From: an uncultured Synergistota bacterium | GTDB taxonomy: Bacteria; Synergistota; JAGHAJ01 | Direction: 5' to 3' | DNA length: 64,000 nt | Assembly: GCA_964559865.1 (NCBI GenBank) | Contig: CAZLJD010000021.1 | Location: 57,999 to 121,998 of the forward strand | In this document: one piece after another, positions 1 through 64,000 of the stretch | How positions within the stretch are numbered: position 1 is the stretch's first letter | Layout of the letters: each line of letters opens with the position of its first letter | Translations under genes and position numbers: made by a program | The notes under the pieces: generated by a model | Database searches by the model: none | What the model saw: only the letters and a program-made list of their open reading frames with translations | What the model was told of the DNA's origin: nothing

Positions 1-434
1 TTTCTGGGTATATTCAGTGCCTCAAAGTTGTAAAAATCAAGCTCTATCTCTGGCCCCTCACAAAGCGAAAAACCCATGCTGGTAAATATATCCAGTACCT
101 TCGCTTTAACAATACTTAACGGATGCAATCCACCCCACCGAGGTATCCTGCCAGGAACGGTATAATCAATCCCCTCCCCGCTCGTTCCAACCATCTTATC
201 CTTCAGTTCCCGCTCCTTCTGGTAGATAACTTGAAGTATATGCTCTTTCAAGTCATTAGCCAGCTTTCCAACCTTAGGCCTATCCTCAGGGGGGATACTA
301 CCCAAAGACTTCAGCAAAATAGACAGCTTTCCCTTTTTCCCAAGGTACTTAGCCTTCACCCTTCTTAATTCGTCCAAACTGTCCACATTTCTAATATCAA
401 TGGAAAATTCTCTCTCAATCTCTTGAGTGTCCAA
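1..434 (-). CDS. pheS: Phenylalanyl-tRNA synthetase alpha subunit. N-terminal part only; the gene runs off the window start. Not in the ORF track.
   Basis: Manual reverse-strand translation from a TTG at 434 (GGAGGGG SD upstream) gives ...RVKAKYLGKKGKLSILLKSLGSIPPEDRPKVGKLANDLKE...GRIPRWGGLHPLSIVKAKVLDIFTSMGFSLCEGPEIELDFYNFEALNIPR with no stop down to position 1. This is the typical PheS N-terminal region. Position downstream of rplT fits the conserved operon. Confidence 0.8.
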   Translation of the reverse strand, partial: MDTQEIEREFSIDIRNVDSLDELRRVKAKYLGKKGKLSILLKSLGSIPPEDRPKVGKLANDLKEHILQVIYQKERELKDKMVGTSGEGIDYTVPGRIPRWGGLHPLSIVKAKVLDIFTSMGFSLCEGPEIELDFYNFEALNIPR

Positions 435-446
435 TCCTACCCCTCC

Positions 447-1103
447 TTACCTTTCTATCTCCTTCTTAAATGTCTCTATTTGCTTTTTCTTACCTATAAT
501 TACCATGAAATCACCCTTGTTTATTATATCACTCCCACGAGGCGTAGCGTTAATCTCTCTTCCCTTTTTAACAAGTAGTACATTCACTCCATACCTATTA
601 CGAAAGTCCATATCTGCAAGCGTTTTAGAATCCATCTCCTCTGTTGCCCTGATGCCTATTATCATATACTCCGGAGAAAGATCAAGATAATCCAGTATCC
701 CGGGGAACACCAAACTCTTCGCTATTCTTGTCCCCATGTCCTTCTCGGGAAAGACAACTCTATCAGCACCAACCTTTGAGAGCACCTTTGCCTGAAGGTT
801 ATTAGATGCCTTAGCAACAATCATGGGCAAACCTATCTCTTTCATAAGGAGGGTAACAAATATACTCCCAGCTATATTCTCTCCCATCGCAACTACTGCC
901 CCATCAAAACCACCAAGGTCAAGTTGCTTCACCGCAACCTCATCAGTAGCATCAAGTCTAACTGCTTGTGTAACCTTGTCCATTATTAGTTCGACTTTAT
1001 CCTTATTCCTATCTATTGCAAGCACTTCACACCCAAGCTCAAACAGACTTGCAGAGACAGACGCACCAAACTTCCCCAGTCCTATGACAACAAATTTCTT
1101 CAT
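447..1103 (-). CDS. trkA: K+ uptake system NAD-binding peripheral subunit TrkA/KtrA
   Basis: 218 aa. N-terminal Rossmann motif VIGLGKFG plus TrkA-C-like domain. Translationally coupled to the TrkH-like gene upstream (ATGA overlap at 1100-1103). Confidence 0.8.
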   Translation of the reverse strand: MKKFVVIGLGKFGASVSASLFELGCEVLAIDRNKDKVELIMDKVTQAVRLDATDEVAVKQLDLGGFDGAVVAMGENIAGSIFVTLLMKEIGLPMIVAKASNNLQAKVLSKVGADRVVFPEKDMGTRIAKSLVFPGILDYLDLSPEYMIIGIRATEEMDSKTLADMDFRNRYGVNVLLVKKGREINATPRGSDIINKGDFMVIIGKKKQIETFKKEIER

Positions 1104-2395
1104 CCGACAACCACCCTTCCTTCGGGGTATTGCACCCTATTTATGTGTCTCTCGCTGAACACATTGTACGCTACGGTCAAAGGTCCTACCTTCCCAAGGA
1201 ACATAAGAACAACAAGTACAAGCTTGCCAATAGAGGTGAGGTCTGGCGTAATACCAGTTGATAAACCCACTGTTCCAAGGGCAGAAATTACCTCAAACAC
1301 TACTTTATGCAAAGGATAAGGCTCCACCAACAACAACACAAAAGAGCCAACAATAATCAAGACAAAGAACATAAACAATACAGCTATCGACTTAAATACC
1401 GTATCGTGAGATACGGAATATCCTCTAAAAACCGGCGTGCTTCTCCCCTTTATACTACTCCACATAGAGGTAAACAGAACCCCAATAGTAGTGGTCTTCA
1501 CACCCCCTCCTGTAGAACCGGGAGATGCCCCTATAAACATCAATAGTGCAAGTAGAAACAGAGATGCTGATGGTAAACTACCTATGTCAACCGTGCTGAA
1601 GCCAGCTGTCCTTGCAGTAATACTCTGAAACAAGGAAGAAAGTATAGTACCTTTCAGTCCAATATGCATAGCCCGGTAGTAAGGCAAACTATACAACCAA
1701 AACAGCAGAAAACCCAATACTATGAGGATCGGCGTGACAGTCAAAACTACCTTACTGTGTAAGGAGAGCTTGCTTCTACGCTTCAACACACCAAATAGAT
1801 CCATAACAACAGGATATCCTATACCTCCGAGAACTATCAACAACATAACACTAACATTCAGGAGCACATCTCCACGCCACCTCACAAAGCTACTATCAAA
1901 TACGGAGAAACCCGCATTACAAAAGGCAGATACAGAATGAAACAAAGCATAGTACAAAGCATGAGCAGTATCGTAATACCTAATAAAGGACAGATATAGT
2001 AGAATTATGCCCAGCGATTCCACAATAATCGTAAACAGAACCGTCCTGAGAAACAGGTCCTTCAGACCAGAATACCCATGAACCACACTTCCCACATCGT
2101 TTGAAAGGTTAAGGCTATCAAGGACAAGGGAACGGTTATTTAACGATATCCTTTTCCCCACGATCAAATAAACAAATGTAGAAAATGTGAGAATACCTAA
2201 TGCACCAAGTTGTATAAGTGCTAATATTACCACCTGCCCCCAAATGGTAAAAAAGTGGCCCGTACTTTTAACTACAAGACCAGTAACGCATACCGCAGAT
2301 GTAGCAGTAAAAAGTGCATCTATAAAATGAAGCTCCCCTCTGTGGGAAAAGGGGAGCATCAAAAGCACTGTGCCTGTGAAGATCAATGCAATCAA
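1100..2395 (-). CDS. trkH: K+ transporter membrane subunit TrkH/KtrB family
   Basis: 431 aa polytopic membrane protein with repeated pore-loop-like segments typical of the TrkH/KtrB family. Adjacent to trkA. Confidence 0.8.
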   Translation of the reverse strand: MIALIFTGTVLLMLPFSHRGELHFIDALFTATSAVCVTGLVVKSTGHFFTIWGQVVILALIQLGALGILTFSTFVYLIVGKRISLNNRSLVLDSLNLSNDVGSVVHGYSGLKDLFLRTVLFTIIVESLGIILLYLSFIRYYDTAHALYYALFHSVSAFCNAGFSVFDSSFVRWRGDVLLNVSVMLLIVLGGIGYPVVMDLFGVLKRRSKLSLHSKVVLTVTPILIVLGFLLFWLYSLPYYRAMHIGLKGTILSSLFQSITARTAGFSTVDIGSLPSASLFLLALLMFIGASPGSTGGGVKTTTIGVLFTSMWSSIKGRSTPVFRGYSVSHDTVFKSIAVLFMFFVLIIVGSFVLLLVEPYPLHKVVFEVISALGTVGLSTGITPDLTSIGKLVLVVLMFLGKVGPLTVAYNVFSERHINRVQYPEGRVVVG

Positions 2396-2443
2396 CCATA
2401 GAGAAAGCGGATCAAAGATAGATCCAATCTTTTTTATAAGAGA

Positions 2444-2803
2444 TCAACCTCCTACCTTCTCTTTAGCAATTTCAACGAGCTTGCTAAACGCATCCCTATC
2501 ATTCACCGCAAGGTCTGCTAACATCTTTCTGTTTATAGAGACACCTGCGAGCTTAAGCCCCCTGATAAACCTGCTGTAAGTAATGCCATTTTCCCTCGCA
2601 GCTGCATTGATTCTAACTATCCACAAAGCCCTGAAGTCTCTTTTCTTGTTCTTCCTACCAACATACGCATGAGAAAGTGCCTTTAAATAAGCTTCCTTCG
2701 CCCTTCTATAGACATTTTTTCTTCTACCATAATAGCCCTTGGTTATCTTAAACAGTTTCTTCCTCTTTCTGTCGCTAACACTTCCACCCTTTACCCTCGG
2801 CAA
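2444..2803 (-). CDS. rplT: 50S ribosomal protein L20
   Basis: Product reads (M)PRVKGGSVSDRKRKKLFKITKGYYGRRKNVYRRAKEAYLKALSHAYVGRKNKKRDFRALWIVRINAAAR, the canonical L20. The likely true start is TTG at 2803, which gives MPRVKGG, with SD AAAGAGGGTG upstream. The ORF-track start at 2812 is a GTG two codons earlier. Confidence 0.9.
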   Translation of the reverse strand: MPRVKGGSVSDRKRKKLFKITKGYYGRRKNVYRRAKEAYLKALSHAYVGRKNKKRDFRALWIVRINAAARENGITYSRFIRGLKLAGVSINRKMLADLAVNDRDAFSKLVEIAKEKVGG

Positions 2804-2829
2804 GATAATCACCCTCTTTACCTGAATTT

Positions 2830-3027
2830 CTAACCATACGGCAACAAAACCTTCATCTTATCTCTGTTAGTGCTCGTCACATACCCTGCCTTCCTGAGCT
2901 CTCTCTTCCTCTTTCTATTCTTACTGCTCAAAAGGTGGCTCTTACCACCCTTTGCATACTTAAACTTTCCAGAAGCAGTAACCCTAAACCTCTTCTTCGT
3001 TGAAGAGTGCGTCTTCATCTTAGGCAC
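2830..3027 (-). CDS. rpmI: 50S ribosomal protein L35
   Basis: 65 aa, MPKMKTHSSTKKRFRVTASGKFKYAKGGKSHLL..., the canonical L35. Sits in the infC-rpmI-rplT operon. Confidence 0.9.
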   Translation of the reverse strand: MPKMKTHSSTKKRFRVTASGKFKYAKGGKSHLLSSKNRKRKRELRKAGYVTSTNRDKMKVLLPYG

Positions 3028-3040
3028 CTTAAACCCTCCT

Positions 3041-3541
3041 TTACTTTGGTGATATTATAGCCGTTATAGACCTTCCCTCCTTCTTAGGTTCGCGATCAAA
3101 CTTACCTATGTCACTGACATCATCCATCAACCTATACAGGATAGTATTTCCAACATTCAGGTATGCCATCTCCCTCCCCCGAAAGATAACTACCACCTTA
3201 ACCTTGTATCCATCTTCAAGAAACTCCCTTACTTTCTTTAGTTTAACTTGGTAGTCGTGCTCTTCTATCTTGGGTCTGAACTTGATCTCTTTCAGGGAAG
3301 ACTTTTGCTTCACCTTAGACTTCTTCAGTTTCTTCTGCCGCTCATACCTGAATTTGCCGTAATCAAGAATTTTACACACTGGCGGATTTGCATCAGGGGA
3401 GATTTCAACCAGATCCAACCCCTTATCTTCTGCGATCTTAAGGGCATCCTGCAACGGAATCACACCCAAGTTCTTACCCTCAGAGCTTATAAGCCTTACT
3501 TCCTTAGCCCTGATCTGATGATTGATACGAAACTCGTTAAT
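3041..3541 (-). CDS. infC: Translation initiation factor IF-3, starting at a non-canonical AUU codon
   Basis: The ORF-track fragment (3041-3469) is the IF3 C-terminal region. Extending upstream in frame gives INEFRINHQIRAKEVRLISSEGKNLGVIP... beginning at ATT (complement of 3539-3541). That ATT is directly preceded by a TAG stop and by a strong SD, AGGAGGTGG. The AUU start is the hallmark of autoregulated infC. Confidence 0.85.
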   Translation of the reverse strand: MNEFRINHQIRAKEVRLISSEGKNLGVIPLQDALKIAEDKGLDLVEISPDANPPVCKILDYGKFRYERQKKLKKSKVKQKSSLKEIKFRPKIEEHDYQVKLKKVREFLEDGYKVKVVVIFRGREMAYLNVGNTILYRLMDDVSDIGKFDREPKKEGRSITAIISPK

Positions 3542-3566
3542 AGCCTAACCACCTCCTAATAATGTT

Positions 3567-3594
3567 AAAAGGGCAGACTCCTCCCTGCCCTTTT
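3567..3594 (-). terminator. Leader hairpin plus U-run between thrS and infC. Candidate L20-responsive attenuator or thrS terminator.
   Basis: On the minus strand AAAAGGGCAG-GGAGGAGT-CUGCCCUUUU is a 10-bp stem with an 8-nt loop. It is followed by UUUUAACAUUAUU and then the infC SD. Confidence 0.5.
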
Positions 3595-3725
3595 AGAGAC
3601 TTGACCTTTCATGCTACTGCAGAAAGGTGAGAGGAGTATCCTCTACTTTCACAAACCGCTATTCTTTTGTGGATAGTAGTATATCACACAGAAAAAGCTT
3701 TGTCAAACACGCAATAATCCCACCG

Positions 3726-5597
3726 TTACAAAACTGTACCAAGTTCTCTTTTCAACATGGAAACAAACTCACTCATCGAAAGGGCACCAAGGTCACCCTT
3801 TCTCCTCTCCCTCACAGAGAGTTTCCCTGTCTGTTGCTCCTTATCCCCCACTACAACCATATAAGGGATCTGTTGCACCTGAGCCTGTCTTATCCTATAC
3901 CCAAGCTTTTCATCTCTGGCATCCACTTCCACTCTGAAATCCATACCCCGAAGGGTATCCGCTACTCCCTCTGCATACTCCCTGTGACTTTCACCAACAG
4001 GTACAACAACCACCTGTACAGGAGCAAGCCACAACGGGAACGCACCTGCATAATGTTCTATAAGGATACCCATAAACCTCTCTATACTGCCCATTATAGT
4101 CCTGTGTAACATCACAGGTCTTACCCTGCTACCATCCTTTTCTACATATGTCAAATCAAACTTCTCCGGCATAAGAAAGTCAAGCTGTATAGTACCACAC
4201 TGCCAAGTCCTGCCTATGCAATCCTCAAGATGAAAATCTATCTTTGGACCGTAAAAAGCACCGTCTCCTTCTCTCACCTCAAAGTCCATGCCCAGCTTCT
4301 CCAATGCCCCTCTGAGAGCACCAGTAGCCTTCTCCCATATCTCATCACTTCCCATTGAATTTTCCGGACGGGTGCTTAACTCAACCTTATACTTAAAACC
4401 AAATGTCCGATAAAACTCATCTGCCAACTTTATAACCCCTATAACCTCCTCTTCTATCTGACTCTCCCTAACAAACAAATGTGCATCATCCTGGGTAAAT
4501 GCCCTTACTCTCATCAAACCATGCAATACGCCAGACCTCTCGTGTCTATGAACAAGCCCCAGTTCCGCCATCCTCAAGGGTAAGTCCTTGTAACTCTTTA
4601 TCCCAGTCTTGAATATAAGTATCCCCCCAGGGCAGTTCATCGGCTTTATAGCAAAGTCCTCATCGTCTATCTTGGTAAAATACATGTTCTCCCTATAGTG
4701 ATCCCAGTGTCCAGACTGCTCCCACAATCTCTTATTCAGTATCAGCGGCGTTCTAACCTCCAGGTACCCATGCGCCTTATGAACCTTTCTCCAGTAATCT
4801 ATAAGGGCATTCCAAACAACCATGCCCTTGGGATGGAAAAAGGGGAAACCAGGACCTTCGGGATGAAAGCTAAACAAATCGAGTTCTCTGCCTATTTTCC
4901 TATGGTCTCTCTTTTTTGCCTCCTCCATCCTTCTCATGTAATCATCTAACAACTCCTTCTTCGGAAAGGAGATGCCGTATATCCTCTGCAACATCTTGTT
5001 CCTCTCGTCTCCCCGCCAATATGCACCTGCCACACTAAGCAACTTGAAAGCCCTTATTCTACCTGTTGAAGGTAAATGCGGTCCCCTACACAGGTCAACA
5101 AACTCCCCCTGTCTATACACAGAGACTACATCTTCTTCTATTTCATCCAGCAACTCCAATTTGTACTTCTCTCCTCTCTCTTCAAACAACCTTCTTGCCT
5201 CTTCCACCGAAAGTTCCTCTCTCTGTATAGGGAGGTCCTCTTTAACTATTTTTTTCATCTCCTCTTCTATCTCTACAAGGCTCTCTGGCGTTATAGGAGT
5301 ATCAACATCTATGTCATAGTAAAATCCATTCTCTATGGACGGACCTATCGCCAACATAGCGCTTGGATAAAGTCTTTTAACAGCCTGAGCCATGAGGTGA
5401 GCCGTACTATGCCAGAAAACAGATCTCCCCTCTTTGGTATCAAAGCCGAGAGTCCGTATATCCATGCCGTCTCGCAATGGTGTACTAAGATCCACAAGCT
5501 CCCCATTAATCTGCACTACAATCGTATCTTCGTCAACCACATCCTCAATTTTACCTCCCTCAAGCTCCTTCCTAACTCCATCAACAACTATCTCCAT
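3726..5597 (-). CDS. thrS: Threonyl-tRNA synthetase
   Basis: 623 aa. TGS-like N-terminal domain, class II core and anticodon-binding C-terminus. Conserved position upstream of infC. Confidence 0.9.
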   Translation of the reverse strand: MEIVVDGVRKELEGGKIEDVVDEDTIVVQINGELVDLSTPLRDGMDIRTLGFDTKEGRSVFWHSTAHLMAQAVKRLYPSAMLAIGPSIENGFYYDIDVDTPITPESLVEIEEEMKKIVKEDLPIQREELSVEEARRLFEERGEKYKLELLDEIEEDVVSVYRQGEFVDLCRGPHLPSTGRIRAFKLLSVAGAYWRGDERNKMLQRIYGISFPKKELLDDYMRRMEEAKKRDHRKIGRELDLFSFHPEGPGFPFFHPKGMVVWNALIDYWRKVHKAHGYLEVRTPLILNKRLWEQSGHWDHYRENMYFTKIDDEDFAIKPMNCPGGILIFKTGIKSYKDLPLRMAELGLVHRHERSGVLHGLMRVRAFTQDDAHLFVRESQIEEEVIGVIKLADEFYRTFGFKYKVELSTRPENSMGSDEIWEKATGALRGALEKLGMDFEVREGDGAFYGPKIDFHLEDCIGRTWQCGTIQLDFLMPEKFDLTYVEKDGSRVRPVMLHRTIMGSIERFMGILIEHYAGAFPLWLAPVQVVVVPVGESHREYAEGVADTLRGMDFRVEVDARDEKLGYRIRQAQVQQIPYMVVVGDKEQQTGKLSVRERRKGDLGALSMSEFVSMLKRELGTVL

Positions 5598-5609
5598 AAC
5601 TACTACCCC

Positions 5610-6479
5610 CTATCCCAATATTCTATCTACAAACCTCGACGGAGAGAACTCCTCTAAATCCTCCAACTTCTCACCGGTACCTATAAACTTCACAGGCACA
5701 CCTAATTCCTTCTCTATTCTTAAAATAACTCCCCCCTTGGACGTTCCGTCCATCTTAGTTAACACAATCCCCGTAAGCCCTATTTTATCCCTAAAAAGCC
5801 TTGCCTGATTATAGCTATTCTGTCCTATAGTAGAATCCACAACAAGAAGATTTTCCTGAGGTACATCGGGGAGCTGATTGGTCAAAATCTTGTTAATCTT
5901 GCCCACCTCTTCCATGAGGTTATGTTTGGTGTGCATCCTGCCAGCTGTATCTATAAGCATAACATCATAATTCCTTGCCTTAAACGAAGCAACTCCATCG
6001 TACACAACAGCACCAGCATCCGATCCCGGCATCTGCCTTATCACGGGCACAGAAAGACGATTACTCCACTCAACAAGCTGCTCTATAGCAGCCGCTCTAA
6101 AAGTATCTGCCGCAACTAACAAAACAGACCTCCCCACACCCTTAAAGTAGTTAGCCATCTTTGCCACGGTAGTAGTTTTACCTGTTCCATTTACTCCAAG
6201 GAATAACACCTTCAACCTACCGGCAGCGGTGTTCAGCTTCCTACTATCATCTGGCATAAACTCTGATAACATCACTTCCTTGAGTGCACTCTTCACATCA
6301 GCCTGCACCTTTAAGGCGTCCCTAAGGGCATCCATTATCTCACTTACCAGCTCCACACCAAAGTCCGCCTGAATTAACAAAGCTTCTATCTCATCCCACT
6401 CCTCATCAGACAACCTTCCACCAGAAGCAATGTTTACTATCTGATTAAACCACTTACCTATCTTCCCCCACCATATCAT
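5610..6479 (-). CDS. ftsY: Signal recognition particle receptor FtsY (short form with NG domain)
   Basis: 289 aa. P-loop LFLGVNGTGKTTTVAKMA, DTAGR and TKMDG motifs of the SRP GTPase family. Confidence 0.85.
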   Translation of the reverse strand: MIWWGKIGKWFNQIVNIASGGRLSDEEWDEIEALLIQADFGVELVSEIMDALRDALKVQADVKSALKEVMLSEFMPDDSRKLNTAAGRLKVLFLGVNGTGKTTTVAKMANYFKGVGRSVLLVAADTFRAAAIEQLVEWSNRLSVPVIRQMPGSDAGAVVYDGVASFKARNYDVMLIDTAGRMHTKHNLMEEVGKINKILTNQLPDVPQENLLVVDSTIGQNSYNQARLFRDKIGLTGIVLTKMDGTSKGGVILRIEKELGVPVKFIGTGEKLEDLEEFSPSRFVDRILG

Positions 6480-7267
6480 AAAGACACAACCTCCTCACAA
6501 GAAAAGACCAACTTTCTATCATCTATCGCAACAGCTACTTGCTCCTTCAATGGCTCAACAGAGACAACTACACCTTCACCTTCGGGCGTACGCACCCTTT
6601 GATTCACCTTTGGCAACTTACTCCACGCCTCCTTATAAGTGTCATACTCATAGGCGAGGCAGCACATCAACTTGCCGCACAATCCAGAGATCTTATTTGG
6701 ATTCAATGATAGATTTTGTTCTTTTGCCATCCTAACGGATATTTTTTTGAAAACGTACAAAAAAGAAGAACAACACAAAGGCCTACCACAAGGACCTATG
6801 CCCCCCAATATCTTAGTTTCGTCTCTGTCACCTATCTGCCTCATCTCTATCCTAAGCTTAAATATAGAGGCAAGGTCCTTTACCAGCTCCCTAAAGTCAA
6901 CTCTGCCCTCTGCAAGAAAGTAAAACAAAAGCCTCTTTCTATCCAGCGTGTACTCTGCATCAACCAGCTTCATCTGTAATCCATGTTCCTTTACTTTCTT
7001 CTTTGCTATCTTGAATGCTTCTCTCTCTCTGGGTACCTTAGAACGAAAGCTCTCTATATCAGAACGGTCTGCCTTTCTCTTTACACATCCCTCAATAGAG
7101 ATATCTTCACCTTCGGCACACTCTATAACCTTCAGAACCATAGCGATGTCAAGCCCACGCCAAGTCTCGGCAATCACCACATCACCCTTTTCTATCTTCA
7201 ATCCCTCTGCAACGGAGAAGTACCTAACCTCTTTGGGCTTCCCAAATACTGCCTGCACCACACTCAT
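6476..7267 (-). CDS. yaaT: PSP1 C-terminal domain protein (YaaT/RicT-like)
   Basis: 263 aa with the Cys-rich PSP1 signature CGRPLCCSSFL...GLCGKLMCCLAYE. Lies in the tmk-yaaR-holB-yaaT gene order. Confidence 0.75.
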   Translation of the reverse strand: MSVVQAVFGKPKEVRYFSVAEGLKIEKGDVVIAETWRGLDIAMVLKVIECAEGEDISIEGCVKRKADRSDIESFRSKVPREREAFKIAKKKVKEHGLQMKLVDAEYTLDRKRLLFYFLAEGRVDFRELVKDLASIFKLRIEMRQIGDRDETKILGGIGPCGRPLCCSSFLYVFKKISVRMAKEQNLSLNPNKISGLCGKLMCCLAYEYDTYKEAWSKLPKVNQRVRTPEGEGVVVSVEPLKEQVAVAIDDRKLVFSCEEVVSL

Positions 7268-8043
7268 CGTTTACCAACACCCCCAATAGAACCAAGGATC
7301 ACACTGTCCACAATCAGTGAGGAACTAAGGTTGTAGGTATCAAAGTCCCTAAGCATATCCAAAAGGCGTGCCGCATCTTCTGACCTACCTTCTCCCAAAA
7401 GTTTCCTTGCAATATAGTTTAGCAGTTCACTAACCCTTTTCCTATCCCACTTTGTCGAGATATCTACCACCTCGTCAACGGATAAACGACCGTGTATCAA
7501 TCTATCTCCGTATTCTGCAATGGTACCACCAAACTCTCTCACAGAAGGAAAGTAGAATACCTGACACCGAGAAACAAATGTCTTGGGCAAAAGGTGCCTA
7601 TAAGGTACAACCATCACAAATACCACATCTCTTGAAGGCTCTTCAACGGTCTTAAGCAAAGCATTGATAGCCTCCAACGAATACTTCTTCAATCTATCTA
7701 TAAAAACCACCCTGTGTCTCCCACCAACGGGTGGTAACAAGACGAAATCTTCGATCTCTCTTACATCTGCCATTGAAAGCGCACGCTCCGAAAGGTCAAC
7801 TCTGTGGACCGACGGATGCACTCCAGATTCCACCAATCTACAACTCTTACACTCACCACAGGCATCTCCTAACTTCTTCTCACACAAAAGGGCTTGCACA
7901 AACCTAACTGCAACATCAGAAACTGCATCACCAAACCCCTCAAAGAGATAAGCCCCTGTTACCTTATTATTCAAAATAGACCTCCTCAAAGCAGCTACAT
8001 TAAAGGGATACAATCCCTCAAGCTCCTTCAACCTACCCATCAC
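7264..8043 (-). CDS. holB: DNA polymerase III delta-prime subunit
   Basis: 259 aa AAA+-like clamp-loader subunit. Zn-finger-like CGECKSC present. Conserved neighbourhood. Confidence 0.75.
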   Translation of the reverse strand: MMGRLKELEGLYPFNVAALRRSILNNKVTGAYLFEGFGDAVSDVAVRFVQALLCEKKLGDACGECKSCRLVESGVHPSVHRVDLSERALSMADVREIEDFVLLPPVGGRHRVVFIDRLKKYSLEAINALLKTVEEPSRDVVFVMVVPYRHLLPKTFVSRCQVFYFPSVREFGGTIAEYGDRLIHGRLSVDEVVDISTKWDRKRVSELLNYIARKLLGEGRSEDAARLLDMLRDFDTYNLSSSLIVDSVILGSIGGVGKR

Positions 8044-8046
8044 AGA

Positions 8047-8556
8047 TCACCTAAGGAGGTCAACCAGCATACCTCTTATCTCAGTAACTTTTGACATAAT
8101 AGCTATCTTATCCCTCTCTCTACGAATTACCATGGACAAAAGGCCATCGAGTTCACTATTTATCTTTTCAACCAAGAGATACACCTTACTTCTCGTGTAT
8201 CTGAGTTCGTTTATCTCCCTCACCCGATACACCTTCCTTATAATCTTATCTATAAACGCAGCAACAGCACTTCTATACTCCGACGCCACATCCACATCTG
8301 GCTCCTCAGTAAGCTTTTTCCCAAGCCTATCTATTTCGTCCAACAGCTCCTGCAGATCCTTTTTGGCTTCTCTTTCATCATAAGAAGCAGATAGTTCCTC
8401 AATGAATGTAACACTCTTCCTCTCTTCGTAAGGAACTGATCTTTGCGAAGTCTTCTTCCGTCTCGCAGTTTTACCCTTCCTATCGAGAACATCTCCCTGT
8501 CCCACTCTATCAACCTTCAAGATAACCCACCTTCTCGAGATAGGATAAAACAACAC
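8047..8556 (-). CDS. DUF327/YaaR-like protein. The true start is probably internal, near 8514.
   Basis: The C-terminal 140 aa resemble Bacillus YaaR. The ORF-track start overlaps tmk by 47 nt, so a downstream alternative start is likely. Confidence 0.55.
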   Translation of the reverse strand: MLFYPISRRWVILKVDRVGQGDVLDRKGKTARRKKTSQRSVPYEERKSVTFIEELSASYDEREAKKDLQELLDEIDRLGKKLTEEPDVDVASEYRSAVAAFIDKIIRKVYRVREINELRYTRSKVYLLVEKINSELDGLLSMVIRRERDKIAIMSKVTEIRGMLVDLLR

Positions 8557-9151
8557 TTAACACATCTGCATGAACAACGCTCTTTTCCCTTGTAGCATCT
8601 ATCAAAACCACATTTCTATCCTTCTTCTCTGAAAGAGCATAATATCCGTCCATCAACCTCTGAAAGAACACCATGTCGTTTCGCTCCATTCTGTCTCTAC
8701 TGCGGGACTTTATCCTCTCAAACGCCACATCCACCGGAAGAGTCAACACGATCGTTAGATCTGGAATATATCTACCCACAGCCCATCTGTTCAGGAGGTC
8801 TATAAAATCCTTGTCTATTCCTCTACCGTCACCCTGATACACTAAGGTAGAATCTATGTATCTTTCGCACACTACTACATATCCCTTCTCCACATAAGGT
8901 GAAATAAGATCCTCAACATGTTGCACCCTATCTGCCATGTATAAAAGAAGCTCCGCCTTGCTATTAATAGACACATTGCCTTCTAACAAAATTCTTCTTA
9001 ACTCTTTGCCAAGGGGGGTATCCCCAGGCTCAAAAGTGCATACAACTGGTAAACCTCTTCCCTTCAATGCCTCTGTTAACAACCTCACATGCGTGGTTTT
9101 CCCGCCACCATCTATACCTTCTAATGTTATAAGTTTACCCCTTTTTCTCAT
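8510..9151 (-). CDS. tmk: Thymidylate kinase
   Basis: 213 aa. P-loop ITLEGIDGGGKTT and DRY-like lid motifs. Confidence 0.9.
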   Translation of the reverse strand: MRKRGKLITLEGIDGGGKTTHVRLLTEALKGRGLPVVCTFEPGDTPLGKELRRILLEGNVSINSKAELLLYMADRVQHVEDLISPYVEKGYVVVCERYIDSTLVYQGDGRGIDKDFIDLLNRWAVGRYIPDLTIVLTLPVDVAFERIKSRSRDRMERNDMVFFQRLMDGYYALSEKKDRNVVLIDATREKSVVHADVLSVVLSYLEKVGYLEG

Positions 9152-9397
9152 GATACTATTTTACCACACATACCAAAAAACACGAGCCAAAATCAGTACC
9201 CACAAACACACACTCTAAGAGATGTACAAACTGCACACAACTAAAGAACAAAACCACAGGAACAAGTGGAGAAGAAGCGAAGCTGGTCCAACACAGAACA
9301 AGCACCACTATGCAGGTGTTACAGGCACACTGGGAATACTATCTACAACCGCCAAGAAATGCTGCAAACCACACCTGTACCAAAAAGCATATTCTTA

Positions 9398-9426
9398 TTG
9401 ACAAGAAAGAACAGGTCTAATATCAT
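9398..9426 (+). promoter_or_regulatory. Sigma-70-like promoter for the sensor kinase gene
   Basis: TTGACA (9398-9403), then a 17-nt spacer, then TATCAT (9421-9426). The ATG at 9460 is preceded by an AAGGAAGG SD. Confidence 0.4.
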
Positions 9427-9459
9427 ATTATCAGCAACTCGTATAAAGGAAGGTAGTTT

Positions 9460-10911
9460 ATGGTTTCATATTTCGAGGAAAAGAAACTCTGTGAACTCAC
9501 CGACAACAATCTGGGAACATGTGTATTAGAGGATAAGGAAATTGTCTTTGCAAACGGCGTTTTAGCAGAAAGGCTCGGTTATTCGGTTAGTGAGCTAATA
9601 CACAAGGAAATTGGGATTTTCGTTCACCCTCAAGACAGAGAAAGACTTTACGAAGCATTACAAGTCGTATCCAGTAGCGCAGAGAGTATGTTTATCCCAC
9701 TAAGAATCCTGTCAAAAAATAGCGGCATATTCTGTATGGCACTTACACTGAACAACTTGATGTTCAGGGGAAAACCCGCCACACTGGTAAACTTTCTGGA
9801 CATAGAGACACTAAAAGAGATACAAAAAGAGGCAGAAAACGAACTATTTAAACTTCAGAAAGCCATATTTGAGGCAATACCTCATGCCATCATGGGACTG
9901 GAGAACAGAAAGGTCATATTTGCAAACAACGCCGTTTACGACATCTTTGGCTGGCATCCCGAAGAGCTAATAGGCAAAAGCATGAGACTACTCTTTCACA
10001 GCGATAGAGAGTATGAAGAAGAAGGCAAAAAGTTTTACTCGGTGCTAAAAAAGTTAAAGACCCATCGGATAGAATTCACATACAGGAGGAAAGACGGAAC
10101 AGATGTAACCTGCCTAACGAGTGTATCACGCATAGGAGATGATCCAGATAACATGAGAATAGTGGCCACTCACACAGACATAACAAGAATGAAGAAGATA
10201 CAGCATGAATGTGATGTGCTTCACGACCAACTCTGTATGTACACAGACCACCTGCACGATATGGTTGAAAGGGAACGCTCAATGATAGCACAGGAGATGC
10301 ACGACAAAATAGGGCAAACACTAACCATCTTAAAAATGAACCTATTCAAACTGAAAAAGGATATTGCTCCCCAAGAAGAAGACATCAGAAAAAGATTTGA
10401 ACTTACTCTCTCACTCGTAGACAGTACAATAAGGTCCATGCGCAACCTTGCTGCATATCTAAGGCCTATCTTGTTAGATGATCTTGGTCTCATCGCAGCA
10501 GTAGAGTGGTTACTTGAGGAGTTTCAATACGCAACAGGTTTGGATGTAGAATTAAATTACCATCCAATCTTCAAACATGTAGAATTCAGCAAGAAGTTCT
10601 CAACGAACCTTTACAGGATCCTCCAAGAAAGCCTAACAAACATAGTAAGGCACGCCAACGCCACAAAAGTTTGGGTGAAAATGCACTATAAAAGAGGTAC
10701 TGTCATGCTTACTGTAAGAGACAACGGCTGTGGTATCAACACCAAGAAGATTGACAAGTCGAGAACCTTCGGAATAATAGGCATGAAAGAAAGGGCTAAC
10801 CTACTTGGAGGAAAGCTATGGGTAAGAAATTGGCATGCATCTGCACCGGGGATAGGTGGAGCTATTGTCGTGGCCCACATTCCTATATCGAAGGAAAAGG
10901 AAAGGCAATGA
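9460..10911 (+). CDS. PAS-domain sensor histidine kinase (HisKA_3/NarX-like class)
   Basis: 483 aa, soluble with no TM segments. It has two PAS-like repeats. The phospho-acceptor region (HDKIGQTLTILKMNL) and the HATPase_c C-terminus (VRDNGCGI...GIIGMKERA) are recognisable. It is translationally coupled to the downstream regulator. Confidence 0.8.
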   Translation: MVSYFEEKKLCELTDNNLGTCVLEDKEIVFANGVLAERLGYSVSELIHKEIGIFVHPQDRERLYEALQVVSSSAESMFIPLRILSKNSGIFCMALTLNNLMFRGKPATLVNFLDIETLKEIQKEAENELFKLQKAIFEAIPHAIMGLENRKVIFANNAVYDIFGWHPEELIGKSMRLLFHSDREYEEEGKKFYSVLKKLKTHRIEFTYRRKDGTDVTCLTSVSRIGDDPDNMRIVATHTDITRMKKIQHECDVLHDQLCMYTDHLHDMVERERSMIAQEMHDKIGQTLTILKMNLFKLKKDIAPQEEDIRKRFELTLSLVDSTIRSMRNLAAYLRPILLDDLGLIAAVEWLLEEFQYATGLDVELNYHPIFKHVEFSKKFSTNLYRILQESLTNIVRHANATKVWVKMHYKRGTVMLTVRDNGCGINTKKIDKSRTFGIIGMKERANLLGGKLWVRNWHASAPGIGGAIVVAHIPISKEKERQ

Positions 10912-11540
10912 CAAAAGTCCTAATTGCAGATGATCATCCAGTTGTTAGGGTAGGTTTAAGGCAAATACTTGCAGAAGACCCTCAAATAGAAGTAACAGGT
11001 GAAGCCTCCAATTTTCAAGATGTAATCAGCTTCGTGTGGAAAAACGAGTGCGACATAGTGCTATTAGACCTCTCAATGCCTGGAATGGACGGCCTTGACG
11101 CCGTAAAAGAACTAAAACAGATGAAACCAGAACTAAAGATCTTAATCGTCAGTATATACCCAGAAGAACAGTACGCTGTCAGGGCCTTAAAAGCAGGAGC
11201 ATCCGGTTACTTGACAAAAGAGAGTGCACCGGAAGAGCTAACCAAAGCAGTCAGAAAAGTTGCAACAGGTGGTAAATACATAAGCCCAACACTTGCGGAC
11301 ATCCTTGCAACCAAGATAAGCAAAGAAAGAGAAGGACCTCTACACGAATCCTTATCTGACAGGGAATACGAGGTAATGATCATGCTCGCAAAGGGGAAAA
11401 CGCTCAAAGAGATAGCAAGAGAACTCTCCCTGAGTATCAAAACTGTAAGCACCTACAGATCACGCATCCTTAGGAAGATGGGCTTCAAAAACAATGCACA
11501 AATAACTTTGTACGCAGTAAAAAACGGCTTAATACTGTGA
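10908..11540 (+). CDS. NarL/FixJ-family response regulator (REC plus LuxR HTH)
   Basis: Start at ATG 10908, giving MTKVLIADDHPVVRVGL. The ATGA overlaps the kinase stop. The C-terminal HTH reads LSDREYEVMIMLAKGKTLKEIARELSLSIKTVSTYRSRILRKM. Confidence 0.85.
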   Translation: MTKVLIADDHPVVRVGLRQILAEDPQIEVTGEASNFQDVISFVWKNECDIVLLDLSMPGMDGLDAVKELKQMKPELKILIVSIYPEEQYAVRALKAGASGYLTKESAPEELTKAVRKVATGGKYISPTLADILATKISKEREGPLHESLSDREYEVMIMLAKGKTLKEIARELSLSIKTVSTYRSRILRKMGFKNNAQITLYAVKNGLIL

Positions 11541-11556
11541 ATATTTTCACCTCTAC

Positions 11557-11584
11557 GAATGTGTAAGATAATTCCTACACATTC
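11557..11584. promoter_or_regulatory. Perfect 9-bp inverted repeat (GAATGTGTA-N10-TACACATTC) between the response regulator and the GRE operon. Candidate operator and/or weak terminator.
   Basis: Seen directly in the sequence. TACACAT resembles NarL-type heptamer half-sites. Confidence 0.35.
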
Positions 11585-11690
11585 TGTTTAAGTCTGCCTA
11601 CAAAGTTATCAGATATGAGAGGATACCATCTTAACTTTCCCTATGCTATGCTTAAACTCGGTTGAATTTTCTAAAAAAGGAGGATTTGGC

Positions 11691-14159
11691 ATGGCAGAAT
11701 CTACGAAAATAAGAGAAAGAGAGATAAAAGGGAAACCTTCTACCGACAGGGTTGCAAAGAGGTACAAAGAGCTTCTAACAAAGGAACCACGGATAGACTC
11801 TCAAAGGGCTGTGCTGTTCACAGAGTACATGAAAGAGCACTGGAGAGAGCACAAGTACATAAGGGCAGGAGGGGCACTAAAATATGTACTATCAAACCTC
11901 ACCCCAAAAATCTGGGATGGAGAATTGCTTGTCGGGAATGTATCCAGATACTTCAAAGGGACACAGGTATATCCAGAGTACGAAACATGGATGCTGGAGG
12001 GATTCAAAAAGATAAAGAGAGAAGAAGAAAGATACATAAAGGGCACTTTACAAGAAAGAGAAGGAGACAGACTTGGCGTCTACTTAATATCCCAAGAGGA
12101 TAAGGAAAAGATACTCGAAACTGCAAGATTTTGGGAAGGAAAGGACTGGAGAACATTAGCAGAAAAATATCTGAAAGATACAAGAGATGACTTTGAAACC
12201 GTAGAAAAGTGGATGGAGCAGCTTGTCTTTCTGAGGTTTATGTTTGATGTCCCTGAAGGAAGGGTAATCGTTGACTATCAAAAAATAATAGACGAAGGCA
12301 TTGAAGGTCTTTTTAACAGAATAGATTATAAGTTATCCACACTTACAGACCTTGGAAACAGAGAAAACTTCGAAAAATACGCATTTTACAAGGGAACAAG
12401 GATGGCACTTGAGGGAATAGTAAATTATGCCAACAACTATGCAAAAGAAGCAGAGAGGCTTGCAGAAACGTGCACAGATCCAAAGAGAAAAGAAGAGCTT
12501 CTGGAAATAGCAAAAATATGCAACAAAGTCCCGCTAAAACCATCAGAAACATTCAAAGAAGCTATACAGGCATTCTGGTTTACGCAAGTGTGCCTATTCA
12601 TAGAGCTCAACGGTAGAGGCATATCTCCCGGCAGGTTCGACCAATACATGTATAGAACCTTCAAGTCTGATATAGAAACCGGAAGGATAACCGAAAAAGA
12701 GGTTTTGGAATTACTCGAGCTTATGCGCATAAAATGTTCAGAGATAACGAGAGCACATGCCACATTTACGGAATCATATCTGGGCGGTAGCGTATACCAG
12801 AACTTAACAATAGGAGGAGTGGCCAAGTACGGGATACCATGCGAAAATGAGCTTTCTCTCCTCGTACTGCAAGCAGGTATAAACGTGAGAACATGGCAAC
12901 CAACTATCTCTATACGCTGGCGCGAGGATATGAGCCATGCATTCAAGATCAAAGCAGCAGAATGCATAAAAGCTGGAAGCGGATATCCTGCTTTATTCAA
13001 CGACATACTTGGAACAGAACGATTCAGGATAGTTACGGGTGCAACTCTTGAAGACGCAAGGGACTGGGCTCCATGCGGATGTGTAGATATGCAGATATGT
13101 GGAAAACGGATGCCAATGTATGCAATCCCTCACACCAACAACCTCAAAATTCTCGAACTCGTTCTGAATAAGGGAGTAAACCCAGTTACAGATGACAAAC
13201 TGATAGATGTAAAAATAGATCCAAAGAATGCAACGTTTGATGAAATTGTCGAAGAGTACAAACGCATAATGGACATAGTAGTCAAAACCGAAGAGGAGTA
13301 CTGGAACAGCATAATGGTAATCCACAACGATATAGGGCTTGTTCATCTATTCATGTCTGCTCTCCTCGATGACTGCATAGAAAAAGCCAAAGCAGCCTGC
13401 GAAGGAGGTTGCAGGTACAATGACCCAGCCTATGTAATTACATGTGGTATGGTAAATGTAGCAAACAGTCTTGCAGCTATAAAGAAGTGTATATTCGAAG
13501 AAAAATCCATGACAATGGAAGAACTACTTCAAGCACTCAAAGACAACTTCAAAGGACACGAGCTATTGAGGAAAAAGTTACTTGAAGCACCTAAGTATGG
13601 AAACGACGACGATTATGTGGACAAAATTCTTGCAGAGCTGTATGAAGCATGGTCCAAATCGGCACAGAAAACAAAGAACTGGGTGGGCGAACCGTGGAGG
13701 CCAAGCACACTATCGGTAACAACGCAGGTGTTACACGGAAAGGCATGTGGAGCTACACCTGATGGTAGGTTAGCAGGAGACTATCTCGCAGATGGTGCAA
13801 TATCTGCATTCCCGGGAACGGATTTGAATGGCCCAACGAGTCTCATAAAGTCAGCTACTAAGGTAGACGCAAGCGATCTACAGGCCACCCTCTTCAACAT
13901 GAAATTCAACCCTGCAGCAATAGAAGGACCTGTAGGGACAGAAAAGTTCATCAAGCTAAACGATGTATATATCAAACTCGGGGGGTACCACATTCAACAC
14001 AACATAGTTGACAGAAACATGCTCATAGACGCACAGAAACACCCAGAAAGGTATCCGGATCTCATGGTAAGAGTTGCTGGATTTACCGCAAGATTTATAG
14101 ACTTAGGCCCAGATGTTCAAAGACAGATAATAGAGAGGACCGAATACGAAGGACTCTAA
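11691..14159 (+). CDS. Glycyl radical enzyme, PFL2/glycerol-dehydratase-like family. Substrate unknown.
   Basis: 822 aa from ATG 11691 (AAGGAGGA SD). N-terminus is typical of PFL2-type GREs. The C-terminal glycyl radical motif is RVAGFTARFIDLGPDVQRQIIERTEY. No adjacent CC pair of PFL proper is present; there is a single catalytic-type Cys loop (WAPCGCVDMQICG). Confidence 0.85.
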   Translation: MAESTKIREREIKGKPSTDRVAKRYKELLTKEPRIDSQRAVLFTEYMKEHWREHKYIRAGGALKYVLSNLTPKIWDGELLVGNVSRYFKGTQVYPEYETWMLEGFKKIKREEERYIKGTLQEREGDRLGVYLISQEDKEKILETARFWEGKDWRTLAEKYLKDTRDDFETVEKWMEQLVFLRFMFDVPEGRVIVDYQKIIDEGIEGLFNRIDYKLSTLTDLGNRENFEKYAFYKGTRMALEGIVNYANNYAKEAERLAETCTDPKRKEELLEIAKICNKVPLKPSETFKEAIQAFWFTQVCLFIELNGRGISPGRFDQYMYRTFKSDIETGRITEKEVLELLELMRIKCSEITRAHATFTESYLGGSVYQNLTIGGVAKYGIPCENELSLLVLQAGINVRTWQPTISIRWREDMSHAFKIKAAECIKAGSGYPALFNDILGTERFRIVTGATLEDARDWAPCGCVDMQICGKRMPMYAIPHTNNLKILELVLNKGVNPVTDDKLIDVKIDPKNATFDEIVEEYKRIMDIVVKTEEEYWNSIMVIHNDIGLVHLFMSALLDDCIEKAKAACEGGCRYNDPAYVITCGMVNVANSLAAIKKCIFEEKSMTMEELLQALKDNFKGHELLRKKLLEAPKYGNDDDYVDKILAELYEAWSKSAQKTKNWVGEPWRPSTLSVTTQVLHGKACGATPDGRLAGDYLADGAISAFPGTDLNGPTSLIKSATKVDASDLQATLFNMKFNPAAIEGPVGTEKFIKLNDVYIKLGGYHIQHNIVDRNMLIDAQKHPERYPDLMVRVAGFTARFIDLGPDVQRQIIERTEYEGL

Positions 14160-14234
14160 AGTGGAAGGGGGTGGAAGCAAAAAAAGAGACAACAATAAAT
14201 CACACTAAAAACATTAAAGAAAGGAGGAAAAAGT

Positions 14235-14774
14235 ATGTCAGAAAATGGAAACGGGAGAAAGGTCATAGTGATCGACCCTGAAAGGTGCACAGGGTGTCAC
14301 GGTTGTGAAATGGCATGTTCCATGAAACACTTCAATCTATGCGGAACTGCTTATTCAAGGATAAGAATCCACGAGTTTAGGGATATTAACACGTTTATAC
14401 CCGTAATGTGTCAAGGATGCGAGGATGCCCCATGCATAAAGGTGTGTCCAATGAATGCCAGAATAAGGATCGAAAATGGTGCAGTAGTTACTGATGAGGA
14501 CAAGTGCATAGGCTGTAGAGCATGTATATACGCCTGTCCATTCGGCGCTCCTCAGATCAATCCCGAAAACGGGAAAACAATGACATGCGATCTCTGTGAA
14601 GACGATCCCCTCGGTCCCTGGTGCGTAAGAGCCTGCACCATGCAGGGAGCACTCAAATTTGTAGATGAAAAGGATGCAGCAAGAGCCAAAGGTAGAGAAT
14701 GGGCCAAGACCATAAAAGAAGATGTTGCACCTCCTGTCAAGGAGGAAGAAGAGTTTGGCTTTAGCTTTGGCTAA
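14235..14774 (+). CDS. Polyferredoxin electron-transfer subunit (AorA-like, multiple [4Fe-4S] clusters)
   Basis: 179 aa with four CxxCxxCxxxCP-type motifs. Lies immediately upstream of the AOR gene. Confidence 0.8.
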
Positions 14775-14821
14775 ACAGATTATACCTAAATCAGTCTATT
14801 CAAGAAAGGAGGAAAGAAAAC

Positions 14822-16825
14822 ATGAAAGTTGACGGATGGACAGGGTTCAGGGTAAGAGTAGACCTGACAAATAGAAAATACGAAGTAGAACCTTTATCAA
14901 TAGACTATTACAGAAAGTGGATGGGAGGCAGGGGGATAAACTCCGATGTCTTGTACCATGAAACTTACAGGGGCATGGATCCATTTTCACCAGATAATCC
15001 TCTATGCTTCGCTGCAGGACCTCTATCCGGCACATTTGCTCCCCTATCCGGAAGGACAACCGTATCAGCACGCTCCCCGATGACATGTTCTCCAACCCTG
15101 GGCACAAATGTGCACGGACACGGTGATTCAAACATGGGTGGAGCATTCGGACCCATGATGAGGTATGCCGGATTCGATCAGATCATAGTCAAAGGAAAAG
15201 CCGATAAACCGGTGTATCTGTTTATACACGACGGTAAGGTAGAATTCAAAGATGCCTCTCACCTGTGGGGGCTCGGAGTCGTAAAAGCCACGAAAAGGAT
15301 CCTTGAAGAGCTGCACGATCCAGATATAAAGGTTACCATTATTGGACCAGCAGGTGAAAATCTTGTGAGGTTTGCCTGTGTAACGAGTTCCTATGGTTCC
15401 ACTGCAGGAAGGACGGGAATGGGCGCAGTGATGGGATCGAAAAACCTTAAAGCGATAGCCGTCAAAGGGACAAGACCCATAACGATAGCAAGACCAAAGG
15501 AGTTTGCCGAAGCGTGTTGGAAACTTAGAGAAAAAATACATAATTCCCCATCTGCCATAAGGCGTATGATAGAAGGTTCAATGGACCTATTTGATGCCGG
15601 CAATGCCATAGGTATAAATGCACACAAAAACTGTTCTACAGGCTACATGGAAGGTATAGAAGAGATATACGGCGGTCTAAAGTGGGCAAAAGAGTACCTT
15701 TTCAGAAGGAAGGCATGTTGGTCGTGCCCAGTGGCATGTGGTAGAACCACATATATAAGGGAAGGAAAGTGGGCAGGGACATTCTGTCTGGGCCCAGAGA
15801 TGGAAACCGTTTGTAACCTTGGTCCAAGAATTGACTCCCGTGATGTCGCAGGTGTAAATGCTCTTGCCTGCTTCGTGTCCGAACTCGGTATGGACAGTAT
15901 TTCAGCCGGAGCAGCACTTTCATGGACTATGGAAGCCTTCGAAAAAGGTTACATAACGGAAAAAGACACTGGAGGCATAAGACTTGAGTGGGGAGACATA
16001 GAAACATCTATGAAAGTTCTAAAAATGATCGCATACAGAGAGGGCTTTGGGGACCTGTTGGCAGAGGGAAATATAAGAGTTGCTGAAAAGCTAAACCGCG
16101 GTATGGACATAGTCCCACATTGTAGAGGTCTTGAGCACATAAGCGTTGACCCGAGAATAGCAATGGGATTCAGCCTTGGCTATGCAATGTCAACAAGAGG
16201 TTCTGACCACCTGAAAAACTACTCCTGTCTGGAGTTCCCCGGCGCTGCAAGGAGCAGAGCAGATCAAGTGGAAGAAGCCCTTGGTCCAGAGCTCGCAAAG
16301 AAGTTCTGGGAGGACTTCCCGAAAGAGATGACAGAATTAGATACAAAACCAGCCCTATGTACATGGTCTGAAAGAAACAAGTGCGTTGCAGATCTCGTAG
16401 GTACATGCTGTCAGGCTATAGGTTCTTGGGGTGGTGCTGGAGATTGGAAAGTATATGCAGAACTGTTCAAACTCGCCACCGGACAAGACATGAGCGACGA
16501 TGAAATATTCAAGGTAGCTGAACGCGTAATTGCGATAGAGAGAGCTGAGTGGCTCAGAGAAGGCAGTGCAAGACAAGACGACACCCATACTGACAGATAC
16601 TTTGACGAACCTGTTCAGGGTGGGCCACACAACGGACTAAAAATAGATAGAAAGAAATGGGCATGGGCACAGAGCGAATACTACAGACTGCATGGATGGG
16701 ACAATGATGGCTTCATAACACCCGAAAAAGCAAAGGAACTCGGCATAGAGGAAATTATACCTGACATGGAAGAAGGCAAAAAAATATACATGGAATACAT
16801 GAAAAAACAAGCAGAGAAATCCTAA
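14822..16825 (+). CDS. Tungsten-containing aldehyde:ferredoxin oxidoreductase family catalytic subunit (AorB-like)
   Basis: 667 aa. The N-terminal MKVDGWTGFRVRVDLTNRKYEVEPLSIDYYRKWMGGRGINSDVLY matches the AOR_N domain. Central and C-terminal AOR domains are present. Confidence 0.85.
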   Translation: MKVDGWTGFRVRVDLTNRKYEVEPLSIDYYRKWMGGRGINSDVLYHETYRGMDPFSPDNPLCFAAGPLSGTFAPLSGRTTVSARSPMTCSPTLGTNVHGHGDSNMGGAFGPMMRYAGFDQIIVKGKADKPVYLFIHDGKVEFKDASHLWGLGVVKATKRILEELHDPDIKVTIIGPAGENLVRFACVTSSYGSTAGRTGMGAVMGSKNLKAIAVKGTRPITIARPKEFAEACWKLREKIHNSPSAIRRMIEGSMDLFDAGNAIGINAHKNCSTGYMEGIEEIYGGLKWAKEYLFRRKACWSCPVACGRTTYIREGKWAGTFCLGPEMETVCNLGPRIDSRDVAGVNALACFVSELGMDSISAGAALSWTMEAFEKGYITEKDTGGIRLEWGDIETSMKVLKMIAYREGFGDLLAEGNIRVAEKLNRGMDIVPHCRGLEHISVDPRIAMGFSLGYAMSTRGSDHLKNYSCLEFPGAARSRADQVEEALGPELAKKFWEDFPKEMTELDTKPALCTWSERNKCVADLVGTCCQAIGSWGGAGDWKVYAELFKLATGQDMSDDEIFKVAERVIAIERAEWLREGSARQDDTHTDRYFDEPVQGGPHNGLKIDRKKWAWAQSEYYRLHGWDNDGFITPEKAKELGIEEIIPDMEEGKKIYMEYMKKQAEKS

Positions 16826-16843
16826 AAGGGTTGAGGAGAAACC

Positions 16844-18154
16844 ATGAAAGTAGTCATTGTGGGAAACGGCATAGCTGGAAACGAGGTTGCTTATAACATC
16901 AGGAGTAAGGGCAAAGATACCGAAATAGTAATAATATCTGCAGAGGGAAGTCCTGAGTATGATCCCTGTTCACTCCCCTACTTCGTCTCTGGTGATGTAA
17001 AGAAAGAGGCCGTGTTTAGAAAGAAGATGGAAGATTATCAAAAAGCCGGTATTCAACTCATCCTGAACGATAAAGCTATTTCCATCAATGCAGAAGCAAA
17101 GACGATAGAAACCGAAAGCGGAAGAACCATAAACTACGACAAACTCGTTCTCGCCCACGGGGGGGATCTATTCATCCCCCCTCTCCCCGGTGTAGAAAAA
17201 CAAGGCACGTTCAGTTGCAAAAAACTATCGGAAGCAGAGAGATTATTCAATCACAAAGGAAAAGCTGCAGTGGTAATTGGTTCAGGTGCAATAGGCATAG
17301 AAGTAGCCGAAGCCCTGAAAAAGAGAAACTTTGAGGTATACATCGTGGAATTACTCGAGTGGATACTCCCTACACTCTGTTGTGAACCTACAGCAAGGAG
17401 ATTGGAAGAAAAGCTCAGAGAAAACGGTATACAAGTGTACACAGGAGAAAAAGTCACCTCTATCGAGGGAAGCAACTCCGTAAACGGGGTAAAGACAGAC
17501 AAAAGGTTTATACCGTGTGACACAGTAGTTATAGCAACCGGAGTTGTCCCCGGAAAGCAGCTTGCACAGAGTGCAGGAATAGAAGTCAATCGGGGTATAA
17601 AAACCAACGAATTTATGGAAACAAACATCGACAGCATCTACGCATGCGGCGATTGTGTGGAAACATTTGACACCTGCACCGGCGAAGGCTGTGTATACCA
17701 GCTCAAGCACAACGCAATAGACCAAGCACAAATTGTAGCTGAGAACATCGCCGGCAGAAAGACAAAGTATGGTGGCGCATATGCATTCGCAAGAATACAC
17801 TTCTTCGATACACACGCCGTATCTTTTGGTAAAACACTAAGAGGAGCAACACGCATTTGCTCACTTGACGATCTCGACATTATTGAACAAAGCTACAACG
17901 GCGAGTACCTAAGACTGATTCTTAAAGATGGCAAGGTCATCGGTGGACAAGCTATAGGGGAAATTGCAAACTTCTCGGGGTTGTTTCTGTCAGCTATGCG
18001 CAGAAAAGATGATTTGAGCGAAATACGAAGAAGGTGGGAATTAATATCCAGGTTTGACTCACCGTACCCATGGAACTACAGAGAAATGGGACGCATTATG
18101 GGTCTGACATCAAACGGTTGGGAAAGTATCAATAAAATAATGACCAGTTTATAA
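16844..18154 (+). CDS. FAD/NAD(P)-binding pyridine nucleotide-disulfide oxidoreductase (AorC-like third subunit)
   Basis: 436 aa with two Rossmann motifs (VVIVGNGIAGNEVA and AVVIGSGAIGIEVAEAL). Position directly after the AOR gene matches the AorABC architecture. Confidence 0.75.
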   Translation: MKVVIVGNGIAGNEVAYNIRSKGKDTEIVIISAEGSPEYDPCSLPYFVSGDVKKEAVFRKKMEDYQKAGIQLILNDKAISINAEAKTIETESGRTINYDKLVLAHGGDLFIPPLPGVEKQGTFSCKKLSEAERLFNHKGKAAVVIGSGAIGIEVAEALKKRNFEVYIVELLEWILPTLCCEPTARRLEEKLRENGIQVYTGEKVTSIEGSNSVNGVKTDKRFIPCDTVVIATGVVPGKQLAQSAGIEVNRGIKTNEFMETNIDSIYACGDCVETFDTCTGEGCVYQLKHNAIDQAQIVAENIAGRKTKYGGAYAFARIHFFDTHAVSFGKTLRGATRICSLDDLDIIEQSYNGEYLRLILKDGKVIGGQAIGEIANFSGLFLSAMRRKDDLSEIRRRWELISRFDSPYPWNYREMGRIMGLTSNGWESINKIMTSL

Positions 18155-18178
18155 AAACGCAGAAAGGAGGTAAACAAA

Positions 18179-18784
18179 ATGTCACAAAATAACCATCCCT
18201 TTGCAAACCCAGGACCTGCAGGCCTAATGGTACTTGCATTCTACTTAGGCGCACTGTGGCCTGTGCTCACGGGAATGGCACATCACGAACTCGCATCGGT
18301 GTTAATAGCACTCGGACTAGCAGGTGGATTAGTCCAAATGACAGCAGGGATCATAGAGCTGAGAAATGGTTCAATAATGGGAGGAAATATCCTTCTCGCA
18401 TTTAGTGCATTTATGTGGCTTGGATGCATAGAATGGCTGGGGAAGATGCTTGGTTTCATCCCCCACAATACAGCAGCAGTGGACGGATGGGTCTTTACGA
18501 TCATGGGCATACTCATGTGTGGATTTACCATTGGACACTTACTCACGCCAAAGGTTATGTTCTGGTTCATGATATTTACAGATATATTCTTCCTCTCAGC
18601 AGGCATATTTTTCCTCACAGGGTCAAAACTGCTCCTTCTCATTGCTGGGTGGGTCTTACCACTCGTCGTGGTGACCATCATATGGTCAGTGCTTGGCACG
18701 GTACTCAACAGTGTATTTGGCAAAACCATTATTCCACTGGGGAAACCTTACCGCACCCCAACAAGTAAAGCAAGAAAGGAGTGA
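18179..18784 (+). CDS. satP: GPR1/FUN34/YaaH (SatP) family acetate/succinate channel
   Basis: 201 aa with six predicted TM helices and the family signature NPGPAGL near the N-terminus. Confidence 0.8.
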   Translation: MSQNNHPFANPGPAGLMVLAFYLGALWPVLTGMAHHELASVLIALGLAGGLVQMTAGIIELRNGSIMGGNILLAFSAFMWLGCIEWLGKMLGFIPHNTAAVDGWVFTIMGILMCGFTIGHLLTPKVMFWFMIFTDIFFLSAGIFFLTGSKLLLLIAGWVLPLVVVTIIWSVLGTVLNSVFGKTIIPLGKPYRTPTSKARKE

Positions 18785-18789
18785 AACTT

Positions 18790-19881
18790 ATGGGAAAAGG
18801 CATAAGTAAGGCATTGGAAGAATGGCAAAAGAAGCCATTTGGAAGAGTTATCACCGAAGAAGAGCTGAGAAAGAGATGTCATCAAGCATGGCCATATAAC
18901 TACTTCGACCCAGGCAAACCAGTTGACCCAGAAGTAGTAGATGAACTCTTAAAAGGGGTAATTGACATCCACGTGCATGGTGCACCCCTGGGAAGCTGGC
19001 TACCAGGCAGACCAACTATGGTAGAAACATCAATCGAAGCAAGTGAAGCCGGAATGAAGGCACTGGTATTCAAGGACCATAACACCATGACAAATAACTG
19101 CGCAGAAATCATACAAGAATTCCTAAACAGAATGGCAAAAGAAAAGGAAAAAGAAGGTGAAACCTTCACACCAGTGGAAGTATATGGAGGTATAGTCCTA
19201 AACTACACGGTCGGGGGGTTAAACCCAAGAGCAGTAGAAGTCGCATTGGGGTACGGAAGATGTAAAGAAGTATGGTTACCATCCTTGGACGCTATGCACC
19301 AAAAACAGGCACAGGGCGTGGAGAACTGGAAAGACTACATATGCGTGACAAAAGGATTAATAGGGGACTCCGAAGAGCCTGTGGACGAACTCAAAAAGAT
19401 ACTTGACATAATGGCAGACTACAACAATAACAATAAAGGCGATAGAGTATCGCTTTCACTATGCCATGTGTCCAACGAAGAAAAATTTGCAATACTAAAA
19501 TACATAAGGAAAAAAGGCATGAAAATAGATGCAATATTCGACCATGTAACCCAAGAAATGACCATACTTACACCTGAGGAGGCAAAAGAAGCCATAGACC
19601 TCGGCGGATACTTGGAGTTCGCTGAGTGTTCCTGTGTTCCATGGCCAGGAATGTTCGATTGGGTCATTGCTGTCAAATACTCATTCAACCTCATAAAAGA
19701 GCTGCTAAAGGAGAAAGGACCAGACCACTTAGTACTGATTACAGATGCTGGGCAGCCAGGTAACAAACCTGTTCCCGGTTGGAAGAACTTCATAAGAACC
19801 CTATTAGCTCAAGGAGTTAGTGAGCGTGAAATAGAGATAATGGCAAAAGAGGTTCCAGCAAAGCTGATATATGGAGAGTAA
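18790..19881 (+). CDS. TIM-barrel metal-dependent amidohydrolase-superfamily protein (HxH motif). Specific function unknown.
   Basis: About 363 aa from ATG 18790 (AAGGAG SD overlapping the satP stop). Motifs DIHVHGAP, later His residues and ITDAG are consistent with the amidohydrolase fold. Confidence 0.6.
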   Translation: MGKGISKALEEWQKKPFGRVITEEELRKRCHQAWPYNYFDPGKPVDPEVVDELLKGVIDIHVHGAPLGSWLPGRPTMVETSIEASEAGMKALVFKDHNTMTNNCAEIIQEFLNRMAKEKEKEGETFTPVEVYGGIVLNYTVGGLNPRAVEVALGYGRCKEVWLPSLDAMHQKQAQGVENWKDYICVTKGLIGDSEEPVDELKKILDIMADYNNNNKGDRVSLSLCHVSNEEKFAILKYIRKKGMKIDAIFDHVTQEMTILTPEEAKEAIDLGGYLEFAECSCVPWPGMFDWVIAVKYSFNLIKELLKEKGPDHLVLITDAGQPGNKPVPGWKNFIRTLLAQGVSEREIEIMAKEVPAKLIYGE

Positions 19882-19890
19882 AAACAAAAG

Positions 19891-20856
19891 GTGCTGTGTC
19901 CAATAAGCATGACACAGCACCTCCAAACAAGCTTTCCACGGGAGGAAACGCCTTTGAGCATAAAAGGAACAATCACTGAAATAAAAAGATTTGCAACTCA
20001 CGACGGGCCCGGCATAAGAACAACCATCTTTCTAAAGGGATGCCCACTGAAGTGCAAGTGGTGCTCCAACCCAGAAACCCAAAAAAAAGACACAGAGCTC
20101 TATTTTATCCGAAGAAGGTGTTCGAATTACGGAAACTGCATTGAAGTCTGCCCCACTAATGCAATAAGTATGGATAAAGAAAACAAAATAAACAGGGAAA
20201 AGTGTATCTTGTGTTTCGAATGCGTAAAGTCATGTCCAAGCAATGCATTTCAAAAGGTAGGCTGGGAAATCACCGTAGAAGAGGCATTTAAAGAGATCAT
20301 GAAGGACTACGACTTTTACGGAGAAGAAGGCGGATTAACGCTGAGCGGAGGGGAACCCTTATATCAACCAGATTTTACTATATCACTGTTGAAAATGTGT
20401 CACGATAGCGGCATATCCACGGTGCTTGACACTTCAGGTTTTGCACCACCAAATATAGTTAAAGAAGCAGTCAAATACACTACCATGGTGCTATTAGATC
20501 TAAAACACATGGACCCTTATATGCATGAAATAGGAACAGGCATAAGCAATACCGTTATACTAAACAATGCTCCTATATTTTCCAAACACACAAATGTAAG
20601 GATATCCTTTCCCCTCATACCCGGATACAATGACAGCGAAGAGAACATAAAAGCCATGGTAAAATTTACAATTTCCTTGGGTATAGAATACATTGATATA
20701 AATCCACTCCACATACTTGGATCGGACAAGTACAGAGCCCTTGATTTAGAGGTTCCTTATGAAGAGTTTAGAAAGCCATCTAAAGGAGAGATAGATAGAG
20801 CGGTATCCATCATAGAAGAAGCAGGGCTAAAGACTACCATTGGTAGAATGCTATAA
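19891..20856 (+). CDS. Glycyl-radical enzyme activating enzyme (radical SAM with two extra ferredoxin-like clusters)
   Basis: Radical SAM motif CPLKCKWC after the ATHDGPGIRTTIFLKGC glycyl-radical-activase signature. Two further clusters follow: CSNYGNCIEVCP and CILCFECVKSCP. The start may be ATG 19909 instead of GTG 19891. Confidence 0.85.
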   Translation: MLCPISMTQHLQTSFPREETPLSIKGTITEIKRFATHDGPGIRTTIFLKGCPLKCKWCSNPETQKKDTELYFIRRRCSNYGNCIEVCPTNAISMDKENKINREKCILCFECVKSCPSNAFQKVGWEITVEEAFKEIMKDYDFYGEEGGLTLSGGEPLYQPDFTISLLKMCHDSGISTVLDTSGFAPPNIVKEAVKYTTMVLLDLKHMDPYMHEIGTGISNTVILNNAPIFSKHTNVRISFPLIPGYNDSEENIKAMVKFTISLGIEYIDINPLHILGSDKYRALDLEVPYEEFRKPSKGEIDRAVSIIEEAGLKTTIGRML

Positions 20857-20878
20857 TTCTATGAAAGGAGGCACAGCT

Positions 20879-22168
20879 ATGGTAGATTTAAGCGTTAACT
20901 TTCTCGGATTTGAACTAAAGAATCCGGTAGGCGTTACATCTTGCGACTTTGGAGGAGAACACAGACTAACAAAGAGGTGTGCTGAACAAGGAATAGGATG
21001 GATAGTCGGAAAGACCGTTCACAAAATCGACGGACCACACCGCTGGCCTCGTCCATACTTCTATTCACTTAGGCGGTTCGGTCCAGACTTAAGAGATGCG
21101 TGGGTATGCAGCCAGATGTTCCACAATATGCCCTATGATGAGTGGTTCGAAAAGGAACTACCAGCTATATTAAAGGTATGCGAAGACTACGATTGTCTAT
21201 TTATAGGCTCGTGCTCTGGCATAGGAGACGATCCAAATACATGGATCCCTATACTCAAAGATATGGAAAACGCAGGTGTAAAAGTTGTAGAGCTCGACAC
21301 AGGGGGACCCCATGCCACATTTGGCGCAGAAGTCTCACAAAAAGATGTTGGTGCCCCATTAGCTCTTGATCCAGAAAAAGCTTATAAGTTAACAAAGGCA
21401 TGCGTTGAAGCTGTCAACATACCCATAATATTCAAGATGACTCCCCAATGCGTTAACATGGCTGCAGTCGCACACGCAGTAGAAAGAGCTGGAGCAGCTG
21501 CAATCTCTGCAAACAACGCTTTTTACGGGTGCTGGATAGACCACGAAACAGGAACATTCTACGGCGTACCAGCATCTATGGGTGCACTCATAGGCAGATC
21601 ATGGCAGTCCGTATCACTTGCAAAAGTAATGGAAATAACAGCTACCGTGAAGATACCAGTTATAGGGATAGGGGGTATCTTTACATACGACGATGTAGCA
21701 AGATATTTAATGGCAGGTTGCAATGTAGCAGGATTGTGCTCATCCGTATATTCCAGAGGTGTAAAAGTCCTCAGTAAGGTAATATCCGAACTCGAAAAGT
21801 GGATGGAAAAGAAGGGATATTCCAACATCAAGGAGTTCCAGGGCAAAGTCGTAAAAGACTTCATGTACTTAAGAGACTGGAATAGAGAAAACCCCATGGC
21901 AGAAAAGACACCCATAATCCCAAAATTTTACAAAGAAAAGTGTACAAAGTGCGGAATTTGTATAGACCTATGCCCTTATGGTGCCTTAACGCTTGATAAG
22001 GAAACGATGAGCGTACCGGAAGTAAATGAAGACTACTGCATGGGTTGTGGATGGTGTCTTGGACACTGCCCAACCAAGGCAATAGAGATGATACACAAGG
22101 CATCCGGTGAAGTCGTATGGAACGGTTACGGGGTAATCAAAGACTGGGTTGGAAAATTAGAAGGTTAG
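20879..22168 (+). CDS. Dihydroorotate/dihydropyrimidine dehydrogenase-like TIM-barrel flavoprotein with C-terminal 2x[4Fe-4S] domain (PreA-like)
   Basis: ATG 20879 with AAAGGAGG SD. N-terminus MVDLSVNFLGFELKNPVG is the DHOD/DPD family 1 signature. C-terminus has CTKCGICIDLCP and CMGCGWCLGHCP. Confidence 0.75.
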   Translation: MVDLSVNFLGFELKNPVGVTSCDFGGEHRLTKRCAEQGIGWIVGKTVHKIDGPHRWPRPYFYSLRRFGPDLRDAWVCSQMFHNMPYDEWFEKELPAILKVCEDYDCLFIGSCSGIGDDPNTWIPILKDMENAGVKVVELDTGGPHATFGAEVSQKDVGAPLALDPEKAYKLTKACVEAVNIPIIFKMTPQCVNMAAVAHAVERAGAAAISANNAFYGCWIDHETGTFYGVPASMGALIGRSWQSVSLAKVMEITATVKIPVIGIGGIFTYDDVARYLMAGCNVAGLCSSVYSRGVKVLSKVISELEKWMEKKGYSNIKEFQGKVVKDFMYLRDWNRENPMAEKTPIIPKFYKEKCTKCGICIDLCPYGALTLDKETMSVPEVNEDYCMGCGWCLGHCPTKAIEMIHKASGEVVWNGYGVIKDWVGKLEG

Positions 22169-22234
22169 TCGTATAATCGTGAGGTGGGGGTGCTTAATTG
22201 TGTACCCCCACAAACCAAGAGGAGATGATCTTAC

Positions 22235-23113
22235 ATGTTTACATCACCGGCAGATGTAAGGGCAAAGTTTGCACAGCGCTACTACATAGTGGACAAAGGT
22301 ACTGCTACAGTAGTCTACATAGCAGTGAAACTACAAAAACCCATCCTCGTCGAGGGGCCAGCCGGTGTGGGGAAAACAGACCTTGCAAGGGTGCTTGCCG
22401 ATGCCACTAACTCAAGGTTAATCAGACTTCAGTGTTATGAAGGTATAGATTCAACCAGTGCTCTGTACGACTGGAACTACCAAAAGCAACTCTTGAGAAT
22501 ATACGCAGACAGAGAGCAAAAAAAAAGCTGGAAAGATGTAAAACAAACCATCTACTCAGAGGAATTCTTACTCCCAAGACCACTCTTAATGGCTATAACA
22601 TCAAAAGAACAAACGGTTTTACTCATAGATGAAATAGACAAAAGCGATGAAGAATTTGAAGCCTTTCTCTTGGAATTCCTATCCGACTATCAGGTAAGCA
22701 TTCCAGAAATAGGGACTGTTAAAGCAAACAATATACCTATAGTGGTACTGACCAGCAACAATGCAAGGGATTTTGGAGATGCACTAAAAAGGAGGTGCAT
22801 ACACCTGTACCTCGACTATCCCCCATTGGAAAGAGAGATGGAGATCGTCAAGCTAAAGGTCCCTGAGATACAAGACCAACTACTCAGAGAGATCACCCAC
22901 TTCGTACAAAAGCTAAGAGAAATGAAACTCAAAAAACCACCAAGTATCGCAGAGACAATAGAATGGGCAAAAACCCTACTGGAGCTGGATGTAGAAAGTT
23001 TGACAGACGACATAGTGAAAGCTACCTCTGGTGTCATACTAAAGTATAGGAGTGATGTGGAAGCGCTGAATTCAATAGATACAAACAGTCTCCTTTCTTC
23101 CATAACCCACTGA
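22235..23113 (+). CDS. MoxR/CoxD-like AAA+ ATPase (AAA_5)
   Basis: 292 aa. Walker A EGPAGVGKTDLARVLA, Walker B LLIDEIDK. Followed by a vWA protein as in coxD-coxE maturation pairs. Confidence 0.8.
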   Translation: MFTSPADVRAKFAQRYYIVDKGTATVVYIAVKLQKPILVEGPAGVGKTDLARVLADATNSRLIRLQCYEGIDSTSALYDWNYQKQLLRIYADREQKKSWKDVKQTIYSEEFLLPRPLLMAITSKEQTVLLIDEIDKSDEEFEAFLLEFLSDYQVSIPEIGTVKANNIPIVVLTSNNARDFGDALKRRCIHLYLDYPPLEREMEIVKLKVPEIQDQLLREITHFVQKLREMKLKKPPSIAETIEWAKTLLELDVESLTDDIVKATSGVILKYRSDVEALNSIDTNSLLSSITH

Positions 23114-23130
23114 GGAGAAGTCAAGAGGTC

Positions 23131-23700
23131 ATGGAAGAAAAGATCATAGAGCGTGTGGTCAAGTTCTGTAGACTTCTTCGGAGATACGGTATAAATATTT
23201 CCTATTCTGAGAGTATGGATGCACTGCGAGCTATATCGGAAGTCGGAATTGACAAAGAAGACTTTTACTATGCTCTTAAGTGCACATTGATAAAGGACGA
23301 AGCCAATGCAAAGGTATTTTACGGACTGTTTCAGCTCTTCTTCAATCCACCAAATAAATCCTCCAAAGCCGAATCAGACAGAGGTGATAGCCTAAACGGA
23401 CTCAAAAATAAAGATCTCCTTCAAGGTGAGACAAAGATGGTAGAAAGTGCCCAAGGCGTTGGAACAAATGCAAATGACAACTTAAACAGCTACTTCAAAG
23501 AGCCCATACACATACTACTGGCAAAAGCGGTAAAGTCTGAAGATTACAAGCTGATGCAATTCATAGCACACAAAGCTGTACAAGACCTCGGTGCAATAGA
23601 CCCCCAAAGGGACGATATAAAAACACTCTTAAAGAAAGCAAAGGAAAACATAGGTTGGGACAAAGCAGTAAGCATCTTGTTCGGGCCAAATACCTTTTAA
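23131..23700 (+). CDS. CoxE-like protein, N-terminal domain. Detached from its vWA domain by an in-frame TAA.
   Basis: 189 aa resembling N-terminal regions of VWA_CoxE family proteins. Ends at TAA 23698-23700. The next ORF is in the same frame 12 nt later. Confidence 0.6.
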   Translation: MEEKIIERVVKFCRLLRRYGINISYSESMDALRAISEVGIDKEDFYYALKCTLIKDEANAKVFYGLFQLFFNPPNKSSKAESDRGDSLNGLKNKDLLQGETKMVESAQGVGTNANDNLNSYFKEPIHILLAKAVKSEDYKLMQFIAHKAVQDLGAIDPQRDDIKTLLKKAKENIGWDKAVSILFGPNTF

Positions 23701-23712
23701 GGAGAAATATCC

Positions 23713-24612
23713 TTGAATCCTGAAGAGAGAAGAAACTCTTTCCAAGATTTTATGAGATGGAATAAAGGATTGCAATATGTAGAAGATCTCATACTCAAAC
23801 TTTTAGTGGAGCTAATGAACGAACGCCAAGCAACCACATCTAAAGAGAACTATCCGTGTAAAACACCTGAAGAAACCGAATGGTACCACTTAGAGAACAT
23901 CAAACTTGAAGACTGGGAAATGGAACAGATGAGAGCAAGGCTATCCGTTCTTGCCAAGAAACTCGCAACCAGATGCTCCCTTAGATTCAAAAGAGCTAAA
24001 AGAGGAAACATAGATATCGGAAAGACACTAAAGCAGGCCTGTCAACAAACTTTCGGAATACCCGTAAAGCTAAAGTACAAGGAAAAGATCATATCAAAGC
24101 CAGAGTTAGTTGTGCTGTGCGATGTCTCTCAATCCGTCGAAATATTTAGCCAGTTTCTACTCGAGTTGCTGTGTGTATTACAGAACAAATTCAGATCCAT
24201 GCGCTCATTTCTATTCATAGACACAGTAGATGAAGTAACCGAATACTTTAAAAAGAAGCGCTGCGAGGATGCCATAAAGGACGCCTTGGAGAACGCAAAA
24301 TATTCCCTAAGACCGTACTCAGATTATGGAAAAGTGTTTAACACATTTGAAAGGGTGTATTTACCCACCATCTCAAAGAAAAGCACCCTAATAATACTCG
24401 GAGATGCAAGAAACAACTACTATCCTGAATCTGGAGAATCACTCAAAAGGATAAGTCAACATGTAAAGCGTGTTTTGTGGGTAAATCCACAGCCAGCAGA
24501 GGAATGGAACAAACAGGACAACATAATGGCTATATTCTCGAGGTGCTGCTCTGCTGTCTTTGAATGCAGAAATCTAAAGCAGCTTACCAGAGTTATAGAA
24601 GAGCTCATATAA
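23713..24612 (+). CDS. CoxE-like von Willebrand factor A domain protein (C-terminal part)
   Basis: 299 aa from TTG 23713 with an AAGGAG SD overlapping the upstream stop. vWA/MIDAS-like LVVLCDVSQSV motif. Confidence 0.65.
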   Translation: MNPEERRNSFQDFMRWNKGLQYVEDLILKLLVELMNERQATTSKENYPCKTPEETEWYHLENIKLEDWEMEQMRARLSVLAKKLATRCSLRFKRAKRGNIDIGKTLKQACQQTFGIPVKLKYKEKIISKPELVVLCDVSQSVEIFSQFLLELLCVLQNKFRSMRSFLFIDTVDEVTEYFKKKRCEDAIKDALENAKYSLRPYSDYGKVFNTFERVYLPTISKKSTLIILGDARNNYYPESGESLKRISQHVKRVLWVNPQPAEEWNKQDNIMAIFSRCCSAVFECRNLKQLTRVIEELI

Positions 24613-24637
24613 CTACAAGAGGATGGGAGGAGTTAAC

Positions 24638-25372
24638 ATGGCAATCAAAAACTGTTTCAGTGTCGTAGGCAATCACAACAGCGGAAAAACCACACTAATA
24701 GAAGAACTAATAAAAGAGCTAAAGACAAGAAACCTCTCCGTATCAACCATAAAACATGCCGTACACTTCAACTTCAATAGTAGCAACAAAGGTGATTCTG
24801 AAAGGTTGTTCCAAGCCGGCAGCAAAACATCTATAGCATTGTTCGAAGACGGAACCCAGCTGTACACATCTCCTACAAAGTTAAGAAGTGCACTCTCTTA
24901 CATCAACAGTGATATCCTAATACTAGAGGGGTTCAAAGGAGAAGCAGTTCCAAACATAGTGAGAGCCAAGAATACACAGGACGCCAAGAAGCTCATAAAT
25001 GAGCTTACAATTGCAATAGTTACAGACGAAGAAGGTAACTTGGAAGATACACCATCATTCAGGCCTCACCAGATAAGAGAGATAACAGAGGTGGCACTAA
25101 AACATTCGTTCCCACCACTCCCACTGTTAGACTGTGGGCACTGTAAGGGTGGAACATGTTTCAAAATGGCATCTATGATACTAAAGGGAGAAGGCTCTAT
25201 AAAGGATTGTGTGGTGCTTCCATCAAAAGTCAGACTAAAGGTAAACAATGTGAGCATCCCCCTAAACCCATTCGTAGAGCAGATCATTACATCTGTCGTC
25301 GGTTCATTGGTAGGCATACTAAAAGATACTACAAAGGAGATGAAAGAGATAGACCTCCACATAAAGCTGTAA
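24638..25372 (+). CDS. MobB-like P-loop protein (molybdopterin-guanine dinucleotide biosynthesis adaptor) with C-terminal Cys-containing extension
   Basis: ATG 24638 with GGGAGGAG SD 5 nt upstream. P-loop VVGNHNSGKTTLIEEL is typical of MobB. The C-terminal 80 aa (DCGHCKGGTCFKMASMILKGEG...) are of unknown family. Confidence 0.6.
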   Translation: MAIKNCFSVVGNHNSGKTTLIEELIKELKTRNLSVSTIKHAVHFNFNSSNKGDSERLFQAGSKTSIALFEDGTQLYTSPTKLRSALSYINSDILILEGFKGEAVPNIVRAKNTQDAKKLINELTIAIVTDEEGNLEDTPSFRPHQIREITEVALKHSFPPLPLLDCGHCKGGTCFKMASMILKGEGSIKDCVVLPSKVRLKVNNVSIPLNPFVEQIITSVVGSLVGILKDTTKEMKEIDLHIKL

Positions 25373-25429
25373 ACTTTGCGACAATAACTGTAAATATATA
25401 CAACTTTACAAAAAAGCAAGAAGTAATAA

Positions 25430-25450
25430 TTTGTTGAAATATTCAACAAA
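25430..25450. promoter_or_regulatory. Perfect palindrome TTTGTTGAA-ATA-TTCAACAAA just upstream of a strong promoter. Candidate operator.
   Basis: Seen directly in the sequence. It shares TTGTTGAAAT with the imperfect palindrome at 32994-33019. Confidence 0.4.
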
Positions 25451-25456
25451 CTTTCC

Positions 25457-25485
25457 TTGACAATGACGGTGAAACCCTATAAAAT
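25457..25485 (+). promoter_or_regulatory. Sigma-70-like promoter
   Basis: TTGACA (25457-25462), then 17 nt, then TAAAAT (25480-25485). A strong SD (AGAAGGAGGT) precedes ATG 25522. Confidence 0.45.
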
Positions 25486-25521
25486 ATTGCTATAATAAAA
25501 CCCCAGAAGGAGGTATGCTAC

Positions 25522-26259
25522 ATGAGGAGAGTTGTTCCCACAAGATTGAGAAAGGACAAGTACACATTCTCCGCAGAAGAATTGGAAGGTATGTTTTCCG
25601 TACCATCGAAGATGCCAAAATGGGAGCCGATGTACACAGAGCTCACACACAGAGATGGCAGTAAACACCAGGTACTAATCAGAGAGATCAAGAAAGAGGA
25701 GATTGACCCAATGCTTGCATTCATCAAAAGGTACACAGAAATCGACTACGACTACTACGACATAGTTTCTGCAAGGGTATATGCAGAGCTACTTGCCATC
25801 AAAAGAAACAGAATGAAAGACGAATACTTCTTCCTTGCACTGGAAAATGGAAGTCCTGTGGGAATAATAAACGGTAGGATCATGAACAAAGATATAAATA
25901 TAAGCCTCCACACAATGGTATTTAAGAGAAGGATTAACGCTGGTCCAATACTTTTCTACGCAAAGTGCTGGTATGCATTCGAAATCTGTGGTCAACAGGA
26001 ATTTTGGGCAACATTCGAAAGTTACAATGGCTGGAGACTTGCAGGTCTCGGCATGGGACTACCCACCTACAAGTGGCCAGATGTCCAACACGAGCTTGGT
26101 GGCGCTAAGGTTTACTATCTCTCACGTGAGATGTGGGAACTAACAATAAGAGACGAGTATCCAGAGCAGGTAGCAAGGGCAAAACTCATGCCTAATCCTC
26201 CAAAAGAGTTAATCGAAGCAAACGAAAAGCTGATAATTCCAGAAGAAATAGAGGTTTAA
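25522..26259 (+). CDS. Uncharacterized conserved 245-aa protein. Paralog of 40979-41716. Family not recognised.
   Basis: Clear coding periodicity, strong promoter and SD, and an intrinsic terminator downstream. High similarity to the second copy across the YYDIV.ARVYAE...NGR.MN.DINISLHTM.FKR...YAKC.Y.FE...QEFWAT.ESYNG...GLGM..P.Y.WPDVQHELGGA.VYY block. Confidence 0.7.
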   Translation: MRRVVPTRLRKDKYTFSAEELEGMFSVPSKMPKWEPMYTELTHRDGSKHQVLIREIKKEEIDPMLAFIKRYTEIDYDYYDIVSARVYAELLAIKRNRMKDEYFFLALENGSPVGIINGRIMNKDINISLHTMVFKRRINAGPILFYAKCWYAFEICGQQEFWATFESYNGWRLAGLGMGLPTYKWPDVQHELGGAKVYYLSREMWELTIRDEYPEQVARAKLMPNPPKELIEANEKLIIPEEIEV

Positions 26260-26274
26260 ATTAAGATAGTTCAA

Positions 26275-26310
26275 GGGGGAGAAGCTTAAGCTTCTCCCCC
26301 TTTTGTTTTT
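26275..26310 (+). terminator. Rho-independent terminator (possibly bidirectional) between convergent genes
   Basis: GGGGGAGAAGC-TTAA-GCTTCTCCCCC is an 11-bp perfect stem. It is followed by TTTTGTTTTT. Confidence 0.7.
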
Positions 26311-28660
26311 ACTCTACTTCTTTCTTTCCCTGTAGAATGGCAAGCGCTACCTTCTCCGCAGTAACAGGCATAGATTTAATTCTGATACCAAGCGCATCCT
26401 CAACAGCATTTGCAACCATAGGAGCAGCAGGTATCATTGTATGCTCAGATATTCCTCTTGCACCAAACGGGCCGTCAGGTTGCGGAACCTCCACTATTAT
26501 AGGTACTATTTCTTTAGGCACATCCATTGCGGTGGGTATCTTGTAGTCAGTAAAGTTAGGGTTCAATACCTTACCCTTATCATCAAATCTCATATCTTCG
26601 TAGAGCACAGTTGCCAAGCCCTGGAGCAGACCACCGTTTATCTGACCCTTCACAAGATCCGGATTTATCGCTTTACCCGCATCTACAGCTTCCACTGCCT
26701 TCAGAACTCTCATCTTGCCAGTTTCCTTGTCTATTTCAAGCACCACGGCACCAGCACCAACCGTGTAGTGCACATTTGGGTGTCCTCCCTGCGAAGTCTC
26801 CGGATCGTCTACCGTAGTCGTAAACTCCGGCATAAATATACCCCTACCAAGGATAGGTCCACCTCTATACGTACCATCATGCGTCTGAATACCGTTTATA
26901 ACGAAGTCCTTAAGCGGCAGTTGAAATTCTGGATCAGTCTTGCACTTTACCTTCTCGTCCTCAAGGTATAATGTCTCCTTCTCGAGGTGATATGCCTGAT
27001 GCACAACCTCAAATATCTGCTCACGGGCGTCTAAGGCTGCCCTCTTAACTGCATTACCGCAGGACCAAGTAACATGAGAAGCAACTGTCTGCCATTCGTA
27101 TGGATTCCTATCCGTATCAGGTAGCTCAACTCTTATCTTCTCAATGGGCACAGAGAGTATCTCGGCAGCGATCTGTGCCATAACTGTCATATACCCCTGC
27201 CCTATCTCCATACCAGACACTACGATGTTTATACTACCATCTTCGCTGAACTTCAGGAATGCAGCAGAAGATGTATTCGGAGGCATAGCAGGTGCCTTCC
27301 AGAATATGGCAAACCCCTTACCAATAACCTTGTTGGGATCCTTCGATTCCTCTTTCTTGCCCCACTCAACCTCCTTGGCTACCTTATCTATGGCTTCTAT
27401 CAAACCATTTGGATTCATAGGTGCACCATAGGCGACAGGGTCTCCCCTTCTAATGGCATTTTTTCTTCTAAACTCAACAGGGTCCATACCTATCATCTTC
27501 GCTACTCTCGTCATATGGGACTCAATAGCAAAATGGGTTTCAGAATATCCAAAACCTCTATATGGACCCGCCGCCGGCTTGTTTGTATATACGCATATAG
27601 AGTCTATCCAGACATTAGGTATCCTGTAAGGACCAGTTGCAGAGAGACCCGCTGCATTCACAACATTTGCCCCATACTCTGCATACGGACCAGCATCCCA
27701 GTAAAGCTCATTCTTCAAGGCAACGATCGTACCATCTTTCTTAACCCCTACTTTTATCTTTGAAACAAGTGCCTGTCTCATATATGTGTTGTAGAACTCC
27801 TGTGCCCTCGTCCACCTAACTTTCACCGGATGCCCCTTCACAACCGTAGCAAGAGCCACAGCAAGTATCTCCATCGAAACCCCAGCCTTACCCCCAAAAC
27901 CGCCACCAACATACGGGACCACAACTCTGATATCTTTGTGGCTTATACCCAATGGTGCTAACGCCTGTGCAAACAGATTTCTCTGAGTATGGGGTGACTG
28001 TGAGCTGGACCACACCGTAATCCTTCCAGAATAATCATAAAGGGCAACAGATATATGCGGTTCTATACAGCAATGAGCATACCTCGGCACCCTGTAAGTG
28101 TCCTCAAATACAAAGTCTGCCTCGGCAAACGCCTTTTCAACATCACCCTTTCTGACTTTTCTCCAATGTGCAATATTTGTGCCCGGCTTCGGGAAGTACC
28201 ACGGCACATGCCAGTAATTGGCAAGGTCAGGATGTATTATTGGAGCATTATCCTTTAATGCCTCCATCTGATCGAGCACATAAGGAAGCTCCTCATATTC
28301 TACCTTCACCAGTTTCGCTGCCTTCTTAGCAGCCTTTGGATTTCTCGCCAGGACAGCCGCCACCTGTTCACCGATAAACCTAACCCTATCCTGTGCAAAG
28401 ACATATCTATCGTGCATATACAAACCAAACCTATAAGGGAAATCCTTACCAGTAACTACCTTAACTACGCCCGGAACCTTCTCTGCTTCAGATGTGTCTA
28501 TGCTCTTTATCAAGGCATGCGGATAAGGACTCTCCACTATCTCTGCGTAAAGGAGATTAGGACCAAAATCCAAATCATCTACATACCTGGCAGCACCTGT
28601 AACCTTATCTCTTTCGTCAAGCCTCGTAAACGACTTACCCACATATTTAAGCTCTTCCAT
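26309..28660 (-). CDS. Molybdenum hydroxylase large (molybdopterin-binding) subunit, xanthine dehydrogenase/CoxL family
   Basis: 783 aa. Ald_Xan_dh_C-type N-terminus and the GGGFGGK signature (YVGGGFGGKAG). Sits in an M-S-L operon. Confidence 0.85.
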   Translation of the reverse strand: MEELKYVGKSFTRLDERDKVTGAARYVDDLDFGPNLLYAEIVESPYPHALIKSIDTSEAEKVPGVVKVVTGKDFPYRFGLYMHDRYVFAQDRVRFIGEQVAAVLARNPKAAKKAAKLVKVEYEELPYVLDQMEALKDNAPIIHPDLANYWHVPWYFPKPGTNIAHWRKVRKGDVEKAFAEADFVFEDTYRVPRYAHCCIEPHISVALYDYSGRITVWSSSQSPHTQRNLFAQALAPLGISHKDIRVVVPYVGGGFGGKAGVSMEILAVALATVVKGHPVKVRWTRAQEFYNTYMRQALVSKIKVGVKKDGTIVALKNELYWDAGPYAEYGANVVNAAGLSATGPYRIPNVWIDSICVYTNKPAAGPYRGFGYSETHFAIESHMTRVAKMIGMDPVEFRRKNAIRRGDPVAYGAPMNPNGLIEAIDKVAKEVEWGKKEESKDPNKVIGKGFAIFWKAPAMPPNTSSAAFLKFSEDGSINIVVSGMEIGQGYMTVMAQIAAEILSVPIEKIRVELPDTDRNPYEWQTVASHVTWSCGNAVKRAALDAREQIFEVVHQAYHLEKETLYLEDEKVKCKTDPEFQLPLKDFVINGIQTHDGTYRGGPILGRGIFMPEFTTTVDDPETSQGGHPNVHYTVGAGAVVLEIDKETGKMRVLKAVEAVDAGKAINPDLVKGQINGGLLQGLATVLYEDMRFDDKGKVLNPNFTDYKIPTAMDVPKEIVPIIVEVPQPDGPFGARGISEHTMIPAAPMVANAVEDALGIRIKSMPVTAEKVALAILQGKKEVE

Positions 28661-28672
28661 CTCGCTCCCCCC

Positions 28673-29134
28673 TTACTGTTTCTTGGATGCGTCGAGTATC
28701 GCTTCAATTATAGATACATATCCGGTACATCTACACAAATTACCTGCTATAGCCTCTTTTACTTCCTCCTCAGTAGGATGCGGATTCTTCTCCAATAGCT
28801 CTGTAGCGGTAAGTGTCATACCAGGGGCACAAAAACCACACTGGAATGAATTGTGTTCTATGAAAGACTCCTGCAACGGCGTAAGCCCATCCTTGGACAG
28901 CCCTTCAAGCGTCACTATCTCTGCTCCATCTACCTCTATAGCAAATATGAGACAACTCCTAACCGACTTTCCGTTGAGTAAAATAGTACACGCACCGCAG
29001 TCACCTCTACCGCAAGCGTACTTAGGTGTCTTCACACCCAATTTCCCCCTTAAGACTTCAAGGAGAATGTCATTGGGTTCTACCTCTACACTCCTCATTT
29101 CGCCATTCAGTTTGAATGTTATCTTCTTCTTCAT
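28673..29134 (-). CDS. Molybdenum hydroxylase small subunit, 2x[2Fe-2S] (CoxS/XdhC-ferredoxin type)
   Basis: 153 aa. Plant-type cluster CGRGDCGACT plus the second cluster CGFCAPGM...CRCTGY. Confidence 0.85.
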   Translation of the reverse strand: MKKKITFKLNGEMRSVEVEPNDILLEVLRGKLGVKTPKYACGRGDCGACTILLNGKSVRSCLIFAIEVDGAEIVTLEGLSKDGLTPLQESFIEHNSFQCGFCAPGMTLTATELLEKNPHPTEEEVKEAIAGNLCRCTGYVSIIEAILDASKKQ

Positions 29135-29146
29135 GGCATATTCCCC

Positions 29147-30037
29147 CTATATAAGCCTCGTTCCATATTCTGGTCCTTCTCCCTTAAGACGACTTACCGC
29201 AGCTCTCAAAGCTCTCTTTAACATTACTTTAGACATGTGCATTCTATACTCTCTTGTAGCTCTTATATCCGTTATAGGAGATATTTCATCAACCACAGCT
29301 GCCATAGCTTCCTCCATCACACTCTCAGTGAGCTCCTTTCCACTAAGTATTGCCTCTATCTTTCTGGCTCTCACAGGCTTAGGGCCAACTGCACAGAAAG
29401 CAACCCTATACTCATTTCCCTCAATAGCAAGTACACCAACTCCTACCTGTGCGAGATCCTCACCATCGTATCTACCAAGCTTTATGTATGCCCCACCATG
29501 CCTTTTTTCCAAGACAGAGAGAGATACACCAACAACCATCTCTCCCTTTTCCAGAGCCGTCTTCCTTGGGCCAAGAAACCAATCCAGAACAGGGATCTTT
29601 CTCTCACCAGATGGTCCCTTAACTACAACATTAGCCTCATACAACAAAACAGCTGGTCCACTATCCAAAGATGGTACTGCAGAACACATGTTACCCACCA
29701 ATGTAGCCCTATTTCTTATACCCATAGACGCCACACTCTTGGAAGCCTCCCAAAGCACAGGGAAATTTTTCCTAACTACTTCAGAGTCTATCAGCTCATT
29801 AAAGGTAACGAGGGCACCCACAAAGAGGTGCCCATCTTTAAATTCAAACCTTTTAAGTTCCTCTATTCCCTTTATATCAACCACTGCTTTGGGGGTTTCA
29901 AATCCGTCCTTAACACGGACCACAAGGTCTGTTCCACCTGCAAGTACTGCCGCATCCTTTCCGTAATCCGAAAGTAGCTTAACGACTTCGTCCACGCTTC
30001 CAGGCTTAAAATACTCAAACTCATGCACTATAGCCAT
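29147..30037 (-). CDS. Molybdenum hydroxylase FAD-binding medium subunit (CoxM/XdhB type)
   Basis: 296 aa. FAD_binding_5 with an AGGTDL motif. CO-dehydrogenase-flavoprotein C-terminal domain. Confidence 0.85.
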   Translation of the reverse strand: MAIVHEFEYFKPGSVDEVVKLLSDYGKDAAVLAGGTDLVVRVKDGFETPKAVVDIKGIEELKRFEFKDGHLFVGALVTFNELIDSEVVRKNFPVLWEASKSVASMGIRNRATLVGNMCSAVPSLDSGPAVLLYEANVVVKGPSGERKIPVLDWFLGPRKTALEKGEMVVGVSLSVLEKRHGGAYIKLGRYDGEDLAQVGVGVLAIEGNEYRVAFCAVGPKPVRARKIEAILSGKELTESVMEEAMAAVVDEISPITDIRATREYRMHMSKVMLKRALRAAVSRLKGEGPEYGTRLI

Positions 30038-30058
30038 TACATTACACCCCCTAACTCT

Positions 30059-31699
30059 TTATTCTGGCATCCTAAACGCAACAAACCTACCCCACATAGA
30101 AGTAGCCTCTATTGCTCTGATGAGGTAAGCAGCTATGTAATACCTCCCACTCCCAAGGTTTCTTATGTCATTTCCAAGGTTCTCAGCATGCACAAGATGC
30201 TGCGGGAAGAGTTTTATGTGCATTACCTGATAGAACTCATCTATAGGATACATCTCGTCCCAATCCTTTCCAAATGCCTCTATTAGCTTCCTGTTTGCCT
30301 CCTCAAAGGTCTTTGGATGCCATATTCTCATTATAGTATTCATAGGGTGATCTGCGCTAACAGCATCTACTCCTATCCACTTTATCTTCATATCGAGTGC
30401 CCACTGTGGAAAGTCTGGAGATGGACCTGGGTGCTTGACCATATATCTAAATTCATCAGATTCTGGGGTATTCCAACCGTATTTCCACCATCCCGTCTTT
30501 ATAATCAGGATGTCTCCTTCACGAATGTCTACTACCTTCTTTATCATTTCTGGAGTATAAACACTCGAATTACTCACCATATCAGATATATCTGCAATAA
30601 CCCCAGGGCCCACCCACTCTTCGAGTGGCACTTGACCTATAGGCCTACCCGCTGGATAGAAGTGTATTTCACCATCCATGTGCGTTGCAAGGTGAATACT
30701 CGCATTACAGATAGAGCCGTTTCTCCCCATCCCAAACTGCTGGCCACCAACCCTCTTGTGGAACCTTACGCTCAATGGTTCGTAGTTCAACCACTGTGGT
30801 GTCCTCACGCTAAACGGCAACGTCATGTCGTACTTCTCCATGTTGTCAAGGGCACTGTAAAACTCCTCCTCATCCATACCATCTGGAGGCTGATAGGCAA
30901 CTACCCTAACCCACGCTGCTTCCGTTTCCATAAACGGTATAGGATAACCTACTATCCACGCACGCTGGTTTTTGAGTTTATCTACATCCCCACCTATGCT
31001 CTCAATAAACACAAGGTGAGCATTAGGCACCTTTATGTGCATGAGTTCATAATACCAGTCAGGTGGGAACATTTCGTCCCAGCTCTTGCCGTATTTTTCT
31101 TTTAATTTTGCCTCAGCCTTCTCAAAGTGTAGCTTGTGCATATACCTTATAGGTGTATTCATGGGATGTTCTATACTTCCACAATCCACCCCTACCCACT
31201 TAAACTTCATCTTTATAGCCCAATCAAAGAAATCTGGAGATGGACCCGGGTGCTGAACAAGATACTTAAATTCACTGGAGTCTGGTTTCTCCCAAGAATA
31301 CTTGCTGTAACCCGTATATATAATAAGTATGTCACCCTCACGGACATCTGCTTTCTTCATTATCATTTCTGGAGTATAGAGACTATAGTCGGAAACCTCA
31401 TCAGATATGTCAACTATAACACCCCTCCCACCCAGCTCATCCAGAGGGATGTCGCTTATTGCCCTACCTGCAGAGTTAAAACTCGTCTCTCCAACGAGAT
31501 GTGTACCTGTAGTGTTGCTCCAATTTAGTATCTGACCGTTTGCACCCTGACCACCACCAAATGCACCAGTAACCCTCTTAAAGAAGTGGATACCAAGGGC
31601 TTTGTCACCCGGCCATGGGGGGGTATATATACTCAGAGGCTGGGTGATATCATACATCTTCGCTGAGCTTAACATCCTTATGAACTCTTCATTTCTCAT
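30059..31699 (-). CDS. Tandem-domain cyclase-family (KynB/isatin-hydrolase-like, PF04199) metal-dependent hydrolase
   Basis: 546 aa made of two homologous ~260-aa cyclase domains. Domain 2 keeps the HxxTHxDxxxH metal motif (IHLATHMDGEIHF). Domain 1 has it degenerate (TTGTHLVGETSF). Both are paralogous to the 254-aa cyclase at 42699-43463. Confidence 0.75.
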   Translation of the reverse strand: MRNEEFIRMLSSAKMYDITQPLSIYTPPWPGDKALGIHFFKRVTGAFGGGQGANGQILNWSNTTGTHLVGETSFNSAGRAISDIPLDELGGRGVIVDISDEVSDYSLYTPEMIMKKADVREGDILIIYTGYSKYSWEKPDSSEFKYLVQHPGPSPDFFDWAIKMKFKWVGVDCGSIEHPMNTPIRYMHKLHFEKAEAKLKEKYGKSWDEMFPPDWYYELMHIKVPNAHLVFIESIGGDVDKLKNQRAWIVGYPIPFMETEAAWVRVVAYQPPDGMDEEEFYSALDNMEKYDMTLPFSVRTPQWLNYEPLSVRFHKRVGGQQFGMGRNGSICNASIHLATHMDGEIHFYPAGRPIGQVPLEEWVGPGVIADISDMVSNSSVYTPEMIKKVVDIREGDILIIKTGWWKYGWNTPESDEFRYMVKHPGPSPDFPQWALDMKIKWIGVDAVSADHPMNTIMRIWHPKTFEEANRKLIEAFGKDWDEMYPIDEFYQVMHIKLFPQHLVHAENLGNDIRNLGSGRYYIAAYLIRAIEATSMWGRFVAFRMPE

Positions 31700-31711
31700 A
31701 CTATCGCCTCC

Positions 31712-32959
31712 TTACTCAATATTGTACTTCTCTGCAAAAGCCTCAAGGGCCTTCTCAAAAACCTCCATAGGAGCATCCACCAAACCCGCACCTACTTGTC
31801 CAACTCCCGGCTTCTTGTGTGCAACACCGGTGTCGATAAACGGAGGTATTCCCTTTTCCACTACCTTTACTATATCTATACCTGTTGGTGTGCCTCTAAA
31901 GTCCAGGAAAGGTATCTGGTAAACATTGTTCTCCCCAATAGTTATCTCATACATAGCAAGGGTCTTTTCGACGGATTCCTTGACGGTACCACCCACAAAC
32001 TGTATTATAGCCGGTGCCGCTGCTATTGCAAAACCTCCAAGACCAGCTGTCTCCATTATTGCACTGTCACCAATGTCAGGGTTAACATCCTCCTTTGTAA
32101 ATCCAGGGAACAACAGGACATCTGGTACAGGTGCCGGCGCCGTAAACCACTGATCACCAAGTCCCGAAACCTGAATACCAAAATCTGTCCCATTCCTAGC
32201 CATAACTGTTACCATAGTACTGCCTTCTATATTCTTTGCAGGATCGAGACTCACCTTCGCACTCGTCATAGCAAAACCAAGAAATGTATGTATATTCTCC
32301 TCCATAAATCTCATAACCTCATTGGTTTCATGGTGGTCCTTCATCGTCTCTGCCATAGCACCAGCAATCTTAGCAAAGAGCACATAAGATGCTGCTCTAC
32401 TCCTATTGTGTAACTCATCTCCCATATGCAACGCCTGTGCTATTATATTCTTGAGGTCAAGTTTTCCTATTTTTCTTATAGCCCTCTGCCACACCGGGAA
32501 CATGACATTTTCAAGCCACTTCAATCTCTCAATGACATCGGGTGAATAGGCACCCATTCTCAAGACCTTACCTATACCTTCGTTAAGCGTCTGGTAAGCT
32601 CTATTGCCGTGAGCCTCATTTTCGGTGATTATTACTGGCATCGAAGCCGATACTATGCCAGCCATTGGCCCTACTGTATTGTGATGATGACAAGGAGAAA
32701 ACTCTATCTCTCCAGATGCAGCCAGCTCCTCTGCCTCTTCGGGGGTCTTTGCAAGTCCTTCATACATCAGAGCACCTATAACCGCTCCTCTCTGTGGCCC
32801 ACACATTCTATCCCATGTAATAGGAGGTCCTGCGTGCAGAATGAGATTTTTCTTCATCCCGGGGATAACATCTATAGCCTTCCCCATATCCACCCACATC
32901 GGCTTAGCCTCTAACAAGATCTTCAATGCCTTCTCATTCGCCTTCTCGATATCAACCAT
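31712..32959 (-). CDS. ylbE: DUF1116 protein, YlbE homolog (putative oxamate-carbamoyltransferase subunit)
   Basis: 415 aa. Blocks LHAGPPITWDRMCGPQRGAVIGA, PCHHHNTVGPMAGIVSASMPV and DGNRAYQTLNEGIGKVLRMGAY match, as far as I recall, the conserved blocks of E. coli YlbE. Confidence 0.75.
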   Translation of the reverse strand: MVDIEKANEKALKILLEAKPMWVDMGKAIDVIPGMKKNLILHAGPPITWDRMCGPQRGAVIGALMYEGLAKTPEEAEELAASGEIEFSPCHHHNTVGPMAGIVSASMPVIITENEAHGNRAYQTLNEGIGKVLRMGAYSPDVIERLKWLENVMFPVWQRAIRKIGKLDLKNIIAQALHMGDELHNRSRAASYVLFAKIAGAMAETMKDHHETNEVMRFMEENIHTFLGFAMTSAKVSLDPAKNIEGSTMVTVMARNGTDFGIQVSGLGDQWFTAPAPVPDVLLFPGFTKEDVNPDIGDSAIMETAGLGGFAIAAAPAIIQFVGGTVKESVEKTLAMYEITIGENNVYQIPFLDFRGTPTGIDIVKVVEKGIPPFIDTGVAHKKPGVGQVGAGLVDAPMEVFEKALEAFAEKYNIE

Positions 32960-32993
32960 TGCTCTGCCTCCTTACTAAAATTGTTTTATTCAA

Positions 32994-33019
32994 TTGTTGA
33001 AATTAATAATTTTTAACAA
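32994..33019. promoter_or_regulatory. Imperfect 26-bp palindrome (TTGTTGAAATTAATAATTTTTAACAA) in the divergent ylbE/permease control region
   Basis: Seen directly in the sequence. Shares the TTGTTGAAAT half-site with the palindrome at 25430. Confidence 0.35.
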
Positions 33020-33404
33020 AATTATTTCACCCCTCAGTTACCACCTCCTTTCAAGCTACAATATACCATAGCAGTTGAATTTTTTCAAGTTTTCCAATAT
33101 ACAAATATTTACAAAGTTGCAGGCTTTCAAAACTTACCGTTTGTGTAATCTTCTAAATTTATAAGACAAAATCAATGACCTAAGCCTGCAGAATGTCAGT
33201 AAAATACTACAAAAACTCAATCTTCTCTTTCTTACTCATAAACTTGACAAAAGCAGCAGTTGTGATATACTTTCGAGCAGTTAATGAAGTGTTACACTTC
33301 TTCAAATTGGGGGGTGGTAGCGAAAGAAAGCTATCAAGTGTTTGAAGCATACTGAAAAGTGATCTACGGTTTAGGTAATCACTTTGAGGAGGGGAGGTTA
33401 CAGT

Positions 33405-34940
33405 ATGGCAGAGCAAACAACTATGCAAAAGGGTTGGGTTATATACCCAATAGGAAGCAGGCCTAAAATGGCATTGTCCTTCTTCCTTGGATTACAGCAC
33501 TATCTTACCATGTTCGGCGCAACCGTTAGTATACCATTGATACTCAGCGGTGCCATGAAGATGCCACCTCAGGAAACAGCACTCTTAATTTCCACCATAT
33601 TTCTGGCAAGCGGTATAGCAACACTCTTACAGCAGTACATAGGTAACAGACTACCTATAGTTCAAGGTGGGAGCTTTTCGTTTCTTGGCCCGGCATTCGC
33701 CATCATTGCATTGGTAGGTCAGCACGGCGGAAACTGGCAAAACATGATACAAACCGTATCCACAGCAATACTGTTTGGCTCATTCTTTGAAATTATACTT
33801 GGTTATAGTGGTTTGATGGGACAGATCAAAAAGGTCATAGGTCCAATAACGATAGCACCAACAATTACAATGATAGGACTCTCTCTGTTTGGGGTAGGTG
33901 CCCCATTCATGGCAGGAAACTGGACAATATCGGTCATCACCTTAATAGCACTAATACTCTACTCGCAGGTCTTCGCAAGAAAGTCGAGGGTATTTCTATT
34001 GTTCCCAGTTCTTCTGGCTATACTTACGGGTTGGATACTCTCTCTGATAGGAACGCTTACAGGCATAATTCCTCCTGGAAACCCTGCAAACCTTGCAAAA
34101 GGACTCCAACTAATACACAACTCTCCTTGGTTCTGGATAAGGCCAATCATACCATTCAAGTGGGGATTTCCACCCATTGACTCTGTAGTAACAGCAGGGG
34201 CAATAGGTACATTGGCAGGATACATAGCATCAATGGTGGAATCCATCGGAGACTATCACTCCTGCGCAAGGATAGCTGAAGGGCCTGTACCCACAGCAAG
34301 GATGATATCAAAAGGACTTGGGGCTGAGGGTGTTGGCTGTCTCGTAGCAGGTATTCTGCAGACCGGCAATGGAACCACATCTTACACCGAGAATATCGGT
34401 GCAATTGGTATCACGAGGGTAGCATCCAGGCGAGTGATAAAAGCAGGTGCAACTATAGCCATTGTAATACCATTCTTTGCAAAGTTTGGTGCGATCCTGG
34501 CCACACTACCGCAACCTGTCGTGGGCGCAATGTATGTGGGACTATTCGGCTTGATTGCAGCAGTCGGGTTATCCAACCTTCAGTTCGTCAACCTGAACAA
34601 CTCGAGGAATCTGTTTATACTTGGTCTGGCACTCTTCAGCGGTCTCACATTCCCAGCATACTTCAACGCCCACCCAATACATTGGGGTGCTCCCGGGACA
34701 CTAACAGGGACTCTCGGAGATATAGCTCAGACTATACTAACAACCGGCATGGCAGTATCAGCCTTTATCGCAATGGCTCTGGACAACTGGCTGCCTGGTG
34801 CAACACGAGAGGAAAGAGGCCTCGCAGTTTGGGAGAGAGAAGCAACAGAAGAGGCATGGATCGAAGCAGAGAAAGAGTGGGCAAAGATGAAAGTTGGGGA
34901 AGAGAGAAAATTAGAAGGATTCGAAGGCTCACAAAGTTAG
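33405..34940 (+). CDS. NCS2-family nucleobase:cation symporter (xanthine/uracil/urate permease type)
   Basis: 511 aa from ATG 33405 (GGAGGGGAGG SD). About 12 TM helices. NCS2-like N-terminus LGLQHYLTMFGATVSIPL. Confidence 0.8.
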   Translation: MAEQTTMQKGWVIYPIGSRPKMALSFFLGLQHYLTMFGATVSIPLILSGAMKMPPQETALLISTIFLASGIATLLQQYIGNRLPIVQGGSFSFLGPAFAIIALVGQHGGNWQNMIQTVSTAILFGSFFEIILGYSGLMGQIKKVIGPITIAPTITMIGLSLFGVGAPFMAGNWTISVITLIALILYSQVFARKSRVFLLFPVLLAILTGWILSLIGTLTGIIPPGNPANLAKGLQLIHNSPWFWIRPIIPFKWGFPPIDSVVTAGAIGTLAGYIASMVESIGDYHSCARIAEGPVPTARMISKGLGAEGVGCLVAGILQTGNGTTSYTENIGAIGITRVASRRVIKAGATIAIVIPFFAKFGAILATLPQPVVGAMYVGLFGLIAAVGLSNLQFVNLNNSRNLFILGLALFSGLTFPAYFNAHPIHWGAPGTLTGTLGDIAQTILTTGMAVSAFIAMALDNWLPGATREERGLAVWEREATEEAWIEAEKEWAKMKVGEERKLEGFEGSQS

Positions 34941-35022
34941 CATATTATGTAATAAAGTTACCTATAGAAGGGGGCTCTCAAAAAAAAGGGGTCCCCTTCT
35001 ACTTTGTGAGGAGTATATCAAA

Positions 35023-35406
35023 ATGTGGCAAAAGGTCAAAAAAGTTGTCTGGTGGAGTTTCATAGCTATATATGTAGCGATTACCATATACCTCCTGTAC
35101 AATGTGGGAAATCCAAATTCTCTTTTAAGGTACTTCATAAAGGATACTTCTTATGACCTATACATAACATTTGCGTTTGCGTTCTCCATGTCGCTGATCA
35201 GCTTCTTTACCTCCCTTACAAAGGAAAACAGAGAATATAAAGAGCTCATAGAGAATAACATAGAATACATAAGGGAGCTAAGAAAGAAGAAGTGGACAGA
35301 CGAACAGATCGCAGAGTCTATCCTACAAGCACTCGGAAGCAGGGAAGGTTTCCACCACAGATACGCAAGAAAAAAACTTATGCTATTCCTATCAAGGGTA
35401 AAATAA
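35023..35406 (+). CDS. Hypothetical membrane protein
   Basis: 127 aa with two predicted TM helices. No recognisable family. Confidence 0.4.
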   Translation: MWQKVKKVVWWSFIAIYVAITIYLLYNVGNPNSLLRYFIKDTSYDLYITFAFAFSMSLISFFTSLTKENREYKELIENNIEYIRELRKKKWTDEQIAESILQALGSREGFHHRYARKKLMLFLSRVK

Positions 35407-35414
35407 GGTGAATC

Positions 35415-35873
35415 ATGGATATAAACCAGCTAATTCTTGGAGGCATTCTAATAGGAGGAATGCTATTCTTTTACTGGTTTAAACAAAATGACAGAAAAAA
35501 AATTCTCTCCATGTTTCCCGCAAGAGAGATTGTGGCATACACACACGGTGTAACCTGTTTTGGTTTAGCATCTGAGCCTGGAGGCATAAAAGAGTCTTCA
35601 GGGAGCATACTCTTGTTGAAGGATAGAATATTCTACAAAGATAGGTTTGGTAAAAGGGAGATATTCATACCAAAAGAAAACCTTTTATCCATCGTGGTCA
35701 CAGACAATCACAAAGGTGAACCAACATACCAGAAATGCTTAGCCTTTTATTTCAAGGACGATTATGATAGAATAGAAAGGGTTGCCTTTATCATTCCACA
35801 TCCAAAACAGTGGGTAGAGATTGTAAAACGCACCTTCCAGAAGGAGATCCCGATAAAAGAGGAACTGTGGTGA
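35415..35873 (+). CDS. Hypothetical protein with N-terminal TM anchor
   Basis: 152 aa. No recognisable family. Confidence 0.4.
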   Translation: MDINQLILGGILIGGMLFFYWFKQNDRKKILSMFPAREIVAYTHGVTCFGLASEPGGIKESSGSILLLKDRIFYKDRFGKREIFIPKENLLSIVVTDNHKGEPTYQKCLAFYFKDDYDRIERVAFIIPHPKQWVEIVKRTFQKEIPIKEELW

Positions 35874-35879
35874 AGGAGA

Positions 35880-36242
35880 GTGAGAAAAGTGCATATCACT
35901 ATTATAGTTTACCATCACCCCTACTCGTACGAAGACATGGACACAGCGATAAATATCATAAAAGCACTAAGAGAAGAAAACCATAAGTGCACACTCATGC
36001 TGTTCATGGACGCCGTTACAGCCACAAATAGGGAGATAAAACCACCAAAATACGACAGAAACATAGCAGAAAAGCTACAAAACCTTATAGATAAAGATGT
36101 AAAAGTCATAGTCTGCGGCTCATGTACGCTCTACAGGGGAGTCAGTAAAGCAGAACTTTTGGAGAATGTATCCCTGGGCGGACTTTCAACGCTGGGAGAG
36201 GTCATCAAACACAGCGATAGAGTGATAAACATAGGATGGTGA
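35880..36242 (+). CDS. DsrE/TusD-like sulfur-relay protein
   Basis: 120 aa DsrE/DsrF-like fold (HITIIVYHHPYSYEDMDTAINIIKA...VIVCGSC). First gene of a DsrEFH-like trio. Confidence 0.65.
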   Translation: MRKVHITIIVYHHPYSYEDMDTAINIIKALREENHKCTLMLFMDAVTATNREIKPPKYDRNIAEKLQNLIDKDVKVIVCGSCTLYRGVSKAELLENVSLGGLSTLGEVIKHSDRVINIGW

Positions 36243-36243
36243 G

Positions 36244-36618
36244 GTGAGGAGATTGGAAGAAAAAACCATAACCATAGTATCCAGACACAGCCCTATGGGA
36301 ACATCTACCGTGCACGAGGCATTTAGAGCCAGTATTGGGTGCAGTAGCGAAAACAAGCACATAAACTTAGTATTAGCAGAAGATAGCGTCTTTGCTCTGT
36401 TAAAACCAATAAAGGGAAAAAACCCCATAGATATACCCTCTCTGGAAAGGTACTTCTTGAGTCTTCAGGAATTCGGGATAAATCTCCTGATCCATAAACC
36501 ATCCTTCAAAGAGAGAATCAACCCAGAAAAAGACGAGCTTCTCCCATACGGAAAGTTTATCTCCGACAAAGAGCTAACCCAACTGATAAGAAAAAGCGAC
36601 ACAATCCTTTTATTCTAA
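36244..36618 (+). CDS. DsrF/TusC-like protein
   Basis: 124 aa. Middle gene of the DsrEFH-like trio. Confidence 0.55.
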   Translation: MRRLEEKTITIVSRHSPMGTSTVHEAFRASIGCSSENKHINLVLAEDSVFALLKPIKGKNPIDIPSLERYFLSLQEFGINLLIHKPSFKERINPEKDELLPYGKFISDKELTQLIRKSDTILLF

Positions 36619-36633
36619 CGGGAGGGAAAGACA

Positions 36634-36933
36634 ATGGAAACCCTTTTCATACTGAAGGCATCACCATACACTAACAGCTACAGTGTAATACTCAACTCTG
36701 TTCTACCAGGTGATAGCATCGTCCTAATCCAAGACGCCGTGGTAGGCGCAAAGGCTGCACCGGTAGACTTCAAAGAAAAGATAAAGAAGTTGAGAGAAAA
36801 AGAGATACCTACATATGTGTTAAAAGAAGACCTACTTCTAAGAAACATCCAAAACATAGAAGGAGGATTCAAGGAAATCACATACAAGGAATTGGCAAAG
36901 CTCATAGTAGAGCACAAAAGGGTAGTATCATAG
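36634..36933 (+). CDS. DsrH/TusB-like protein
   Basis: 99 aa. METLFILKASPYTNSY...GDSIVLIQDAV is typical of DsrH/TusB. Confidence 0.6.
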   Translation: METLFILKASPYTNSYSVILNSVLPGDSIVLIQDAVVGAKAAPVDFKEKIKKLREKEIPTYVLKEDLLLRNIQNIEGGFKEITYKELAKLIVEHKRVVS

Positions 36934-36952
36934 AAGCAGCAGGAGGATAGCC

Positions 36953-37369
36953 ATGCGGATTAGCGTGTACGATCCACAACGGTGTATAGGGTGTGGAAGC
37001 TGTATGTTTGCATGTGCAAGGAGAGCAGGAGATGGAGGGCTAAGCAATACTGCCATAGCGGTAAGGTCATCTGGAGGGATAAGCAAAGGGTTTAGTGTTA
37101 TTGTATGCAGGGCGTGTACAGACCCTCCCTGTTCAAAGGTGTGTCCCACAAATGCACTGATCCCCAGAAAGGGTGGAGGTGTGATCCTCAATCCTACAAA
37201 GTGTATCGGATGTGAAAACTGCCGAGAAGCATGCCCTATCGGAGCAGTCTTCTGGAACGAGGAGATAAACAAACCCGTAATATGCGTGCAGTGTGGATAC
37301 TGTGTGGAGTTTTGCCCTCATGGAGTACTAAAAATGGAAGATAGTGGGGTGGCTGCACATGTTGGATGA
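36953..37369 (+). CDS. Ferredoxin-like [4Fe-4S] electron-transfer subunit paired with the second AOR
   Basis: 138 aa with CIGCGSCMFAC, CRAC...C, CIGCENCREACP and CVQCGYCVEFCP motifs. Overlaps the AOR start. Confidence 0.8.
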   Translation: MRISVYDPQRCIGCGSCMFACARRAGDGGLSNTAIAVRSSGGISKGFSVIVCRACTDPPCSKVCPTNALIPRKGGGVILNPTKCIGCENCREACPIGAVFWNEEINKPVICVQCGYCVEFCPHGVLKMEDSGVAAHVG

Positions 37370-39122
37370 CAACAGATTATCAAAGGTACTGTATATAGAC
37401 CTAACCAAGAAAAGTTATTGGGTCAGAGATAGAATAGACCTATTTTCCAAGTATATAGGAGGAACTGGAGTAGGTATAAAGTTGCTCCAAGAAGAATGTC
37501 CAAAGGAAACAGATCCACTAGGAAAGGACAATCCCATCATATTTGCAGTAGGCCCATTGACAGGGTTATTCCCTCTTGCTTCAAAGACAGTAGCAATGTT
37601 TAAATCACCGCACACAGGCAACTTAGGTGAAAGCCACTCTGGGGGAAGGAGTGCCATAGCAATAAAGATGGCAGGGTATGGCGCTATCGTAATAAAGGGA
37701 AAAAGTGACATCCCGGTATACCTTGCAATTCACGGAGACCATGTCTACTTCAGAGACGCATCTGCATTATGGGGGATGAAAAGCTGTTTCACAGTCGGTA
37801 GGATTATTAGAGAGAACGAACCTGGAGCTGGGTTGAGAACAATCATGAGAATAGGCAAAGCAGGGGAAAACCTCGTAAGCTACGCAAGTGTCACCACAGA
37901 AACGTTCAGACACTTCGGGAGGTTGGGACTTGGAGCTGTATTCGGCAGTAAAAAGCTGAAGGGAATCATAATCTCAGGAAAGAGGAGCATAAAAGTACAG
38001 GACAAAAAAACCTACAAGGAGCTATACTCTGAAATATACAAAGCTGCAGTGGATTCTCCACTCATGAAAAAGTACCACGATCTCGGCACACCCGAAAACA
38101 TTCTAAAATTAAACGAAATGGGAGGACTACCTACAAGGAACCTCCAAAAAGGACATTTCGAGTTTGCAGAAAATATATCAGGTGAAAACTTCGCAGAACA
38201 TTATCTCGGCAGAAGACTTGCCTGTTTCCACTGTCCAGTTGGGTGTATACACTTAGCCGCATTAAGGGAACCATACGAAGACGAGCCGTACTTCTATAAA
38301 ACATCCATGATCTCCTACGACTACGAACCTATCTTTGCGCTTGCGACAATGCTCGGTATATCAGAGCCTGAAGGCTTTTTAAAGCTGATGGATAGCGTGG
38401 AGAAGTACTGCATAGATGCAATGAGCACCGGTGTAGTGCTTGCATGGGCAACCGAAGCCCAAGAGAAGGGAATCATCACGGAAAAGGAGACTAACGGCTT
38501 AAATCTCAAGTGGGGAGACTATAAGACCTACATACAGGCATTGAGCTTCATAGTGGAACAGCCAAACACATTTTACAAAGCGCTGTCAAAAGGGGTAGAA
38601 CATGCTTCATCTATTTACGGCGGTAAAGAATTTGCAATGGCATTTGGCGGCAATGAAATGCCAGGCTATCACACAGGACCAGGAGCGCACCTGGGATTCC
38701 TAACAGGTGCAAGGCATAGTCACCTTGACAGTGCCGGCTACAGCATAGACGAAAAGATACTGCCAAAAACCAGCTTATCAGCTGAAGAACTTGGCAGGAG
38801 ACTCTTAGAGGAAGAAAGGTGGCGTCAGATACTTTCAAGCCTTGTGATATGCTTCTTTGCGCGGGGCATATATTCGCCACAAATAACTACCAACGCCTTG
38901 AAGATTGCAGGGTTCAGCTTCTCAGAAGAAGACCTAAAAGAGACCGGAAAGGTTATACACGCAGAAAAATACAGGTTCAAAGAACAAGAAGGGTTTTCCC
39001 TGAAGAATATCCGCATACCCCAGAGGATATTCCAAACACCGTCCGCAGTAGGTAATATAGAAAAAGCATATATAGAAAGGGCTCTCAATTACATAAACTC
39101 AGAGATATCGTCAGCCATTTAA
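37359..39122 (+). CDS. Second tungsten AOR-family oxidoreductase catalytic subunit
   Basis: About 587 aa from ATG 37359 (GGGGTGG SD, overlapping the ferredoxin stop). AOR_N-like N-terminus (YIDLTKKSYWVRDRIDLFSKYIGGTGVGIKLL) and AOR C-terminal domains. Confidence 0.8.
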   Translation: MLDDNRLSKVLYIDLTKKSYWVRDRIDLFSKYIGGTGVGIKLLQEECPKETDPLGKDNPIIFAVGPLTGLFPLASKTVAMFKSPHTGNLGESHSGGRSAIAIKMAGYGAIVIKGKSDIPVYLAIHGDHVYFRDASALWGMKSCFTVGRIIRENEPGAGLRTIMRIGKAGENLVSYASVTTETFRHFGRLGLGAVFGSKKLKGIIISGKRSIKVQDKKTYKELYSEIYKAAVDSPLMKKYHDLGTPENILKLNEMGGLPTRNLQKGHFEFAENISGENFAEHYLGRRLACFHCPVGCIHLAALREPYEDEPYFYKTSMISYDYEPIFALATMLGISEPEGFLKLMDSVEKYCIDAMSTGVVLAWATEAQEKGIITEKETNGLNLKWGDYKTYIQALSFIVEQPNTFYKALSKGVEHASSIYGGKEFAMAFGGNEMPGYHTGPGAHLGFLTGARHSHLDSAGYSIDEKILPKTSLSAEELGRRLLEEERWRQILSSLVICFFARGIYSPQITTNALKIAGFSFSEEDLKETGKVIHAEKYRFKEQEGFSLKNIRIPQRIFQTPSAVGNIEKAYIERALNYINSEISSAI

Positions 39123-39881
39123 GTCTTTACCGTACTTAACGGCAACTATCTCGGACATTATGCTGAGTGCTATCTCCTCTGGTCTTCTACCACCAATAGG
39201 TAAACCCGCAGGAGAGTGTACTCTTTTTAGTGCCTCTTCACTGAAACCATCTTTCAAAAGATGAGAGTAGATTGTTTGCCTCTTCTGGTCACTTGCAACC
39301 ATAGCGATGTAAGCAAACTCTTTGCCGAGTAACCCTCTGAGAACATCCTCATCAAACTTATGTGCAAAGGTGTTCACAACAACATAGGATGACAAATCTG
39401 GTTTCAGCTCTCTGGCAGCAGTATAAAACTCCTTCACAATTATCTCTTTCGCATCCGGGAATCTATCCTTATTGGCATAATCAGGTCTACTATCCACAAC
39501 AACAACATCAAAACCAACCAAAAAAGCCATTTTAGAGAGGTACCTTCCTATATGCCCCGCCCCAAATATCACCACCCTATCTTTAACCTTCACAGGGTCT
39601 ATAAACACATCTACATCTCCACCACAACCCTCTCCACCAGCTGACAATCGGTACTGTTTTAGTTCTGCTTTACCCTTCTCTATAACTTCCAATGCATCTC
39701 TTTTAACAAGCTCTTCCAACGTTCCCCCACCTATCGTGCCAGAGGTTCTACCGTCTATAGCAACAAGCATCTTTGCACCAGGCTCACGGGGAGAAGAACC
39801 ATAAGAAGCAACTACGGTAGCCACAGCAAACGCAACCCTGTTTTCCCAGAACTCCTGCATACGATGTAGAAGCTCTATCAT
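39111..39881 (-). CDS. XdhC/CoxI-family molybdenum cofactor insertion chaperone
   Basis: 256 aa. XdhC_CoxI N-domain (ASYGSSPREPGAKMLV) plus the Rossmann-like XdhC_C domain (VVIFGAGHIGRYL). Confidence 0.75.
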   Translation of the reverse strand: MIELLHRMQEFWENRVAFAVATVVASYGSSPREPGAKMLVAIDGRTSGTIGGGTLEELVKRDALEVIEKGKAELKQYRLSAGGEGCGGDVDVFIDPVKVKDRVVIFGAGHIGRYLSKMAFLVGFDVVVVDSRPDYANKDRFPDAKEIIVKEFYTAARELKPDLSSYVVVNTFAHKFDEDVLRGLLGKEFAYIAMVASDQKRQTIYSHLLKDGFSEEALKRVHSPAGLPIGGRRPEEIALSIMSEIVAVKYGKDLNG

Positions 39882-39885
39882 TCAG

Positions 39886-40914
39886 CTACCACCCCTTCCC
39901 TAACATACAATAAGGATAATTACAAACATCACAATGTCTACAAAATCCACCATGCCCCAGCCTCGCAATATCCTCATAGGTAATTATATCTCCTGCAAGA
40001 AGTCTTGGCAATATCACATCAAAGACTGTAATCTTGTAGAAAACACCTGCCGCAGGTATCCCAACAATGGGCACTTCACCCTTATATGCCAAAAGCAACA
40101 TAGAACCCGGCAACACAGGGGAACCATAGCGTATAATCTCTGCACCAGCAGAAGCTATACCACGAGGAGTAACATCATCTGCATCTACCGACATCCCCCC
40201 TGTACACACAACGATCTCTGCCCCCACAGATAAAAACTCCTGTATGGAAGATCTCACCATATCCTCATCATCTGGCACAATTCTGCTACCAATAAGCTCT
40301 GCACCATAATCTTCGACTTTGCTTTTCACAATATCCTTGAACCTATCCTTTATCCTACCCGTATATATCTCCGTGCCAGTCGTAACAAGTGCAACCTTTT
40401 TTTTCACATAAGGTTTCACCTTAACTACATATCTATACTTGGAGGCAACACTCTCAAATAAATTGACATATTCCTTTCTTAGGACAAGAGGAATAGCTCT
40501 AAAACCCGCTATCTTGTCACCCTTCTTTACAGGCGTATTGTTGTGAATTGTAGATACAGAAAACTCCCCTATCATGTTTAATTCAAATACTGCTTCCGCA
40601 TTCACCTTAACCAAACCGTCCACACCGGCTACAAGAGTAATCTTACCTTCAACAGGACCCTCAGAAGAGACATTTTCTCCTTTCATCCACTTCTCCATCA
40701 CATATGCAACATCATTCTCGTGCATCTCATCTGGGGATATTTCAAGCACATATATGTAATTTTTGCCTATATCCTTCAAAAGAGGTATATCCTCTTTTCT
40801 TATCACATGCCCCTTGCGAAAACCGGGACCTTTGTACTCTCCCGGAACAATCTTTGTCAAATCATAAGGTATCGTCATTCCCACCGCATCTTCAACCTTC
40901 ACTCGCTTGAGCAC
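39886..40914 (-). CDS. MoeA/MogA-like molybdopterin-binding (MoCF biosynthesis domain) protein with C-terminal Cys cluster
   Basis: 342 aa. TGGMSVDADD-type motif of MoeA domain 3. C-terminal CRHCDVCNYPYC. Confidence 0.6.
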   Translation of the reverse strand: MLKRVKVEDAVGMTIPYDLTKIVPGEYKGPGFRKGHVIRKEDIPLLKDIGKNYIYVLEISPDEMHENDVAYVMEKWMKGENVSSEGPVEGKITLVAGVDGLVKVNAEAVFELNMIGEFSVSTIHNNTPVKKGDKIAGFRAIPLVLRKEYVNLFESVASKYRYVVKVKPYVKKKVALVTTGTEIYTGRIKDRFKDIVKSKVEDYGAELIGSRIVPDDEDMVRSSIQEFLSVGAEIVVCTGGMSVDADDVTPRGIASAGAEIIRYGSPVLPGSMLLLAYKGEVPIVGIPAAGVFYKITVFDVILPRLLAGDIITYEDIARLGHGGFCRHCDVCNYPYCMLGKGW

Positions 40915-40978
40915 ACTTCATACCCCCCTCATACAAAAAGAGGGACGGGGCCTTCCCAAACCCCATCCCTTCAAACCC

Positions 40979-41716
40979 CTAAACGGTTACCTCATCGGGT
41001 ATAATGAGCTTCTCATTCTTCTTGAGGAGTTCCTCCGGTACGGGTCTCTGGAGTTTTGCACCTATATACCCCTCAAGGTAATCTTTCACAGTACTCTTCC
41101 AGTACTTGTAGTCCACATAGTACACACGGGCACCACCAAGCTCGTGCTGGACATCCGGCCAACGATAAGACGGTTGCGCCATTCCAAGCCCCCATCTCTT
41201 AAAACCATTGTAACTCTCGTATGTAGCCCAGAACTCCTTCTGATTGAGCGTCTCAAATGTATAATCACACTTTGCATAGTACATAGTTGCACCCACTCTG
41301 AAGCCTCTCTTAAATGCCATGGTATGCAAACTAATGTTTATATCTTCATTCATCAACCTACCATTCGCAAAACCTATCAGTTTACCATCTTCAAGTCCCA
41401 ACAACACATAAGGGTCTTTAAGCCTATTCCTGTACCAACCCAATATCTCCGCATATACCCTCGCTCCAACTATGTCATAAAAGTCATGGTCCACATCCAA
41501 GAAGTTACGCAAATACTTTAAAAGAAGGGGTGCTTCTTCTTTCTTAGCAGGCCTTATTACCATTGTTATTTTATCTCCGGCCTTGTTTTTCAGCTCCACC
41601 ATTGCAGGTTCAAACGGTGGGATATCCATAGATGGACCACTCAATATGGGTTCAATCTCCCTGATATTCAATCTAACTTCTTCATAACTTGACTTCTCCG
41701 GTGGTTCTTTCCACAT
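40979..41716 (-). CDS. Uncharacterized conserved 245-aa protein. Paralog of 25522-26259.
   Basis: Same length and conserved blocks as the first copy. SD and ATG are tightly spaced after the carbamate kinase gene. Confidence 0.7.
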   Translation of the reverse strand: MWKEPPEKSSYEEVRLNIREIEPILSGPSMDIPPFEPAMVELKNKAGDKITMVIRPAKKEEAPLLLKYLRNFLDVDHDFYDIVGARVYAEILGWYRNRLKDPYVLLGLEDGKLIGFANGRLMNEDINISLHTMAFKRGFRVGATMYYAKCDYTFETLNQKEFWATYESYNGFKRWGLGMAQPSYRWPDVQHELGGARVYYVDYKYWKSTVKDYLEGYIGAKLQRPVPEELLKKNEKLIIPDEVTV

Positions 41717-41739
41717 AAAACAACACCTCCTAATGTACT

Positions 41740-42687
41740 CTATTTAGCACGCACACGCGTGCCCACCTTGCCTTCCAAAGCATCAAGTGCGTTATCAAGA
41801 GAGCTTATTATAGCCACATCTCCCCCACCTTTAACAAATCTTAATGCTGCCTTAACCTTTGGCCCCATGCTACCAGCCTTAAAGTGTCCCTCTGCCTGAT
41901 ACCTCTCCAACTCTTCAACGGTAACTTCACCGATAGCCTTCTCCTGTGGGGTTCTAAAGTTTATCATTGCATGTGGAACATCTGTAAGTATCAAGAATAT
42001 ATCAGCCTTCACATCCTGCGCAAGCCTTTCGCCAGCAAGGTCCTTATCGATGACCGCTTCAACCCCCTTAAGCGTCCCATCCTCAAGTTTAATAACAGGT
42101 ATGCCACCTCCACCAGATGCAATGACAATTGCCCCTTTCTCTACGAGGGCAGAAACAACCTCCTTTTCCACTATCCCTATAGGGTCAGGAGAAGGCACAA
42201 CCTTCCTCCATCCCCTCCCACTATCTTCTATCCATGTCTCATTTTTCTCAGCCGCCCTCTTCTTCGCCTCCTCCTCGGTATAGAAGGGACCTATAGGTTT
42301 TGTGGGGTTCTGAAATGCAGGATCATCTTTGCTAACAAGCACCTGAGTAATCACCGTAGCTACTTCTCTACGGATGCCCCTCTTAATAAACTCGTTTCTC
42401 AAGCTTTGCTGAATCATATAACCTATCAAACCCTGACTTTCTGCACCACATATATCAAGAGGCATCGCAGGAACGCTATCAGAACCCTTCTCGTTCTGAA
42501 TCAATATTACACCCACCTGGGGTCCATTCCCGTGCGTTATAACAACCTCATAGCCTGCCTCAACCATTCTTACTATCTGGCTGCATGTTCTTCTCACATT
42601 CTCAAATTGCTCCTCAGCAGTACCTTTCTGACCCGGCTGAAGAATAGCATTTCCTCCGAGAGCAACAACAACCCTTTTACCCATCAT
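41740..42687 (-). CDS. arcC: Carbamate kinase
   Basis: 315 aa. [11 protein letters not shown]...[11 protein letters not shown] is the amino-acid-kinase family carbamate kinase signature. Confidence 0.85.
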
Positions 42688-42698
42688 ATCCCCCCTAA

Positions 42699-43463
42699 TT
42701 ATTCATCTTCAAATGCAACAACTCTACAAAAAGCAGACTCCCCACCTTGAAACTTCCAAGGAAACACGCCTATAGTAGTTCTCTTGTTCAAAAACTTGTC
42801 TATCTCTCCCCCTATATTCTCAACATGCAATATGCCTTTGGGGAAGAGATAAGTATGCATAAGCTGATACATTTCTGGCGGGAATATCTTATCCAACGGC
42901 TTACCCAGTTTCCTTTCAGCTTCCGCAGCATACTCCGGCTTGAACTTCCTGAGTATGGTATTCATTGGGTGATCTGCAGAACCACAATCTACTCCTATAA
43001 GCTTTATTTTCATATCCAGCACCCACTCTGCAAACTCCTTATGTGGTCCAGGATGCTTATAAAAATACTTGTTCTCGTCTGCCTCTGGCTGATCAAACGC
43101 ATAGTGGTGAAATCCAGTGTGTATTATCAAAATATCACCAGGCTTAATCTCGACTTTTTTCGTAAAGTGTTCTGGTTTGTAGATCTCATACTCTCCAACT
43201 TCGTCGCTTATGTCTACAACAACACCCGGTCCAAACAGCTCATCCATAGTAAGACTTGCTATGTCCCTTCCACCCGTCTTGAAATGTCTCTGCCCATCAA
43301 GGTGCGTTCCCACATGATTACTGGTTGTGATCAGTTGACCATTAGCACCATGAAAACTCCACCTCTTAAAATACTTCACCTGCAATGGCTCATAAGAGGG
43401 CCATGGAGGTGTCTCAACTCCTGTGGGCTGGGACAAATCATAAGCTTTCAATGTCATAACCAA
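42699..43463 (-). CDS. Cyclase-family (KynB-like) metal-dependent hydrolase, single domain
   Basis: 254 aa with an intact [12 protein letters not shown] motif. Paralogous to both halves of the 546-aa tandem protein. Confidence 0.75.
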
Positions 43464-43470
43464 TCCCTCC

Positions 43471-43659
43471 TCACTTTTTCTTAAGCTTTGAAAGTATAGA
43501 AATCAACTTCTTGTTACCACCTGCTGGAGGCCTCCAATTAACATGGACTGCCTTGTATCCCTTTCCCTTGAGTGTATCATAGAAACTCTTCAAACCCACA
43601 TTGACTACCACTAAATCCTGACCAAACAACTCGTTTATCTTTTCGTTCACCTTCGCCAT
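43471..43659 (-). CDS. Detached C-terminal segment of the FdrA-like protein
   Basis: 62 aa. LVVVNVGLKSFYDTLKGKGYKAVHVNWRPPAGGNKKL resembles, from memory, the extreme C-terminus of E. coli FdrA. It is in the same frame as fdrA, 12 nt after its TAA stop. An SD (AAGGGGGG) overlaps that stop. Confidence 0.55.
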   Translation of the reverse strand: MAKVNEKINELFGQDLVVVNVGLKSFYDTLKGKGYKAVHVNWRPPAGGNKKLISILSKLKKK

Positions 43660-43671
43660 CTCTATCCCCCC

Positions 43672-45225
43672 TTACTTCCCCTTCACTATCTCTATAGCTG
43701 TCCTGACTGCCTGAACATTACTCGGCATAACAACGACCCCGACCTCTTCTAACTTCTTTTGCTGTTCATCAAGGTTCTGCGGATCATCTTTTGTCCCACA
43801 TATAGACGCAACAACGGACAAATATCTACCATCCTTTTCCGCTAATTCCTTTGCCTCTTTAATATAAGGTGCCAGCGCTCCTGCCATATCCTCATTGGAA
43901 CCGTAACCAATAACAATATCAAGGAGTATAACTGCTACTTCAGGGTCTTTCGCCTCCTCCAATATCCTTTTCTGTCTTGTCCTTGGATCTATCATTGGGT
44001 GTGGTTGTCCCTGGGTAAACTCATCTTCACCAAGGTCTATAACGGTGTGCTTTTCACTCTTATATATGTCCTTCAGCTCGTACCCTTTGTGCAACGGGGC
44101 ATTAGAGTAGGTAGGTTCACCAAGTTCCTTTTCTATTAAATACATAGCCTCATCACAGAGCGTACCCCCAGTATAAAGCCCTCTAATATACTTCTGACCA
44201 TCAGCAAGCCTTTCTCTCTCCTTAACTGCCACTCGTTTAATCTGCTCCTCTCCTGGGATCTTTATGTCAGGCTCCCTACCGTCAGACAACGCTACTGCCA
44301 CAAGGGCCGTCTCTTCCAATGTCGTTGGAGCATAAAAGCCGTACTCTTTAACCATTTCAGGATCTCCATTTATAAAATCGACCACCACGGGTTTACTACC
44401 CTCTTTCAATACATCCAAAACCTTCTTTGCAACCTCTGGCGCAGGGGGTTTGGATATCACTACGATAACTTTCGTAGCAGGGTCTTCCTGTAATGCTTTT
44501 ATTCCTGCTATAACCATTTTCCCCCCCACTTCTTTCTTCAGGTCTCTACCACCAGTACCTATAGCCTGCGAGATACCTTTCCCGTTTTTAGCTATAATTG
44601 TGGAAACCTCCTGAAGCCCGGTACCAGAAGCTGCTACGATACCTATGTCACCTCGAGGGACCTCGTTGGCAAATGCGAGAGGAGCACCATTTATTATAGC
44701 CGTTCCACAATCCGGACCCATCATCAAAAGCCCCTTTTCATTAGCAAGGGTTTTAAGCTCTATCTCATCTTCTATTGGCACATTATCGCTAAACATAAAC
44801 ACATGCTTTCCTGCCATAAGCGCCTTTCTCGCTTCGTAAGCAGCATACTCACCTGCCACAGATATCATCACAAGGTTTGCATCAGGCATGTACTCAAAAG
44901 CACCTTCAAGGCTCACAGGAGAGTACTCCTCATCGCCTCCGGTTTCTTTCTTTTTCTTAAGAAGTTCATCTACCTTCTGGTAAGCCTCTTGAAGAATACT
45001 ATCGTCTTCTGCCTCCATTGCAATCACAAGATCATTCGCAGTCGCACCATCCAGTTTGCTGTCGTAAAGTCCAACCACGGAGAGAGACTCCTTATTGTGG
45101 TCCGTTGCCATAGCCACAACCACTTCTTTGATACCCTTCATCTCAGATATTTCCCTACTAACCAACATCAACGTAACCGAGTCATAATAAGAATTTTTCA
45201 CAACCTCAACCCTCTTAACTGACAC
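43672..45225 (-). CDS. fdrA: FdrA-like protein (succinyl-CoA-synthetase-alpha/CoA-binding fold), putative oxamate-carbamoyltransferase subunit
   Basis: 517 aa. N-terminus VKNSYYDSVTLMLVSREISE and central GPDCGTAIINGAPLAFAN...GIVAASGTG blocks match the FdrA family. Confidence 0.75.
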   Translation of the reverse strand: MSVKRVEVVKNSYYDSVTLMLVSREISEMKGIKEVVVAMATDHNKESLSVVGLYDSKLDGATANDLVIAMEAEDDSILQEAYQKVDELLKKKKETGGDEEYSPVSLEGAFEYMPDANLVMISVAGEYAAYEARKALMAGKHVFMFSDNVPIEDEIELKTLANEKGLLMMGPDCGTAIINGAPLAFANEVPRGDIGIVAASGTGLQEVSTIIAKNGKGISQAIGTGGRDLKKEVGGKMVIAGIKALQEDPATKVIVVISKPPAPEVAKKVLDVLKEGSKPVVVDFINGDPEMVKEYGFYAPTTLEETALVAVALSDGREPDIKIPGEEQIKRVAVKERERLADGQKYIRGLYTGGTLCDEAMYLIEKELGEPTYSNAPLHKGYELKDIYKSEKHTVIDLGEDEFTQGQPHPMIDPRTRQKRILEEAKDPEVAVILLDIVIGYGSNEDMAGALAPYIKEAKELAEKDGRYLSVVASICGTKDDPQNLDEQQKKLEEVGVVVMPSNVQAVRTAIEIVKGK

Positions 45226-46084
45226 TAACGATCCCTCCTTTTATAAGAATCTCCAAAGCCATAGCCACTCCGGTTAACCAATCACTTCCAGATGTGGCAC
45301 CAACACCAACCACATCAGACATAGCCTTATAAAACACACTTCCACCATCCACAAAGGTACTCCAAAACCTCTGATACACTTCAGGGACTTTGCCATGATA
45401 TAGATTGAATAGCATGTGTGCGCTAACCGCCGTAGTAGCATAAAACAACTCATCTTTTACATCGCCCAACCACGGTGCATCTCCAAGGAAGACACAATAC
45501 GCAGAAGAAAACCCACCAATCCAATCGTCAAGGGACGGAGTAAGTCCCACCCCTCTGCCCAACATTTTTCTAACATAAAAAGAGCCTCTCCTACCCGCCG
45601 CTACTTCACTCACAAAACATCTCAAGAGTTTGGCAACATCTTCGCAGTCCTGAAAAAATTTCCCGTCAAACAACAAGTGAGATAACTCCCCTTTTCCCTC
45701 TCTCCTAAGAAAATCCAAGACATTCATCAATCTATCAGATATAAGCCGCACATCGAATTTGCACACAGGTAACTTTGCATCCCACAGCTCTACATCCGCA
45801 GACAGAGGAATCCTAACCCTACTTCCCGACCAAACCAGAATTCCATCCTTATCTCTTATAGCAACCCTTCCACGCAAAAAAATATCTTCAAATGGCAGTA
45901 TCCTCCTTACCCTCACGCCAAACGGCACCATATACATACTACTCAACAGCAGGGACACGAACACACCATCCTCAAACACCAAATTCACTACCCTCCTAAA
46001 TACAGAGTGAACCTCCCCTTTTACGGCATCCCCATTCAGACCGTGTAAATCAGCATCTATCTTCTCAGCCAGTATGTTTATCAT
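45215..46084 (-). CDS. ylbF: DUF2877 protein, YlbF homolog
   Basis: 289 aa. GRGVGLTPSLDDW and GATSGSDWLTG blocks correspond to the conserved G.G.GLTPSGDD and GHTSG.D blocks of the YlbF family. Confidence 0.7.
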   Translation of the reverse strand: MINILAEKIDADLHGLNGDAVKGEVHSVFRRVVNLVFEDGVFVSLLLSSMYMVPFGVRVRRILPFEDIFLRGRVAIRDKDGILVWSGSRVRIPLSADVELWDAKLPVCKFDVRLISDRLMNVLDFLRREGKGELSHLLFDGKFFQDCEDVAKLLRCFVSEVAAGRRGSFYVRKMLGRGVGLTPSLDDWIGGFSSAYCVFLGDAPWLGDVKDELFYATTAVSAHMLFNLYHGKVPEVYQRFWSTFVDGGSVFYKAMSDVVGVGATSGSDWLTGVAMALEILIKGGIVSVS

Positions 46085-47688
46085 CAGTATCCCAAGACAT
46101 TGTGTATCTTTATTGCTAACTCTAACTTCAACACATCTTCCGCATTGTCGAGGTCTATACCCAATATGCTTTCTGCCTTTCTGAGCCTGTAAACAACCGT
46201 GTTGTAGTGCAGAAACATCTTCTTCGAAACGGTAGTAACATTTCTGTTACACTCAAAGAACATGTTCAGTGTATTTATTATCTCTTTACGCCTCTGCGTT
46301 GTACCGTAACTAAGCAACCTACCTAAAACTCTATCCCTGAAGCTCTTTAGTTCATCAAACGAAGCAACCTTGTAAAGTAAACCATAGACACCTACATCGT
46401 CCCTAAAAATTATCTTACTCCTATCCAGCTTGCTTCCAATACAAGCAGTCACATACGCATCCTGATAGCTCTTCCACGCATACCTTAACCCATCTACCGG
46501 CTCCCCAACGGCAACGATAGCACTCTTGTCCACAAACGAGCGTTCAAGATTGCTGATCAAGAACTCTAACATAGGAGAAAGCATCTTCCTAAGGTCTACG
46601 CCCTTATCCTTTTCATTTCCTACATCGACAAGCATCACAAAGAACTCCCCTATTACCGAGAAAAGCGCCTTCCTCTTAAACCTATTAGCCACATCCTTTC
46701 CTATGGAGATAAGCCTGTTCCTGACCCTTAGGATAAACTCTGCATCGTTACCAAGATGCTTATCTTTGAGCAAGAAAACCATAACGGCATACTTATCGTG
46801 CAACGAAAGGCCAAACACTCCAGCCTTCTCCAGCGCAAGAGATACTTTTTCACTATCCCCAGATAGGAGGTCACTCATAAATTCAGATTCGTACTTCAGT
46901 TCCACCTCGCTAATAGCCTGCTCTTTTACAAGCTCCAACGCTATCATCATAGAAGCTATCTCCGCTACTCTAACATCAAGAGGCGTTAACTCCCCGTTCT
47001 TACTGTAAAGGCATATATTACCATAGACATTATCACCAGACGCTATTGGAAAGACATTATACCCTTTCTTCCAGAAGATATCTTCCGTCGGCTCAGAAGG
47101 TAGCCCACTCGGTATCCAATCCTTGGAGAAGAAATATCTTCCATATACCAGATCCCTAACACATATAGGACAACCAACTATCTCAGCAGTTGCATCCATA
47201 ATATCCACTATACTCCCACCAGACAGTACAATGTTCATCAGCTTTTTGTGTGCTTCATCGCTCTTCACAAGTATTGCCATCTGTTTGTTGACTATCATCT
47301 TCATAACTGGTGACATTATGTCAGAGAAAGACAGGTCAAAAGGAATCTCCAAAAGCGGTATGTTGTACCTATCTGCAAACTCTACCATCTCTGGCGGTAT
47401 CTCTGTTAGATATCTCTTAGGTTTTATTCCAATAGCTGCTGCCTTCTTCTCAGCGAGCATGGGAATCAAAGCACACTGCGCCTCTTTATCATCTTTTATG
47501 GAGTATCCAGTCGTAAGCAAGAAATCTCCCGGCCTTATCCAATTGAGGATGTCAGGAACTTCCATAACATTCACATTAGTAACCACATTGGACAAGCCAC
47601 CAAGCCCAGCTACAACCTTTATGTCCTTAAACACATCAAGCTCCAACATATCCTTCACTGTTATTCCTAACTCATTCCTCATTTTCAC
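46084..47688 (-). CDS. PucR-family transcriptional regulator (purine catabolism regulator-like)
   Basis: 534 aa. PucR N-terminal domain. C-terminal HTH_30 (TVSKKMFLHYNTVVYRLRKAESILGIDL). Confidence 0.75.
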   Translation of the reverse strand: MKMRNELGITVKDMLELDVFKDIKVVAGLGGLSNVVTNVNVMEVPDILNWIRPGDFLLTTGYSIKDDKEAQCALIPMLAEKKAAAIGIKPKRYLTEIPPEMVEFADRYNIPLLEIPFDLSFSDIMSPVMKMIVNKQMAILVKSDEAHKKLMNIVLSGGSIVDIMDATAEIVGCPICVRDLVYGRYFFSKDWIPSGLPSEPTEDIFWKKGYNVFPIASGDNVYGNICLYSKNGELTPLDVRVAEIASMMIALELVKEQAISEVELKYESEFMSDLLSGDSEKVSLALEKAGVFGLSLHDKYAVMVFLLKDKHLGNDAEFILRVRNRLISIGKDVANRFKRKALFSVIGEFFVMLVDVGNEKDKGVDLRKMLSPMLEFLISNLERSFVDKSAIVAVGEPVDGLRYAWKSYQDAYVTACIGSKLDRSKIIFRDDVGVYGLLYKVASFDELKSFRDRVLGRLLSYGTTQRRKEIINTLNMFFECNRNVTTVSKKMFLHYNTVVYRLRKAESILGIDLDNAEDVLKLELAIKIHNVLGY

Positions 47689-47818
47689 ACTACCTCAACT
47701 TCAATTTAAATACTTTCTACAAACACTACCCTCTATATATGGAATTATACACATAATACATCAAAACCTTTGTAAAAAATATACAATAGATGGAGAAAAA
47801 TATGTGGTTTATTGTAGA

Positions 47819-48559
47819 TTATTTGTATTTAACCTTCCAGAGGAACAAACCCTTAGCAGGAAACGGAGCATTACCCTTGGTTCTGTCTTTGCTTTCAAGT
47901 ATCTGAGCAAAGTCGTCAACAGATATCTTACCCGTCCCTACATCCACGAGCTTGCTGACTATATTTCTCACCATGTGGTATAAAAAAGTGTCTGCTTCTA
48001 TAAAAAAGCTAACCTCGTCTGCCTCTCTATTCACACCAGCAGCGTAAACAGTACAAAACGGATACTTTCTGCTACTTCCCCCGCCAGAAAAGGCAGTAAA
48101 ATCGTGCTTACCCAAAAGCAATCCAGCAGCCCTACGCATCTTGTCTATAGAAAGGTGTTTGTTGACCAGCACTTTATACAGCCTATCAAAGGGCATGAGC
48201 AACTTGCCTACATGCAAAAAGTAATAATATGTCCTAGAAATGGCATCCCTTCGTGCATCAAAACTAAGAGAGACCTCCTCAATCTTTCTAATTCTTATAT
48301 CTTCGGGCAGTAAGGCATTGAGTGCTCGATATATGTCGGCAGTAGAAAGGTCTGTCTCGGCTTTGAAGTTTGCAACCTGTGCCCACGCATGAACCCCTCT
48401 ATCTGTTCTACCAGCACCTTTCGTAGCAACTTCTCTACCTATAACTCTACCCAAAACTTTCTCAATCGCACCCTGAACGGTAACTTTGTCTGGTTGCTTC
48501 TGCCAACCATAATAAGCCGTCCCATCGTAGGCAATCGTTAGCTTAAAATTCCTCTCCAC
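47819..48559 (-). CDS. truA: tRNA pseudouridine(38-40) synthase
   Basis: 246 aa. Catalytic-Asp region GAGRTDRGVHA. Confidence 0.85.
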   Translation of the reverse strand: MERNFKLTIAYDGTAYYGWQKQPDKVTVQGAIEKVLGRVIGREVATKGAGRTDRGVHAWAQVANFKAETDLSTADIYRALNALLPEDIRIRKIEEVSLSFDARRDAISRTYYYFLHVGKLLMPFDRLYKVLVNKHLSIDKMRRAAGLLLGKHDFTAFSGGGSSRKYPFCTVYAAGVNREADEVSFFIEADTFLYHMVRNIVSKLVDVGTGKISVDDFAQILESKDRTKGNAPFPAKGLFLWKVKYK

Positions 48560-49106
48560 TCACAACAACCCCAATCTTCCTCAGCATTGTTTCACATCTA
48601 TTATCCAAGCACTCCCTCTCCCAAAGCAATCCATCTACCAACTCACCAATCGGATCTTCATATCCGGCAAGGTAAAAGGCGTAATGACTATGCAGACACT
48701 TCACCTTTCGCATATCCCGCATCACCCCTCCTACCCCGCTGAACGCAATAACCCTAAGAAAATTCATTGGAATAAAGAGCTTAGAAATCCCACTAAAACT
48801 AATAAAGTACCTGAACCTCAATGAAGCATACAACCGGTGAGCTCGCAAAAGCCTATCTTCCCTTATCTTGACCTCATTTTTCAAGCTATCTTCAAGCTCT
48901 CCGACCTTCCTAACCAGATACGGGCATGTAAGCCAATAAAGGGTTGGAAATGGTACCCCTTTCAATAGAGGAAAGTTCTTTATAACAACAGGATAACCCC
49001 ACTTGCACCTCCGAACAACTTCAAGACCATATAAATCCACATCCCTATTAAGCTGAAGAGAAAGAACGAGTTCATCTCCGTCTGTCTCTTCTCTTCTTGC
49101 CAGCAT
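48543..49106 (-). CDS. Conserved hypothetical protein (Cys/His-rich; possibly DUF501-like)
   Basis: 187 aa. CxWGYP...CPYL...CLHSHYAFYLAG motifs. Family assignment uncertain. Confidence 0.4.
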   Translation of the reverse strand: MLARREETDGDELVLSLQLNRDVDLYGLEVVRRCKWGYPVVIKNFPLLKGVPFPTLYWLTCPYLVRKVGELEDSLKNEVKIREDRLLRAHRLYASLRFRYFISFSGISKLFIPMNFLRVIAFSGVGGVMRDMRKVKCLHSHYAFYLAGYEDPIGELVDGLLWERECLDNRCETMLRKIGVVVSGEEF

Positions 49107-49419
49107 CTCTCTTTTTATTTATCGTTGTTATCCTCTCCTCGCTTTCCTTCATGTATTTGGCAAGTTTATCCTCAAAAGAGATTTCGTCCTGCATAGACTT
49201 TAAGGACAAATCTATCCTACCCCTCTCATCAACCTTTACCACCTTAGCCCTTACCCTATCCCCCTCATGCAAATAATCTTCAACCTTCTTGACATACTTA
49301 TTAGATATCTCAGAGATGTGTATGAGTCCCTTCTGCCCTTCCCCCAGATCCACGAACGCACCGTAATTCGTAACCTTAACTACAACACCTTCAACAACAT
49401 CCCCAACCTTAAAAGCCAT
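49072..49419 (-). CDS. S1 RNA-binding domain protein (YabR/Gsp13-like) with basic C-terminal tail
   Basis: 115 aa. S1 fold VGDVVEGVVVKVTNYGAFVDLGEGQKGLIHISEIS. Confidence 0.75.
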   Translation of the reverse strand: MAFKVGDVVEGVVVKVTNYGAFVDLGEGQKGLIHISEISNKYVKKVEDYLHEGDRVRAKVVKVDERGRIDLSLKSMQDEISFEDKLAKYMKESEERITTINKKRDAGKKRRDRRR

Positions 49420-49442
49420 TACACAAACCCCTTTACTATAGT

Positions 49443-50012
49443 TTACTTGATGACCTTTGAGAGGTCCATCCTCGTTCCGTACTTACCATAAAATATGTAG
49501 AAAGGATCCTTTATCAATAGCCTACTCTTTGGTACTGTAAAGTATCCATAGACTTCATCACCAGTCATAAATGTAGCAGGAGCAAAAAACTCCTTCTTGC
49601 CAATGATATCACTTAACTTCAAGTTGTACTCCGCCTGCCCTTGCACAAATTTTATCAACCTTGGATCAAATGGACCACTCCTATTAACGATGAGCATGGC
49701 ACAAAAGAGATACCTTTTCCCTATACCGTTGAAAAGATAGTCCTCCCCCTCTTTCAGATAATTTGGTAAAAGCGCTTTGTTTCTTCCTAATCTCTTGTAA
49801 AAACTCTTACCAGTATAAGTAAATATAACCTTGAAACGATAATCCACTACAACTTTACCCAGATTCACCCCCCCAATGTAAAGCACCGTACTGTAAGCTT
49901 TCACCAGGTCTTCCAAACCCGCTACCGCCACACTACCAAGCCCAAAAGTCAAGACTACCAGCAGCAGTAAACTTGCTATCCACCTAAGCATCTTCTCCTC
50001 CTTCAGTCGCAA
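49443..50012 (-). CDS. Secreted hypothetical protein (signal peptide)
   Basis: 189 aa. The N-terminal hydrophobic h-region LLLLVVLTFGLGSVAVAG follows basic residues. Confidence 0.5.
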   Translation of the reverse strand: MRLKEEKMLRWIASLLLLVVLTFGLGSVAVAGLEDLVKAYSTVLYIGGVNLGKVVVDYRFKVIFTYTGKSFYKRLGRNKALLPNYLKEGEDYLFNGIGKRYLFCAMLIVNRSGPFDPRLIKFVQGQAEYNLKLSDIIGKKEFFAPATFMTGDEVYGYFTVPKSRLLIKDPFYIFYGKYGTRMDLSKVIK

Positions 50013-50691
50013 ACTTCACAGATGCCCTTGCAAGCACTTCAAGGGTATCTATCAAAGGTATTCCAACATCAACTCCCTCCATCGCTATAGGAATTTCCGT
50101 ACACCCTTCTATAATAACTTTACACCCAGCAGAGGCAAGAGATTCAGAAACGCCGATCAAAATCTCCCTCGCGTAAGAAACATTGCCAGCCTTTACACCA
50201 TCATATATGGCACTCATTACCCTCCTTTGTTCAACAGCCGGAGGTTTAACCAACTCAAAGTATTTGCCCACAACTTTGTCATAAACACCTGCTTGGAGAG
50301 TGCCATCGGTAGCAAGGATACCAACTTTGCTACCAAGCACAAAGCTACTTTTGAGTTCAAACAAAGTCTCCTCCATCATACTTAAGAACGGAACGGGCAG
50401 GTTCTTTCTCAATTCGTCTATATAGTAGTGTGCCGTATTACATGGCATAACGAGAAAGTCTGCCCCCATCTGCACAAGTTTCCTACCCATCGAAATTAGC
50501 ATTTCAAGAGGCGATACTCCGCCATGAAGTATTGCATCAGTTCTATCCGGTACAGAGGGGTCGTTATCTATCAATATGTGCAAGTGGTCTTGATCTACTT
50601 CAGCCGGTGTATTCCTCACGATCTTCAAAAACAAATAAGCAGTTGCCTCCGGCCCCATGCCTCCAATTACACCCACAGTCTTCCTCGCCAT
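49984..50691 (-). CDS. Aspartate/glutamate/hydantoin racemase-family protein (Asp-racemase-like)
   Basis: 235 aa. GVIGGMGPEAT and a C-terminal Cys-containing repeat typical of Asp/Glu racemases. Confidence 0.7.
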   Translation of the reverse strand: MARKTVGVIGGMGPEATAYLFLKIVRNTPAEVDQDHLHILIDNDPSVPDRTDAILHGGVSPLEMLISMGRKLVQMGADFLVMPCNTAHYYIDELRKNLPVPFLSMMEETLFELKSSFVLGSKVGILATDGTLQAGVYDKVVGKYFELVKPPAVEQRRVMSAIYDGVKAGNVSYAREILIGVSESLASAGCKVIIEGCTEIPIAMEGVDVGIPLIDTLEVLARASVKFATEGGEDA

Positions 50692-51180
50692 GGTTAAATT
50701 ATATAGCCTCTATGGAAAATGTCAAGACAACACAATCTATTCCGGCAGAGAGGTATAAAACATTCATTATTTGGGACAAAGTAAAAGGGGCAAATACACC
50801 CATAAAAATATGAAATACTACAACTTGGAATAAATACATAATGAAGGAGATATCATTAAATGAACAAACTTACTCAATCATACTACGAATCTAGAAATCT
50901 TCACCAAGAGAAGCAGGAAAAGCCGCGAGTAAAACCCTCACACAAAACAACAGTAGTGTACTTAAGGTATGTACAGAGTGTATGATGGAACAGAGTTTTT
51001 TCGGCACAAAAAATTAAGGAAGTCCTTGACAGGTTGATAAGCAAGAATGTTGTGAACTTCCCTGTAATAATGATGAAAAGCTTGATAAAACCTACACGCT
51101 CAATTCTTGGGAAATTAGGTAAGTATAAACGTCTCAACTATGCTCCAAAAGTGGCAAATACCCATCTATTAAGTGTCATA

Positions 51181-51205
51181 AGCCCCCAGCCTTCTGCTGG
51201 GGGCT
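51181..51205. terminator. GC-rich perfect hairpin immediately downstream of groEL. Likely the groESL terminator.
   Basis: AGCCCCCAGC-CTTCT-GCTGGGGGCT, a 10-bp stem, lies 20 nt past the groEL stop. Flanking U-runs are modest on both strands. Confidence 0.5.
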
Positions 51206-51225
51206 TAATCTTAAAATCCTCTAAG

Positions 51226-52869
<1,644 letters not shown>

Positions 52870-53157
52870 CTATTTAAGAATAGCAAGTATATCCCTTTCG
52901 CTCAGAATGAGGTACTCCTCATCCTCTAACTTTACCTCTGTGCCTGCATACTTAGAGTATATAACCTTATCCCCAACAGAGACCTCCAACGCAACCTTCT
53001 GCCCATTATCAAGCACCCTACCAGAACCAACTGCTATAACCTCTCCCTGCTGAGGTTTCTCTTTGGCAGTATCAGGAAGCACTATACCTCCCTTTGTCTT
53101 CTGTTCCTCCTTGATAGGTTTTACAACAACCCTGTCACCAAGCGGCTTCAACTCCAT
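52870..53157 (-). CDS. groES: Co-chaperonin GroES (Hsp10)
   Basis: 95 aa. [14 protein letters not shown]... Confidence 0.95.
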
Positions 53158-53189
53158 TCCCTATCCCTCCTTTATCTCCTTTTATATTG

Positions 53190-53216
53190 TTAGCACTCAC
53201 TATTATTGAGTGCTAA
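53190..53216. promoter_or_regulatory. CIRCE operator (HrcA binding site) upstream of groES
   Basis: TTAGCACTC-N9-GAGTGCTAA matches the CIRCE consensus exactly. An additional AGCACTC arm follows at 53219-53225. Confidence 0.85.
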
Positions 53217-53332
53217 CAGCACTCAATATATTATCCACCAAGTCCAATATAATCAAATCAAAATAAATGGGATTAAAATAAATCAAAGAGGTTTATACTG
53301 TATTTTGGTGGTAAAAACGCAGTTTATTTTAC

Positions 53333-54322
53333 CTATTCTACCAATTTAAGGCTGGGGTTACCTTCTATACTTAGATCAGAAAATTCGCCCCTCAAGAACC
53401 TATAGTAGCCCGCCTCTGCTATCATAGCACCGTTGTCCGTACAGTAGGAAAATGAAGGAAAGTACCCTTCTATGCCTTCCTCCTTTATTCTGTGTCTCAA
53501 GGCAGTATTTGCAGATACACCTCCCACTATGGCCACCTTCCTTATACCCGTCTCTTCCATAGCTTCTTTTACGCGCATAACAAGAAAGTCCACAACCGTC
53601 TTCTGGAAGCTTGCCACCACATCTTCGACCCGGTAATCCCTATCTCTCGTATAGTAGTAAACAGCACTCTTTATACCACTAAAGCTGAAATCCAATGTCT
53701 TCCCCTTAAACATTGGTATAGAAAGCTTGATGGCAAAAGGGTCCCCATTTCTTGCCATCTTATCTATGATAGGTCCCCCCGGGTAACCTAACCCAAGAAG
53801 TTTCGCCACCTTATCATAGGCCTCCCCAACAGCATCATCTCTGGTACTACCCAGAAGCTCATATACGCCGATATCCTTGACGACTACAAGTTCAGTGTGC
53901 CCACCAGATACTATCAGTGAAATGAACGGAAACCTGAGCTCCGGAAAGCTCAGAAACACGGAGAAAATGTGCCCTTCAAGGTGATTTATACCTATAAGCG
54001 GGATCTCCTTCATGTATGCAATCCCCTTTGCAACTGTAAGCCCCACAAGGAGCGAACCTATCAATCCCGGCCCATAGGTCACAGCAATCGCATCAAGCTC
54101 CTCCAACTCCACCTCTGCCCTATTGAGGGCCTCATCTATCAACTGAATGATAACCTCTACATGCTTCCGTGAGGCTATCTCCGGCACAACTCCACCAAAA
54201 GGCCTGTGAAATTCCACCTGAGAAGAGATAAGGTTTACCAATACATCACTCCTACCACGAAGTATCGCAACACCAGTATCATCACAGGAGGTATCTATCC
54301 CCATTATCAAAGGTTCTCTCAT
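53333..54322 (-). CDS. tsaD: tRNA N6-adenosine threonylcarbamoyltransferase
   Basis: 329 aa. MGIDTSCDDTGVAIL N-terminus and Kae1/TsaD HxxH metal site. Confidence 0.9.
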   Translation of the reverse strand: MREPLIMGIDTSCDDTGVAILRGRSDVLVNLISSQVEFHRPFGGVVPEIASRKHVEVIIQLIDEALNRAEVELEELDAIAVTYGPGLIGSLLVGLTVAKGIAYMKEIPLIGINHLEGHIFSVFLSFPELRFPFISLIVSGGHTELVVVKDIGVYELLGSTRDDAVGEAYDKVAKLLGLGYPGGPIIDKMARNGDPFAIKLSIPMFKGKTLDFSFSGIKSAVYYYTRDRDYRVEDVVASFQKTVVDFLVMRVKEAMEETGIRKVAIVGGVSANTALRHRIKEEGIEGYFPSFSYCTDNGAMIAEAGYYRFLRGEFSDLSIEGNPSLKLVE

Positions 54323-55992
54323 CTCTGCCTACCCATCCTCACAAGCTCCCTTGCGTGTTCAACCACTTTACGGGTTACATCTCTACCACCGAGCATACGG
54401 GATATCTCCTTGACTCTCTCGTCTTCACCCTCCAAAAGCCGAATATCAACAAATGTGCCCTCCTTACCTTCACGCTTAACAACCGTGTAGTGCCTATCTG
54501 CAATGGCAGCAAGCTTGGGATGGTGAGTGATCATAATAACCTGCCGATAATTACCTATATCCCTCACCCTGTCAGCCACGGCCGACACAGCTGTCCCACC
54601 TATTCCAACATCTATCTCGTCAAACACCAACGTAGGTATATCATACACCTCAGCAAGCACGGACTTGATTGCAAGCATAATCCTCGAGAGCTCACCACCA
54701 GAAGCAACCTTAGACACCGGCAAGAGCTCCTGTCCAACGTTGGTAGAAACAACAAAATCCACCCTATCCATACCCATTCTGCCAAGTTGAACGGGAAGAA
54801 CCTCCACTCTGAATGTAGCTTTCTCCATTGCAAGTGAACGAATTGCATCCTCAATCGCAACAGAAAGCCTACCTGCACACTCCCTTCTTACCTCAGAAAT
54901 CTTCAATGCCTCCTCTTCCAACCACCTACCCAGTTCCTTCAACCTTCCTAAAAGCTCACCATAATCAGCTGTGAGGCTTGAAATCTCCTCTAACCGCTTT
55001 TTCACACTATCTCTGTACTCTATCAACCCTTCTACATCAACCTGGTTATACCGCTTCTTAAGTAATTCCACCCTATCAAGGAGGTCTCCTATTTCTTGCA
55101 ACCTCTCGTCATCCAGATACAAACTGTCATGGTAAGAAACTATGTCATCTGCAAGCTCCTTAACCTCTATCAGTAGGCCCTCTACCCTGCTTACCATCTC
55201 CTCTATCTTCTTATCCAGCACACTCACCTCAGACAACATCCTCTTCACAGAATACAATCCCTCCACTACTCCCGCTTCTTTCTCATCACCCAACAGCAGG
55301 GAATTTACCAGAGAGAGCCTCTCCCTTATATCGGCTATGTTTTCAAGTTTCACAAATTCTGATCTCAGGTCCTCCTCATCTATACCGTCCAACGGCAAGG
55401 CTGACAGCTCCCTCAACTGGTACTCGTACATCTCAAGCTCATCTCTGATCCTCCGCTCATTGCTCTGCAACTCCTCAATCTTCTTCTTCATTTGAACATA
55501 CTCACCGTATCTATCTGTAAACTCCTTCACCCTGTTAGATATACCAGCATACCTGTCCAGTAGATAAAGATATTCCACAGGTTTCAACAATACCTGCACA
55601 GAAAACTGACTGTGAACATCCACCAACAGAGGTAACAGTTCTCTAAGTACAGACAAAGGGGCTGCCCTCCCCTGAATGTACGCCTTGCTTCTCCCTCCCG
55701 CATACAATTCCCGTCTAAGTATGAGTTCCTCATCGTAATCCAAGGAAAATCTGTCTCTTAAAGCCTTCACCTCATCTGCGTTAGGCAGAAAAGTTGCCTC
55801 CACTACCAGCCTATCCTCTCCACCCCTTATCAGATCGTAATCCGCTTTCTTCCCAGAAAGCAAGTTAATAGCCTCTACTATAATTGACTTACCTGCACCA
55901 GTTTCGCCCGTAAGCACATTAAGACCCCTTGCAAACTCAAGCTCTACATACTTTATAACTGCAAGGTTCTCAACCCTCAGAGATAGTAACAC
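54319..55992 (-). CDS. recN: DNA repair protein RecN
   Basis: 557 aa. N-terminal Walker A LTGETGAGKSII, long coiled-coil and C-terminal signature region. Confidence 0.9.
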   Translation of the reverse strand: MLLSLRVENLAVIKYVELEFARGLNVLTGETGAGKSIIVEAINLLSGKKADYDLIRGGEDRLVVEATFLPNADEVKALRDRFSLDYDEELILRRELYAGGRSKAYIQGRAAPLSVLRELLPLLVDVHSQFSVQVLLKPVEYLYLLDRYAGISNRVKEFTDRYGEYVQMKKKIEELQSNERRIRDELEMYEYQLRELSALPLDGIDEEDLRSEFVKLENIADIRERLSLVNSLLLGDEKEAGVVEGLYSVKRMLSEVSVLDKKIEEMVSRVEGLLIEVKELADDIVSYHDSLYLDDERLQEIGDLLDRVELLKKRYNQVDVEGLIEYRDSVKKRLEEISSLTADYGELLGRLKELGRWLEEEALKISEVRRECAGRLSVAIEDAIRSLAMEKATFRVEVLPVQLGRMGMDRVDFVVSTNVGQELLPVSKVASGGELSRIMLAIKSVLAEVYDIPTLVFDEIDVGIGGTAVSAVADRVRDIGNYRQVIMITHHPKLAAIADRHYTVVKREGKEGTFVDIRLLEGEDERVKEISRMLGGRDVTRKVVEHARELVRMGRQR

Positions 55993-56011
55993 ACCAACCT
56001 CCTCCCATTAC

Positions 56012-56899
56012 TCACGGAAATCTATGCCTCGGGAACATACCCCAGCCAAGCTTCTTTCTTAAGATGTCAAAGTAGCTCCTTCCCTTAAAACTTACTATTT
56101 TAACATTAAAAGAAGCTCTAAATATCTCAATTACATCACCTGGCACAATGTTTAACCCTTCCTGACCATCCTGGGTAAGCATAAGATCTTCATGATCAGA
56201 CTTAACCTCGACATACAACCTTCTATCAGATGATAGCACCAACGACCTCGAATAAAGAGTGTGAGCACATATAGGAGTTACAACTATGGCGTTCACACTT
56301 GGGCTCACGATCGGACCACCTGCTGAAAGTGAGTATGCGGTAGAACCAGTCGGAGTAGACACTATCACTCCATCAGCTGGATAAGAGACAAGAAACTTAT
56401 CGTCCACATAAAGGTCTATGTGTATAATTCTTGCAAATGCTCCCTTCATCACAACAAGGTCGTTAAGGGCAAAGACTTTTCTGTACAACTTGCCATCTCT
56501 TATAATGCGTGCCTGAAGTATAACCCTCTCGTCCAGTATATATTCATCTCTCCACACTGCAGTCAGAGCAGACTCAAGTGTTGGCAAGCTCTCACTAACC
56601 AGAAAACCAAGTCTCCCTATATTAACACCAAGTATAGGTATGCCGTGCGGTGCGAGATATCTCGCTGCCCTCAGAAATGTGCCGTCACCCCCAAGCACCA
56701 CAGCAACATCTATCGAGGCTGGAAATCTGTCATACCCTATGGTATTCTTCTCAAGAAGGCTGCCTTCCTTTGGAGGAAAACAGACTATTTGATCTCTCTC
56801 CTCAAGCCACTGAGCAACCTTCTTTGCAAACTTCACCGCACCTTTTTTCTCTTCGTTAAAGAGTATCCCCCATCTCTTCGTGTTACCCAAACCGTTCAT
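56012..56899 (-). CDS. nadK: NAD kinase
   Basis: GGDGT-type motif (VVLGGDGTFL), NDLVV and DGVIVSTPTGSTAYSLSAGGPIV. The start is probably the internal Met (MNGLGN...) rather than the ORF-track start at 56965. Confidence 0.8.
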   Translation of the reverse strand: MNGLGNTKRWGILFNEEKKGAVKFAKKVAQWLEERDQIVCFPPKEGSLLEKNTIGYDRFPASIDVAVVLGGDGTFLRAARYLAPHGIPILGVNIGRLGFLVSESLPTLESALTAVWRDEYILDERVILQARIIRDGKLYRKVFALNDLVVMKGAFARIIHIDLYVDDKFLVSYPADGVIVSTPTGSTAYSLSAGGPIVSPSVNAIVVTPICAHTLYSRSLVLSSDRRLYVEVKSDHEDLMLTQDGQEGLNIVPGDVIEIFRASFNVKIVSFKGRSYFDILRKKLGWGMFPRHRFP

Positions 56900-57674
56900 G
56901 TGCCTCCTTAACCACGCCATATACAACCTCATCTGCCACACTCTCACCATACCCAAAGAGGCCAAAAAACTCTATGTTTCCCTTCGCCCCCTTTATAGGT
57001 GAATAACACACACCTGTCATCGAAAACGGCAACTCTCTCTCCGCAAAGTCCCTGATGTCCACCAAAACCCCAAAGTGCAGTGCAGGGTCTCTCACTACGC
57101 CTCTGCCAACATACTCCCTTCCAACCTCAAACTGGGGCTTTATAAGAACGATTATTTTGAAGTCAATAGACACTAAAGAAGATATAACGGGTAAAACCTT
57201 CTTCACAGATATAAACGACAGGTCCATCGTAACGACATCTACCGCCTCTTTAATGTCCTCCTTGGAGAGGTATCTGGCGTTTTTTCTCTCTATCACCACC
57301 ACTCTTGGATCCGTTCTCAACTTCCAAGCTATCTGGCCATACCCCACATCAACAGCGTAAACCTTTGCTGCCCCCTTCTGGAGCATACAATCGGTAAATC
57401 CACCCGTAGAGGCACCCACATCAAGTGCAACCTTTCCTTTCACATCTACACCAAACACATCAACAGCATGCTCTAATTTGATTCCCCCTCTACTAACATA
57501 AGGCATATCCGCCTTAACTATCACATGGGCGTCTTCGCTGACCCTAAAGGAAGGCTTATCAACCAAGTTACCATCTACTCTAACTTTGCCTTCCAAAACT
57601 GCCCTTTGAGCACGCTCCCTGGAGGGAAAGTATCCACCTTCAACCAGTAGCTTGTCTATACGAACTTTCGCCAA
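56883..57674 (-). CDS. tlyA: TlyA-family rRNA 2'-O-methyltransferase (S4 domain plus FtsJ-like MTase)
   Basis: Likely start TTG at 57674 (GGAGGGGG SD 5 nt upstream), giving MAKVRIDKLLVEGGYF. GASTGGFT SAM motif. Confidence 0.75.
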   Translation of the reverse strand: MAKVRIDKLLVEGGYFPSRERAQRAVLEGKVRVDGNLVDKPSFRVSEDAHVIVKADMPYVSRGGIKLEHAVDVFGVDVKGKVALDVGASTGGFTDCMLQKGAAKVYAVDVGYGQIAWKLRTDPRVVVIERKNARYLSKEDIKEAVDVVTMDLSFISVKKVLPVISSLVSIDFKIIVLIKPQFEVGREYVGRGVVRDPALHFGVLVDIRDFAERELPFSMTGVCYSPIKGAKGNIEFFGLFGYGESVADEVVYGVVKEAHERFG

Positions 57675-59520
57675 ACAGAGCCCCCTCCAACGCAGTTTCA
57701 TCCACACCGTATATCCTTCTAAGTTCGGACTGACTGCCGTGAGGGATAAATGTATCCGGCAACGCTACCACCTTCACCTTTCTGGCATCCAAACCCCTCT
57801 CATTGACCAATCTCACGATCTCTTCTCCTACACCACCCATCTTTACCCCCTCTTCAGCAACAACAACACTCTCCGCCTGTCTCACAACGCCTAATATTAG
57901 ATCCTCGTCCAGTGGTTTCACAAAACGCATGTTGACAACCCCCACCAACCCAGACGGGTACTTAGCCGCAATCCTGATAGAAGGAGCAACCATACTCCCA
58001 AACGCAAGTATAACCCTTCTACCTCCTTTCAAAACCTCACCTCTTCCAACCTCTACCCTCTGGAAGTTTTCAAAGTCCAACTCCACACCCACTCCACTGC
58101 CTCTCGGATACCTCACAACTACAGGACCATCCAAGTCAAGCGCCGTAAAGAGCATATTTTGTAACTCACGTTCATCTTTAGGGGTCATTATAACCACATT
58201 CGGGATAGCCCTCAGGTAGGCTATATCAAACACCCCTTGATGGGTAGCACCATCAGCACCCACAATACCAGCCCTATCTACACACAAGACAACCGGTATC
58301 TTTTGCAAACATATGTCGTGCACAAACTGATCGTAAGCCCTCTGCAAGAAGGTAGAGTATATGGCAACAAACGGCTTTAAACCCATCAATGCCATACCAG
58401 CAGCAAATGTGAGTAAGTGTTGCTCCGCTATACCCACATCATAGAATCTATCGGGAAATCGCTTGGAAAAATTAAACAGTCCCGCTCCCTCCCTCATGCC
58501 AGCAGTCATCGCAACTACCCTGCCGTCCCTCTCAGCAAGCCTCTCAACGGTCATACCGAACACCTGACTGTAAGAATATGCACCGGATTTCTTCAGGTTA
58601 CCAGTAGTCTTATCAAATGGACCAACACCGTGGAACTTCTCCGGGTTCTCGGACGCAAACCTATAACCCTTTCCTTTCTCAGTGAGAATATGAACCACTA
58701 CAGGTTTATTCACTTCCTTTGCATTTCTCAGCAGCTCCTCAACTGCCCTAACATCATGCCCATCTACAGGGCCCCAGTGTAATAATCCCATCTGCTCAAA
58801 TATAGAACCCTCCATTATTAGATACTTTAAAGTCTCCTTCACCCTATCCACAACGTTAAATATCCCATCACCCAATATGGGCAACTCCGCTATCTCCCGT
58901 TTTACTTCCTCCTTCAACCTCTGATAAGCTGGCACACTCCTAATCCTGCTCAGATGCCTTGCAATTCCGCCAACACGGGGGCTTATACTCCACTTGTTAT
59001 CGTTCAGGACTATTATTACCTTGGTCCCAAGTGAGCCCAAGTGATTGAGTGCCTCCAGTGACATACCCGTAGTTATAGAGGCATCGCCTACTACAGCCAC
59101 CACCTCAAAAGACTCACCCTTTCTGTTCCTCGCCTCCGCTATACCCATAGCAGCAGAGATAGCCGTACCGGCATGACCCGCAGCAAAGACATCATACTCA
59201 CTCTCGGGTGGCCACGCAAACCCACTCAACCCCCCAAGCTGCCTTATGGTATAAATCCTGTCTTTCCTTCCAGTAAGCATCTTGTGAACATATACCTGAT
59301 GGCTAACATCCCACACGATTTTGTCTCTCGGCGTATCGAACACTCTGTGCAGAGCTATGGTAAGTTCCACAACGCCAAGATTAGACGCAAGGTGCCCCCC
59401 AGTACTGGAAACTACATCTATGAGTTTTTTCCTTATTTCCTTCGAAAGTTCTTCGATTTCTGGATAATCAAGTTTCCTCACATCTTCAGGCGAGTTTATG
59501 TTTTCCAAGAGAGACAAACT
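57640..59520 (-). CDS. dxs: 1-deoxy-D-xylulose-5-phosphate synthase
   Basis: N-terminus SLLENINSPEDVRKL. TPP-binding GDG...N region and transketolase-like C-terminus. The exact start is uncertain (ORF track gives 59535). Confidence 0.85.
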   Translation of the reverse strand, partial: SLSLLENINSPEDVRKLDYPEIEELSKEIRKKLIDVVSSTGGHLASNLGVVELTIALHRVFDTPRDKIVWDVSHQVYVHKMLTGRKDRIYTIRQLGGLSGFAWPPESEYDVFAAGHAGTAISAAMGIAEARNRKGESFEVVAVVGDASITTGMSLEALNHLGSLGTKVIIVLNDNKWSISPRVGGIARHLSRIRSVPAYQRLKEEVKREIAELPILGDGIFNVVDRVKETLKYLIMEGSIFEQMGLLHWGPVDGHDVRAVEELLRNAKEVNKPVVVHILTEKGKGYRFASENPEKFHGVGPFDKTTGNLKKSGAYSYSQVFGMTVERLAERDGRVVAMTAGMREGAGLFNFSKRFPDRFYDVGIAEQHLLTFAAGMALMGLKPFVAIYSTFLQRAYDQFVHDICLQKIPVVLCVDRAGIVGADGATHQGVFDIAYLRAIPNVVIMTPKDERELQNMLFTALDLDGPVVVRYPRGSGVGVELDFENFQRVEVGRGEVLKGGRRVILAFGSMVAPSIRIAAKYPSGLVGVVNMRFVKPLDEDLILGVVRQAESVVVAEEGVKMGGVGEEIVRLVNERGLDARKVKVVALPDTFIPHGSQSELRRIYGVDETALEGALFGESSYRQATG

Positions 59521-60331
59521 GCTCCCCCCTCTCAAATATGTAAGAAACCATGTACTTCAGCACACCTGCCTTATCTCCAAGAAAGGATAGCTCCTCCTCT
59601 GCCATCATCTTAAATCTCCGTGCCTCCTCCAAGGCCTTCTCAAGTCCCACCAATTCTGCATAGTTACTCTTTTCTCCGCTATCCACATCCATTATATCAT
59701 CCACCAACTGAAATAGCATCCCCAAAGACCTGCCATAAGACGCAAGCCTATCCAAGTAATCATCTCTACGCAAAAATATACCTGCAGAAAGGACAGACAC
59801 CCTTATCAGGGCAGATGTCTTGTGTTCGTGGATCCACTTCAACAATAACTCATTATCCGTGCCGTCTTTGGAAACATCCACATCAAGAAATTGTCCTCCT
59901 GTCATACCAGAAGCACCAGAGGCACGGGCAAGTTCCTTAGATGCCTTAATCACTAACTCAGCGTCCACATCCCCATAAAGCTCAAGTGACATAGCTACTT
60001 CAAAAGCCATGATGAGTAGTGCATCACCAACGAGAAGTGCCTTACCGTCACCCATATATTCGTGAAGTGCTGGCTTTCCCCTTCTAAAGTAATCGTTATC
60101 CATGGAAGGCAAATCATCGTGGACGAGAGAAAAAGAGTGCACCATCTCAATACCGCAGGCAAAAGGTAAAAAATCAGCAGCTTCACCACCCAACGCCTCG
60201 ATGGTAGATAGAAACAGAAGAGGCCTAAACCTTTTACCACCCGGAAAGAGTGCATACATAATGCCACTCTTCAGTTCTGCAGGGATACCTTTGTAACCCC
60301 TGACGAACCTCTTCAGACTATCATCTACCAT
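59486..60331 (-). CDS. Short-chain polyprenyl diphosphate synthase (FPP/GGPP synthase type)
   Basis: First DDxxD motif (LVHDDLPSMDNDYFRRG) and second motif (QLVDDIMD). The start is likely the internal Met (MVDDSLKRF) rather than 60403. Confidence 0.8.
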   Translation of the reverse strand: MVDDSLKRFVRGYKGIPAELKSGIMYALFPGGKRFRPLLFLSTIEALGGEAADFLPFACGIEMVHSFSLVHDDLPSMDNDYFRRGKPALHEYMGDGKALLVGDALLIMAFEVAMSLELYGDVDAELVIKASKELARASGASGMTGGQFLDVDVSKDGTDNELLLKWIHEHKTSALIRVSVLSAGIFLRRDDYLDRLASYGRSLGMLFQLVDDIMDVDSGEKSNYAELVGLEKALEEARRFKMMAEEELSFLGDKAGVLKYMVSYIFERGEQFVSLGKHKLA

Positions 60332-60357
60332 AGCCCTGTATCTTTCAAGTATGTGCT

Positions 60358-61476
60358 TCACCTTTTCACTCCCTTCAAAAATGCAGATAGTACCCTGCTC
60401 CACGGAAAGTGAACAGAGTAGTAAAAATCTCCATCTTCTAAGAACCTTCGAAGTGCATTCTTACCCTTTTCCTCAAACATGGGCTGATTAAACACATACC
60501 TAAAGAACTTATAAAATACAAACGAAAGAACTTTACCTCTTCTCTGTTTATTAAATATCTCCTTCTTAAACCTATTTTCTATGGAACCAAAAGGACTCAT
60601 CACATACGAAGAGACTATCTGAGCACTCTTTATAGCGTAGTATATCCCTTCTCCACTGAAAGGGTCTGCTATACCAGCAGCATCCCCAACAAGAAACACA
60701 CCACCACGGCTAATCCTGTTTCTATAGTTAGGACCCACAGGATAGACATAGCCAGCTGGTTTTACATATCCAATGCCAGCAATTGAAAACAACTTAAAAA
60801 GATAGTTGTGCAACTCCCTTTTTGAGGAGGAAATAGTCGCACCTACCCCAAGAGCCATCGTATCCCTCTTAGGGAAAATCCACCCGTACCCCAAAATGCC
60901 GTCAAACAAAAACAAATGTATAGCATCCATCCACTCGCCCTTTGCAGGAACCTCACACTCAAGGGCAACTATCTTCGTCTTATAGCCGTAACCTATACCT
61001 ACAGCCCTACCCACTGCGCTCGGGTAACCATCTGCACCTACGAGGTACCTTCCCACATACCTATCTCTATCCGTTACGACCTCTACCAACCCATCCTTCT
61101 CCACAACACCGGAGAATTTCTCCCTATAACGAACATCTGCACCATTCTCTTCCGCCTTATCCCTCAAAAACTGGTCAAACCTCTGTCTGGAGACCGTGTA
61201 CACGACAGGCTTGTCATACACAAACTCCAGATGACGATCATCAAAGTGCACCACCAGTCTGTTTAACTTTCTCTCTACTACACCACCATAACCATCAGGT
61301 AGATACGGAAGCACCTTTACAGAAAGCCCACCTGCACAAGGTTTGTACCTGTACCTATCCGCCTTCTCCAGAAGCAACACGCTAAAACCACTATTGGCTA
61401 ATATACGAGCTGTAGACGCACCAGCAGGTCCCCCTCCAACCACAATCACATCAAAAGAAGCAGACATTCTTCTCAC
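60358..61476 (-). CDS. Geranylgeranyl reductase-family FAD-dependent oxidoreductase
   Basis: 372 aa. FAD motif DVIVVGGGPAGASTA and the PCAGG motif of GGR-family enzymes. Confidence 0.7.
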   Translation of the reverse strand: MRRMSASFDVIVVGGGPAGASTARILANSGFSVLLLEKADRYRYKPCAGGLSVKVLPYLPDGYGGVVERKLNRLVVHFDDRHLEFVYDKPVVYTVSRQRFDQFLRDKAEENGADVRYREKFSGVVEKDGLVEVVTDRDRYVGRYLVGADGYPSAVGRAVGIGYGYKTKIVALECEVPAKGEWMDAIHLFLFDGILGYGWIFPKRDTMALGVGATISSSKRELHNYLFKLFSIAGIGYVKPAGYVYPVGPNYRNRISRGGVFLVGDAAGIADPFSGEGIYYAIKSAQIVSSYVMSPFGSIENRFKKEIFNKQRRGKVLSFVFYKFFRYVFNQPMFEEKGKNALRRFLEDGDFYYSVHFPWSRVLSAFLKGVKR

Positions 61477-61550
61477 CCATCACCACGACATCGTATAGAA
61501 CCAAGTATAAATTATAGCACATAACTAAAGCAACTCTAACCCACCTGAGA

Positions 61551-62384
61551 CTACTCTTTCAGCGCACCTGCAGTAAGTCCCTGTACGATGTACCTTTGAA
61601 ATATGAGAGTAAGAATAACAAGTGGAATGGAGGCAATGGCAGAAGATGCCATCATCTGTCCCCACGGTATCTGCCCATGCAATCCCTCAAAAAGGGCAAT
61701 ACCAACAGGTATTGTCCTTGCATGGTAGTCTGTAGTAAGCATTAATGCAAACATAAACTCGTTGAAAGCAGAGATAAAGACTAAAAGGGATGTAGAGAAT
61801 ATGCCTGGGGCAGAAAGCGGCAGTATAACCTTTATCAAAGCTTGTATGCGATTTGCTCCATCCACCATCGCTGCCTCATCAAGGTCTGTGGGCAACTGCA
61901 TGAAGTAACTTACAAGTATCCACAAGGATATAGGCATAACCCACGCAATATATGGGAAAATCAGTGCCCTATAAGTATTTATCCACCTGATAGCAGTCAT
62001 GAGCTTAAACAGATACCCAACAATGCTTATCTGAGGGAACATAGAAACGGCCAGCACGCCAAGTATGATTGCCATCTTTCCCTTAAACCGCATCCTCGAC
62101 ACAGCATATCCGGCAAAACTCGCTATCACGACAGCCGCAACAGTAACAACAAACGCCACAACGAGACTGTTTTTGAAGTAATCCATCACATGTAAGTCTC
62201 TCGTACCTATGATCTGCTTATAGTTCTGCAATGTAAACACATACGGTATCTTTTCAGAAGCAAGAAAATCTGGGCGTTCGGCAAAAGAAACGACCAGCAT
62301 CCACACAAACGGCGAAAGGCAAATAAACGCAATTACCACCACACCAATCCACACAAGTATCCGCTTCTTCTTTTGTTCCCTCAT
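61551..62384 (-). CDS. Carbohydrate ABC transporter permease (MalG/UgpE-like)
   Basis: 277 aa, 6 TM. EAA-like loop in binding-protein-dependent transport inner-membrane component. Confidence 0.8.
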   Translation of the reverse strand: MREQKKKRILVWIGVVVIAFICLSPFVWMLVVSFAERPDFLASEKIPYVFTLQNYKQIIGTRDLHVMDYFKNSLVVAFVVTVAAVVIASFAGYAVSRMRFKGKMAIILGVLAVSMFPQISIVGYLFKLMTAIRWINTYRALIFPYIAWVMPISLWILVSYFMQLPTDLDEAAMVDGANRIQALIKVILPLSAPGIFSTSLLVFISAFNEFMFALMLTTDYHARTIPVGIALFEGLHGQIPWGQMMASSAIASIPLVILTLIFQRYIVQGLTAGALKE

Positions 62385-63294
62385 CGTTTCATACCCTCCT
62401 GAAAGCGTCCCACTTTCAGATACACAATGGTAAAGATGAGTATCAGCACAAAGGTAAACACCGATACCGTGGAACCGTACCCAAAATCACCAAGAATGTA
62501 GAGCTTAAATCCGTATATCGAAACAGAAGTAGTTGAGCCTGCAGGTCCTCCCCCGGTAAGCACATATATCAGGTCAAATATTCTCAGGGAATCTATGGTT
62601 CTAAAGACTAACGCTATTACTATAATGGGCCGCAGCATGGGTAGAGTTATATTCCAGAATCTCTGAAACATAGACGCTCCGTCAACCATAGCTGCCTCGT
62701 ACAAAGCAGACGGTATCGACTGCAACCCTGCCAGGAACAATATTGCCATAAACGGTGCCGTCTTCCACACATCGGAGACAACAATAGATGTAAACGCACT
62801 CAGAGGTGTGCCAAGCCAGTTAACAGGGTGAGAAGAGAGGTGTAGATGCACAAGAAGGTAATTCAAAAGACCGTAGTTGAAGTTATACATTAGCTGCCAT
62901 ATCTTAGCAGAAACTATAGTAGGTATAGCCCACGGGATAAGTACAACTGCCCTCATTACCCCTCTCAATCTGAACTTCTCGTTTATCACAAGTGCGTAGA
63001 ATAAGCCCAACACGGTCTCAAAGAATACCGCTACCACTGCAAACATGACGGTCACAAATGTGGAGTTCCAAAAGTCCGGATCTGACAGAAGCCTCCTATA
63101 GTTCGCCAACCCGATAAATTTAACGGGTGGCAAAAAGGTTACATCCCTGAAGAAACTCAATACAAGGGTCCCAAATACAGGGACGAGGATCAATCCCCCA
63201 ACAAGAATAACAACAGGGGCAAGGAGCAGATATGCAAGTCCACTCTCTGAAGAAGAAGACCTTACTGCCCCTCGCCCCAACTTTGCAAACATCA

Positions 63295-63295
<1 letters not shown>
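62381..63295 (-). CDS. Carbohydrate ABC transporter permease (MalF/UgpA-like)
   Basis: 304 aa, 6 TM. Translationally coupled to the downstream permease. Confidence 0.8.

Positions 63296-64000
<705 letters not shown>

Follow-up and report, generated by a model that had tools for sequence, protein, structure and literature searches.

What does a glycyl radical enzyme (GRE) do in an operon that also encodes a predicted tungsten aldehyde oxidoreductase (AOR), a carboxylate channel, an amidohydrolase-superfamily protein and an iron–sulfur flavoprotein? This combination is found in a 64,000-nucleotide stretch of DNA from an uncultured Synergistota bacterium (hereafter the window), and no GRE pathway with such gene content was found described in the literature, as the original prediction had surmised. 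The operon is real and widely conserved, with the GRE at its centre, and its genes probably make up an undescribed pathway in which a small organic acid is processed anaerobically.

Layout of the locus

As originally described, eight tightly spaced co-directional genes (11691-22168, + strand) follow a PAS kinase/NarL-type regulator pair, and profile and PDB matches agree with the family-level identities given to the genes. The features of the region are:

9398..9426, +, sigma-70-like promoter candidate 5′ of the kinase gene (TTGACA-17-TATCAT, 11/12 matches; consensus match only)
9460..10911, +, sensor histidine kinase (Pfam: two PAS domains, HisKA_3, HATPase_c; no transmembrane region noted)
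10908..11540, +, NarL/LuxR-type response regulator (REC and GerE; Pfam, NCBIfam)
11691..14159, +, GRE, 822 aa (PFL-like 577 bits, Gly_radical 94 bits)
14235..14774, +, AorA-like four-cluster polyferredoxin, AOR electron-transfer subunit (Fer4_11 and related; best PDB match 8c0z_C, AorA, 114 bits)
14822..16825, +, predicted AorB-like tungstopterin AOR, 667 aa (AFOR_N 252 bits, AFOR_C 329 bits)
16844..18154, +, AorC-like FAD/NAD(P) oxidoreductase subunit (Pyr_redox_2 210 bits; 8c0z_E, AorC, 144 bits over residues 1-376)
18179..18784, +, divergent AceTr/SatP-family (GPR1/FUN34/YaaH) carboxylate channel (weak Pfam match, 28.3 bits, cut-off 25)
18790..19881, +, DUF6282, amidohydrolase-superfamily TIM-barrel metalloenzyme
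19909..20856, +, GRE-activating radical SAM enzyme with two auxiliary 4Fe-4S clusters (TIGR02494 315 bits, cut-off 174; Radical_SAM)
20879..22168, +, ‘PreA-like’ DHOD/DPD-fold FMN protein with a C-terminal 2x[4Fe-4S] ferredoxin domain (DHO_dh domain and two 4Fe-4S motifs)
22235..25372, +, possible accessory genes: MoxR-like AAA ATPase, 189-aa protein, VWA_CoxE, MobB with Fe-S domain
26273..26302, +, strong intrinsic-terminator-like hairpin (13-bp stem, 8 GC pairs, T-run), ending the co-directional gene string

From the coordinates, gaps of 5-75 nt separate the eight genes, and the activase starts 5.75 kb past the GRE stop, in keeping with the 5.7 kb first reported. The GRE start at 11691 is correct, as a database protein (P0001) of 822 aa is 100% identical to the enzyme. 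On the + strand between 9000 and 26500 the hairpin at 26273-26302 is the sole strong terminator, and the window scan found neither a terminator nor a strong promoter between the GRE and the AOR cassette genes; the promoter scan returned no more sites than shuffled sequence did. The genes at 22235..25372 are co-directional and precede the hairpin, but their membership in the operon is uncertain. Their MobB is of the molybdo/tungstopterin maturation type, and the MoxR/189-aa protein/VWA trio also adjoins the cluster in one other locus (L019), while the remaining loci are without it. An island with a nucleobase permease and XDH adjoins the window operon.

A conserved core with an accessory AOR cassette

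Synteny was compared by tblastn across 25 genome loci and further contigs, a co-occurrence check that had been suggested with the original prediction. Across unrelated genomes the same genes are found together in the same orientation, and Pelotomaculum schinkii and Enterocloster aldenensis are cultured carriers. The eight genes keep their synteny in relatives and can be read as a single unit, as had been proposed. This proposal stands for the core of GRE, activase, PreA-like protein and DUF6282, which is the conserved unit, and has to be relaxed for the AorABC-type module and the SatP-like channel, which form an accessory cassette missing from about half of the orthologous loci. A dedicated PAS-kinase/NarL-type regulator had also been claimed, yet this pair is not a fixed partner: a related PAS/HisKA_3 kinase lies 5′ of the GRE in L027/L028 and L006, the last of which is also adjoined by a regulator 60% identical to the NarL-type one of the window, whereas in other lineages the regulator is of PucR type, or of sigma-54 type with a GAF kinase.

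The three-subunit architecture proposed for the cassette is borne out by matches to 8c0z_C, AorB and 8c0z_E. It has the gene order of Aromatoleum aromaticum AorABC (PDB 8C0Z; Fe-S, W-pterin, FAD), each subunit matching the corresponding chain, but its tungsten subunit is nearer to the Pyrococcus AOR (1aor, 360 bits, versus 260 bits for 8c0z_A) and ~50 residues longer, and the whole set lies inside a GRE operon, where it comes with a SatP-like channel. The Aromatoleum enzyme oxidises aldehydes, arylacetaldehydes included, to acids (PMC9295118). The channel has an NPGPAGL motif at its N-terminus and matches NCBIfam PRK10659 (50 bits) and AceTr_1 (41.5 bits, under the cut-off of 50). In relatives a MoaD/ThiS-like gene stands alongside the AOR module.

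The transporters tied to the cluster are monocarboxylate-type. The adjacent MFS carriers are members of the oxalate/formate-lactate family and score 281-285 bits against the SfMCT model; GntP-like, TRAP, AEC or SatP-like carriers are found at other loci. Several loci lie next to enzymes turning a 2-oxoacid into an acid. In a Bacteroidales genome (L038) an IOR-like enzyme, an aminotransferase, the GRE and an ADP-forming acyl-CoA synthetase form a single operon; L032 has PaaK, IorAB and PaaK directly 5′ of the cluster; and in L009 and L033 DUF6282 occurs together with a VorB-type OFOR, a 2-hydroxyacid dehydrogenase, PTB and BUK.

Placement and active site of the glycyl radical enzyme

The GRE has Cys464 in a G-C-V-D loop, Gly797 in RVAGF, and invariant Arg191 and Arg309. 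The profile placement and active-site check called for with the original prediction put it in a clade of its own (a single cluster at 50% identity when 1959 GRE representatives with E <= 1e-30 are compared), with no tight clustering with a characterised family. The clade is sharply bounded, its members being 55-100% identical and the next representative 43%, and DVPEGR, NGRG(I/M)SPGRFDQY, WAPCGCVD and STLSVTTQV are kept in all ~140 of them. We found no characterised ortholog, and the enzyme falls below every curated family cut-off, the best NCBIfam model being that of the arylacetate decarboxylase IAD (indoleacetate decarboxylase; 672 bits versus a cut-off of 1100). This model outscores all eliminase models, and it also gives the best score for each of the nearest four full-length foreign representatives. 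IAD is the closest characterised sequence relative: a genuine representative (P0366, which passes the IAD model's cut-off with 1188 bits) matches the GRE at 37% identity and 540 bits, compared with 463 bits for GDH, and the two enzymes share glycyl and cysteinyl loops and the EGR motif with IAD's essential Arg226 (PMC13232127). The model rank, the P0366 score and the shared motif argue for a probable decarboxylase lineage.

Much like the clusters of IAD and other GRE arylacetate decarboxylases (HPAD, PhdB/PAD, AAD), those of the clade have the activase and an MFS carrier of monocarboxylate type next to the GRE, and some lie near IOR/PaaK/ACD acid-forming enzymes. However, they have two extra partner enzymes, often an AOR, and are without the HPAD-type small subunit, and the GRE itself is without the IAD loop extensions (822 aa versus ~868 aa). 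Arg309 stands at an IAD Gly position, and F517, H514 and W392 of IAD correspond to His481, Ala478 and Thr360, making for a pocket far more polar than IAD's hydrophobic one; the substrate is therefore probably not a plain arylacetate.

The GRE 1,2-eliminases (glycerol/propanediol dehydratase, CutC, IslA/IseG, HypD/HpyG) share the PFL2-type fold (~30-35% identity) and an acidic side chain at position +2 from the catalytic Cys, and the AOR form of the operon likewise encodes an aldehyde-oxidising enzyme, though a predicted tungsten AorABC-type one in place of a CoA-acylating ALDH or ADH, and with no microcompartment genes at the locus. Among solved structures the best matches are eliminases (GDH 463 bits, HpyG 447, PD dehydratase 437, CutC 422), which counts against a decarboxylase. 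The substrate-binding residues point the other way: Arg, Arg/Gly and Ala stand at the positions of GDH H164, H281/S282 and D447, and of the C-S lyase Arg/Gln/Arg triad the first Arg alone is matched, in a mapping by spacing only, leaving 2/3 of the sulfonate-binding residues not conserved. All known eliminases and isomerases keep the CXE Glu (PMC13450708), whereas the clade has Cys-x-Asp (Asp466). As Cys-x-Asp is without studied precedent, even the reaction class is uncertain, and the enzyme does not clearly appear to be the aldehyde-releasing eliminase or lyase it had been taken for.

Alternative readings and a possible pathway

The GRE could still be a 1,2-eliminase/lyase whose X-C-C-OH substrate arises from a reduced N-heterocycle or amide, its ring opened by the amidohydrolase together with the PreA-like reductase; the W-AOR would oxidise the resulting aldehyde and SatP would export the acid. 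We consider this only slightly less probable than the model favoured below. The solved-structure matches, the acidic residue at Cys+2 and the constant pairing of SatP-like and AOR genes within the cluster would fit, and hints of an N-heterocycle come from the PucR-type regulators, an NCS1 permease in L031, the Mo-hydroxylase-family enzyme that fills the AOR slot in L038, and the island beside the window operon. However, the Mo hydroxylase near the window operon is just 32% identical to that of L038, about half of the loci have no AOR, and the eliminase residues and CXE Glu are replaced. The logic of a ferredoxin-type reductase followed by amidohydrolase-superfamily ring opening, sometimes with a Mo hydroxylase first and an aldehyde after, is common to reductive N-heterocycle pathways (PydA/PydB in the breakdown of pyrimidines). 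In Eubacterium barkeri, 6-hydroxynicotinate reductase and enamidase lead to the aldehyde 2-formylglutarate. There is no orthology, however: these pathways are without a GRE, DUF6282 is a separate family (11-16% identity), and the PreA-like protein has lost the DPD catalytic residues. Its active-site loop reads ELDTGGPH, and family-wide ELN-x-S-C-P has become ELD-T-G-G-P, with the DPD/DHOD catalytic Cys changed to Gly and Asn668 to Asp, while both the Asn and the Cys are retained in more distant outgroups. The protein is therefore no pyrimidine reductase, nor a dihydropyrimidine or dihydroorotate dehydrogenase, and the pyrimidine-type ring once read from this gene is accordingly weakly founded. 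A conventional reductive pyrimidine/orotate pathway (DPD/DHOD with dihydropyrimidinase/dihydroorotase, the GRE acting on a downstream product) is thus highly improbable, in spite of the DHO_dh domain, of PreA being the best NCBIfam match (178 bits, far under the cut-off of 335) and of an AroM/hydantoin-racemase-like gene beside DUF6282 in L018: the pig DPD Asn609 position is not conserved either, cyclic amidohydrolases are less close to DUF6282 than dipeptidases and PTE-like lactonases are, and neither a beta-ureidopropionase nor an aminotransferase is conserved in the cluster.

It is also unlikely that two unrelated units merely adjoin, a GRE module and an independent AorABC/SatP cassette for general aldehyde/acetate metabolism, such as the ATP-independent activation of acetate or the detoxification of aldehydes by syntrophs. 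Many loci do lack the cassette, AORs are multi-copy in such organisms (a second one in the window; six in T. phaeum, PMC6436200), and a role of AORs in acetate activation has been put forward for syntrophs that oxidise acetate (PMC6436200, PMC10579422). But in at least nine genomes of three phyla (Bacillota, Thermodesulfobacteriota, Coatesbacteria) the cassette separates the GRE from its own activase, again with no terminator or strong promoter found between the window's genes. The AOR probably belongs to the unit because it is a dedicated subtype (70-73% identity to cluster AORs of other phyla, 35% to the window's second AOR), occupies two different insertion points, and has its slot taken by the Mo enzyme in L038.

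The model that we favour, at a probability of roughly 35%, is an inducible pathway that processes a small, polar carboxylic acid anaerobically and has the conserved four-enzyme radical module as its basis. The activase would put the glycyl radical into a GRE of arylacetate-decarboxylase (IAD/HPAD) lineage, whose pocket appears re-tooled and positively charged (Arg191, Arg309, His481, Asp466 for Glu). A carboxylate substrate is suggested by the two invariant Arg and the monocarboxylate-type carriers nearby, and a link to acid-forming enzymes by the neighbours in L038, L032, L009 and L033; radical decarboxylation (Kolbe- or HAT-type) would be most likely, a related C-X cleavage less so. The metal-dependent DUF6282 may open or cleave a lactam, lactone or amide bond in the substrate or product, and the flavoprotein may reduce or oxidise a C=C beside a carbonyl in a ferredoxin-linked step, generic roles that count against the model, as do two archaeal loci (L015, L036; short contigs) with GRE and activase only. 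As an add-on, the AorABC-type enzyme would interconvert the cognate aldehyde and acid, either supplying the acid substrate to the GRE or oxidising an aldehyde intermediate, with electrons passing via the polyferredoxin and FAD subunit. The carboxylate would cross the membrane by the SatP-like channel, or by the OFA-family MFS carrier in other lineages. An AOR beside a SatP-like channel is equally consistent with an aldehyde product that is oxidised and then excreted.

Organisation and conservation of the operon

Ten co-directional genes on the forward strand were placed by ORF listing and profile searches, and their starts agree with the contig's own gene calls. The coordinates and gene list of the original prediction proved right, as did its distance of 5.7 kb from the gene of the glycyl radical enzyme (GRE) to that of its activase.

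Genes of the operon and its regulators, from profile searches
9460-10911, + strand, sensor kinase with two PAS domains, HisKA_3 and HATPase
10908-11540, + strand, REC-GerE regulator
11691-14159, + strand, GRE, 822 aa
14235-14774, + strand, four-cluster ferredoxin
14822-16825, + strand, AFOR_N/AFOR_C oxidoreductase
16844-18154, + strand, Pyr_redox_2 flavoprotein
18179-18784, + strand, GPR1/FUN34/YaaH-type protein (weak match), here called SatP-like
18790-19881, + strand, DUF6282 protein
19909-20856, + strand, GRE activase
20879-22168, + strand, DHO_dh domain protein with two ferredoxin-type cluster motifs, here called PreA-like

The eight operon genes are separated by gaps of 5-75 nt. In a consensus scan a promoter-like site at 9398-9426 scores well, and no strong terminator was found on the + strand before 26273-26302. 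Trailing the operon, with no terminator intervening, the genes at 22235-25372 (+) encode a MoxR-like AAA ATPase, a 189-aa protein without family, a VWA_CoxE protein and MobB fused to an Fe-S domain, while a 245-aa ORF at 25522-26259 (+), with no Pfam or NCBIfam match, lies just ahead of the strong terminator. This group may be a cofactor-maturation set for the tungsten or molybdenum enzymes; the MoxR/unknown/VWA trio adjoins the cluster in a Thermacetogeniaceae locus (L019) too. GC skew and AT skew in the window change sign exactly where the coding strand switches, as at ~9.3 kb and ~26.3 kb. Rfam at gathering threshold returned nothing in the 64 kb, not even next to the L20/L35/IF3 genes (~2.4-3.5 kb), and a riboswitch as a clue to the substrate was found neither there nor in six related loci at the same threshold.

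For comparison, 25 genome loci and further contigs were fetched and the window proteins mapped onto them.

Related loci (L numbers) by gene content
Full eight-gene set: L003, Bacillota MAG
Full eight-gene set: L004, Pelotomaculum MAG
Full eight-gene set: L019, Thermacetogeniaceae
Full eight-gene set: L026, Desulfotomaculaceae
Full eight-gene set: L027, 1.4-Mb JGI contig
Full eight-gene set: L035, Pelotomaculum schinkii, a cultured syntroph
Partial set, cut contigs: L005, Desulfomonilia; L037, Coatesbacteria
No aldehyde oxidoreductase (AOR) cassette: L006, Syntrophobacter
No AOR cassette: L007, gut Firmicutes
No AOR cassette: L008 and L018, Syntrophomonas
No AOR cassette: L009, Eubacteriales
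No AOR cassette: L011, L013 and L034, Eggerthellaceae
No AOR cassette: L029
No AOR cassette: L032, Enterocloster aldenensis

The gene set thus co-occurs in full at six further loci, with the AOR cassette placed after the GRE in the window and L027 and after DUF6282 in the others. Orthologous loci without the cassette are about as many as those with it, and most of them keep DUF6282, activase, PreA-like protein and GRE together; we therefore distinguish a four-gene core from a mobile accessory cassette of AOR and SatP-like genes. The proposal that the eight genes form one unit holds in that the full set recurs, but its AOR/SatP-like part is absent from roughly half of the loci. The cassette nevertheless belongs to the unit, because its AOR is of a dedicated subtype (70-73% identity across phyla, only 35% to the second AOR in the window) and because, in a Bacteroidales locus (L038), the corresponding place between the GRE gene and those of DUF6282, activase and PreA-like protein is taken by an enzyme of the Mo-hydroxylase family with three subunits. 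More than 40 longest-contig sizes coincide among the separate match lists for GRE, DUF6282 and PreA-like proteins, and these equal sizes are consistent with co-location of the three genes.

Regulators have been exchanged between lineages. The PAS/HisKA_3 kinase and NarL-type regulator, taken in the original prediction as dedicated to the operon, accompany it in the window, L027 and L006, but are replaced by a GAF-PAS kinase and sigma-54 regulator in L002-L004, L019 and L035; a divergent PucR-type regulator takes their place in the forms from the gut and from Syntrophomonas. Upstream of the GRE in L036, an archaeal locus, lie genes for an amidohydrolase and a RibD_C reductase, which were considered as analogues of DUF6282 and PreA; the resemblance is coincidental, because the reductase scores above the equivalog cut-off for archaeal riboflavin biosynthesis and is a housekeeping gene.

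A GRE clade with a Cys-x-Asp active site

Membership of the PFL-like superfamily is clear from 577 bits to PF02901 and 94 bits to PF01228, a glycyl motif RVAGF with Gly797, alignment of Cys464 with Cys433 of glycerol dehydratase (GDH), and a cognate activase at 315 bits to TIGR02494 (cut-off 174). The GRE falls below every curated family cut-off: 672 bits against 1100 for indoleacetate decarboxylase (IAD; NF033718), 574 against 678 for PFL2-3, 496 against 1150 for HPAD (NF033715), 480-486 against 1000 for the NCBIfam HpsG/HpfG models, 476 against 1100 for HypD, 437 against 1050 for CutC, and 439 against 1109 (PRK09983) and 145 against 994 (TIGR01255) for PFL. It is orthologous to no characterised enzyme. 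Among solved structures, GDH ranks first (463 bits), followed by HpyG (447 bits), propanediol dehydratase and CutC, with AAD (400 bits) and HPAD (335 bits) lower.

When 1.84 billion representatives were scanned exhaustively with HMMER, 1959 GRE representatives scored at E <= 1e-30. The entire clade falls into one 50%-identity cluster, P0024, and the nearest representative outside it is only 43% identical; for all four nearest full-length foreign representatives, the IAD model scores best. The representative P0366 is a genuine IAD (1188 bits, above its cut-off) and is 37% identical to the GRE at 540 bits. Because this exceeds the score of any solved eliminase, IAD is by sequence the closest characterised enzyme, although the margin is small, as eliminase-like representatives reach 535 bits. 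A word-indexed protein search gave 1287 matches at E <= 1e-50, of which the best 120 are all 56-100% identical, all uncharacterised and automatically named PFL, IAD or HPAD. They come, among others, from Thermoanaerobacterales, Thermacetogeniaceae, Deltaproteobacteria, Bacteroidales, Coatesbacteria, Nezhaarchaeota and Hecatellales; the clade also spans syntrophic propionate and butyrate oxidisers, Desulfomonilia and archaea, with gut carriers in chicken and human Eggerthellaceae and in Enterocloster.

Active-site positions were mapped by HMMER alignment to GDH (1r8w) and by aligning 146 sequences, of which ~140 belong to the clade, with MAFFT. In the Cys loop, W-A-P-C-G-C-V-D, Asp466 stands at the position of the Glu of the Cys-x-Glu (CXE) motif, and G-C-V-D is found in the window GRE and in all ~140 clade members. 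The CXE Glu is described as kept in all GRE eliminases and isomerases (PMC13450708), and IAD and HPAD keep it too (PMC13450708, PMC13232127). Across the range of 55-100% identity the clade signatures never vary; they are missing from the next relatives in the alignment, at <=39%. B12-independent glycerol and propanediol dehydratases bind the diol through His164, His281/Ser282 and Asp447 (GDH numbering). In the alignment to 1r8w these residues are not retained: His164 corresponds to Arg191, inside a DVPEGR motif common to IAD, His281/Ser282 to Arg309/Gly310, and Asp447 to Ala.

The active-site residues described for IAD are Arg226, Glu502, Phe401, Leu616, His514 and Phe517, and Arg226, which lies within the shared motif, is essential (PMC13232127). 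Mapped through an IAD representative, and so by approximate alignment, Arg226 is kept as Arg191, Leu616 becomes Ile583 and Phe401 Tyr369, while Glu502 becomes Asp466, His514 Ala478, Phe517 His481 and Trp392 Thr360; Arg309 occupies the position of a Gly in IAD. The pocket thus looks like an IAD-type scaffold made more polar and more cationic, which points to a carboxylate substrate with further polar or anionic groups rather than a plain arylacetate. Of the Arg/Gln/Arg sulfonate triad of C-S lyases (IslA/IseG/HpsG), mapped only by spacing from the catalytic Cys, the first Arg alone is matched (IslA R189 to Arg191, Q193 to Asp195, R678 to Leu674). Assignment as a diol dehydratase or, within the limits of this mapping by spacing, as a C-S lyase is unsupported.

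An unrelated GRE of Youngiibacter fragilis 232.1 (L024, 5108-7501), 33% identical, carries the Cys loop G-C-L-D; as it too has Asp at Cys+2, Cys-x-Asp may have arisen more than once.

Partner proteins of the GRE

The PreA-like protein has the FMN barrel of DHOD and DPD (DHO_dh 74 bits, with Fer4 matches, in Pfam), and two CxxCxxCxxxC motifs supply eight Cys, all invariant, for a pair of [4Fe-4S] clusters. Its score against the NCBIfam PreA model is 178 bits (cut-off 335), and structures of DPD and DHOD give only ~70 bits. At the positions of the FMN-contacting K574 and K709 of DPD the Lys is retained; the pig DPD loop E-L-N668-L-S-C671-P-H aligns to E-L-D-T-G-G-P-H, and the N609 position is not conserved, so that neither the catalytic Cys nor the ring-binding Asn is present. 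Identity within the family runs from 44 to 84% and then falls to ~30%; ELD(T/I)GGPH is found in all members, and outgroups at 30-33% identity keep N-x-S-C-P. On these active-site residues a DPD or DHOD (pyrimidine or orotate reductase) identity is rejected, and with the Cys and Asn lost family-wide, the N-heterocycle that the original prediction inferred from this gene is weakened. The protein instead represents a distinct Fe-S flavoenzyme family co-evolving with the GRE. No PreT-like partner gene is present, and electron input would be of the ferredoxin type.

The DUF6282 protein was described from the window as a TIM-barrel amidohydrolase, a label that stands at superfamily level. An AF2 model (pLDDT 90.6, eight strands) is a (beta/alpha)8 barrel, and the invariant residues D59, H61, H63, K95, H226, H252 and D319 form a metal-centre pattern that agrees with that of the amidohydrolase superfamily (HxH, His after strands 5 and 6, Asp after strand 8). 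No Pfam or NCBIfam match other than DUF6282 and no PDB sequence match was obtained, and nothing places it among the dihydropyrimidinases, hydantoinases, dihydroorotases or enamidases. Hydrolysis of an amide, lactam or lactone is the most likely chemistry, though by analogy with LigJ and LigW it could also be a hydratase or decarboxylase.

In the AOR cassette, the best structural relative of the ferredoxin is AorA (PDB 8c0z chain C), the flavoprotein matches AorC (chain E) over 376 residues, and the catalytic subunit matches AorB (chain A), and Pyrococcus AOR more strongly. AFOR subunit, polyferredoxin and FAD subunit are encoded together by Pfam and PDB matches, upholding the AorABC-type label for the architecture, and at that level a predicted tungsten AOR is supported; relatives add a MoaD/ThiS-like gene to the cassette. 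The SatP-like protein reaches 28.3 bits in Pfam GPR1/FUN34/YaaH, barely above the cut-off of 25, 41.5 bits to AceTr_1 (cut-off 50) and 50 bits to the SatP equivalog (cut-off 297), and its homologs in L027 and L035 have no match in the precomputed Pfam record. It carries an NPxPxGL-type N-terminal motif, and its weak profile match suggests a divergent AceTr-family member.

Candidate pathways and substrate clues

All transporters adjoining the core are of carboxylate types. One is an OFA-family MFS carrier, with 281-285 bits to the model for the L-lactate carrier SfMCT (cut-off 320); Syntrophomonas has AEC carriers and a GntP-like permease, Sedimentibacter has TRAP, and the AOR form has the SatP-like protein. 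At several loci, enzymes converting 2-oxo acids to acids lie beside or inside the cluster. The L038 locus (GCA_050013795.1, 31-15561) is one operon of a fused IOR-like oxidoreductase, an aminotransferase, the GRE, an ADP-forming acyl-CoA synthetase, the FAD, 2Fe-2S and Mo subunits of the Mo hydroxylase, DUF6282, activase and PreA-like protein, and it ties the GRE to amino-acid-derived acids. Directly upstream of the E. aldenensis cluster (L032) lie PaaK, IorA, IorB and PaaK, with IorA scoring above its cut-off. DUF6282 heads an operon divergent from the GRE in L009 (412-6256), and one without a GRE in Sedimentibacter hydroxybenzoicus DSM 7310 (L033, 9171-20770); both include a VorB-type 2-oxoacid:ferredoxin oxidoreductase, a D-2-hydroxyacid dehydrogenase, phosphate butyryltransferase and butyrate kinases, to which L033 adds a GntR regulator and the TRAP transporter. 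Around L031, with a GRE 58% identical, are Amidohydro_2, RidA, a CoA ligase, B12 mutases, thiolase and an NCS1 permease. The Syntrophomonas MAGs L008 (3437-5829) and L018 (881-5644) share one PucR/activase/PreA-like/GRE arrangement; the divergent side of L018 holds DUF6282, the GntP-like permease, an AroM/racemase-like gene and an AEC carrier, and that of L008 an MmgE/PrpD-family protein where DUF6282 would be and an AEC carrier, with DUF6282 not found within 10 kb upstream.

For reaction class, step order and substrate we infer, with a probability of about 0.35, a pathway for a polar carboxylic acid. The GRE would decarboxylate it by radical chemistry, as proposed because of the IAD lineage, the carboxylate-binding arginines and the acid-forming neighbours. 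DUF6282 would split a lactam, lactone or amide bond, the PreA-like flavoprotein would carry out a ferredoxin-linked C=C redox step, AorABC would interconvert the cognate aldehyde and acid, and the channel or carrier would move the acid. A serious rival, possible but somewhat more doubtful, is the original scheme in which a GRE eliminase releases an aldehyde that the AOR oxidises and SatP exports as acid. It accounts neatly for the AOR cassette, but the CXE Glu and the diol-binding residues are lost, the AOR is only accessory and the PreA-like active site is not of the DPD type.

That two unrelated units lie side by side would fit the many loci without the cassette; with the AOR subtype dedicated to the cluster, we disfavour this as unlikely. 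A classical pyrimidine or orotate pathway would suit the DHOD/DPD fold, and given the altered catalytic residues it is very improbable. Specific substrates were also considered, namely malonate, malonate semialdehyde, oxalate, tartrate, glycerate, sulfolactate, itaconate, glutaconate, imidazole-4-acetate, 2-oxindole-3-acetate, (2-aminophenyl)succinate and a route from 6-hydroxynicotinate to 2-formylglutarate. None accounts for all partner genes, so no specific substrate is claimed.

Beyond the decarboxylation pathway, we regard as evenly balanced the broader idea that GRE, DUF6282 and DHOD-fold flavoprotein are an obligate three-enzyme system acting on a metabolite new as a GRE substrate, with a Cys-x-Asp, two-arginine site acting by radical chemistry on a carboxylate that is polar and either non-aromatic or heterocyclic. 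It might, for example, decarboxylate it to a radical stabilised by a heteroatom or carbonyl, or cleave a ring or C-X bond in a new way. If true, this would be a new functional class of GREs, found widely in syntrophs, sulfate reducers, gut Bacillota, Eggerthellaceae and some archaea.

GREs are the main route of anaerobes to hard C-C, C-N, C-O and C-S cleavages, and each newly assigned clade has opened a gut or environmental route, such as the formation of TMA, H2S, p-cresol and skatole. Full-text literature searches gave no description of this clade, of a Cys-x-Asp GRE, or of a GRE linked to a DHOD-fold flavoprotein, DUF6282 or a tungsten AOR; a comprehensive GRE review of June 2026 (PMC13450708) contains no such enzyme and no Cys-x-Asp motif. 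The view that no described GRE pathway has this gene content is thereby borne out. The benzene 'Magic' cluster (PMC13101534), with GlcDEF/Hdr-like genes and no GRE, is unrelated, and no link was found between the AOR proteomics of Thermacetogenium (PMC6436200) and the GRE cluster. The novelty of this catabolic GRE operon lies in its catalytic signature and its set of partners; it is not categorically new. It locks a GRE genetically to two functionally unassigned families, DUF6282 and a DHOD-fold Fe-S flavoprotein lacking the DHOD catalytic residues. Once the substrate is assigned, three protein families could be annotated together, and the recruitment of a tungsten AorABC into a radical-enzyme operon would be explained. 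Since both Pelotomaculum schinkii (AOR form) and Enterocloster aldenensis (MFS/PucR form) are cultured, the question is directly testable by experiment; their clusters lie on contig QFGA01000001.1 of GCA_004369205.1 and contig JBIGIO010000009.1 of GCA_052361165.1, respectively.

In the window, an N-heterocycle-type catabolic island adjoins the operon (26309-32959, - strand; 33384-34940, + strand; 37344-39122, + strand; 39111-39881, - strand), an adjacency not conserved in relatives. It encodes the large, small and FAD subunits of an XDH-family Mo hydroxylase, a protein carrying a pair of arylformamidase-like 'cyclase' domains, an AllG-like protein, an NCS2 nucleobase permease, XdhC and the window's second AOR. 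Its Mo hydroxylase is not orthologous to that of the L038 operon, because the Mo subunits are only 32% identical. In the Eggerthellaceae locus L034 (10001-17997) the core cluster is decaying, with an insertion sequence (DDE_Tnp_1) between DUF6282 and activase and the GRE broken into two ORFs of 630 and 175 aa.

Follow-up and report, generated by a model that had tools for sequence, protein, structure and literature searches.

Oxidative pyrimidine catabolism through barbiturate, as carried out by Rhodococcus and other aerobes, employs uracil/thymine dehydrogenase (EC 1.17.99.4), barbiturase (EC 3.5.2.1), and ureidomalonase (EC 3.5.1.95), the last being an N-malonylurea hydrolase. This pathway is mentioned in PMC4051656 and PMC3758960. 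The AllFGH proteins of E. coli were shown experimentally in 2024 to be an oxamate carbamoyltransferase acting on the acyl-urea oxalurate, with carbamate kinase encoded in the same operon (PMC11326118). For anaerobic urate breakdown, gut bacteria and E. coli have pathways involving ygeW-ygeX-ygeY-hyuA-yqeA, xdhD, ygfK, and ssnA (10.1101/2025.04.24.650524, 10.1101/2025.05.19.654654), and these two preprints make no mention of cyclase, FdrA, or oxamate.

We analyzed a 64,000-nucleotide stretch of DNA (the window) from an uncultured Synergistota-like bacterium. Pfam and NCBIfam profile searches recovered, in place, every gene that a preliminary description had listed for an island at 22235-47688. 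Housekeeping genes border the island on both sides. As that description had claimed, classical allantoin-pathway genes were absent: allantoinase, allantoate amidohydrolase, ureidoglycolate enzymes, and a YgeW-type transcarbamylase were found nowhere in the 64 kb. Two GNAT-fold paralogs and a DsrEFH-like/ferredoxin/AOR set also belong to the island, and had been left out of the earlier list. The features are as follows.

22235..23113, + strand: AAA+ (CoxD/MoxR-type) ATPase, Mo-hydroxylase maturation (Pfam AAA_5/AAA)
23131..24612, + strand: split CoxE-type VWA protein, ORFs 23131-23700 (N-terminal) and 23713-24612 (VWA)
24623..25372, + strand: MobB-like P-loop protein with Fe-S domain (Pfam MobB and FeS)
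25522..26259, + strand: u245a, divergent GNAT-fold protein, 50% identical to u245b
26309..30037, − strand: Mo hydroxylase, three subunits (Pfam)
26309-28660, − strand: Mo hydroxylase large subunit (Pfam)
28673-29134, − strand: Mo hydroxylase 2Fe-2S subunit (Pfam)
29147-30037, − strand: Mo hydroxylase FAD subunit (Pfam)
30059..31699, − strand: fused di-cyclase, two PF04199 domains (Pfam)
31712..32959, − strand: AllG (YlbE), OXTCase-type carbamoyltransferase subunit (Pfam AllG, 312.8 bits)
32960..33383, no strand: divergent promoter region of the allG and permease operons (promoter-like sites)
33384-34940, + strand: NCS2 nucleobase permease (Pfam Xan_ur_permease, 254.5 bits; NAT motif ENIGAIGITR)
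35023-35406 and 35415-35873, + strand: two small proteins that travel with the window's permease clade
35880..39122, + strand: DsrE/DsrF/DsrH-like trio, 4Fe-4S ferredoxin, and AOR-family tungsten/molybdenum oxidoreductase (Pfam, NCBIfam)
39111-39881, − strand: XdhC-family Moco insertion chaperone (Pfam, NCBIfam)
39886-40914, − strand: MoCF_biosynth-domain protein (Pfam, NCBIfam)
40941..40970, − strand: intrinsic-terminator-like hairpin (stem of 13 pairs, 7 GC, plus T-run)
40979..41716, − strand: u245b, divergent GNAT-fold protein (predicted structure)
41740..42687, − strand: carbamate kinase (TIGR00746 arcC, 459.7 bits; cut-off 358)
42699..43463, − strand: Cyc1, single-domain cyclase-family hydrolase (Pfam; intact metal motif)
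43471-43659, − strand: 62-aa ORF, detached C-terminal AllF segment (alignment to E. coli AllF)
43672-45225, − strand: AllF (FdrA) (NCBIfam FdrA, 564.7 bits; cut-off 433)
45215-46084, − strand: AllH (YlbF) (Pfam AllH, 51.9 bits; cut-off 25)
46084..47688, − strand: PucR-family transcriptional regulator (Pfam PucR, GGDEF_2, and HTH_30)

We put at about one half the probability that this island serves anaerobic nucleobase catabolism via a non-orthologous oxidative pyrimidine (barbiturate) pathway, with energy gained through carbamoyl phosphate. The earlier assignment of FdrA, YlbE, and YlbF held on alignment, with identities to E. coli AllF, AllG, and AllH of 39%, 45% (full length), and 32% (confined to the C-terminal 119 residues), respectively; the carbamate kinase was 43% identical to E. 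coli AllK. Judged from sequence, the AllF gene is split: the 62-aa ORF was 43% identical to residues 509-555 (the last 47) of E. coli AllF (E = 4e-12), and a counterpart of this segment, fused or free, was found in ~100 related loci. The hairpin at 40941..40970 is a putative, terminator-like end of the pucR-allH-allF-cyc-arcC-u245b operon. Promoter-like sites, which are consensus matches only, were located at 33244-33271 (+; 11/12 matches) and 33088-33060 (−).

The three cyclase domains of the preliminary description (two fused, one single) all proved to be paralogous PF04199 domains with pairwise identities of 44-50%, but only two appear catalytic: the HxxTHxDxxxH metal motif is kept in the C-domain of the di-cyclase and in Cyc1, and three of its four residues are lost in the degenerate di-cyclase N-domain. 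In structure, the cyclases resembled isatin hydrolase most closely, and their score against the NCBIfam arylformamidase equivalog was 62 bits (cut-off 223). The di-cyclase, a candidate ring-opening amidohydrolase, belongs to a family that formed a single tight cluster at 50% identity. Cyc1 orthologs, 55-85% identical, lie directly after AllG in M-S-L / permease / PucR / AllHFG clusters.

The CoxD/CoxE/XdhC/MobB/MoCF proteins would serve maturation of the Mo enzyme. The AAA+ ATPase matched best a MadB-family AAA ATPase in NCBIfam (291 bits, under the cut-off), the VWA ORF scored 105.6 bits with Pfam VWA_CoxE, the 189-aa ORF preceding it aligned with the N-terminus of the NCBIfam MadC-type VWA model, and the MobB-like protein scored 92.4 bits with TIGR00176 mobB (cut-off 76.2). 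The protein previously called MoeA-like is present and has a MoCF_biosynth domain alone; a homolog with 47% identity comes after the cluster in locus L093.

The Mo hydroxylase is a candidate uracil/thymine dehydrogenase. Its large subunit falls in a 'type A' clade (motifs GGGFGGKAG and GARGxxEH), members of which occur in all single-cyclase clusters with 41-78% identity to that of the window, and its closest PDB matches were 4-HBCR alpha and nicotinate dehydrogenase. The top NCBIfam models of the large and FAD subunits were XdhA and XdhB, and the best models of the large subunit were xanthine dehydrogenases, all below cut-off, which counts against uracil. These matches favor the purine reading of the preliminary description, in which the Mo enzyme would make xanthine or urate, the cyclases would open the pyrimidine and/or imidazolone ring to ureido-imidazole or ureido-uracil intermediates, and the ureido groups of these would be phosphorolysed by AllFGH, with ATP formed via carbamate kinase. 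Two intact cyclase sites could serve both purine rings, and PucR regulators, one of which is encoded in the window, are classically linked to purine catabolism, a further point against uracil. We nevertheless regard a purine route as unlikely. The large subunit lay under all NCBIfam equivalog cut-offs, far so for the xanthine dehydrogenase equivalogs (XdhA, 554.7 bits against 780; pucD, 455 against 784), and its GGGFGGK-A motif appears to lack the Glu that binds xanthine in the bovine and Rhodobacter enzymes.

Presence counts were based on fully flanked di-cyclase loci (n = 35): all 35 had both AllG and the Mo large subunit, and 30 had AllF. The di-cyclase was immediately downstream of AllG in 68 of 71 loci, and the Mo large subunit was at most 8 kb downstream of the di-cyclase in 45 of 48; these loci came from Caldisericota and Chloroflexota and from Myxococcia and Spirochaetaceae MAGs. 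The single-cyclase order M-S-L / NCS2 / PucR / AllH-AllF-AllG-Cyc, with PucR at the same position, was found in Moorella thermoacetica, L093, and L160, for example, and single-cyclase clusters also occur in Anoxybacter and numerous metagenomes. The single-cyclase loci with this order all have type A large subunits, with 41-74% identity to that of the window. Gene order is kept across at least five phyla, Cyc-AllG adjacency is near-invariant, and recurrence in hundreds of species puts the clustering far above what chance would give. Gene identities and conserved linkage are direct observations. We found no publication describing the cluster, and the module, of which the island is one member, is widespread in anaerobic bacteria and apparently undescribed.

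The co-occurrence anticipated earlier extended to cyclase, AllG, AllF, and Mo hydroxylase but not to carbamate kinase, which was in the cluster only in the window, L160, and L163 among ~160 related loci (within 10 kb in 0/80 di-cyclase and 2/84 single-cyclase loci). This rarity counts against the barbiturate route, as does that of AllH, adjacent in 8/80 Chloroflexota loci. Neighbors without a common pathway, or an AllF/AllG that is an ADP-forming acyl-CoA synthetase instead of a carbamoyltransferase, would account for the scarce kinase, for the CoA-transferases and thiolases of relatives, and for the succinyl-CoA-synthetase-like fold of FdrA, whose NCBIfam name is still acyl-CoA synthetase. 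This is very improbable given the gene order conserved across phyla, the kinase gene inside the operon in three loci, and the transcarbamylase activity measured for E. coli AllFGH. That conservation lends strong support to the proposed logic of hydroxylation, ring opening, phosphorolysis, and ATP formation as one functional unit, and the AllFGH activity shown in PMC11326118 supports it too; its purine substrate was not supported.

The permeases bear on the substrate from both sides. That of the window matched E. coli UacT best (129 bits; UraA, 91), had the xanthine permease pbuX as its top NCBIfam model (201 bits, under the cut-off), and formed with those of Caldisericota and L093 an NCS2 clade apart from UraA-like ones, all of which favors purines over uracil; the two small ORFs co-occur with this clade in Caldisericota and Spirochaetaceae loci. 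An adenine deaminase adjoining Cyc-M-S-L in a Thermotogota locus (n = 1) without AllFGH points the same way. Most permeases of relatives, however, are uracil-permease-like. The in-cluster Moorella permease passed the NCBIfam uracil-permease equivalog (649.8 bits; cut-off 477) and scored 483 bits against E. coli UraA, with an identical NAT motif; UraA was the best E. coli match of 14 of the 16 permeases in single-cyclase loci and of all 27 permeases (out of 34) that lie outside the window's clade in di-cyclase loci.

Downstream genes of relatives handle a dicarboxylate monoamide and malonate. A CN_hydrolase (closest PDB match, yeast Nit3 omega-amidase) and a family-III CoA-transferase (closest PDB match, dicarboxylate transferase SUGCT, 396 bits) each occur in more than 35 related loci. 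Full malonate decarboxylase sets adjoin the cluster in L098 and L134, comprising MdcA (904.8 and 933 bits; cut-off 789), MdcC, MdcD, MdcE, and a Na+-decarboxylase beta subunit, and Mmd-type carboxyltransferases or Na+ pumps were found in Anoxybacter fermentans, L163, and four Chloroflexota loci. Together with the uracil permeases, these amidase, CoA-transferase, and malonate or methylmalonyl-CoA decarboxylase tails, which known purine routes leave unexplained, point to a pyrimidine ring as substrate, and the one ring-opening hydrolase of minimal clusters fits a monocyclic base. The substrate is thus probably not a purine. Counting against uracil, malonate decarboxylase, CoA-transferase, CN_hydrolase, and AS amidase were absent from the window. 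Because malonate genes are absent there and its permease is of another clade, the window's substrate stays inferred; for substrate and single reactions alike, the basis is context in related loci.

In the barbiturate route that we favor, uracil or thymine would be imported by the NCS2 permease and hydroxylated at C6 by the Mo/FAD/Fe-S enzyme to barbiturate or 5-methylbarbiturate, with PucR as the likely regulator. The di-cyclase and/or Cyc1, as metal hydrolases, would open barbiturate to N-malonylurea (ureidomalonate), which the AllF/AllG/AllH complex would phosphorolyse to carbamoyl phosphate and malonamate. Carbamate kinase would then convert carbamoyl phosphate and ADP to ATP, NH3, and CO2. 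Malonamate would be deamidated, by omega-amidase-like or AS-family amidases in relatives and possibly by the second cyclase or the GNAT-fold proteins in the window, and malonate would afterwards yield acetyl units.

The joint presence of di-cyclase and single cyclase, the two GNAT-fold paralogs, and the AOR/DsrEFH genes in the permease operon are left unaccounted for by this scheme. u245a had no sequence match in Pfam, NCBIfam, or PDB and was near the module in 16/35 fully flanked loci. The u245b family shows 60-75% conservation across phyla; the AF2 model of u245b (pLDDT 79.5) had GNAT acetyltransferases as top Foldseek matches (TM ~0.5). The DsrEFH-like/ferredoxin/AOR genes are packed into the permease operon with gaps of at most 19 nt or overlaps, and were in none of the related loci.

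N-malonylurea is the homolog of oxalurate, one carbon longer. A genuine oxalurate pathway would have the Mo enzyme and cyclases form oxalurate from hydantoin, parabanate, or an imidazolone-type heterocycle, AllFGH act as in E. coli, and oxamate be deamidated to oxalate. AllFGH activity is known on oxalurate only (PMC11326118), isatin hydrolase cleaves an alpha-keto lactam similar to parabanate, and the CoA-transferase family includes oxalate CoA-transferases (Frc and YfdE, 198-245 bits). We consider this pathway quite improbable, since at neutral pH parabanate hydrolyses to oxalurate on its own (PMC5703782), which makes a highly constrained hydrolase unnecessary; moreover, the adjacent decarboxylases are of malonate or methylmalonyl-CoA types and not the TPP-dependent oxalyl-CoA decarboxylase, the CoA-transferase is far closer to SUGCT than to Frc, and the permeases are uracil-type.

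Among known systems, the anaerobic urate pathways likewise combine a Mo hydroxylase with amidohydrolases that open the ring, and a carbamoyltransferase with a carbamate kinase for ATP, but YgeW, YgeX, YgeY, HyuA, SsnA, and YgfK are all absent here and the carbamoyltransferase, AllFGH, belongs to an unrelated type. The cyclases of the module have the PF04199 fold of KynB and isatin hydrolase, the latter of which opens a cyclic amide, and Cyc1 and the di-cyclase C-domain share HxxTHxDxxxH with them; they are, however, only distantly related (E ~1e-7) and form a distinct, very conserved subfamily, with the di-cyclase as a fused pseudo-dimer with one degenerate site, in a context of nucleobase rather than tryptophan metabolism. 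All three subunits and the kinase of E. coli allFGHK (Kim & Kim 2024, PMC11326118) are encoded in the window, and the reaction would likewise convert acyl-urea and phosphate to carbamoyl phosphate and an amide, and then yield ATP. Unlike in E. coli, the oxalurate-making allantoin genes allB/C/D/E are lacking in the window, AllF is split, AllH is missing in most Chloroflexota versions, the transferase is partnered by cyclases, a nucleobase permease, and a Mo hydroxylase, and the substrate is probably N-malonylurea. Relative to the barbiturate pathway, the module, hosted by strict anaerobes, would open the ring with a KynB/isatin hydrolase-type cyclase instead of the AtzD/barbiturase family and would phosphorolyse the ureido group, with ATP formed via carbamate kinase, where the known route hydrolyses it to urea. 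The two are alike in the proposed intermediates from uracil through barbiturate and N-malonylurea to malonate, in a Mo/FAD/Fe-S dehydrogenase at the first step, and in the uracil permease and malonate-utilization genes that flank related clusters.

ORF listing combined with Pfam and NCBIfam scans recovered the gene inventory of the preliminary description. The genes of the island (22235–47688) and those immediately upstream were arranged as follows.

11643–20856 (+), cluster with a glycyl-radical enzyme nearest to indoleacetate decarboxylase (672 bits; equivalog cut-off, 1100)
14822–16825 (+), AOR of the glycyl-radical cluster
19891–20856 (+), activase of the glycyl-radical enzyme
20840–22168 (+), PreA-like protein (DHO_dh plus two [4Fe-4S]; 177.6 bits, cut-off 335)
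22235–26259 (+), in gene order: CoxD/MoxR-type AAA ATPase, split CoxE-type VWA protein, MobB plus FeS protein, u245a
23131–24612 (+), the split CoxE/MadC-type VWA protein (189-aa N-terminal ORF and 299-aa VWA ORF)
26309–32959 (−), operon of allG, di-cyclase (two fused cyclase domains), and FAD, 2Fe-2S, and Mo subunits of a CoxMSL-type hydroxylase
33384–39122 (+), divergent from the allG operon: NCS2 permease, two small ORFs, DsrE/F/H-like trio, ferredoxin, AOR-family oxidoreductase
39111–47688 (−), xdhC, MoCF_biosynth gene, hairpin, and an operon of pucR, allH, allF, a 62-aa ORF, single-domain cyclase (Cyc1), carbamate kinase, and u245b

Intergenic gaps were 12–21 nt in the allG operon and at most 82 nt in the permease operon, and a strong terminator-like hairpin separated the xdhC and MoCF_biosynth genes from the pucR–u245b operon. 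PucR would be the likely regulator at the divergent promoter region (32960–33383), where the promoter-like sites are consensus matches only. Purine, xanthine, and Moco riboswitches were sought with Rfam in the window and in 13 related loci, where nothing but a tRNA was found. The coding-strand GC skew of the window was very strong. Its GroEL clustered at 90% identity with that of a Synergistota MAG, which, like the nearest Cyc1 relative, points to a probable uncultured Synergistota host.

Pfam-marked housekeeping genes on the same contig flanked the island, with ThrRS, IF3, L35, L20, thymidylate kinase, and holB on one side and TruA, GroES/EL, TsaD, RecN, NAD kinase, and Dxs on the other. A separate plus-strand cluster (11.6–22.2 kb) followed the first housekeeping block and preceded the island; its genes, among them those for the glycyl-radical enzyme, activase, AOR, and PreA-like protein, never co-occurred with the module elsewhere and were therefore rejected as island members. 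The 11643–20856 cluster, which further holds a ferredoxin, a PadH-like flavoprotein, a YaaH-type carboxylate channel, and DUF6282, and is preceded by a two-component system (9460–11540), is possibly a new arylacetate-type glycyl-radical enzyme system. The PreA-like gene ends 67 nt ahead of the CoxD-like gene, and genuine pyrK–pyrD–pyrE genes precede the orthologous cluster in Moorella; this pyrimidine-related setting may be meaningful or coincidental. Also rejected was a gene of the Asp/Glu/hydantoin-racemase family (49984–50691, minus strand), which passed the model of the cysteate racemase CuyB (234.9 bits; cut-off, 190). Housekeeping genes (tRNA and ribosome-related) lie between it and the island, so that it is probably unrelated.

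Within the island, the two small ORFs (35023–35873, plus strand) encode an apparently membrane-associated protein of 127 aa and a second protein of 152 aa. They trailed the NCS2 permease of the window's clade every time in Caldisericota and Spirochaetaceae loci and are possibly accessory permease subunits. The DsrE/DsrF/DsrH-like proteins, a polyferredoxin, and a 592-aa AOR-family enzyme share the nucleobase-permease operon (35880–39122, plus strand). This set was found in none of the approximately 160 related loci, being unique to the window, and sulfur or selenium delivery and aldehyde oxidation are possibilities for its role. The 245-aa protein u245a matched no family in the Pfam and NCBIfam scans; sequence search of u245 against PDB found nothing, and fold search gave only a distant GNAT resemblance. 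It is 50% identical to its paralog u245b. The u245 family is very conserved, with 60–75% identity between members from Elusimicrobiota, Chloroflexota, Caldisericia, and Deltaproteobacteria. Elsewhere, its genes occur in varied settings (with thiolase and DUF35; with Iso_dh, HMGL-like, and CoA-transferase; or alone).

The core of the island proved to be a conserved module. Among 80 di-cyclase loci, AllG was encoded immediately upstream of the di-cyclase on the same strand in 68 of the 71 with enough sequence, and the Mo large subunit within 8 kb downstream in 45 of 48. The linkage of cyclase, AllG, and Mo hydroxylase, which the preliminary description had suggested seeking elsewhere, recurred in all 35 loci with at least 8 kb on each side (AllG, 35; large subunit, 35), together with AllF (30), CoxG (25), NmrA-like (19), NCS2 (17), u245 (16), CN_hydrolase (11), family-III CoA-transferase (10), and single-domain cyclase (6). 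This linkage did not extend to AllH, found in one of these 35 loci, or to carbamate kinase, found in none of them, in none of the 80 di-cyclase loci overall, and in 2 of 84 single-cyclase loci (L160 and L163). In genomes and 80 metagenomic loci, the typical single-cyclase context comprised the FAD, 2Fe-2S, and Mo large subunits, NCS2, PucR, and AllH–AllF–AllG–cyclase, followed by a CoA-transferase with an amidase of the CN_hydrolase or AS family and, in occasional loci, by carbamate kinase. The cyclase followed AllG directly in single and fused forms alike.

The cyclase-family assignment was borne out by PF04199 matches (di-cyclase, 196.3 bits over two domains; Cyc1 at 42699–43463, minus strand, 123.2 bits) and by Foldseek, whose top matches were isatin hydrolase (4M8D/4J0N) and KynB. 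Three cyclase domains are present as previously described, with pairwise identities of 44–50%, but only two keep the metal motif: the KynB-type HxxTHxDxxxH motif is intact in Cyc1 and in the C-domain of the di-cyclase (IHLATHMDGEIH), and the N-domain is degenerate (NTTGTHLVGETS), having lost three of the four metal-motif residues. Scores for the arylformamidase equivalog TIGR03035 (62.5 and 55.9 bits) did not reach the cut-off of 223. The AlphaFold2 model of the di-cyclase recovered the fold, with pLDDT below 50 exactly at both metal-motif loops, so the active site was not read from the model.

Di-cyclase relatives occurred in at least 545 GTDB species representatives. Caldisericota and Chloroflexota di-cyclases were still 69–79% identical, and the full-length family formed a single representative among 1.84 billion 50%-identity representatives; this sequence uniformity suggests strong constraint or recent horizontal spread. 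In the same loci, cross-phylum identity was approximately 70% for the di-cyclase, 57% for AllG, and 46% for AllF. The single-domain cyclase family is wider, occurring in Moorella, Halanaerobiales, Thermotogota, Thermoanaerobacteraceae, and Thermaerobacter and in Korarchaeota and Bathyarchaeia MAGs; the nearest relative of Cyc1 came from Synergistota.

All three subunits of oxamate carbamoyltransferase were present, namely AllF (FdrA, SCS-alpha-like; NCBIfam FdrA, 564.7 bits, cut-off 433), AllG (DUF1116; Pfam AllG, 312.8 bits), and AllH (DUF2877; Pfam AllH, 51.9 bits, cut-off 25). In BLASTP searches against E. coli K-12, identities were 39% for AllF, 45% for AllG, 32% for AllH (C-terminal part only), and 43% for the carbamate kinase AllK. 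The carbamate kinase of the window (41740–42687; TIGR00746, 459.7 bits, cut-off 358) lies in the same operon as allH–allF. The 62-aa ORF (43471–43659, minus strand) is a detached C-terminal segment of AllF matching the C-terminal 47 residues of E. coli AllF; in approximately 100 related loci, this segment was fused to AllF or free-standing. AllH was mostly missing beside Chloroflexota di-cyclase clusters, which raised the idea that the degenerate cyclase domain might substitute for AllH there. AllFGH was established in 2024 as an oxamate carbamoyltransferase that converts oxalurate and phosphate to oxamate and carbamoyl phosphate, upstream of AllK (PMC11326118). Since this enzyme splits an acyl-urea, the module should generate one. 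None of the oxalurate-supplying allantoin genes allB, allC, allE, and allD was found among the genes of the 64-kb window. The absence of allantoinase, allantoate amidohydrolase, ureidoglycolate enzymes, and a YgeW/OTC-type transcarbamylase, noted earlier by inspection, likewise held for the 64 kb.

The hydroxylase showed the three-component Mo/2Fe-2S/FAD architecture by Pfam domains. XDH models scored best for the Mo subunits, which favors a purine substrate, the main rival reading for this island, yet the scores were far below every XDH equivalog cut-off, which argues against it (XdhA_XDHase, 554.7 versus 780; PRK09970, 534.6 versus 916; pucD, 455.4 versus 783.7; xdhB, 322.8 versus 849.5). 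A GARGISEH motif near the C-terminus aligned with the catalytic-Glu region of 4-HBCR. The subunit reads GGGFGGK-A; in bovine XDH, the substrate-binding Glu (Glu802) follows the GGGFGGK motif, and the subunit of the window may lack this residue. A PDB search with the sub-region retrieved nicotinate dehydrogenase and 4-HBCR, and no bovine XDH, at the threshold used. All single-cyclase clusters carried a large subunit of the window's clade (type A), 41–74% identical to that of the window and sharing its motifs GGGFG[GS]KAG and GARGxxEH. Most Chloroflexota di-cyclase clusters paired CoxG with a form-II-CoxL-like large subunit bearing the motif (P/A)VRGAGR (loci L014–L082; e.g., L040, 13158–15506), which was only 28–32% identical to that of the window. 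These clusters may offer a clue to what some "form II CO dehydrogenase" homologs do physiologically.

The permeases of most relatives pointed to uracil. The in-cluster permease of Moorella thermoacetica passed the NCBI uracil-permease equivalog (649.8 bits; cut-off, 477) and matched E. coli UraA with 483 bits and an identical NAT motif (ENIGVMAITR). Among E. coli proteins, UraA ranked first for 14 of 16 permeases of single-cyclase loci and, of the 34 permeases of di-cyclase loci, for all 27 outside the window's clade. The window permease belongs to a separate NCS2 clade with those of Caldisericota and of the window's closest relative, L093. It scored best with E. coli UacT and the xanthine-permease model, which again favors a purine, its E-type NAT motif notwithstanding. 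Two further observations fit that rival: the window encodes a PucR regulator, a class classically tied to purine catabolism, and in one Thermotogota locus the cyclase and the three hydroxylase subunits lie beside adenine deaminase, without AllFGH.

At the other end of the pathway, the CN_hydrolase of relatives was nearest to the yeast omega-amidase Nit3, whose substrates are monoamides of dicarboxylates, and their CoA-transferase was nearest to the dicarboxylate transferase SUGCT (396 bits). Locus L098 continued after the cluster with a Na+-decarboxylase beta subunit, MdcA (904.8 bits; cut-off, 789), MdcD, MdcE, and MdcG- and MdcB-like genes, and the cluster of L134 was flanked by MdcA (933 bits), MdcC, and MdcD. 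Mmd-type carboxyltransferases or Na+ pumps flanked the cluster in Anoxybacter fermentans, L163, and four Chloroflexota loci, and an alternative tail of u245, thiolase, and DUF35 occurred in Moorella and approximately eight other loci. The AS-family amidase was rejected as a specific malonamidase and not used as evidence because its best match was a peptide amidase. CN_hydrolase, AS amidase, CoA-transferase, and malonate decarboxylase were absent from the window, which holds an extra cyclase and two u245 paralogs instead.

Based on these data, we propose that the base would be imported by the permease, hydroxylated at C6 by the Mo hydroxylase, and opened by a cyclase-family hydrolase; AllF with its 62-aa tail, AllG, and AllH would then transfer the carbamoyl group to phosphate, carbamate kinase would yield ATP, and the leftover malonamate would be deamidated and metabolised by further components. 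N-malonylurea is the one-carbon homolog of oxalurate, and gene context suggests it as the AllFGH substrate of the module. Uracil entering, malonate leaving, and an acyl-urea between them would match the reactions of the classical oxidative pyrimidine pathway. Because of misfitting observations such as the permease clade, the XDH models, and PucR, we assign the general scheme of the module a probability of about 0.8, hold the pyrimidine assignment for this particular island to be evenly balanced, and regard a purine substrate as improbable. With slightly more doubt than belief, we further propose that uracil and thymine are degraded anaerobically by a widespread, so far undescribed "phosphorolytic barbiturate pathway" with new enzyme roles and dual energy conservation. 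In this pathway, the distinct Mo hydroxylase clade would be the long-orphan uracil/thymine dehydrogenase, the cyclase-family hydrolases non-homologous barbiturases, and the AllFGH-type enzymes N-malonylurea:phosphate carbamoyltransferases; energy would be conserved both as ATP via carbamate kinase and as a Na+ gradient from malonate or methylmalonyl-CoA decarboxylation. Its hosts would include Moorella thermoacetica, Anoxybacter, Anaerolineae, Caldisericota, Synergistota, and some archaeal MAGs.

If correct, this proposal would give functions to a generically annotated clade of "xanthine dehydrogenase family" enzymes, to "cyclase family/kynurenine formamidase" proteins, and to FdrA/DUF1116/DUF2877 outside enterobacteria. 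It would also supply genes for an oxidative pyrimidine route in anaerobes, demonstrate fermentation of pyrimidine bases with substrate-level phosphorylation, and add further substrates to those of AllFGH, a carbamoyltransferase class discovered only recently. Cultured organisms in which the hypothesis can be tested directly are Moorella thermoacetica, Anoxybacter fermentans, Anaerolinea thermophila, and Bellilinea caldifistulae.

Compared with known systems, the island resembles E. coli allFGHK in its three carbamoyltransferase subunits and operon-encoded carbamate kinase, and is distinct from the allantoin/oxalurate system of that organism because the oxalurate-forming genes are absent. It is also distinct from the YgeW-type anaerobic urate pathway, since no YgeW, YgeX, YgeY, HyuA, SsnA, or YgfK family was detected in the window and two 2025 preprints on urate pathways mention neither cyclase nor FdrA (10.1101/2025.04.24.650524; 10.1101/2025.05.19.654654). 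Nor is it a canonical XDH operon, and no description of this cluster was found in the full-text literature outside subscription journals. The oxidative pyrimidine pathway converts uracil via barbiturate and N-malonylurea to malonate (EC 1.17.99.4, 3.5.2.1, and 3.5.1.95). Relatives of the island may share its entry and end points, with uracil-type permeases in most loci and malonate decarboxylase sets in L098 and L134; the window itself has a permease of another clade and no malonate decarboxylase. The Pfam families of the AtzD/cyanuric-acid-hydrolase-type barbiturase and the hydrolytic ureidomalonase were not found among the island genes; we propose that the cyclases and AllFGH replace these two enzymes, so that the island would differ from the known pathway in using non-homologous ring-opening and ureide-removing enzymes, with conservation of ATP.

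Follow-up and report, generated by a model that had tools for sequence, protein, structure and literature searches.

The analysed stretch of DNA (the window; 64,000 nucleotides from an uncultured Synergistota bacterium) carries two genes of 245 codons each, both with ATG starts, which we call copies A and B. Around them lie homologs of allF and allH in one operon and of allG in a second; either operon has a cyclase gene of its own and is associated with one of the GNAT-fold paralogs (Table 1). An earlier, sequence-only reading had described the two copies as bracketing a catabolic island. The copies do lie at both places, but the term is loose, since cluster-related genes also extend beyond them. 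On its left, A is flanked by a PreA-like gene, CoxD/CoxE-like genes and MobB; on the right of B lie the carbamate kinase (CK), cyclase, FdrA, AllH and PucR genes. Each copy directly adjoins Mo-cofactor genes (MobB and the CoxE-like gene next to A, XdhC and MoCF_biosynth next to B). The Mo-hydroxylase has XdhA as its best NCBIfam match, and because the score of 554.7 bits stays below the cutoff of 780, no substrate specificity was assigned to it.

Table 1. Genes and putative signals in the window (positions count from its first nucleotide)
Feature	Position	Strand	Evidence or details
Genes upstream of copy A	20840..25372	+	PreA-like DHO_dh+Fer4 20840-22168; MoxR/CoxD-like AAA 22235-23113; unknown, 189 aa, 23131-23700; VWA CoxE-like 23713-24612; MobB+FeS 24623-25372
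Palindrome TTGTTGAAATATTCAACAA (25431-25449), then sigma-70-like promoter TTGACA-17-TAAAAT (25457-25485), upstream of A	25431..25485	+	consensus matches only
Copy A, 245 aa, GNAT-fold, divergent A-type clade of the unnamed family	25522..26259	+	BLASTP, AF2 model
Terminator-like hairpin, 13-bp stem, common to the convergent copy A and Mo-hydroxylase large-subunit gene	26273..26302	.	
XDH-family Mo-hydroxylase	26309..30037	-	FAD subunit 29147-30037; 2Fe-2S subunit 28673-29134; Mo subunit 26309-28660
Two-domain cyclase-family amidohydrolase	30059..31699	-	Pfam Cyclase, two matched stretches
AllG-like subunit, first gene of the AllG-cyclase-Mo-hydroxylase operon	31712..32959	-	Pfam AllG, E=1.4e-93
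NCS2 nucleobase permease	33384..34940	+	
XdhC-like gene (39111-39881) and MoCF_biosynth (molybdopterin-binding) domain gene (39886-40914)	39111..40914	-	Mo-cofactor maturation genes, downstream of B
Terminator-like hairpin, 13-bp stem, directly after B	40941..40970	-	
Copy B, 245 aa, main-clade family member	40979..41716	-	
Carbamate kinase	41740..42687	-	NCBIfam arcC 459.7 bits (cutoff 358); Pfam AA_kinase
Single-domain cyclase-family (PF04199) metal amidohydrolase	42699..43463	-	closest solved structure kynurenine formamidase, E=1e-9
FdrA/AllF-like subunit, succinyl-CoA-synthetase-alpha-like, with CoA-binding domain	43672..45225	-	NCBIfam FdrA 564.7 bits (cutoff 433); Pfam CoA_binding + Ligase_CoA
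AllH-like subunit, 11-nt overlap with the FdrA start	45215..46084	-	Pfam AllH, E=1.4e-13
PucR-family regulator	46084..47688	-	

A comparison of the two copies by BLASTP gave 120 identities over 241 positions (50%; 69% positives). With an E-value of 6e-86 this similarity is far beyond chance, and the proposed paralogy of A and B holds. The sequence blocks that they had been said to share are present as well, apart from two slips: copy B reads FYDIV instead of YYDIV and KEFWAT instead of QEFWAT. Because copy B starts only 23 nt after the CK gene and is directly followed by a hairpin terminator, we regard it as the last gene of an AllH-FdrA-cyclase-CK-B unit, which plausibly forms one transcript.

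Copy A is a separate gene, convergent to the Mo-hydroxylase operon. The promoter-like site, palindrome and terminator ascribed to it earlier were all found, the promoter-like site and palindrome as consensus matches: the promoter-like site agrees with the consensus at 11 of 12 positions, and the palindrome is perfect (8+3+8). Genes of the A-type in related loci also have TTGACA/TAtAAT-like promoters of their own, and some carry a palindrome just upstream, again judged by consensus. We considered the palindrome of copy A as a shared operator and rejected this idea, given that it occurs only once in the window and that A-type genes elsewhere do not keep its sequence upstream. At the same place, two related loci carry palindromes of another sequence.

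Neither paralog matched a Pfam or NCBIfam family at threshold, and NCBIfam returned nothing at all; phmmer and profile searches against PDB sequences also gave no significant match. The best Pfam match was Acetyltransf_1 with 14.5 bits (cutoff 20.7; E=0.045). This family was found below threshold in 3 of 16 members (best E=0.0096) and was the only one matched by more than one of them; some members are already labelled “N-acetyltransferase” at NCBI. The AF2 model of copy A (pLDDT 82.3) has the same topology as that of copy B, and a fold comparison with Foldseek returned probability 1.0 for GNATs alone, with PA3270 (the PacT toxin) and RimJ as best structural matches. The initial description as an unrecognised family is thus right in that no named sequence family claims A or B, but the fold itself is recognisable.

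The predicted models contain the GNAT core, beta1-alpha1-alpha2-beta2-beta3-beta4-alpha3-beta5-(alpha4)-beta6-beta7, and an hhalign comparison with a canonical GNAT places beta2 to beta4 in register. GNAT motif A, Q/R-x-x-G-x-G/A, forms the CoA pyrophosphate loop between beta4 and alpha3. In the main clade, the corresponding region reads R137-G138-x-[RK]-x-G142-A143, and the invariant G142 falls on the central Gly of this loop. The motif is thus partly kept: the flanking positions deviate from it and vary in divergent clades, and the RG pair is lost in these as well as in the A-type. Helix alpha4, normally in contact with CoA, is cut short, and a loop of 20-25 residues takes its place; this loop is highly conserved but modelled with a pLDDT below 50.

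Conservation within the family is high, at about 65% identity across phyla. Even relatives of 23-46% identity retain G115, S129, H131, G142, K149 and G171 without exception and D81, E90 and R120 almost always, and they mostly keep the ES and HELGG motifs. An exhaustive HMMER search of 1.84 billion representatives recovered 185 clusters without any spill-over into ordinary GNATs, and among the 150 best-scoring clusters it found no fusions (longest protein 249 aa). Relatives occur in 441 of 185,579 species genomes from many, mostly uncultured phyla, among them Caldisericota, Chloroflexota, Elusimicrobiota, Acidobacteriota, Thermotogota, Atribacterota and Spirochaetota. By their predicted models, A and B are members of a compact, sequence-isolated and unnamed branch of the GNAT (acyl-CoA N-acyltransferase) fold.

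The genomic context was analysed by tblastn counts in loci for which about 10 kb were fetched per side; loci are termed well-flanked if each side spans 8 kb or more. At least one module gene is present in 58 of 80 family-anchored loci, and FdrA in 38 of the 80. FdrA, AllG, AllH or cyclase genes accompany the family in 28 of the 39 well-flanked loci. The most frequent immediate neighbours of 86 family genes on the same strand are AllH (24) and cyclase (21) genes. The order family gene-AllH-FdrA-AllG recurs, and even divergent members (34-41% identity) keep an FdrA-AllG-cyclase-family gene order. Absence of such linkage in other genomes had been named as an argument against a role in the pathway; instead, linkage is strong but not obligate. 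About 28% of the well-flanked loci have no module gene within the ∼10 kb fetched per side, and in the converse direction the family is present in 9 of 20 AllG-anchored loci, so that about half of the AllG modules lack it nearby. Leptolinea-type loci combine the family gene with a cyclase, an Mmd pump and a Mo-hydroxylase, with FdrA and AllG not detected in the locus. Some copies have housekeeping neighbours (rbfA-truB-ribF or glycosyltransferases, for example), and three Caldisericota loci have the family gene in front of rbfA-nrnA-truB-ribF.

Duplication is not peculiar to the window. Extra copies arose separately in its lineage (together with Caldisericum) and in Chloroflexi, and they adjoin module genes in both cases: FdrA-AllG in Chloroflexi and, for the A-type, the Mo-hydroxylase, downstream of which they lie. 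In 8 metagenome loci, A-type matches with 57-65% identity to copy A are convergent to the Mo-hydroxylase large-subunit gene; copy A itself clusters with L036_2708. The duplication had been taken to suggest a dedicated function, either catalytic or regulatory. Its recurrence beside module genes would fit a catalytic role better than a regulatory one.

Recurrent extra neighbours of the family include a methylmalonyl-CoA-decarboxylase-type Na+ pump and genes of pyrimidine type, namely cytosine-deaminase-like (CodA-like; E=2e-80 to cytosine deaminase) genes, nucleoside phosphorylase (PNP_UDP), dCTP deaminase, PreT/PreA and NCS2 permeases. The set of MmdA, OAD-beta and biotin-carrier genes was found in 12 family-anchored versus one or two AllG-anchored loci, and in Elusimicrobia HMG-CoA-lyase and CoA-transferase genes lie beside the family gene. 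In six AllG loci without the family gene, its slot is taken by a family III CoA-transferase. No AllG locus has both genes (0 overlap of 27 and 6; hypergeometric p ∼0.06-0.08, calculated by hand). We treat this mutual exclusion as suggestive only, because of the p-value, because the six loci represent just three independent architectures and because both genes co-occur in an Elusimicrobia locus. Taken together, the neighbours point to a pyrimidine catabolism that would end in acyl-CoA. Among the genes of the window, PucR and the xanthine-permease-like and XdhA-like best matches would fit a purine substrate equally well.

Based on these observations, the paralogs probably provide the enzyme for an as yet unassigned step in a pathway without a description so far, in which a nitrogen-containing ring compound, probably a pyrimidine, would be broken down with a gain of ATP. 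The XDH-type Mo-hydroxylase would oxidise the N-heterocycle, most likely uracil or thymine derived from cytosine or nucleosides, to a lactam whose ring a cyclase-family amidohydrolase would open. The AllFGH-type enzyme could then phosphorolyse the acyl-ureide to carbamoyl phosphate, from which carbamate kinase would form ATP. We favour, with about even confidence, A and B as catalytic and probably CoA-dependent acyl-transfer enzymes that are accessory to core components of this module. Their most likely site of action would be the nitrogen of the amide or ureide that ring opening produces; in a candidate reaction, (methyl)malonyl-urea or (methyl)malonamate would serve as donor and CoA as acceptor of the (methyl)malonyl group. 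The acyl-CoA product may then be decarboxylated by the adjacent Mmd-type Na+ pump in many genomes, and the two copies may serve the two sub-operons or two substrates. A bolder version, which we consider speculative and rather unlikely, has the family perform a non-canonical GNAT reaction, either a carbamoyl transfer or the thiolysis by CoA of (methyl)malonyl-urea or malonamate as N-acyl-urea or amide substrate, within an undescribed energy-conserving “oxidative” pyrimidine fermentation of uncultured anaerobes. Here, the family would work together with the cyclase-family ring hydrolase, AllFGH-type phosphorylase, carbamate kinase and Mmd-type pump, with ATP gained from the ureide carbon and a sodium gradient from the malonyl carbon. 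In either version, a GNAT that lets CoA thiolyse an amide or acyl-urea would run “backwards”, for which we found no precedent. Further points against the favoured reading are the partly kept motif A, the truncated alpha4, the well-flanked loci without module genes and the AllG modules without the family.

Alternatively, the family could provide a fourth subunit of an AllFGH-type complex that is non-catalytic or independent of CoA, such as a specificity or assembly subunit or a carbamoyl-handling GNAT scaffold. The frequent pairing with AllH (24 of 86 genes) in a recurrent order, the unusually high conservation and the low-confidence modelling of the most conserved loop, as expected if it becomes ordered only on a partner, are consistent with such a subunit, and methylcarbamoyl transfer by GNAT scaffolds has been reported (PMC8072286). 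We nevertheless consider it unlikely: three subunits suffice for activity of the E. coli AllFGH enzyme, which has no such gene (PMC11326118), about half of the AllG-type loci lack the family, Leptolinea-type loci keep it without detected FdrA or AllG, no fusion to a module protein occurs among the 150 best-scoring clusters, and catalysis is favoured by the number of polar residues that stay invariant in the canonical catalytic cleft. Somewhat less likely still is a regulatory role, in which a protein lysine acetyltransferase of the Pat/AcuA-like kind would tune flux by acetylating an enzyme of the pathway, for instance the FdrA-like subunit with its CoA-ligase fold. Such proteins are among the structural matches but rank no better than dozens of small-molecule GNATs, and the paralogs carry no effector-sensing domain. 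Moreover, the family combines many invariant polar residues with very high conservation, which is to our knowledge atypical of protein acetyltransferases, and a pathway step better accounts for the extra copies that two separate lineages have next to module genes.

GNAT-fold decarboxylases carry a pair of Ser/Thr and His, which the invariant Ser129 and His131 on beta4 recall. An enzyme of the malonyl-CoA decarboxylase type or of the CurA/GphF loading-module type (decarboxylating GNATs are cited in PMC8072286) might act on a (methyl)malonyl-thioester, -amide or -ureide, and the adjacent Mmd-type decarboxylase genes do suggest a malonyl-type intermediate; we regard this possibility as improbable. 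A pathway-unrelated role, as type II toxin, RimJ-like ribosomal-protein acetyltransferase or Mo-enzyme maturation accessory, is very improbable: it draws on the PA3270 and RimJ matches, the Caldisericota rbfA-nrnA-truB-ribF loci and the Mo-cofactor genes abutting both copies, but the species distribution is not that of a housekeeping gene and the neighbours conserved elsewhere are AllH and cyclase, not Mo-maturation genes. Two of these roles were rejected. No small antitoxin ORF adjoins either copy among the ORFs of the window (A lies between a 150-nt promoter region and a terminator, B between CK and a terminator), and the adjacency to Mo-cofactor genes is not conserved elsewhere.

In the literature we came across no account of either the family or the FdrA/AllG/cyclase/Mo-hydroxylase module, and two papers from 2025 that deal with urate degradation by anaerobes do not mention any of these genes. 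A combination of Mo-hydroxylase, cyclase-type amidohydrolase, AllFGH-type carbamoyl-phosphate former and carbamate kinase, often joined by a Na+-pumping acyl-CoA decarboxylase, appears undescribed. The function of AllFGH was assigned only in 2024, and the family is a highly conserved module component for which homology offers no hint of function. With its reaction assigned, the step that is missing between ureide cleavage and acyl-CoA metabolism would probably come to light, and the GNAT scaffold might gain a new type of reaction. It would also improve the annotation of about 1,300 proteins now called “hypothetical” or generically “N-acetyltransferase”, and of nucleobase fermentation potential in metagenomes.

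The closest GNATs by structure, the RimJ/RimL/PA3270(PacT)-like branch (PDB 1yre, 8gxj, 2z0z, 6c30), share 9-16% identity with the paralogs and give no significant sequence or profile match. Unlike these proteins, A and B have a 37-residue N-terminal extension, a C-terminal helical extension and, in place of a full alpha4, the highly conserved ES(Y)NG...WPDxQHELGG loop, and their context is catabolic rather than toxin-antitoxin or ribosomal. Acyl-CoA-dependent N-acylation as a step of a catabolic pathway is known from arginine N-succinyltransferase (AstA), which provides a precedent for an enzyme of this fold within a nitrogen-compound catabolic operon, by likeness of logic.

The known oxidative pyrimidine pathway ends in urea and malonate without energy conservation, and we know of no GNAT in it. 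This pathway of aerobes, with uracil/thymine dehydrogenase, barbiturase and ureidomalonase (cited in PMC3758960 and PMC4051656), is nonetheless the closest chemical template: a Mo-hydroxylase acts first, and amidohydrolysis then opens the ring to give an acyl-ureide (ureidomalonate), steps which gene content would suggest here. Barbiturase is described in PMC3758960 as having the cyanuric-acid-hydrolase (“Toblerone”) fold, whereas the window encodes members of the cyclase (PF04199) family. AllFGH, the oxamic transcarbamylase of E. coli, converts acyl-urea and Pi to carbamoyl phosphate and acts together with AllK (PMC11326118), and homologs of FdrA/AllF, AllG, AllH and carbamate kinase are all present in the window. 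The E. coli all operon lacks a GNAT-fold gene, a cyclase-family hydrolase and a Mo-hydroxylase, whereas the window has all three. The predicted logic is nevertheless the same as in the AllFGH/AllK system: an acyl-ureide and phosphate would yield carbamoyl phosphate and, from this, ATP.

The two ORFs that the sequence-only reading had taken for paralogs are confirmed as 245-codon genes with ATG starts, located at 25522-26259 on the plus strand (copy A) and 40979-41716 on the minus strand (copy B). Their products show 50% identity and 69% similarity in a two-gap alignment of 241 residues (E = 6e-86). The identical blocks quoted for them are present, apart from two minor misreadings: in copy B the sequence is FYDIV and KEFWAT, not YYDIV and QEFWAT. 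The promoter, palindrome, terminator-like hairpin and convergence on the Mo-hydroxylase operon ascribed to copy A can each be found in the sequence, and a GGAGG ribosome-binding site precedes the gene. Because copy B follows the carbamate kinase gene after a gap of 23 nt and has a hairpin immediately 3′, it looks like the final gene of an AllH-FdrA-cyclase-carbamate kinase-copy B unit, apart from the downstream XdhC/MoCF_biosynth genes. Judging from this layout, co-transcription of the unit is plausible.

Layout and coordinates of features in the window
Feature	Position	Strand	Remarks
Promoter-like site of copy A, TTGACA-17-TAAAAT	25457-25485	+	Consensus match
Perfect palindrome TTGTTGAAATATTCAACAA	25431-25449		Just 5′ of copy A promoter-like site; single occurrence in window
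Hairpin, 13-bp stem	26273-26302		Common to copy A and convergent Mo-hydroxylase operon
Terminator-like hairpin, 13-bp stem	40941-40970		Directly 3′ of copy B
ES(Y)NG...WPDxQHELGG loop, residues 165-195, copy A	26014-26106
ES(Y)NG...WPDxQHELGG loop, residues 165-195, copy B	41132-41224
Block 1: PucR, AllH, FdrA/AllF, single-domain cyclase (PF04199), carbamate kinase, copy B, MoCF_biosynth, XdhC		-	In this order; allH-allF at 43672-46084
Block 2: AllG, two-domain cyclase, XDH-family hydroxylase FAD, 2Fe-2S and Mo subunits		-	In this order; allG at 31712-32959; copy A convergent on this block
NCS2 nucleobase permease		+	Between the two blocks
PreA-like DHO_dh+Fer4 protein, MoxR/CoxD-like, VWA/CoxE-like, MobB		+	5′ of copy A; PreA-like gene at 20840-22168
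PAS histidine kinase and LuxR-type response regulator	9460-11540		Ahead of glycyl-radical cluster
Anaerobic cluster	11643-20856		Left of island
Glycyl-radical enzyme, PFL-like plus Gly_radical, 838 aa	11643-14159		Followed by 4Fe-4S protein
Aldehyde:ferredoxin oxidoreductase	14822-16825		Followed by Pyr_redox_2 flavoprotein, GPR1/FUN34/YaaH-type channel, DUF6282
Radical-SAM activase	19891-20856
Insertion separating island halves	35023-39122		Includes two small ORFs without confident family match
DsrE/DsrF/DsrH-like trio	35880-36933
Poly-ferredoxin	36953-37369
Second aldehyde:ferredoxin oxidoreductase	37344-39122

In related metagenome loci, A-type copies (the divergent clade of copy A) each carry their own strong TTGACA/TAtAAT-like promoter. 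Two of them (L104, ~19575-19800; L131, ~19585-19800) have a palindrome just 5′ of the –35 element, TGTTATAnnTATAACA-like, from which the window palindrome TTGTTGAAnnnTTCAACAA differs in sequence. Upstream of A-type genes, the architecture appears to be conserved, the putative operator sequence not.

The carbamate kinase exceeds the NCBIfam cutoff for arcC. For the XDH-family hydroxylase, the best equivalog is XdhA with 554 bits, below the cutoff of 780, and we therefore leave its substrate without assignment. The AllFGH-type genes are divided over two operons separated by about 11 kb. One combines allG and the Mo-hydroxylase genes, the other allH-allF and carbamate kinase; both halves have a cyclase-family gene of their own and a GNAT-fold paralog associated with them. 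The insertion between the halves, odd within a nucleobase cluster, might be a sulfur-relay or tungsten-enzyme unit.

At the sequence level, the family is as unrecognised as had been claimed. The copies gave only a sub-threshold Acetyltransf_1 trace in Pfam (14.5 bits vs a cutoff of 20.7), NCBIfam had no match to the paralogs, and neither single-sequence nor profile searches of PDB sequences matched the family. When 16 diverse members were scanned singly, Acetyltransf_1 matched three (best E = 0.0096) and was the sole Pfam family to match more than one. At the fold level the claim does not hold: structure prediction, decisive where the sequence methods fail, assigns the family a predicted GNAT fold. 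The model of copy B, based on a 40-sequence alignment, reached a pLDDT of 84.4 and a pTM of 0.83, that of copy A 82.3 and 0.80 with the same order of secondary structures. Aligned by hhalign with a canonical GNAT from a related locus, the family shows a weak match that covers β2-β4 and pairs the invariant G142 with the middle glycine of the CoA pyrophosphate loop. Compared with ordinary GNATs, the family has an N-terminal extension of ~37 residues, a C-terminal helical extension and a helix α4 of about one turn, in place of which lies the loop ES(Y)NG...WPDxQHELGG. This loop is the family's most conserved stretch and has the lowest model confidence, being the sole segment with an AlphaFold pLDDT below 50 in both paralogs; in these models it behaves as expected for a ligand- or partner-ordered active-site lid. 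By sequence, this is an isolated family with a remodelled α4 region and without a curated model; by fold, its members are GNATs. Literature searches for the family and for the FdrA/AllG/cyclase/Mo-hydroxylase module found no description of either.

A word-indexed search returned 1342 homologs. The 120 best listed, the window's own sequence aside, are 59-75% identical to copy B and derive from Elusimicrobia, Chloroflexi, Deltaproteobacteria, Caldisericia and others; some are named “N-acetyltransferase” by NCBI, most are nameless, and no Pfam domain is recorded for any of them. When 1.84 billion 50%-identity representatives were searched exhaustively with an HMMER profile, 185 clusters reached E ≤ 1e-3, the majority of them fragments, and no ordinary GNATs were drawn in at this threshold. 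None of the 150 best listed clusters exceeds 249 aa, so these offer no informative fusions. In the 40-sequence alignment, mean column identity is 63% with 51 invariant columns. After adding relatives down to 23% identity, G115, S129, H131, G142, K149 and G171 are still invariant, D81, V83, E90, G111 and R120 nearly so, and the ES and HELGG motifs are largely kept. Many of these residues map to β4, the end of β5 and β6, where GNAT active sites sit. The pattern looks like that of a catalytic site rather than a decayed one.

Absence of linkage to the pathway genes elsewhere would have spoken against a dedicated function, but such linkage is found. Among GTDB species, each represented by one genome, relatives were detected in 441 of 185,579. 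The proteins of the window served as tblastn queries against the best 80 loci, all from MAGs; 58 of these contain one or more core module genes (FdrA 38, cyclase 45, AllG 31, AllH 27, Mo-hydroxylase subunits 29-30). Of the 39 loci flanked by 8 kb or more on each side, 28 contain FdrA/AllG/AllH/cyclase genes. Two gene orders dominate, family gene-AllH-FdrA-AllG-cyclase-FAD-FeS-Mo and FdrA-AllG-cyclase-family gene. Of 86 family genes, 24 have AllH and 21 the cyclase as the adjoining gene on the same strand within 400 bp. In the reverse test, 80 metagenome loci were collected with the window's AllG; 27 contain the family (9/20 with flanks of at least 8 kb). Eight have exactly the arrangement of the window, permease-AllG-two-domain cyclase-FAD-FeS-Mo followed by a convergent A-type copy that shares 57-65% identity with copy A. 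Members with no more than 34-41% identity to copy B still keep the order FdrA-AllG-cyclase-family gene.

The linkage is not obligate, since the family gene also occurs in other contexts. In Elusimicrobia it precedes genes for an isocitrate-dehydrogenase-family protein, HMG-CoA lyase and a family III CoA-transferase, or lies beside dCTP deaminase, nucleoside phosphorylase, cyclase and cytosine-deaminase-like genes. In three Caldisericota loci it is followed by rbfA-nrnA-truB-ribF, and in one Chloroflexi locus glycosyltransferases alone surround it. In a neighbour-joining tree, copy A falls in a deep clade with a Caldisericum sequence, and Chloroflexi have a separate second-copy clade, three of whose four members lie directly 5′ of FdrA-AllG. 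An Anaerolineae MAG (L071, 5853-21000) carries two complete tandem modules with one family copy each, FdrA-AllG-cyclase-family gene followed by family gene-FdrA-AllG-cyclase-Mo-hydroxylase, which suggests two substrates served by duplicated modules. In Chloroflexia loci (L075:10870-12893; also L056, L076, L077, L079), the family gene is directly followed by two conserved ORFs, one of 528 and one of 144 aa. Neither matches Pfam or NCBIfam, the larger also lacks a PDB-sequence match, and they may be further module components.

Which pathway does the module serve? In 2024, FdrA/YlbE/YlbF of E. coli were identified as AllFGH, the three-subunit oxamic transcarbamylase, which converts the acyl-ureide oxalurate and phosphate to oxamate and carbamoyl phosphate, from which the carbamate kinase AllK forms ATP (PMC11326118). 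From AllFGH together with carbamate kinase, an acyl-ureide intermediate is implied. The combination of a Mo-hydroxylase with a subsequent cyclase-family metal amidohydrolase, whose nearest solved relatives are kynurenine formamidases, implies that an N-heterocycle is hydroxylated at a position adjacent to nitrogen and that the lactam so formed is opened. Additional neighbours that recur among the loci suggest pyrimidines: cytosine-deaminase-like genes (E = 2e-80 to E. coli CodA; four family-anchored and three AllG-anchored loci), PNP_UDP phosphorylases (five and three), PreT/PreA-like pairs (two to three loci) and frequent NCS2 permeases. The window has the PreA-like gene alone (177 bits vs a cutoff of 335). 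In a Caldisericum contig (L036, 3929-6551), a PreT/PreA-type dihydropyrimidine-dehydrogenase pair lies between A-type and B-type copies, so that the Mo-hydroxylase route may be accompanied by a reductive pyrimidine step. A complete Na+-translocating decarboxylase set (carboxyltransferase closest to MmdA with 779 bits, OAD-γ-like, biotin carrier, OAD-β) is found in 12 family-anchored loci vs one to two AllG-anchored ones, and Leptolinea-type loci have one operon in the order Mo-hydroxylase-Mmd-cyclase-family gene. Judged by gene content, the simplest scheme would be the oxidative pyrimidine route in an anaerobic form, in which (5-methyl)barbiturate would arise by oxidation of uracil or thymine and then be opened to (methyl)malonyl-urea, an analogue of oxalurate longer by one carbon. 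Its phosphorolysis would yield carbamoyl phosphate, and the leftover skeleton would become (methyl)malonyl-CoA and feed the Na+ pump. A purine substrate would fit as well, the PucR, xanthine-permease-like and XdhA-like best matches being compatible with it.

The gene set offers candidate enzymes for hydroxylation, for ring opening, for carbamoyl phosphorolysis, for ATP formation and for decarboxylation. The step without one would be conversion of the amide/ureide product to a CoA thioester, or another acylation/deacylation at nitrogen, for which a GNAT-fold protein is a natural candidate. We favour CoA-dependent acyl transfer on a pathway intermediate, a catalytic role we consider about evenly balanced between right and wrong, because association with the Mmd pump is more frequent for the family than for AllG, because CoA-ester enzymes flank its gene even outside the module, and because a family III CoA-transferase takes its slot elsewhere. 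The last occurs in six AllG loci without the family (L093, L096, L125, L146, L155, L166), exactly 3′ of cyclase or 5′ of FdrA, and may reflect non-orthologous displacement; as these loci represent three independent architectures, the slot sharing is suggestive only. In L081, such a CoA-transferase and a GNAT-fold gene co-occur. CoA thiolysis of (methyl)malonyl-urea or malonamate is a far less probable version, since a GNAT would run in an unusual direction and no precedent was found. Reactions known for GNAT scaffolds include decarboxylation and condensation, as well as methylcarbamoyl transfer and serine-based ping-pong catalysis (PMC8072286), so that non-canonical chemistry is conceivable.

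An additional subunit of the AllFGH-type complex, as AllH adjacency, extreme conservation and a loop predicted to be disordered in isolation might suggest, is unlikely, given that the E. coli enzyme is complete with three subunits and the Leptolinea operon has the family gene without FdrA/AllG. A Pat/AcuA-like protein acetyltransferase seems quite unlikely, and a GNAT-fold decarboxylase, redundant where the Mmd pump co-occurs, improbable. Roles outside the pathway are together very improbable: a TA toxin has no antitoxin ORF, the sparse phyletic distribution argues against unrelated roles such as RimJ-like housekeeping, and adjacency to Mo-maturation genes is not kept in other loci, contrary to a role in Mo-enzyme maturation.

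The family is worth experimental follow-up, although unprecedented chemistry would be conjectural at this stage; the module as a whole, seemingly undescribed, may be the more interesting object. A GNAT-like gene, a cyclase and a Mo-hydroxylase are all absent from the E. coli AllFGH operon, whereas the window module has all three, and the AllFGH-type subunit genes that form one operon in E. coli are distributed over two in the window.
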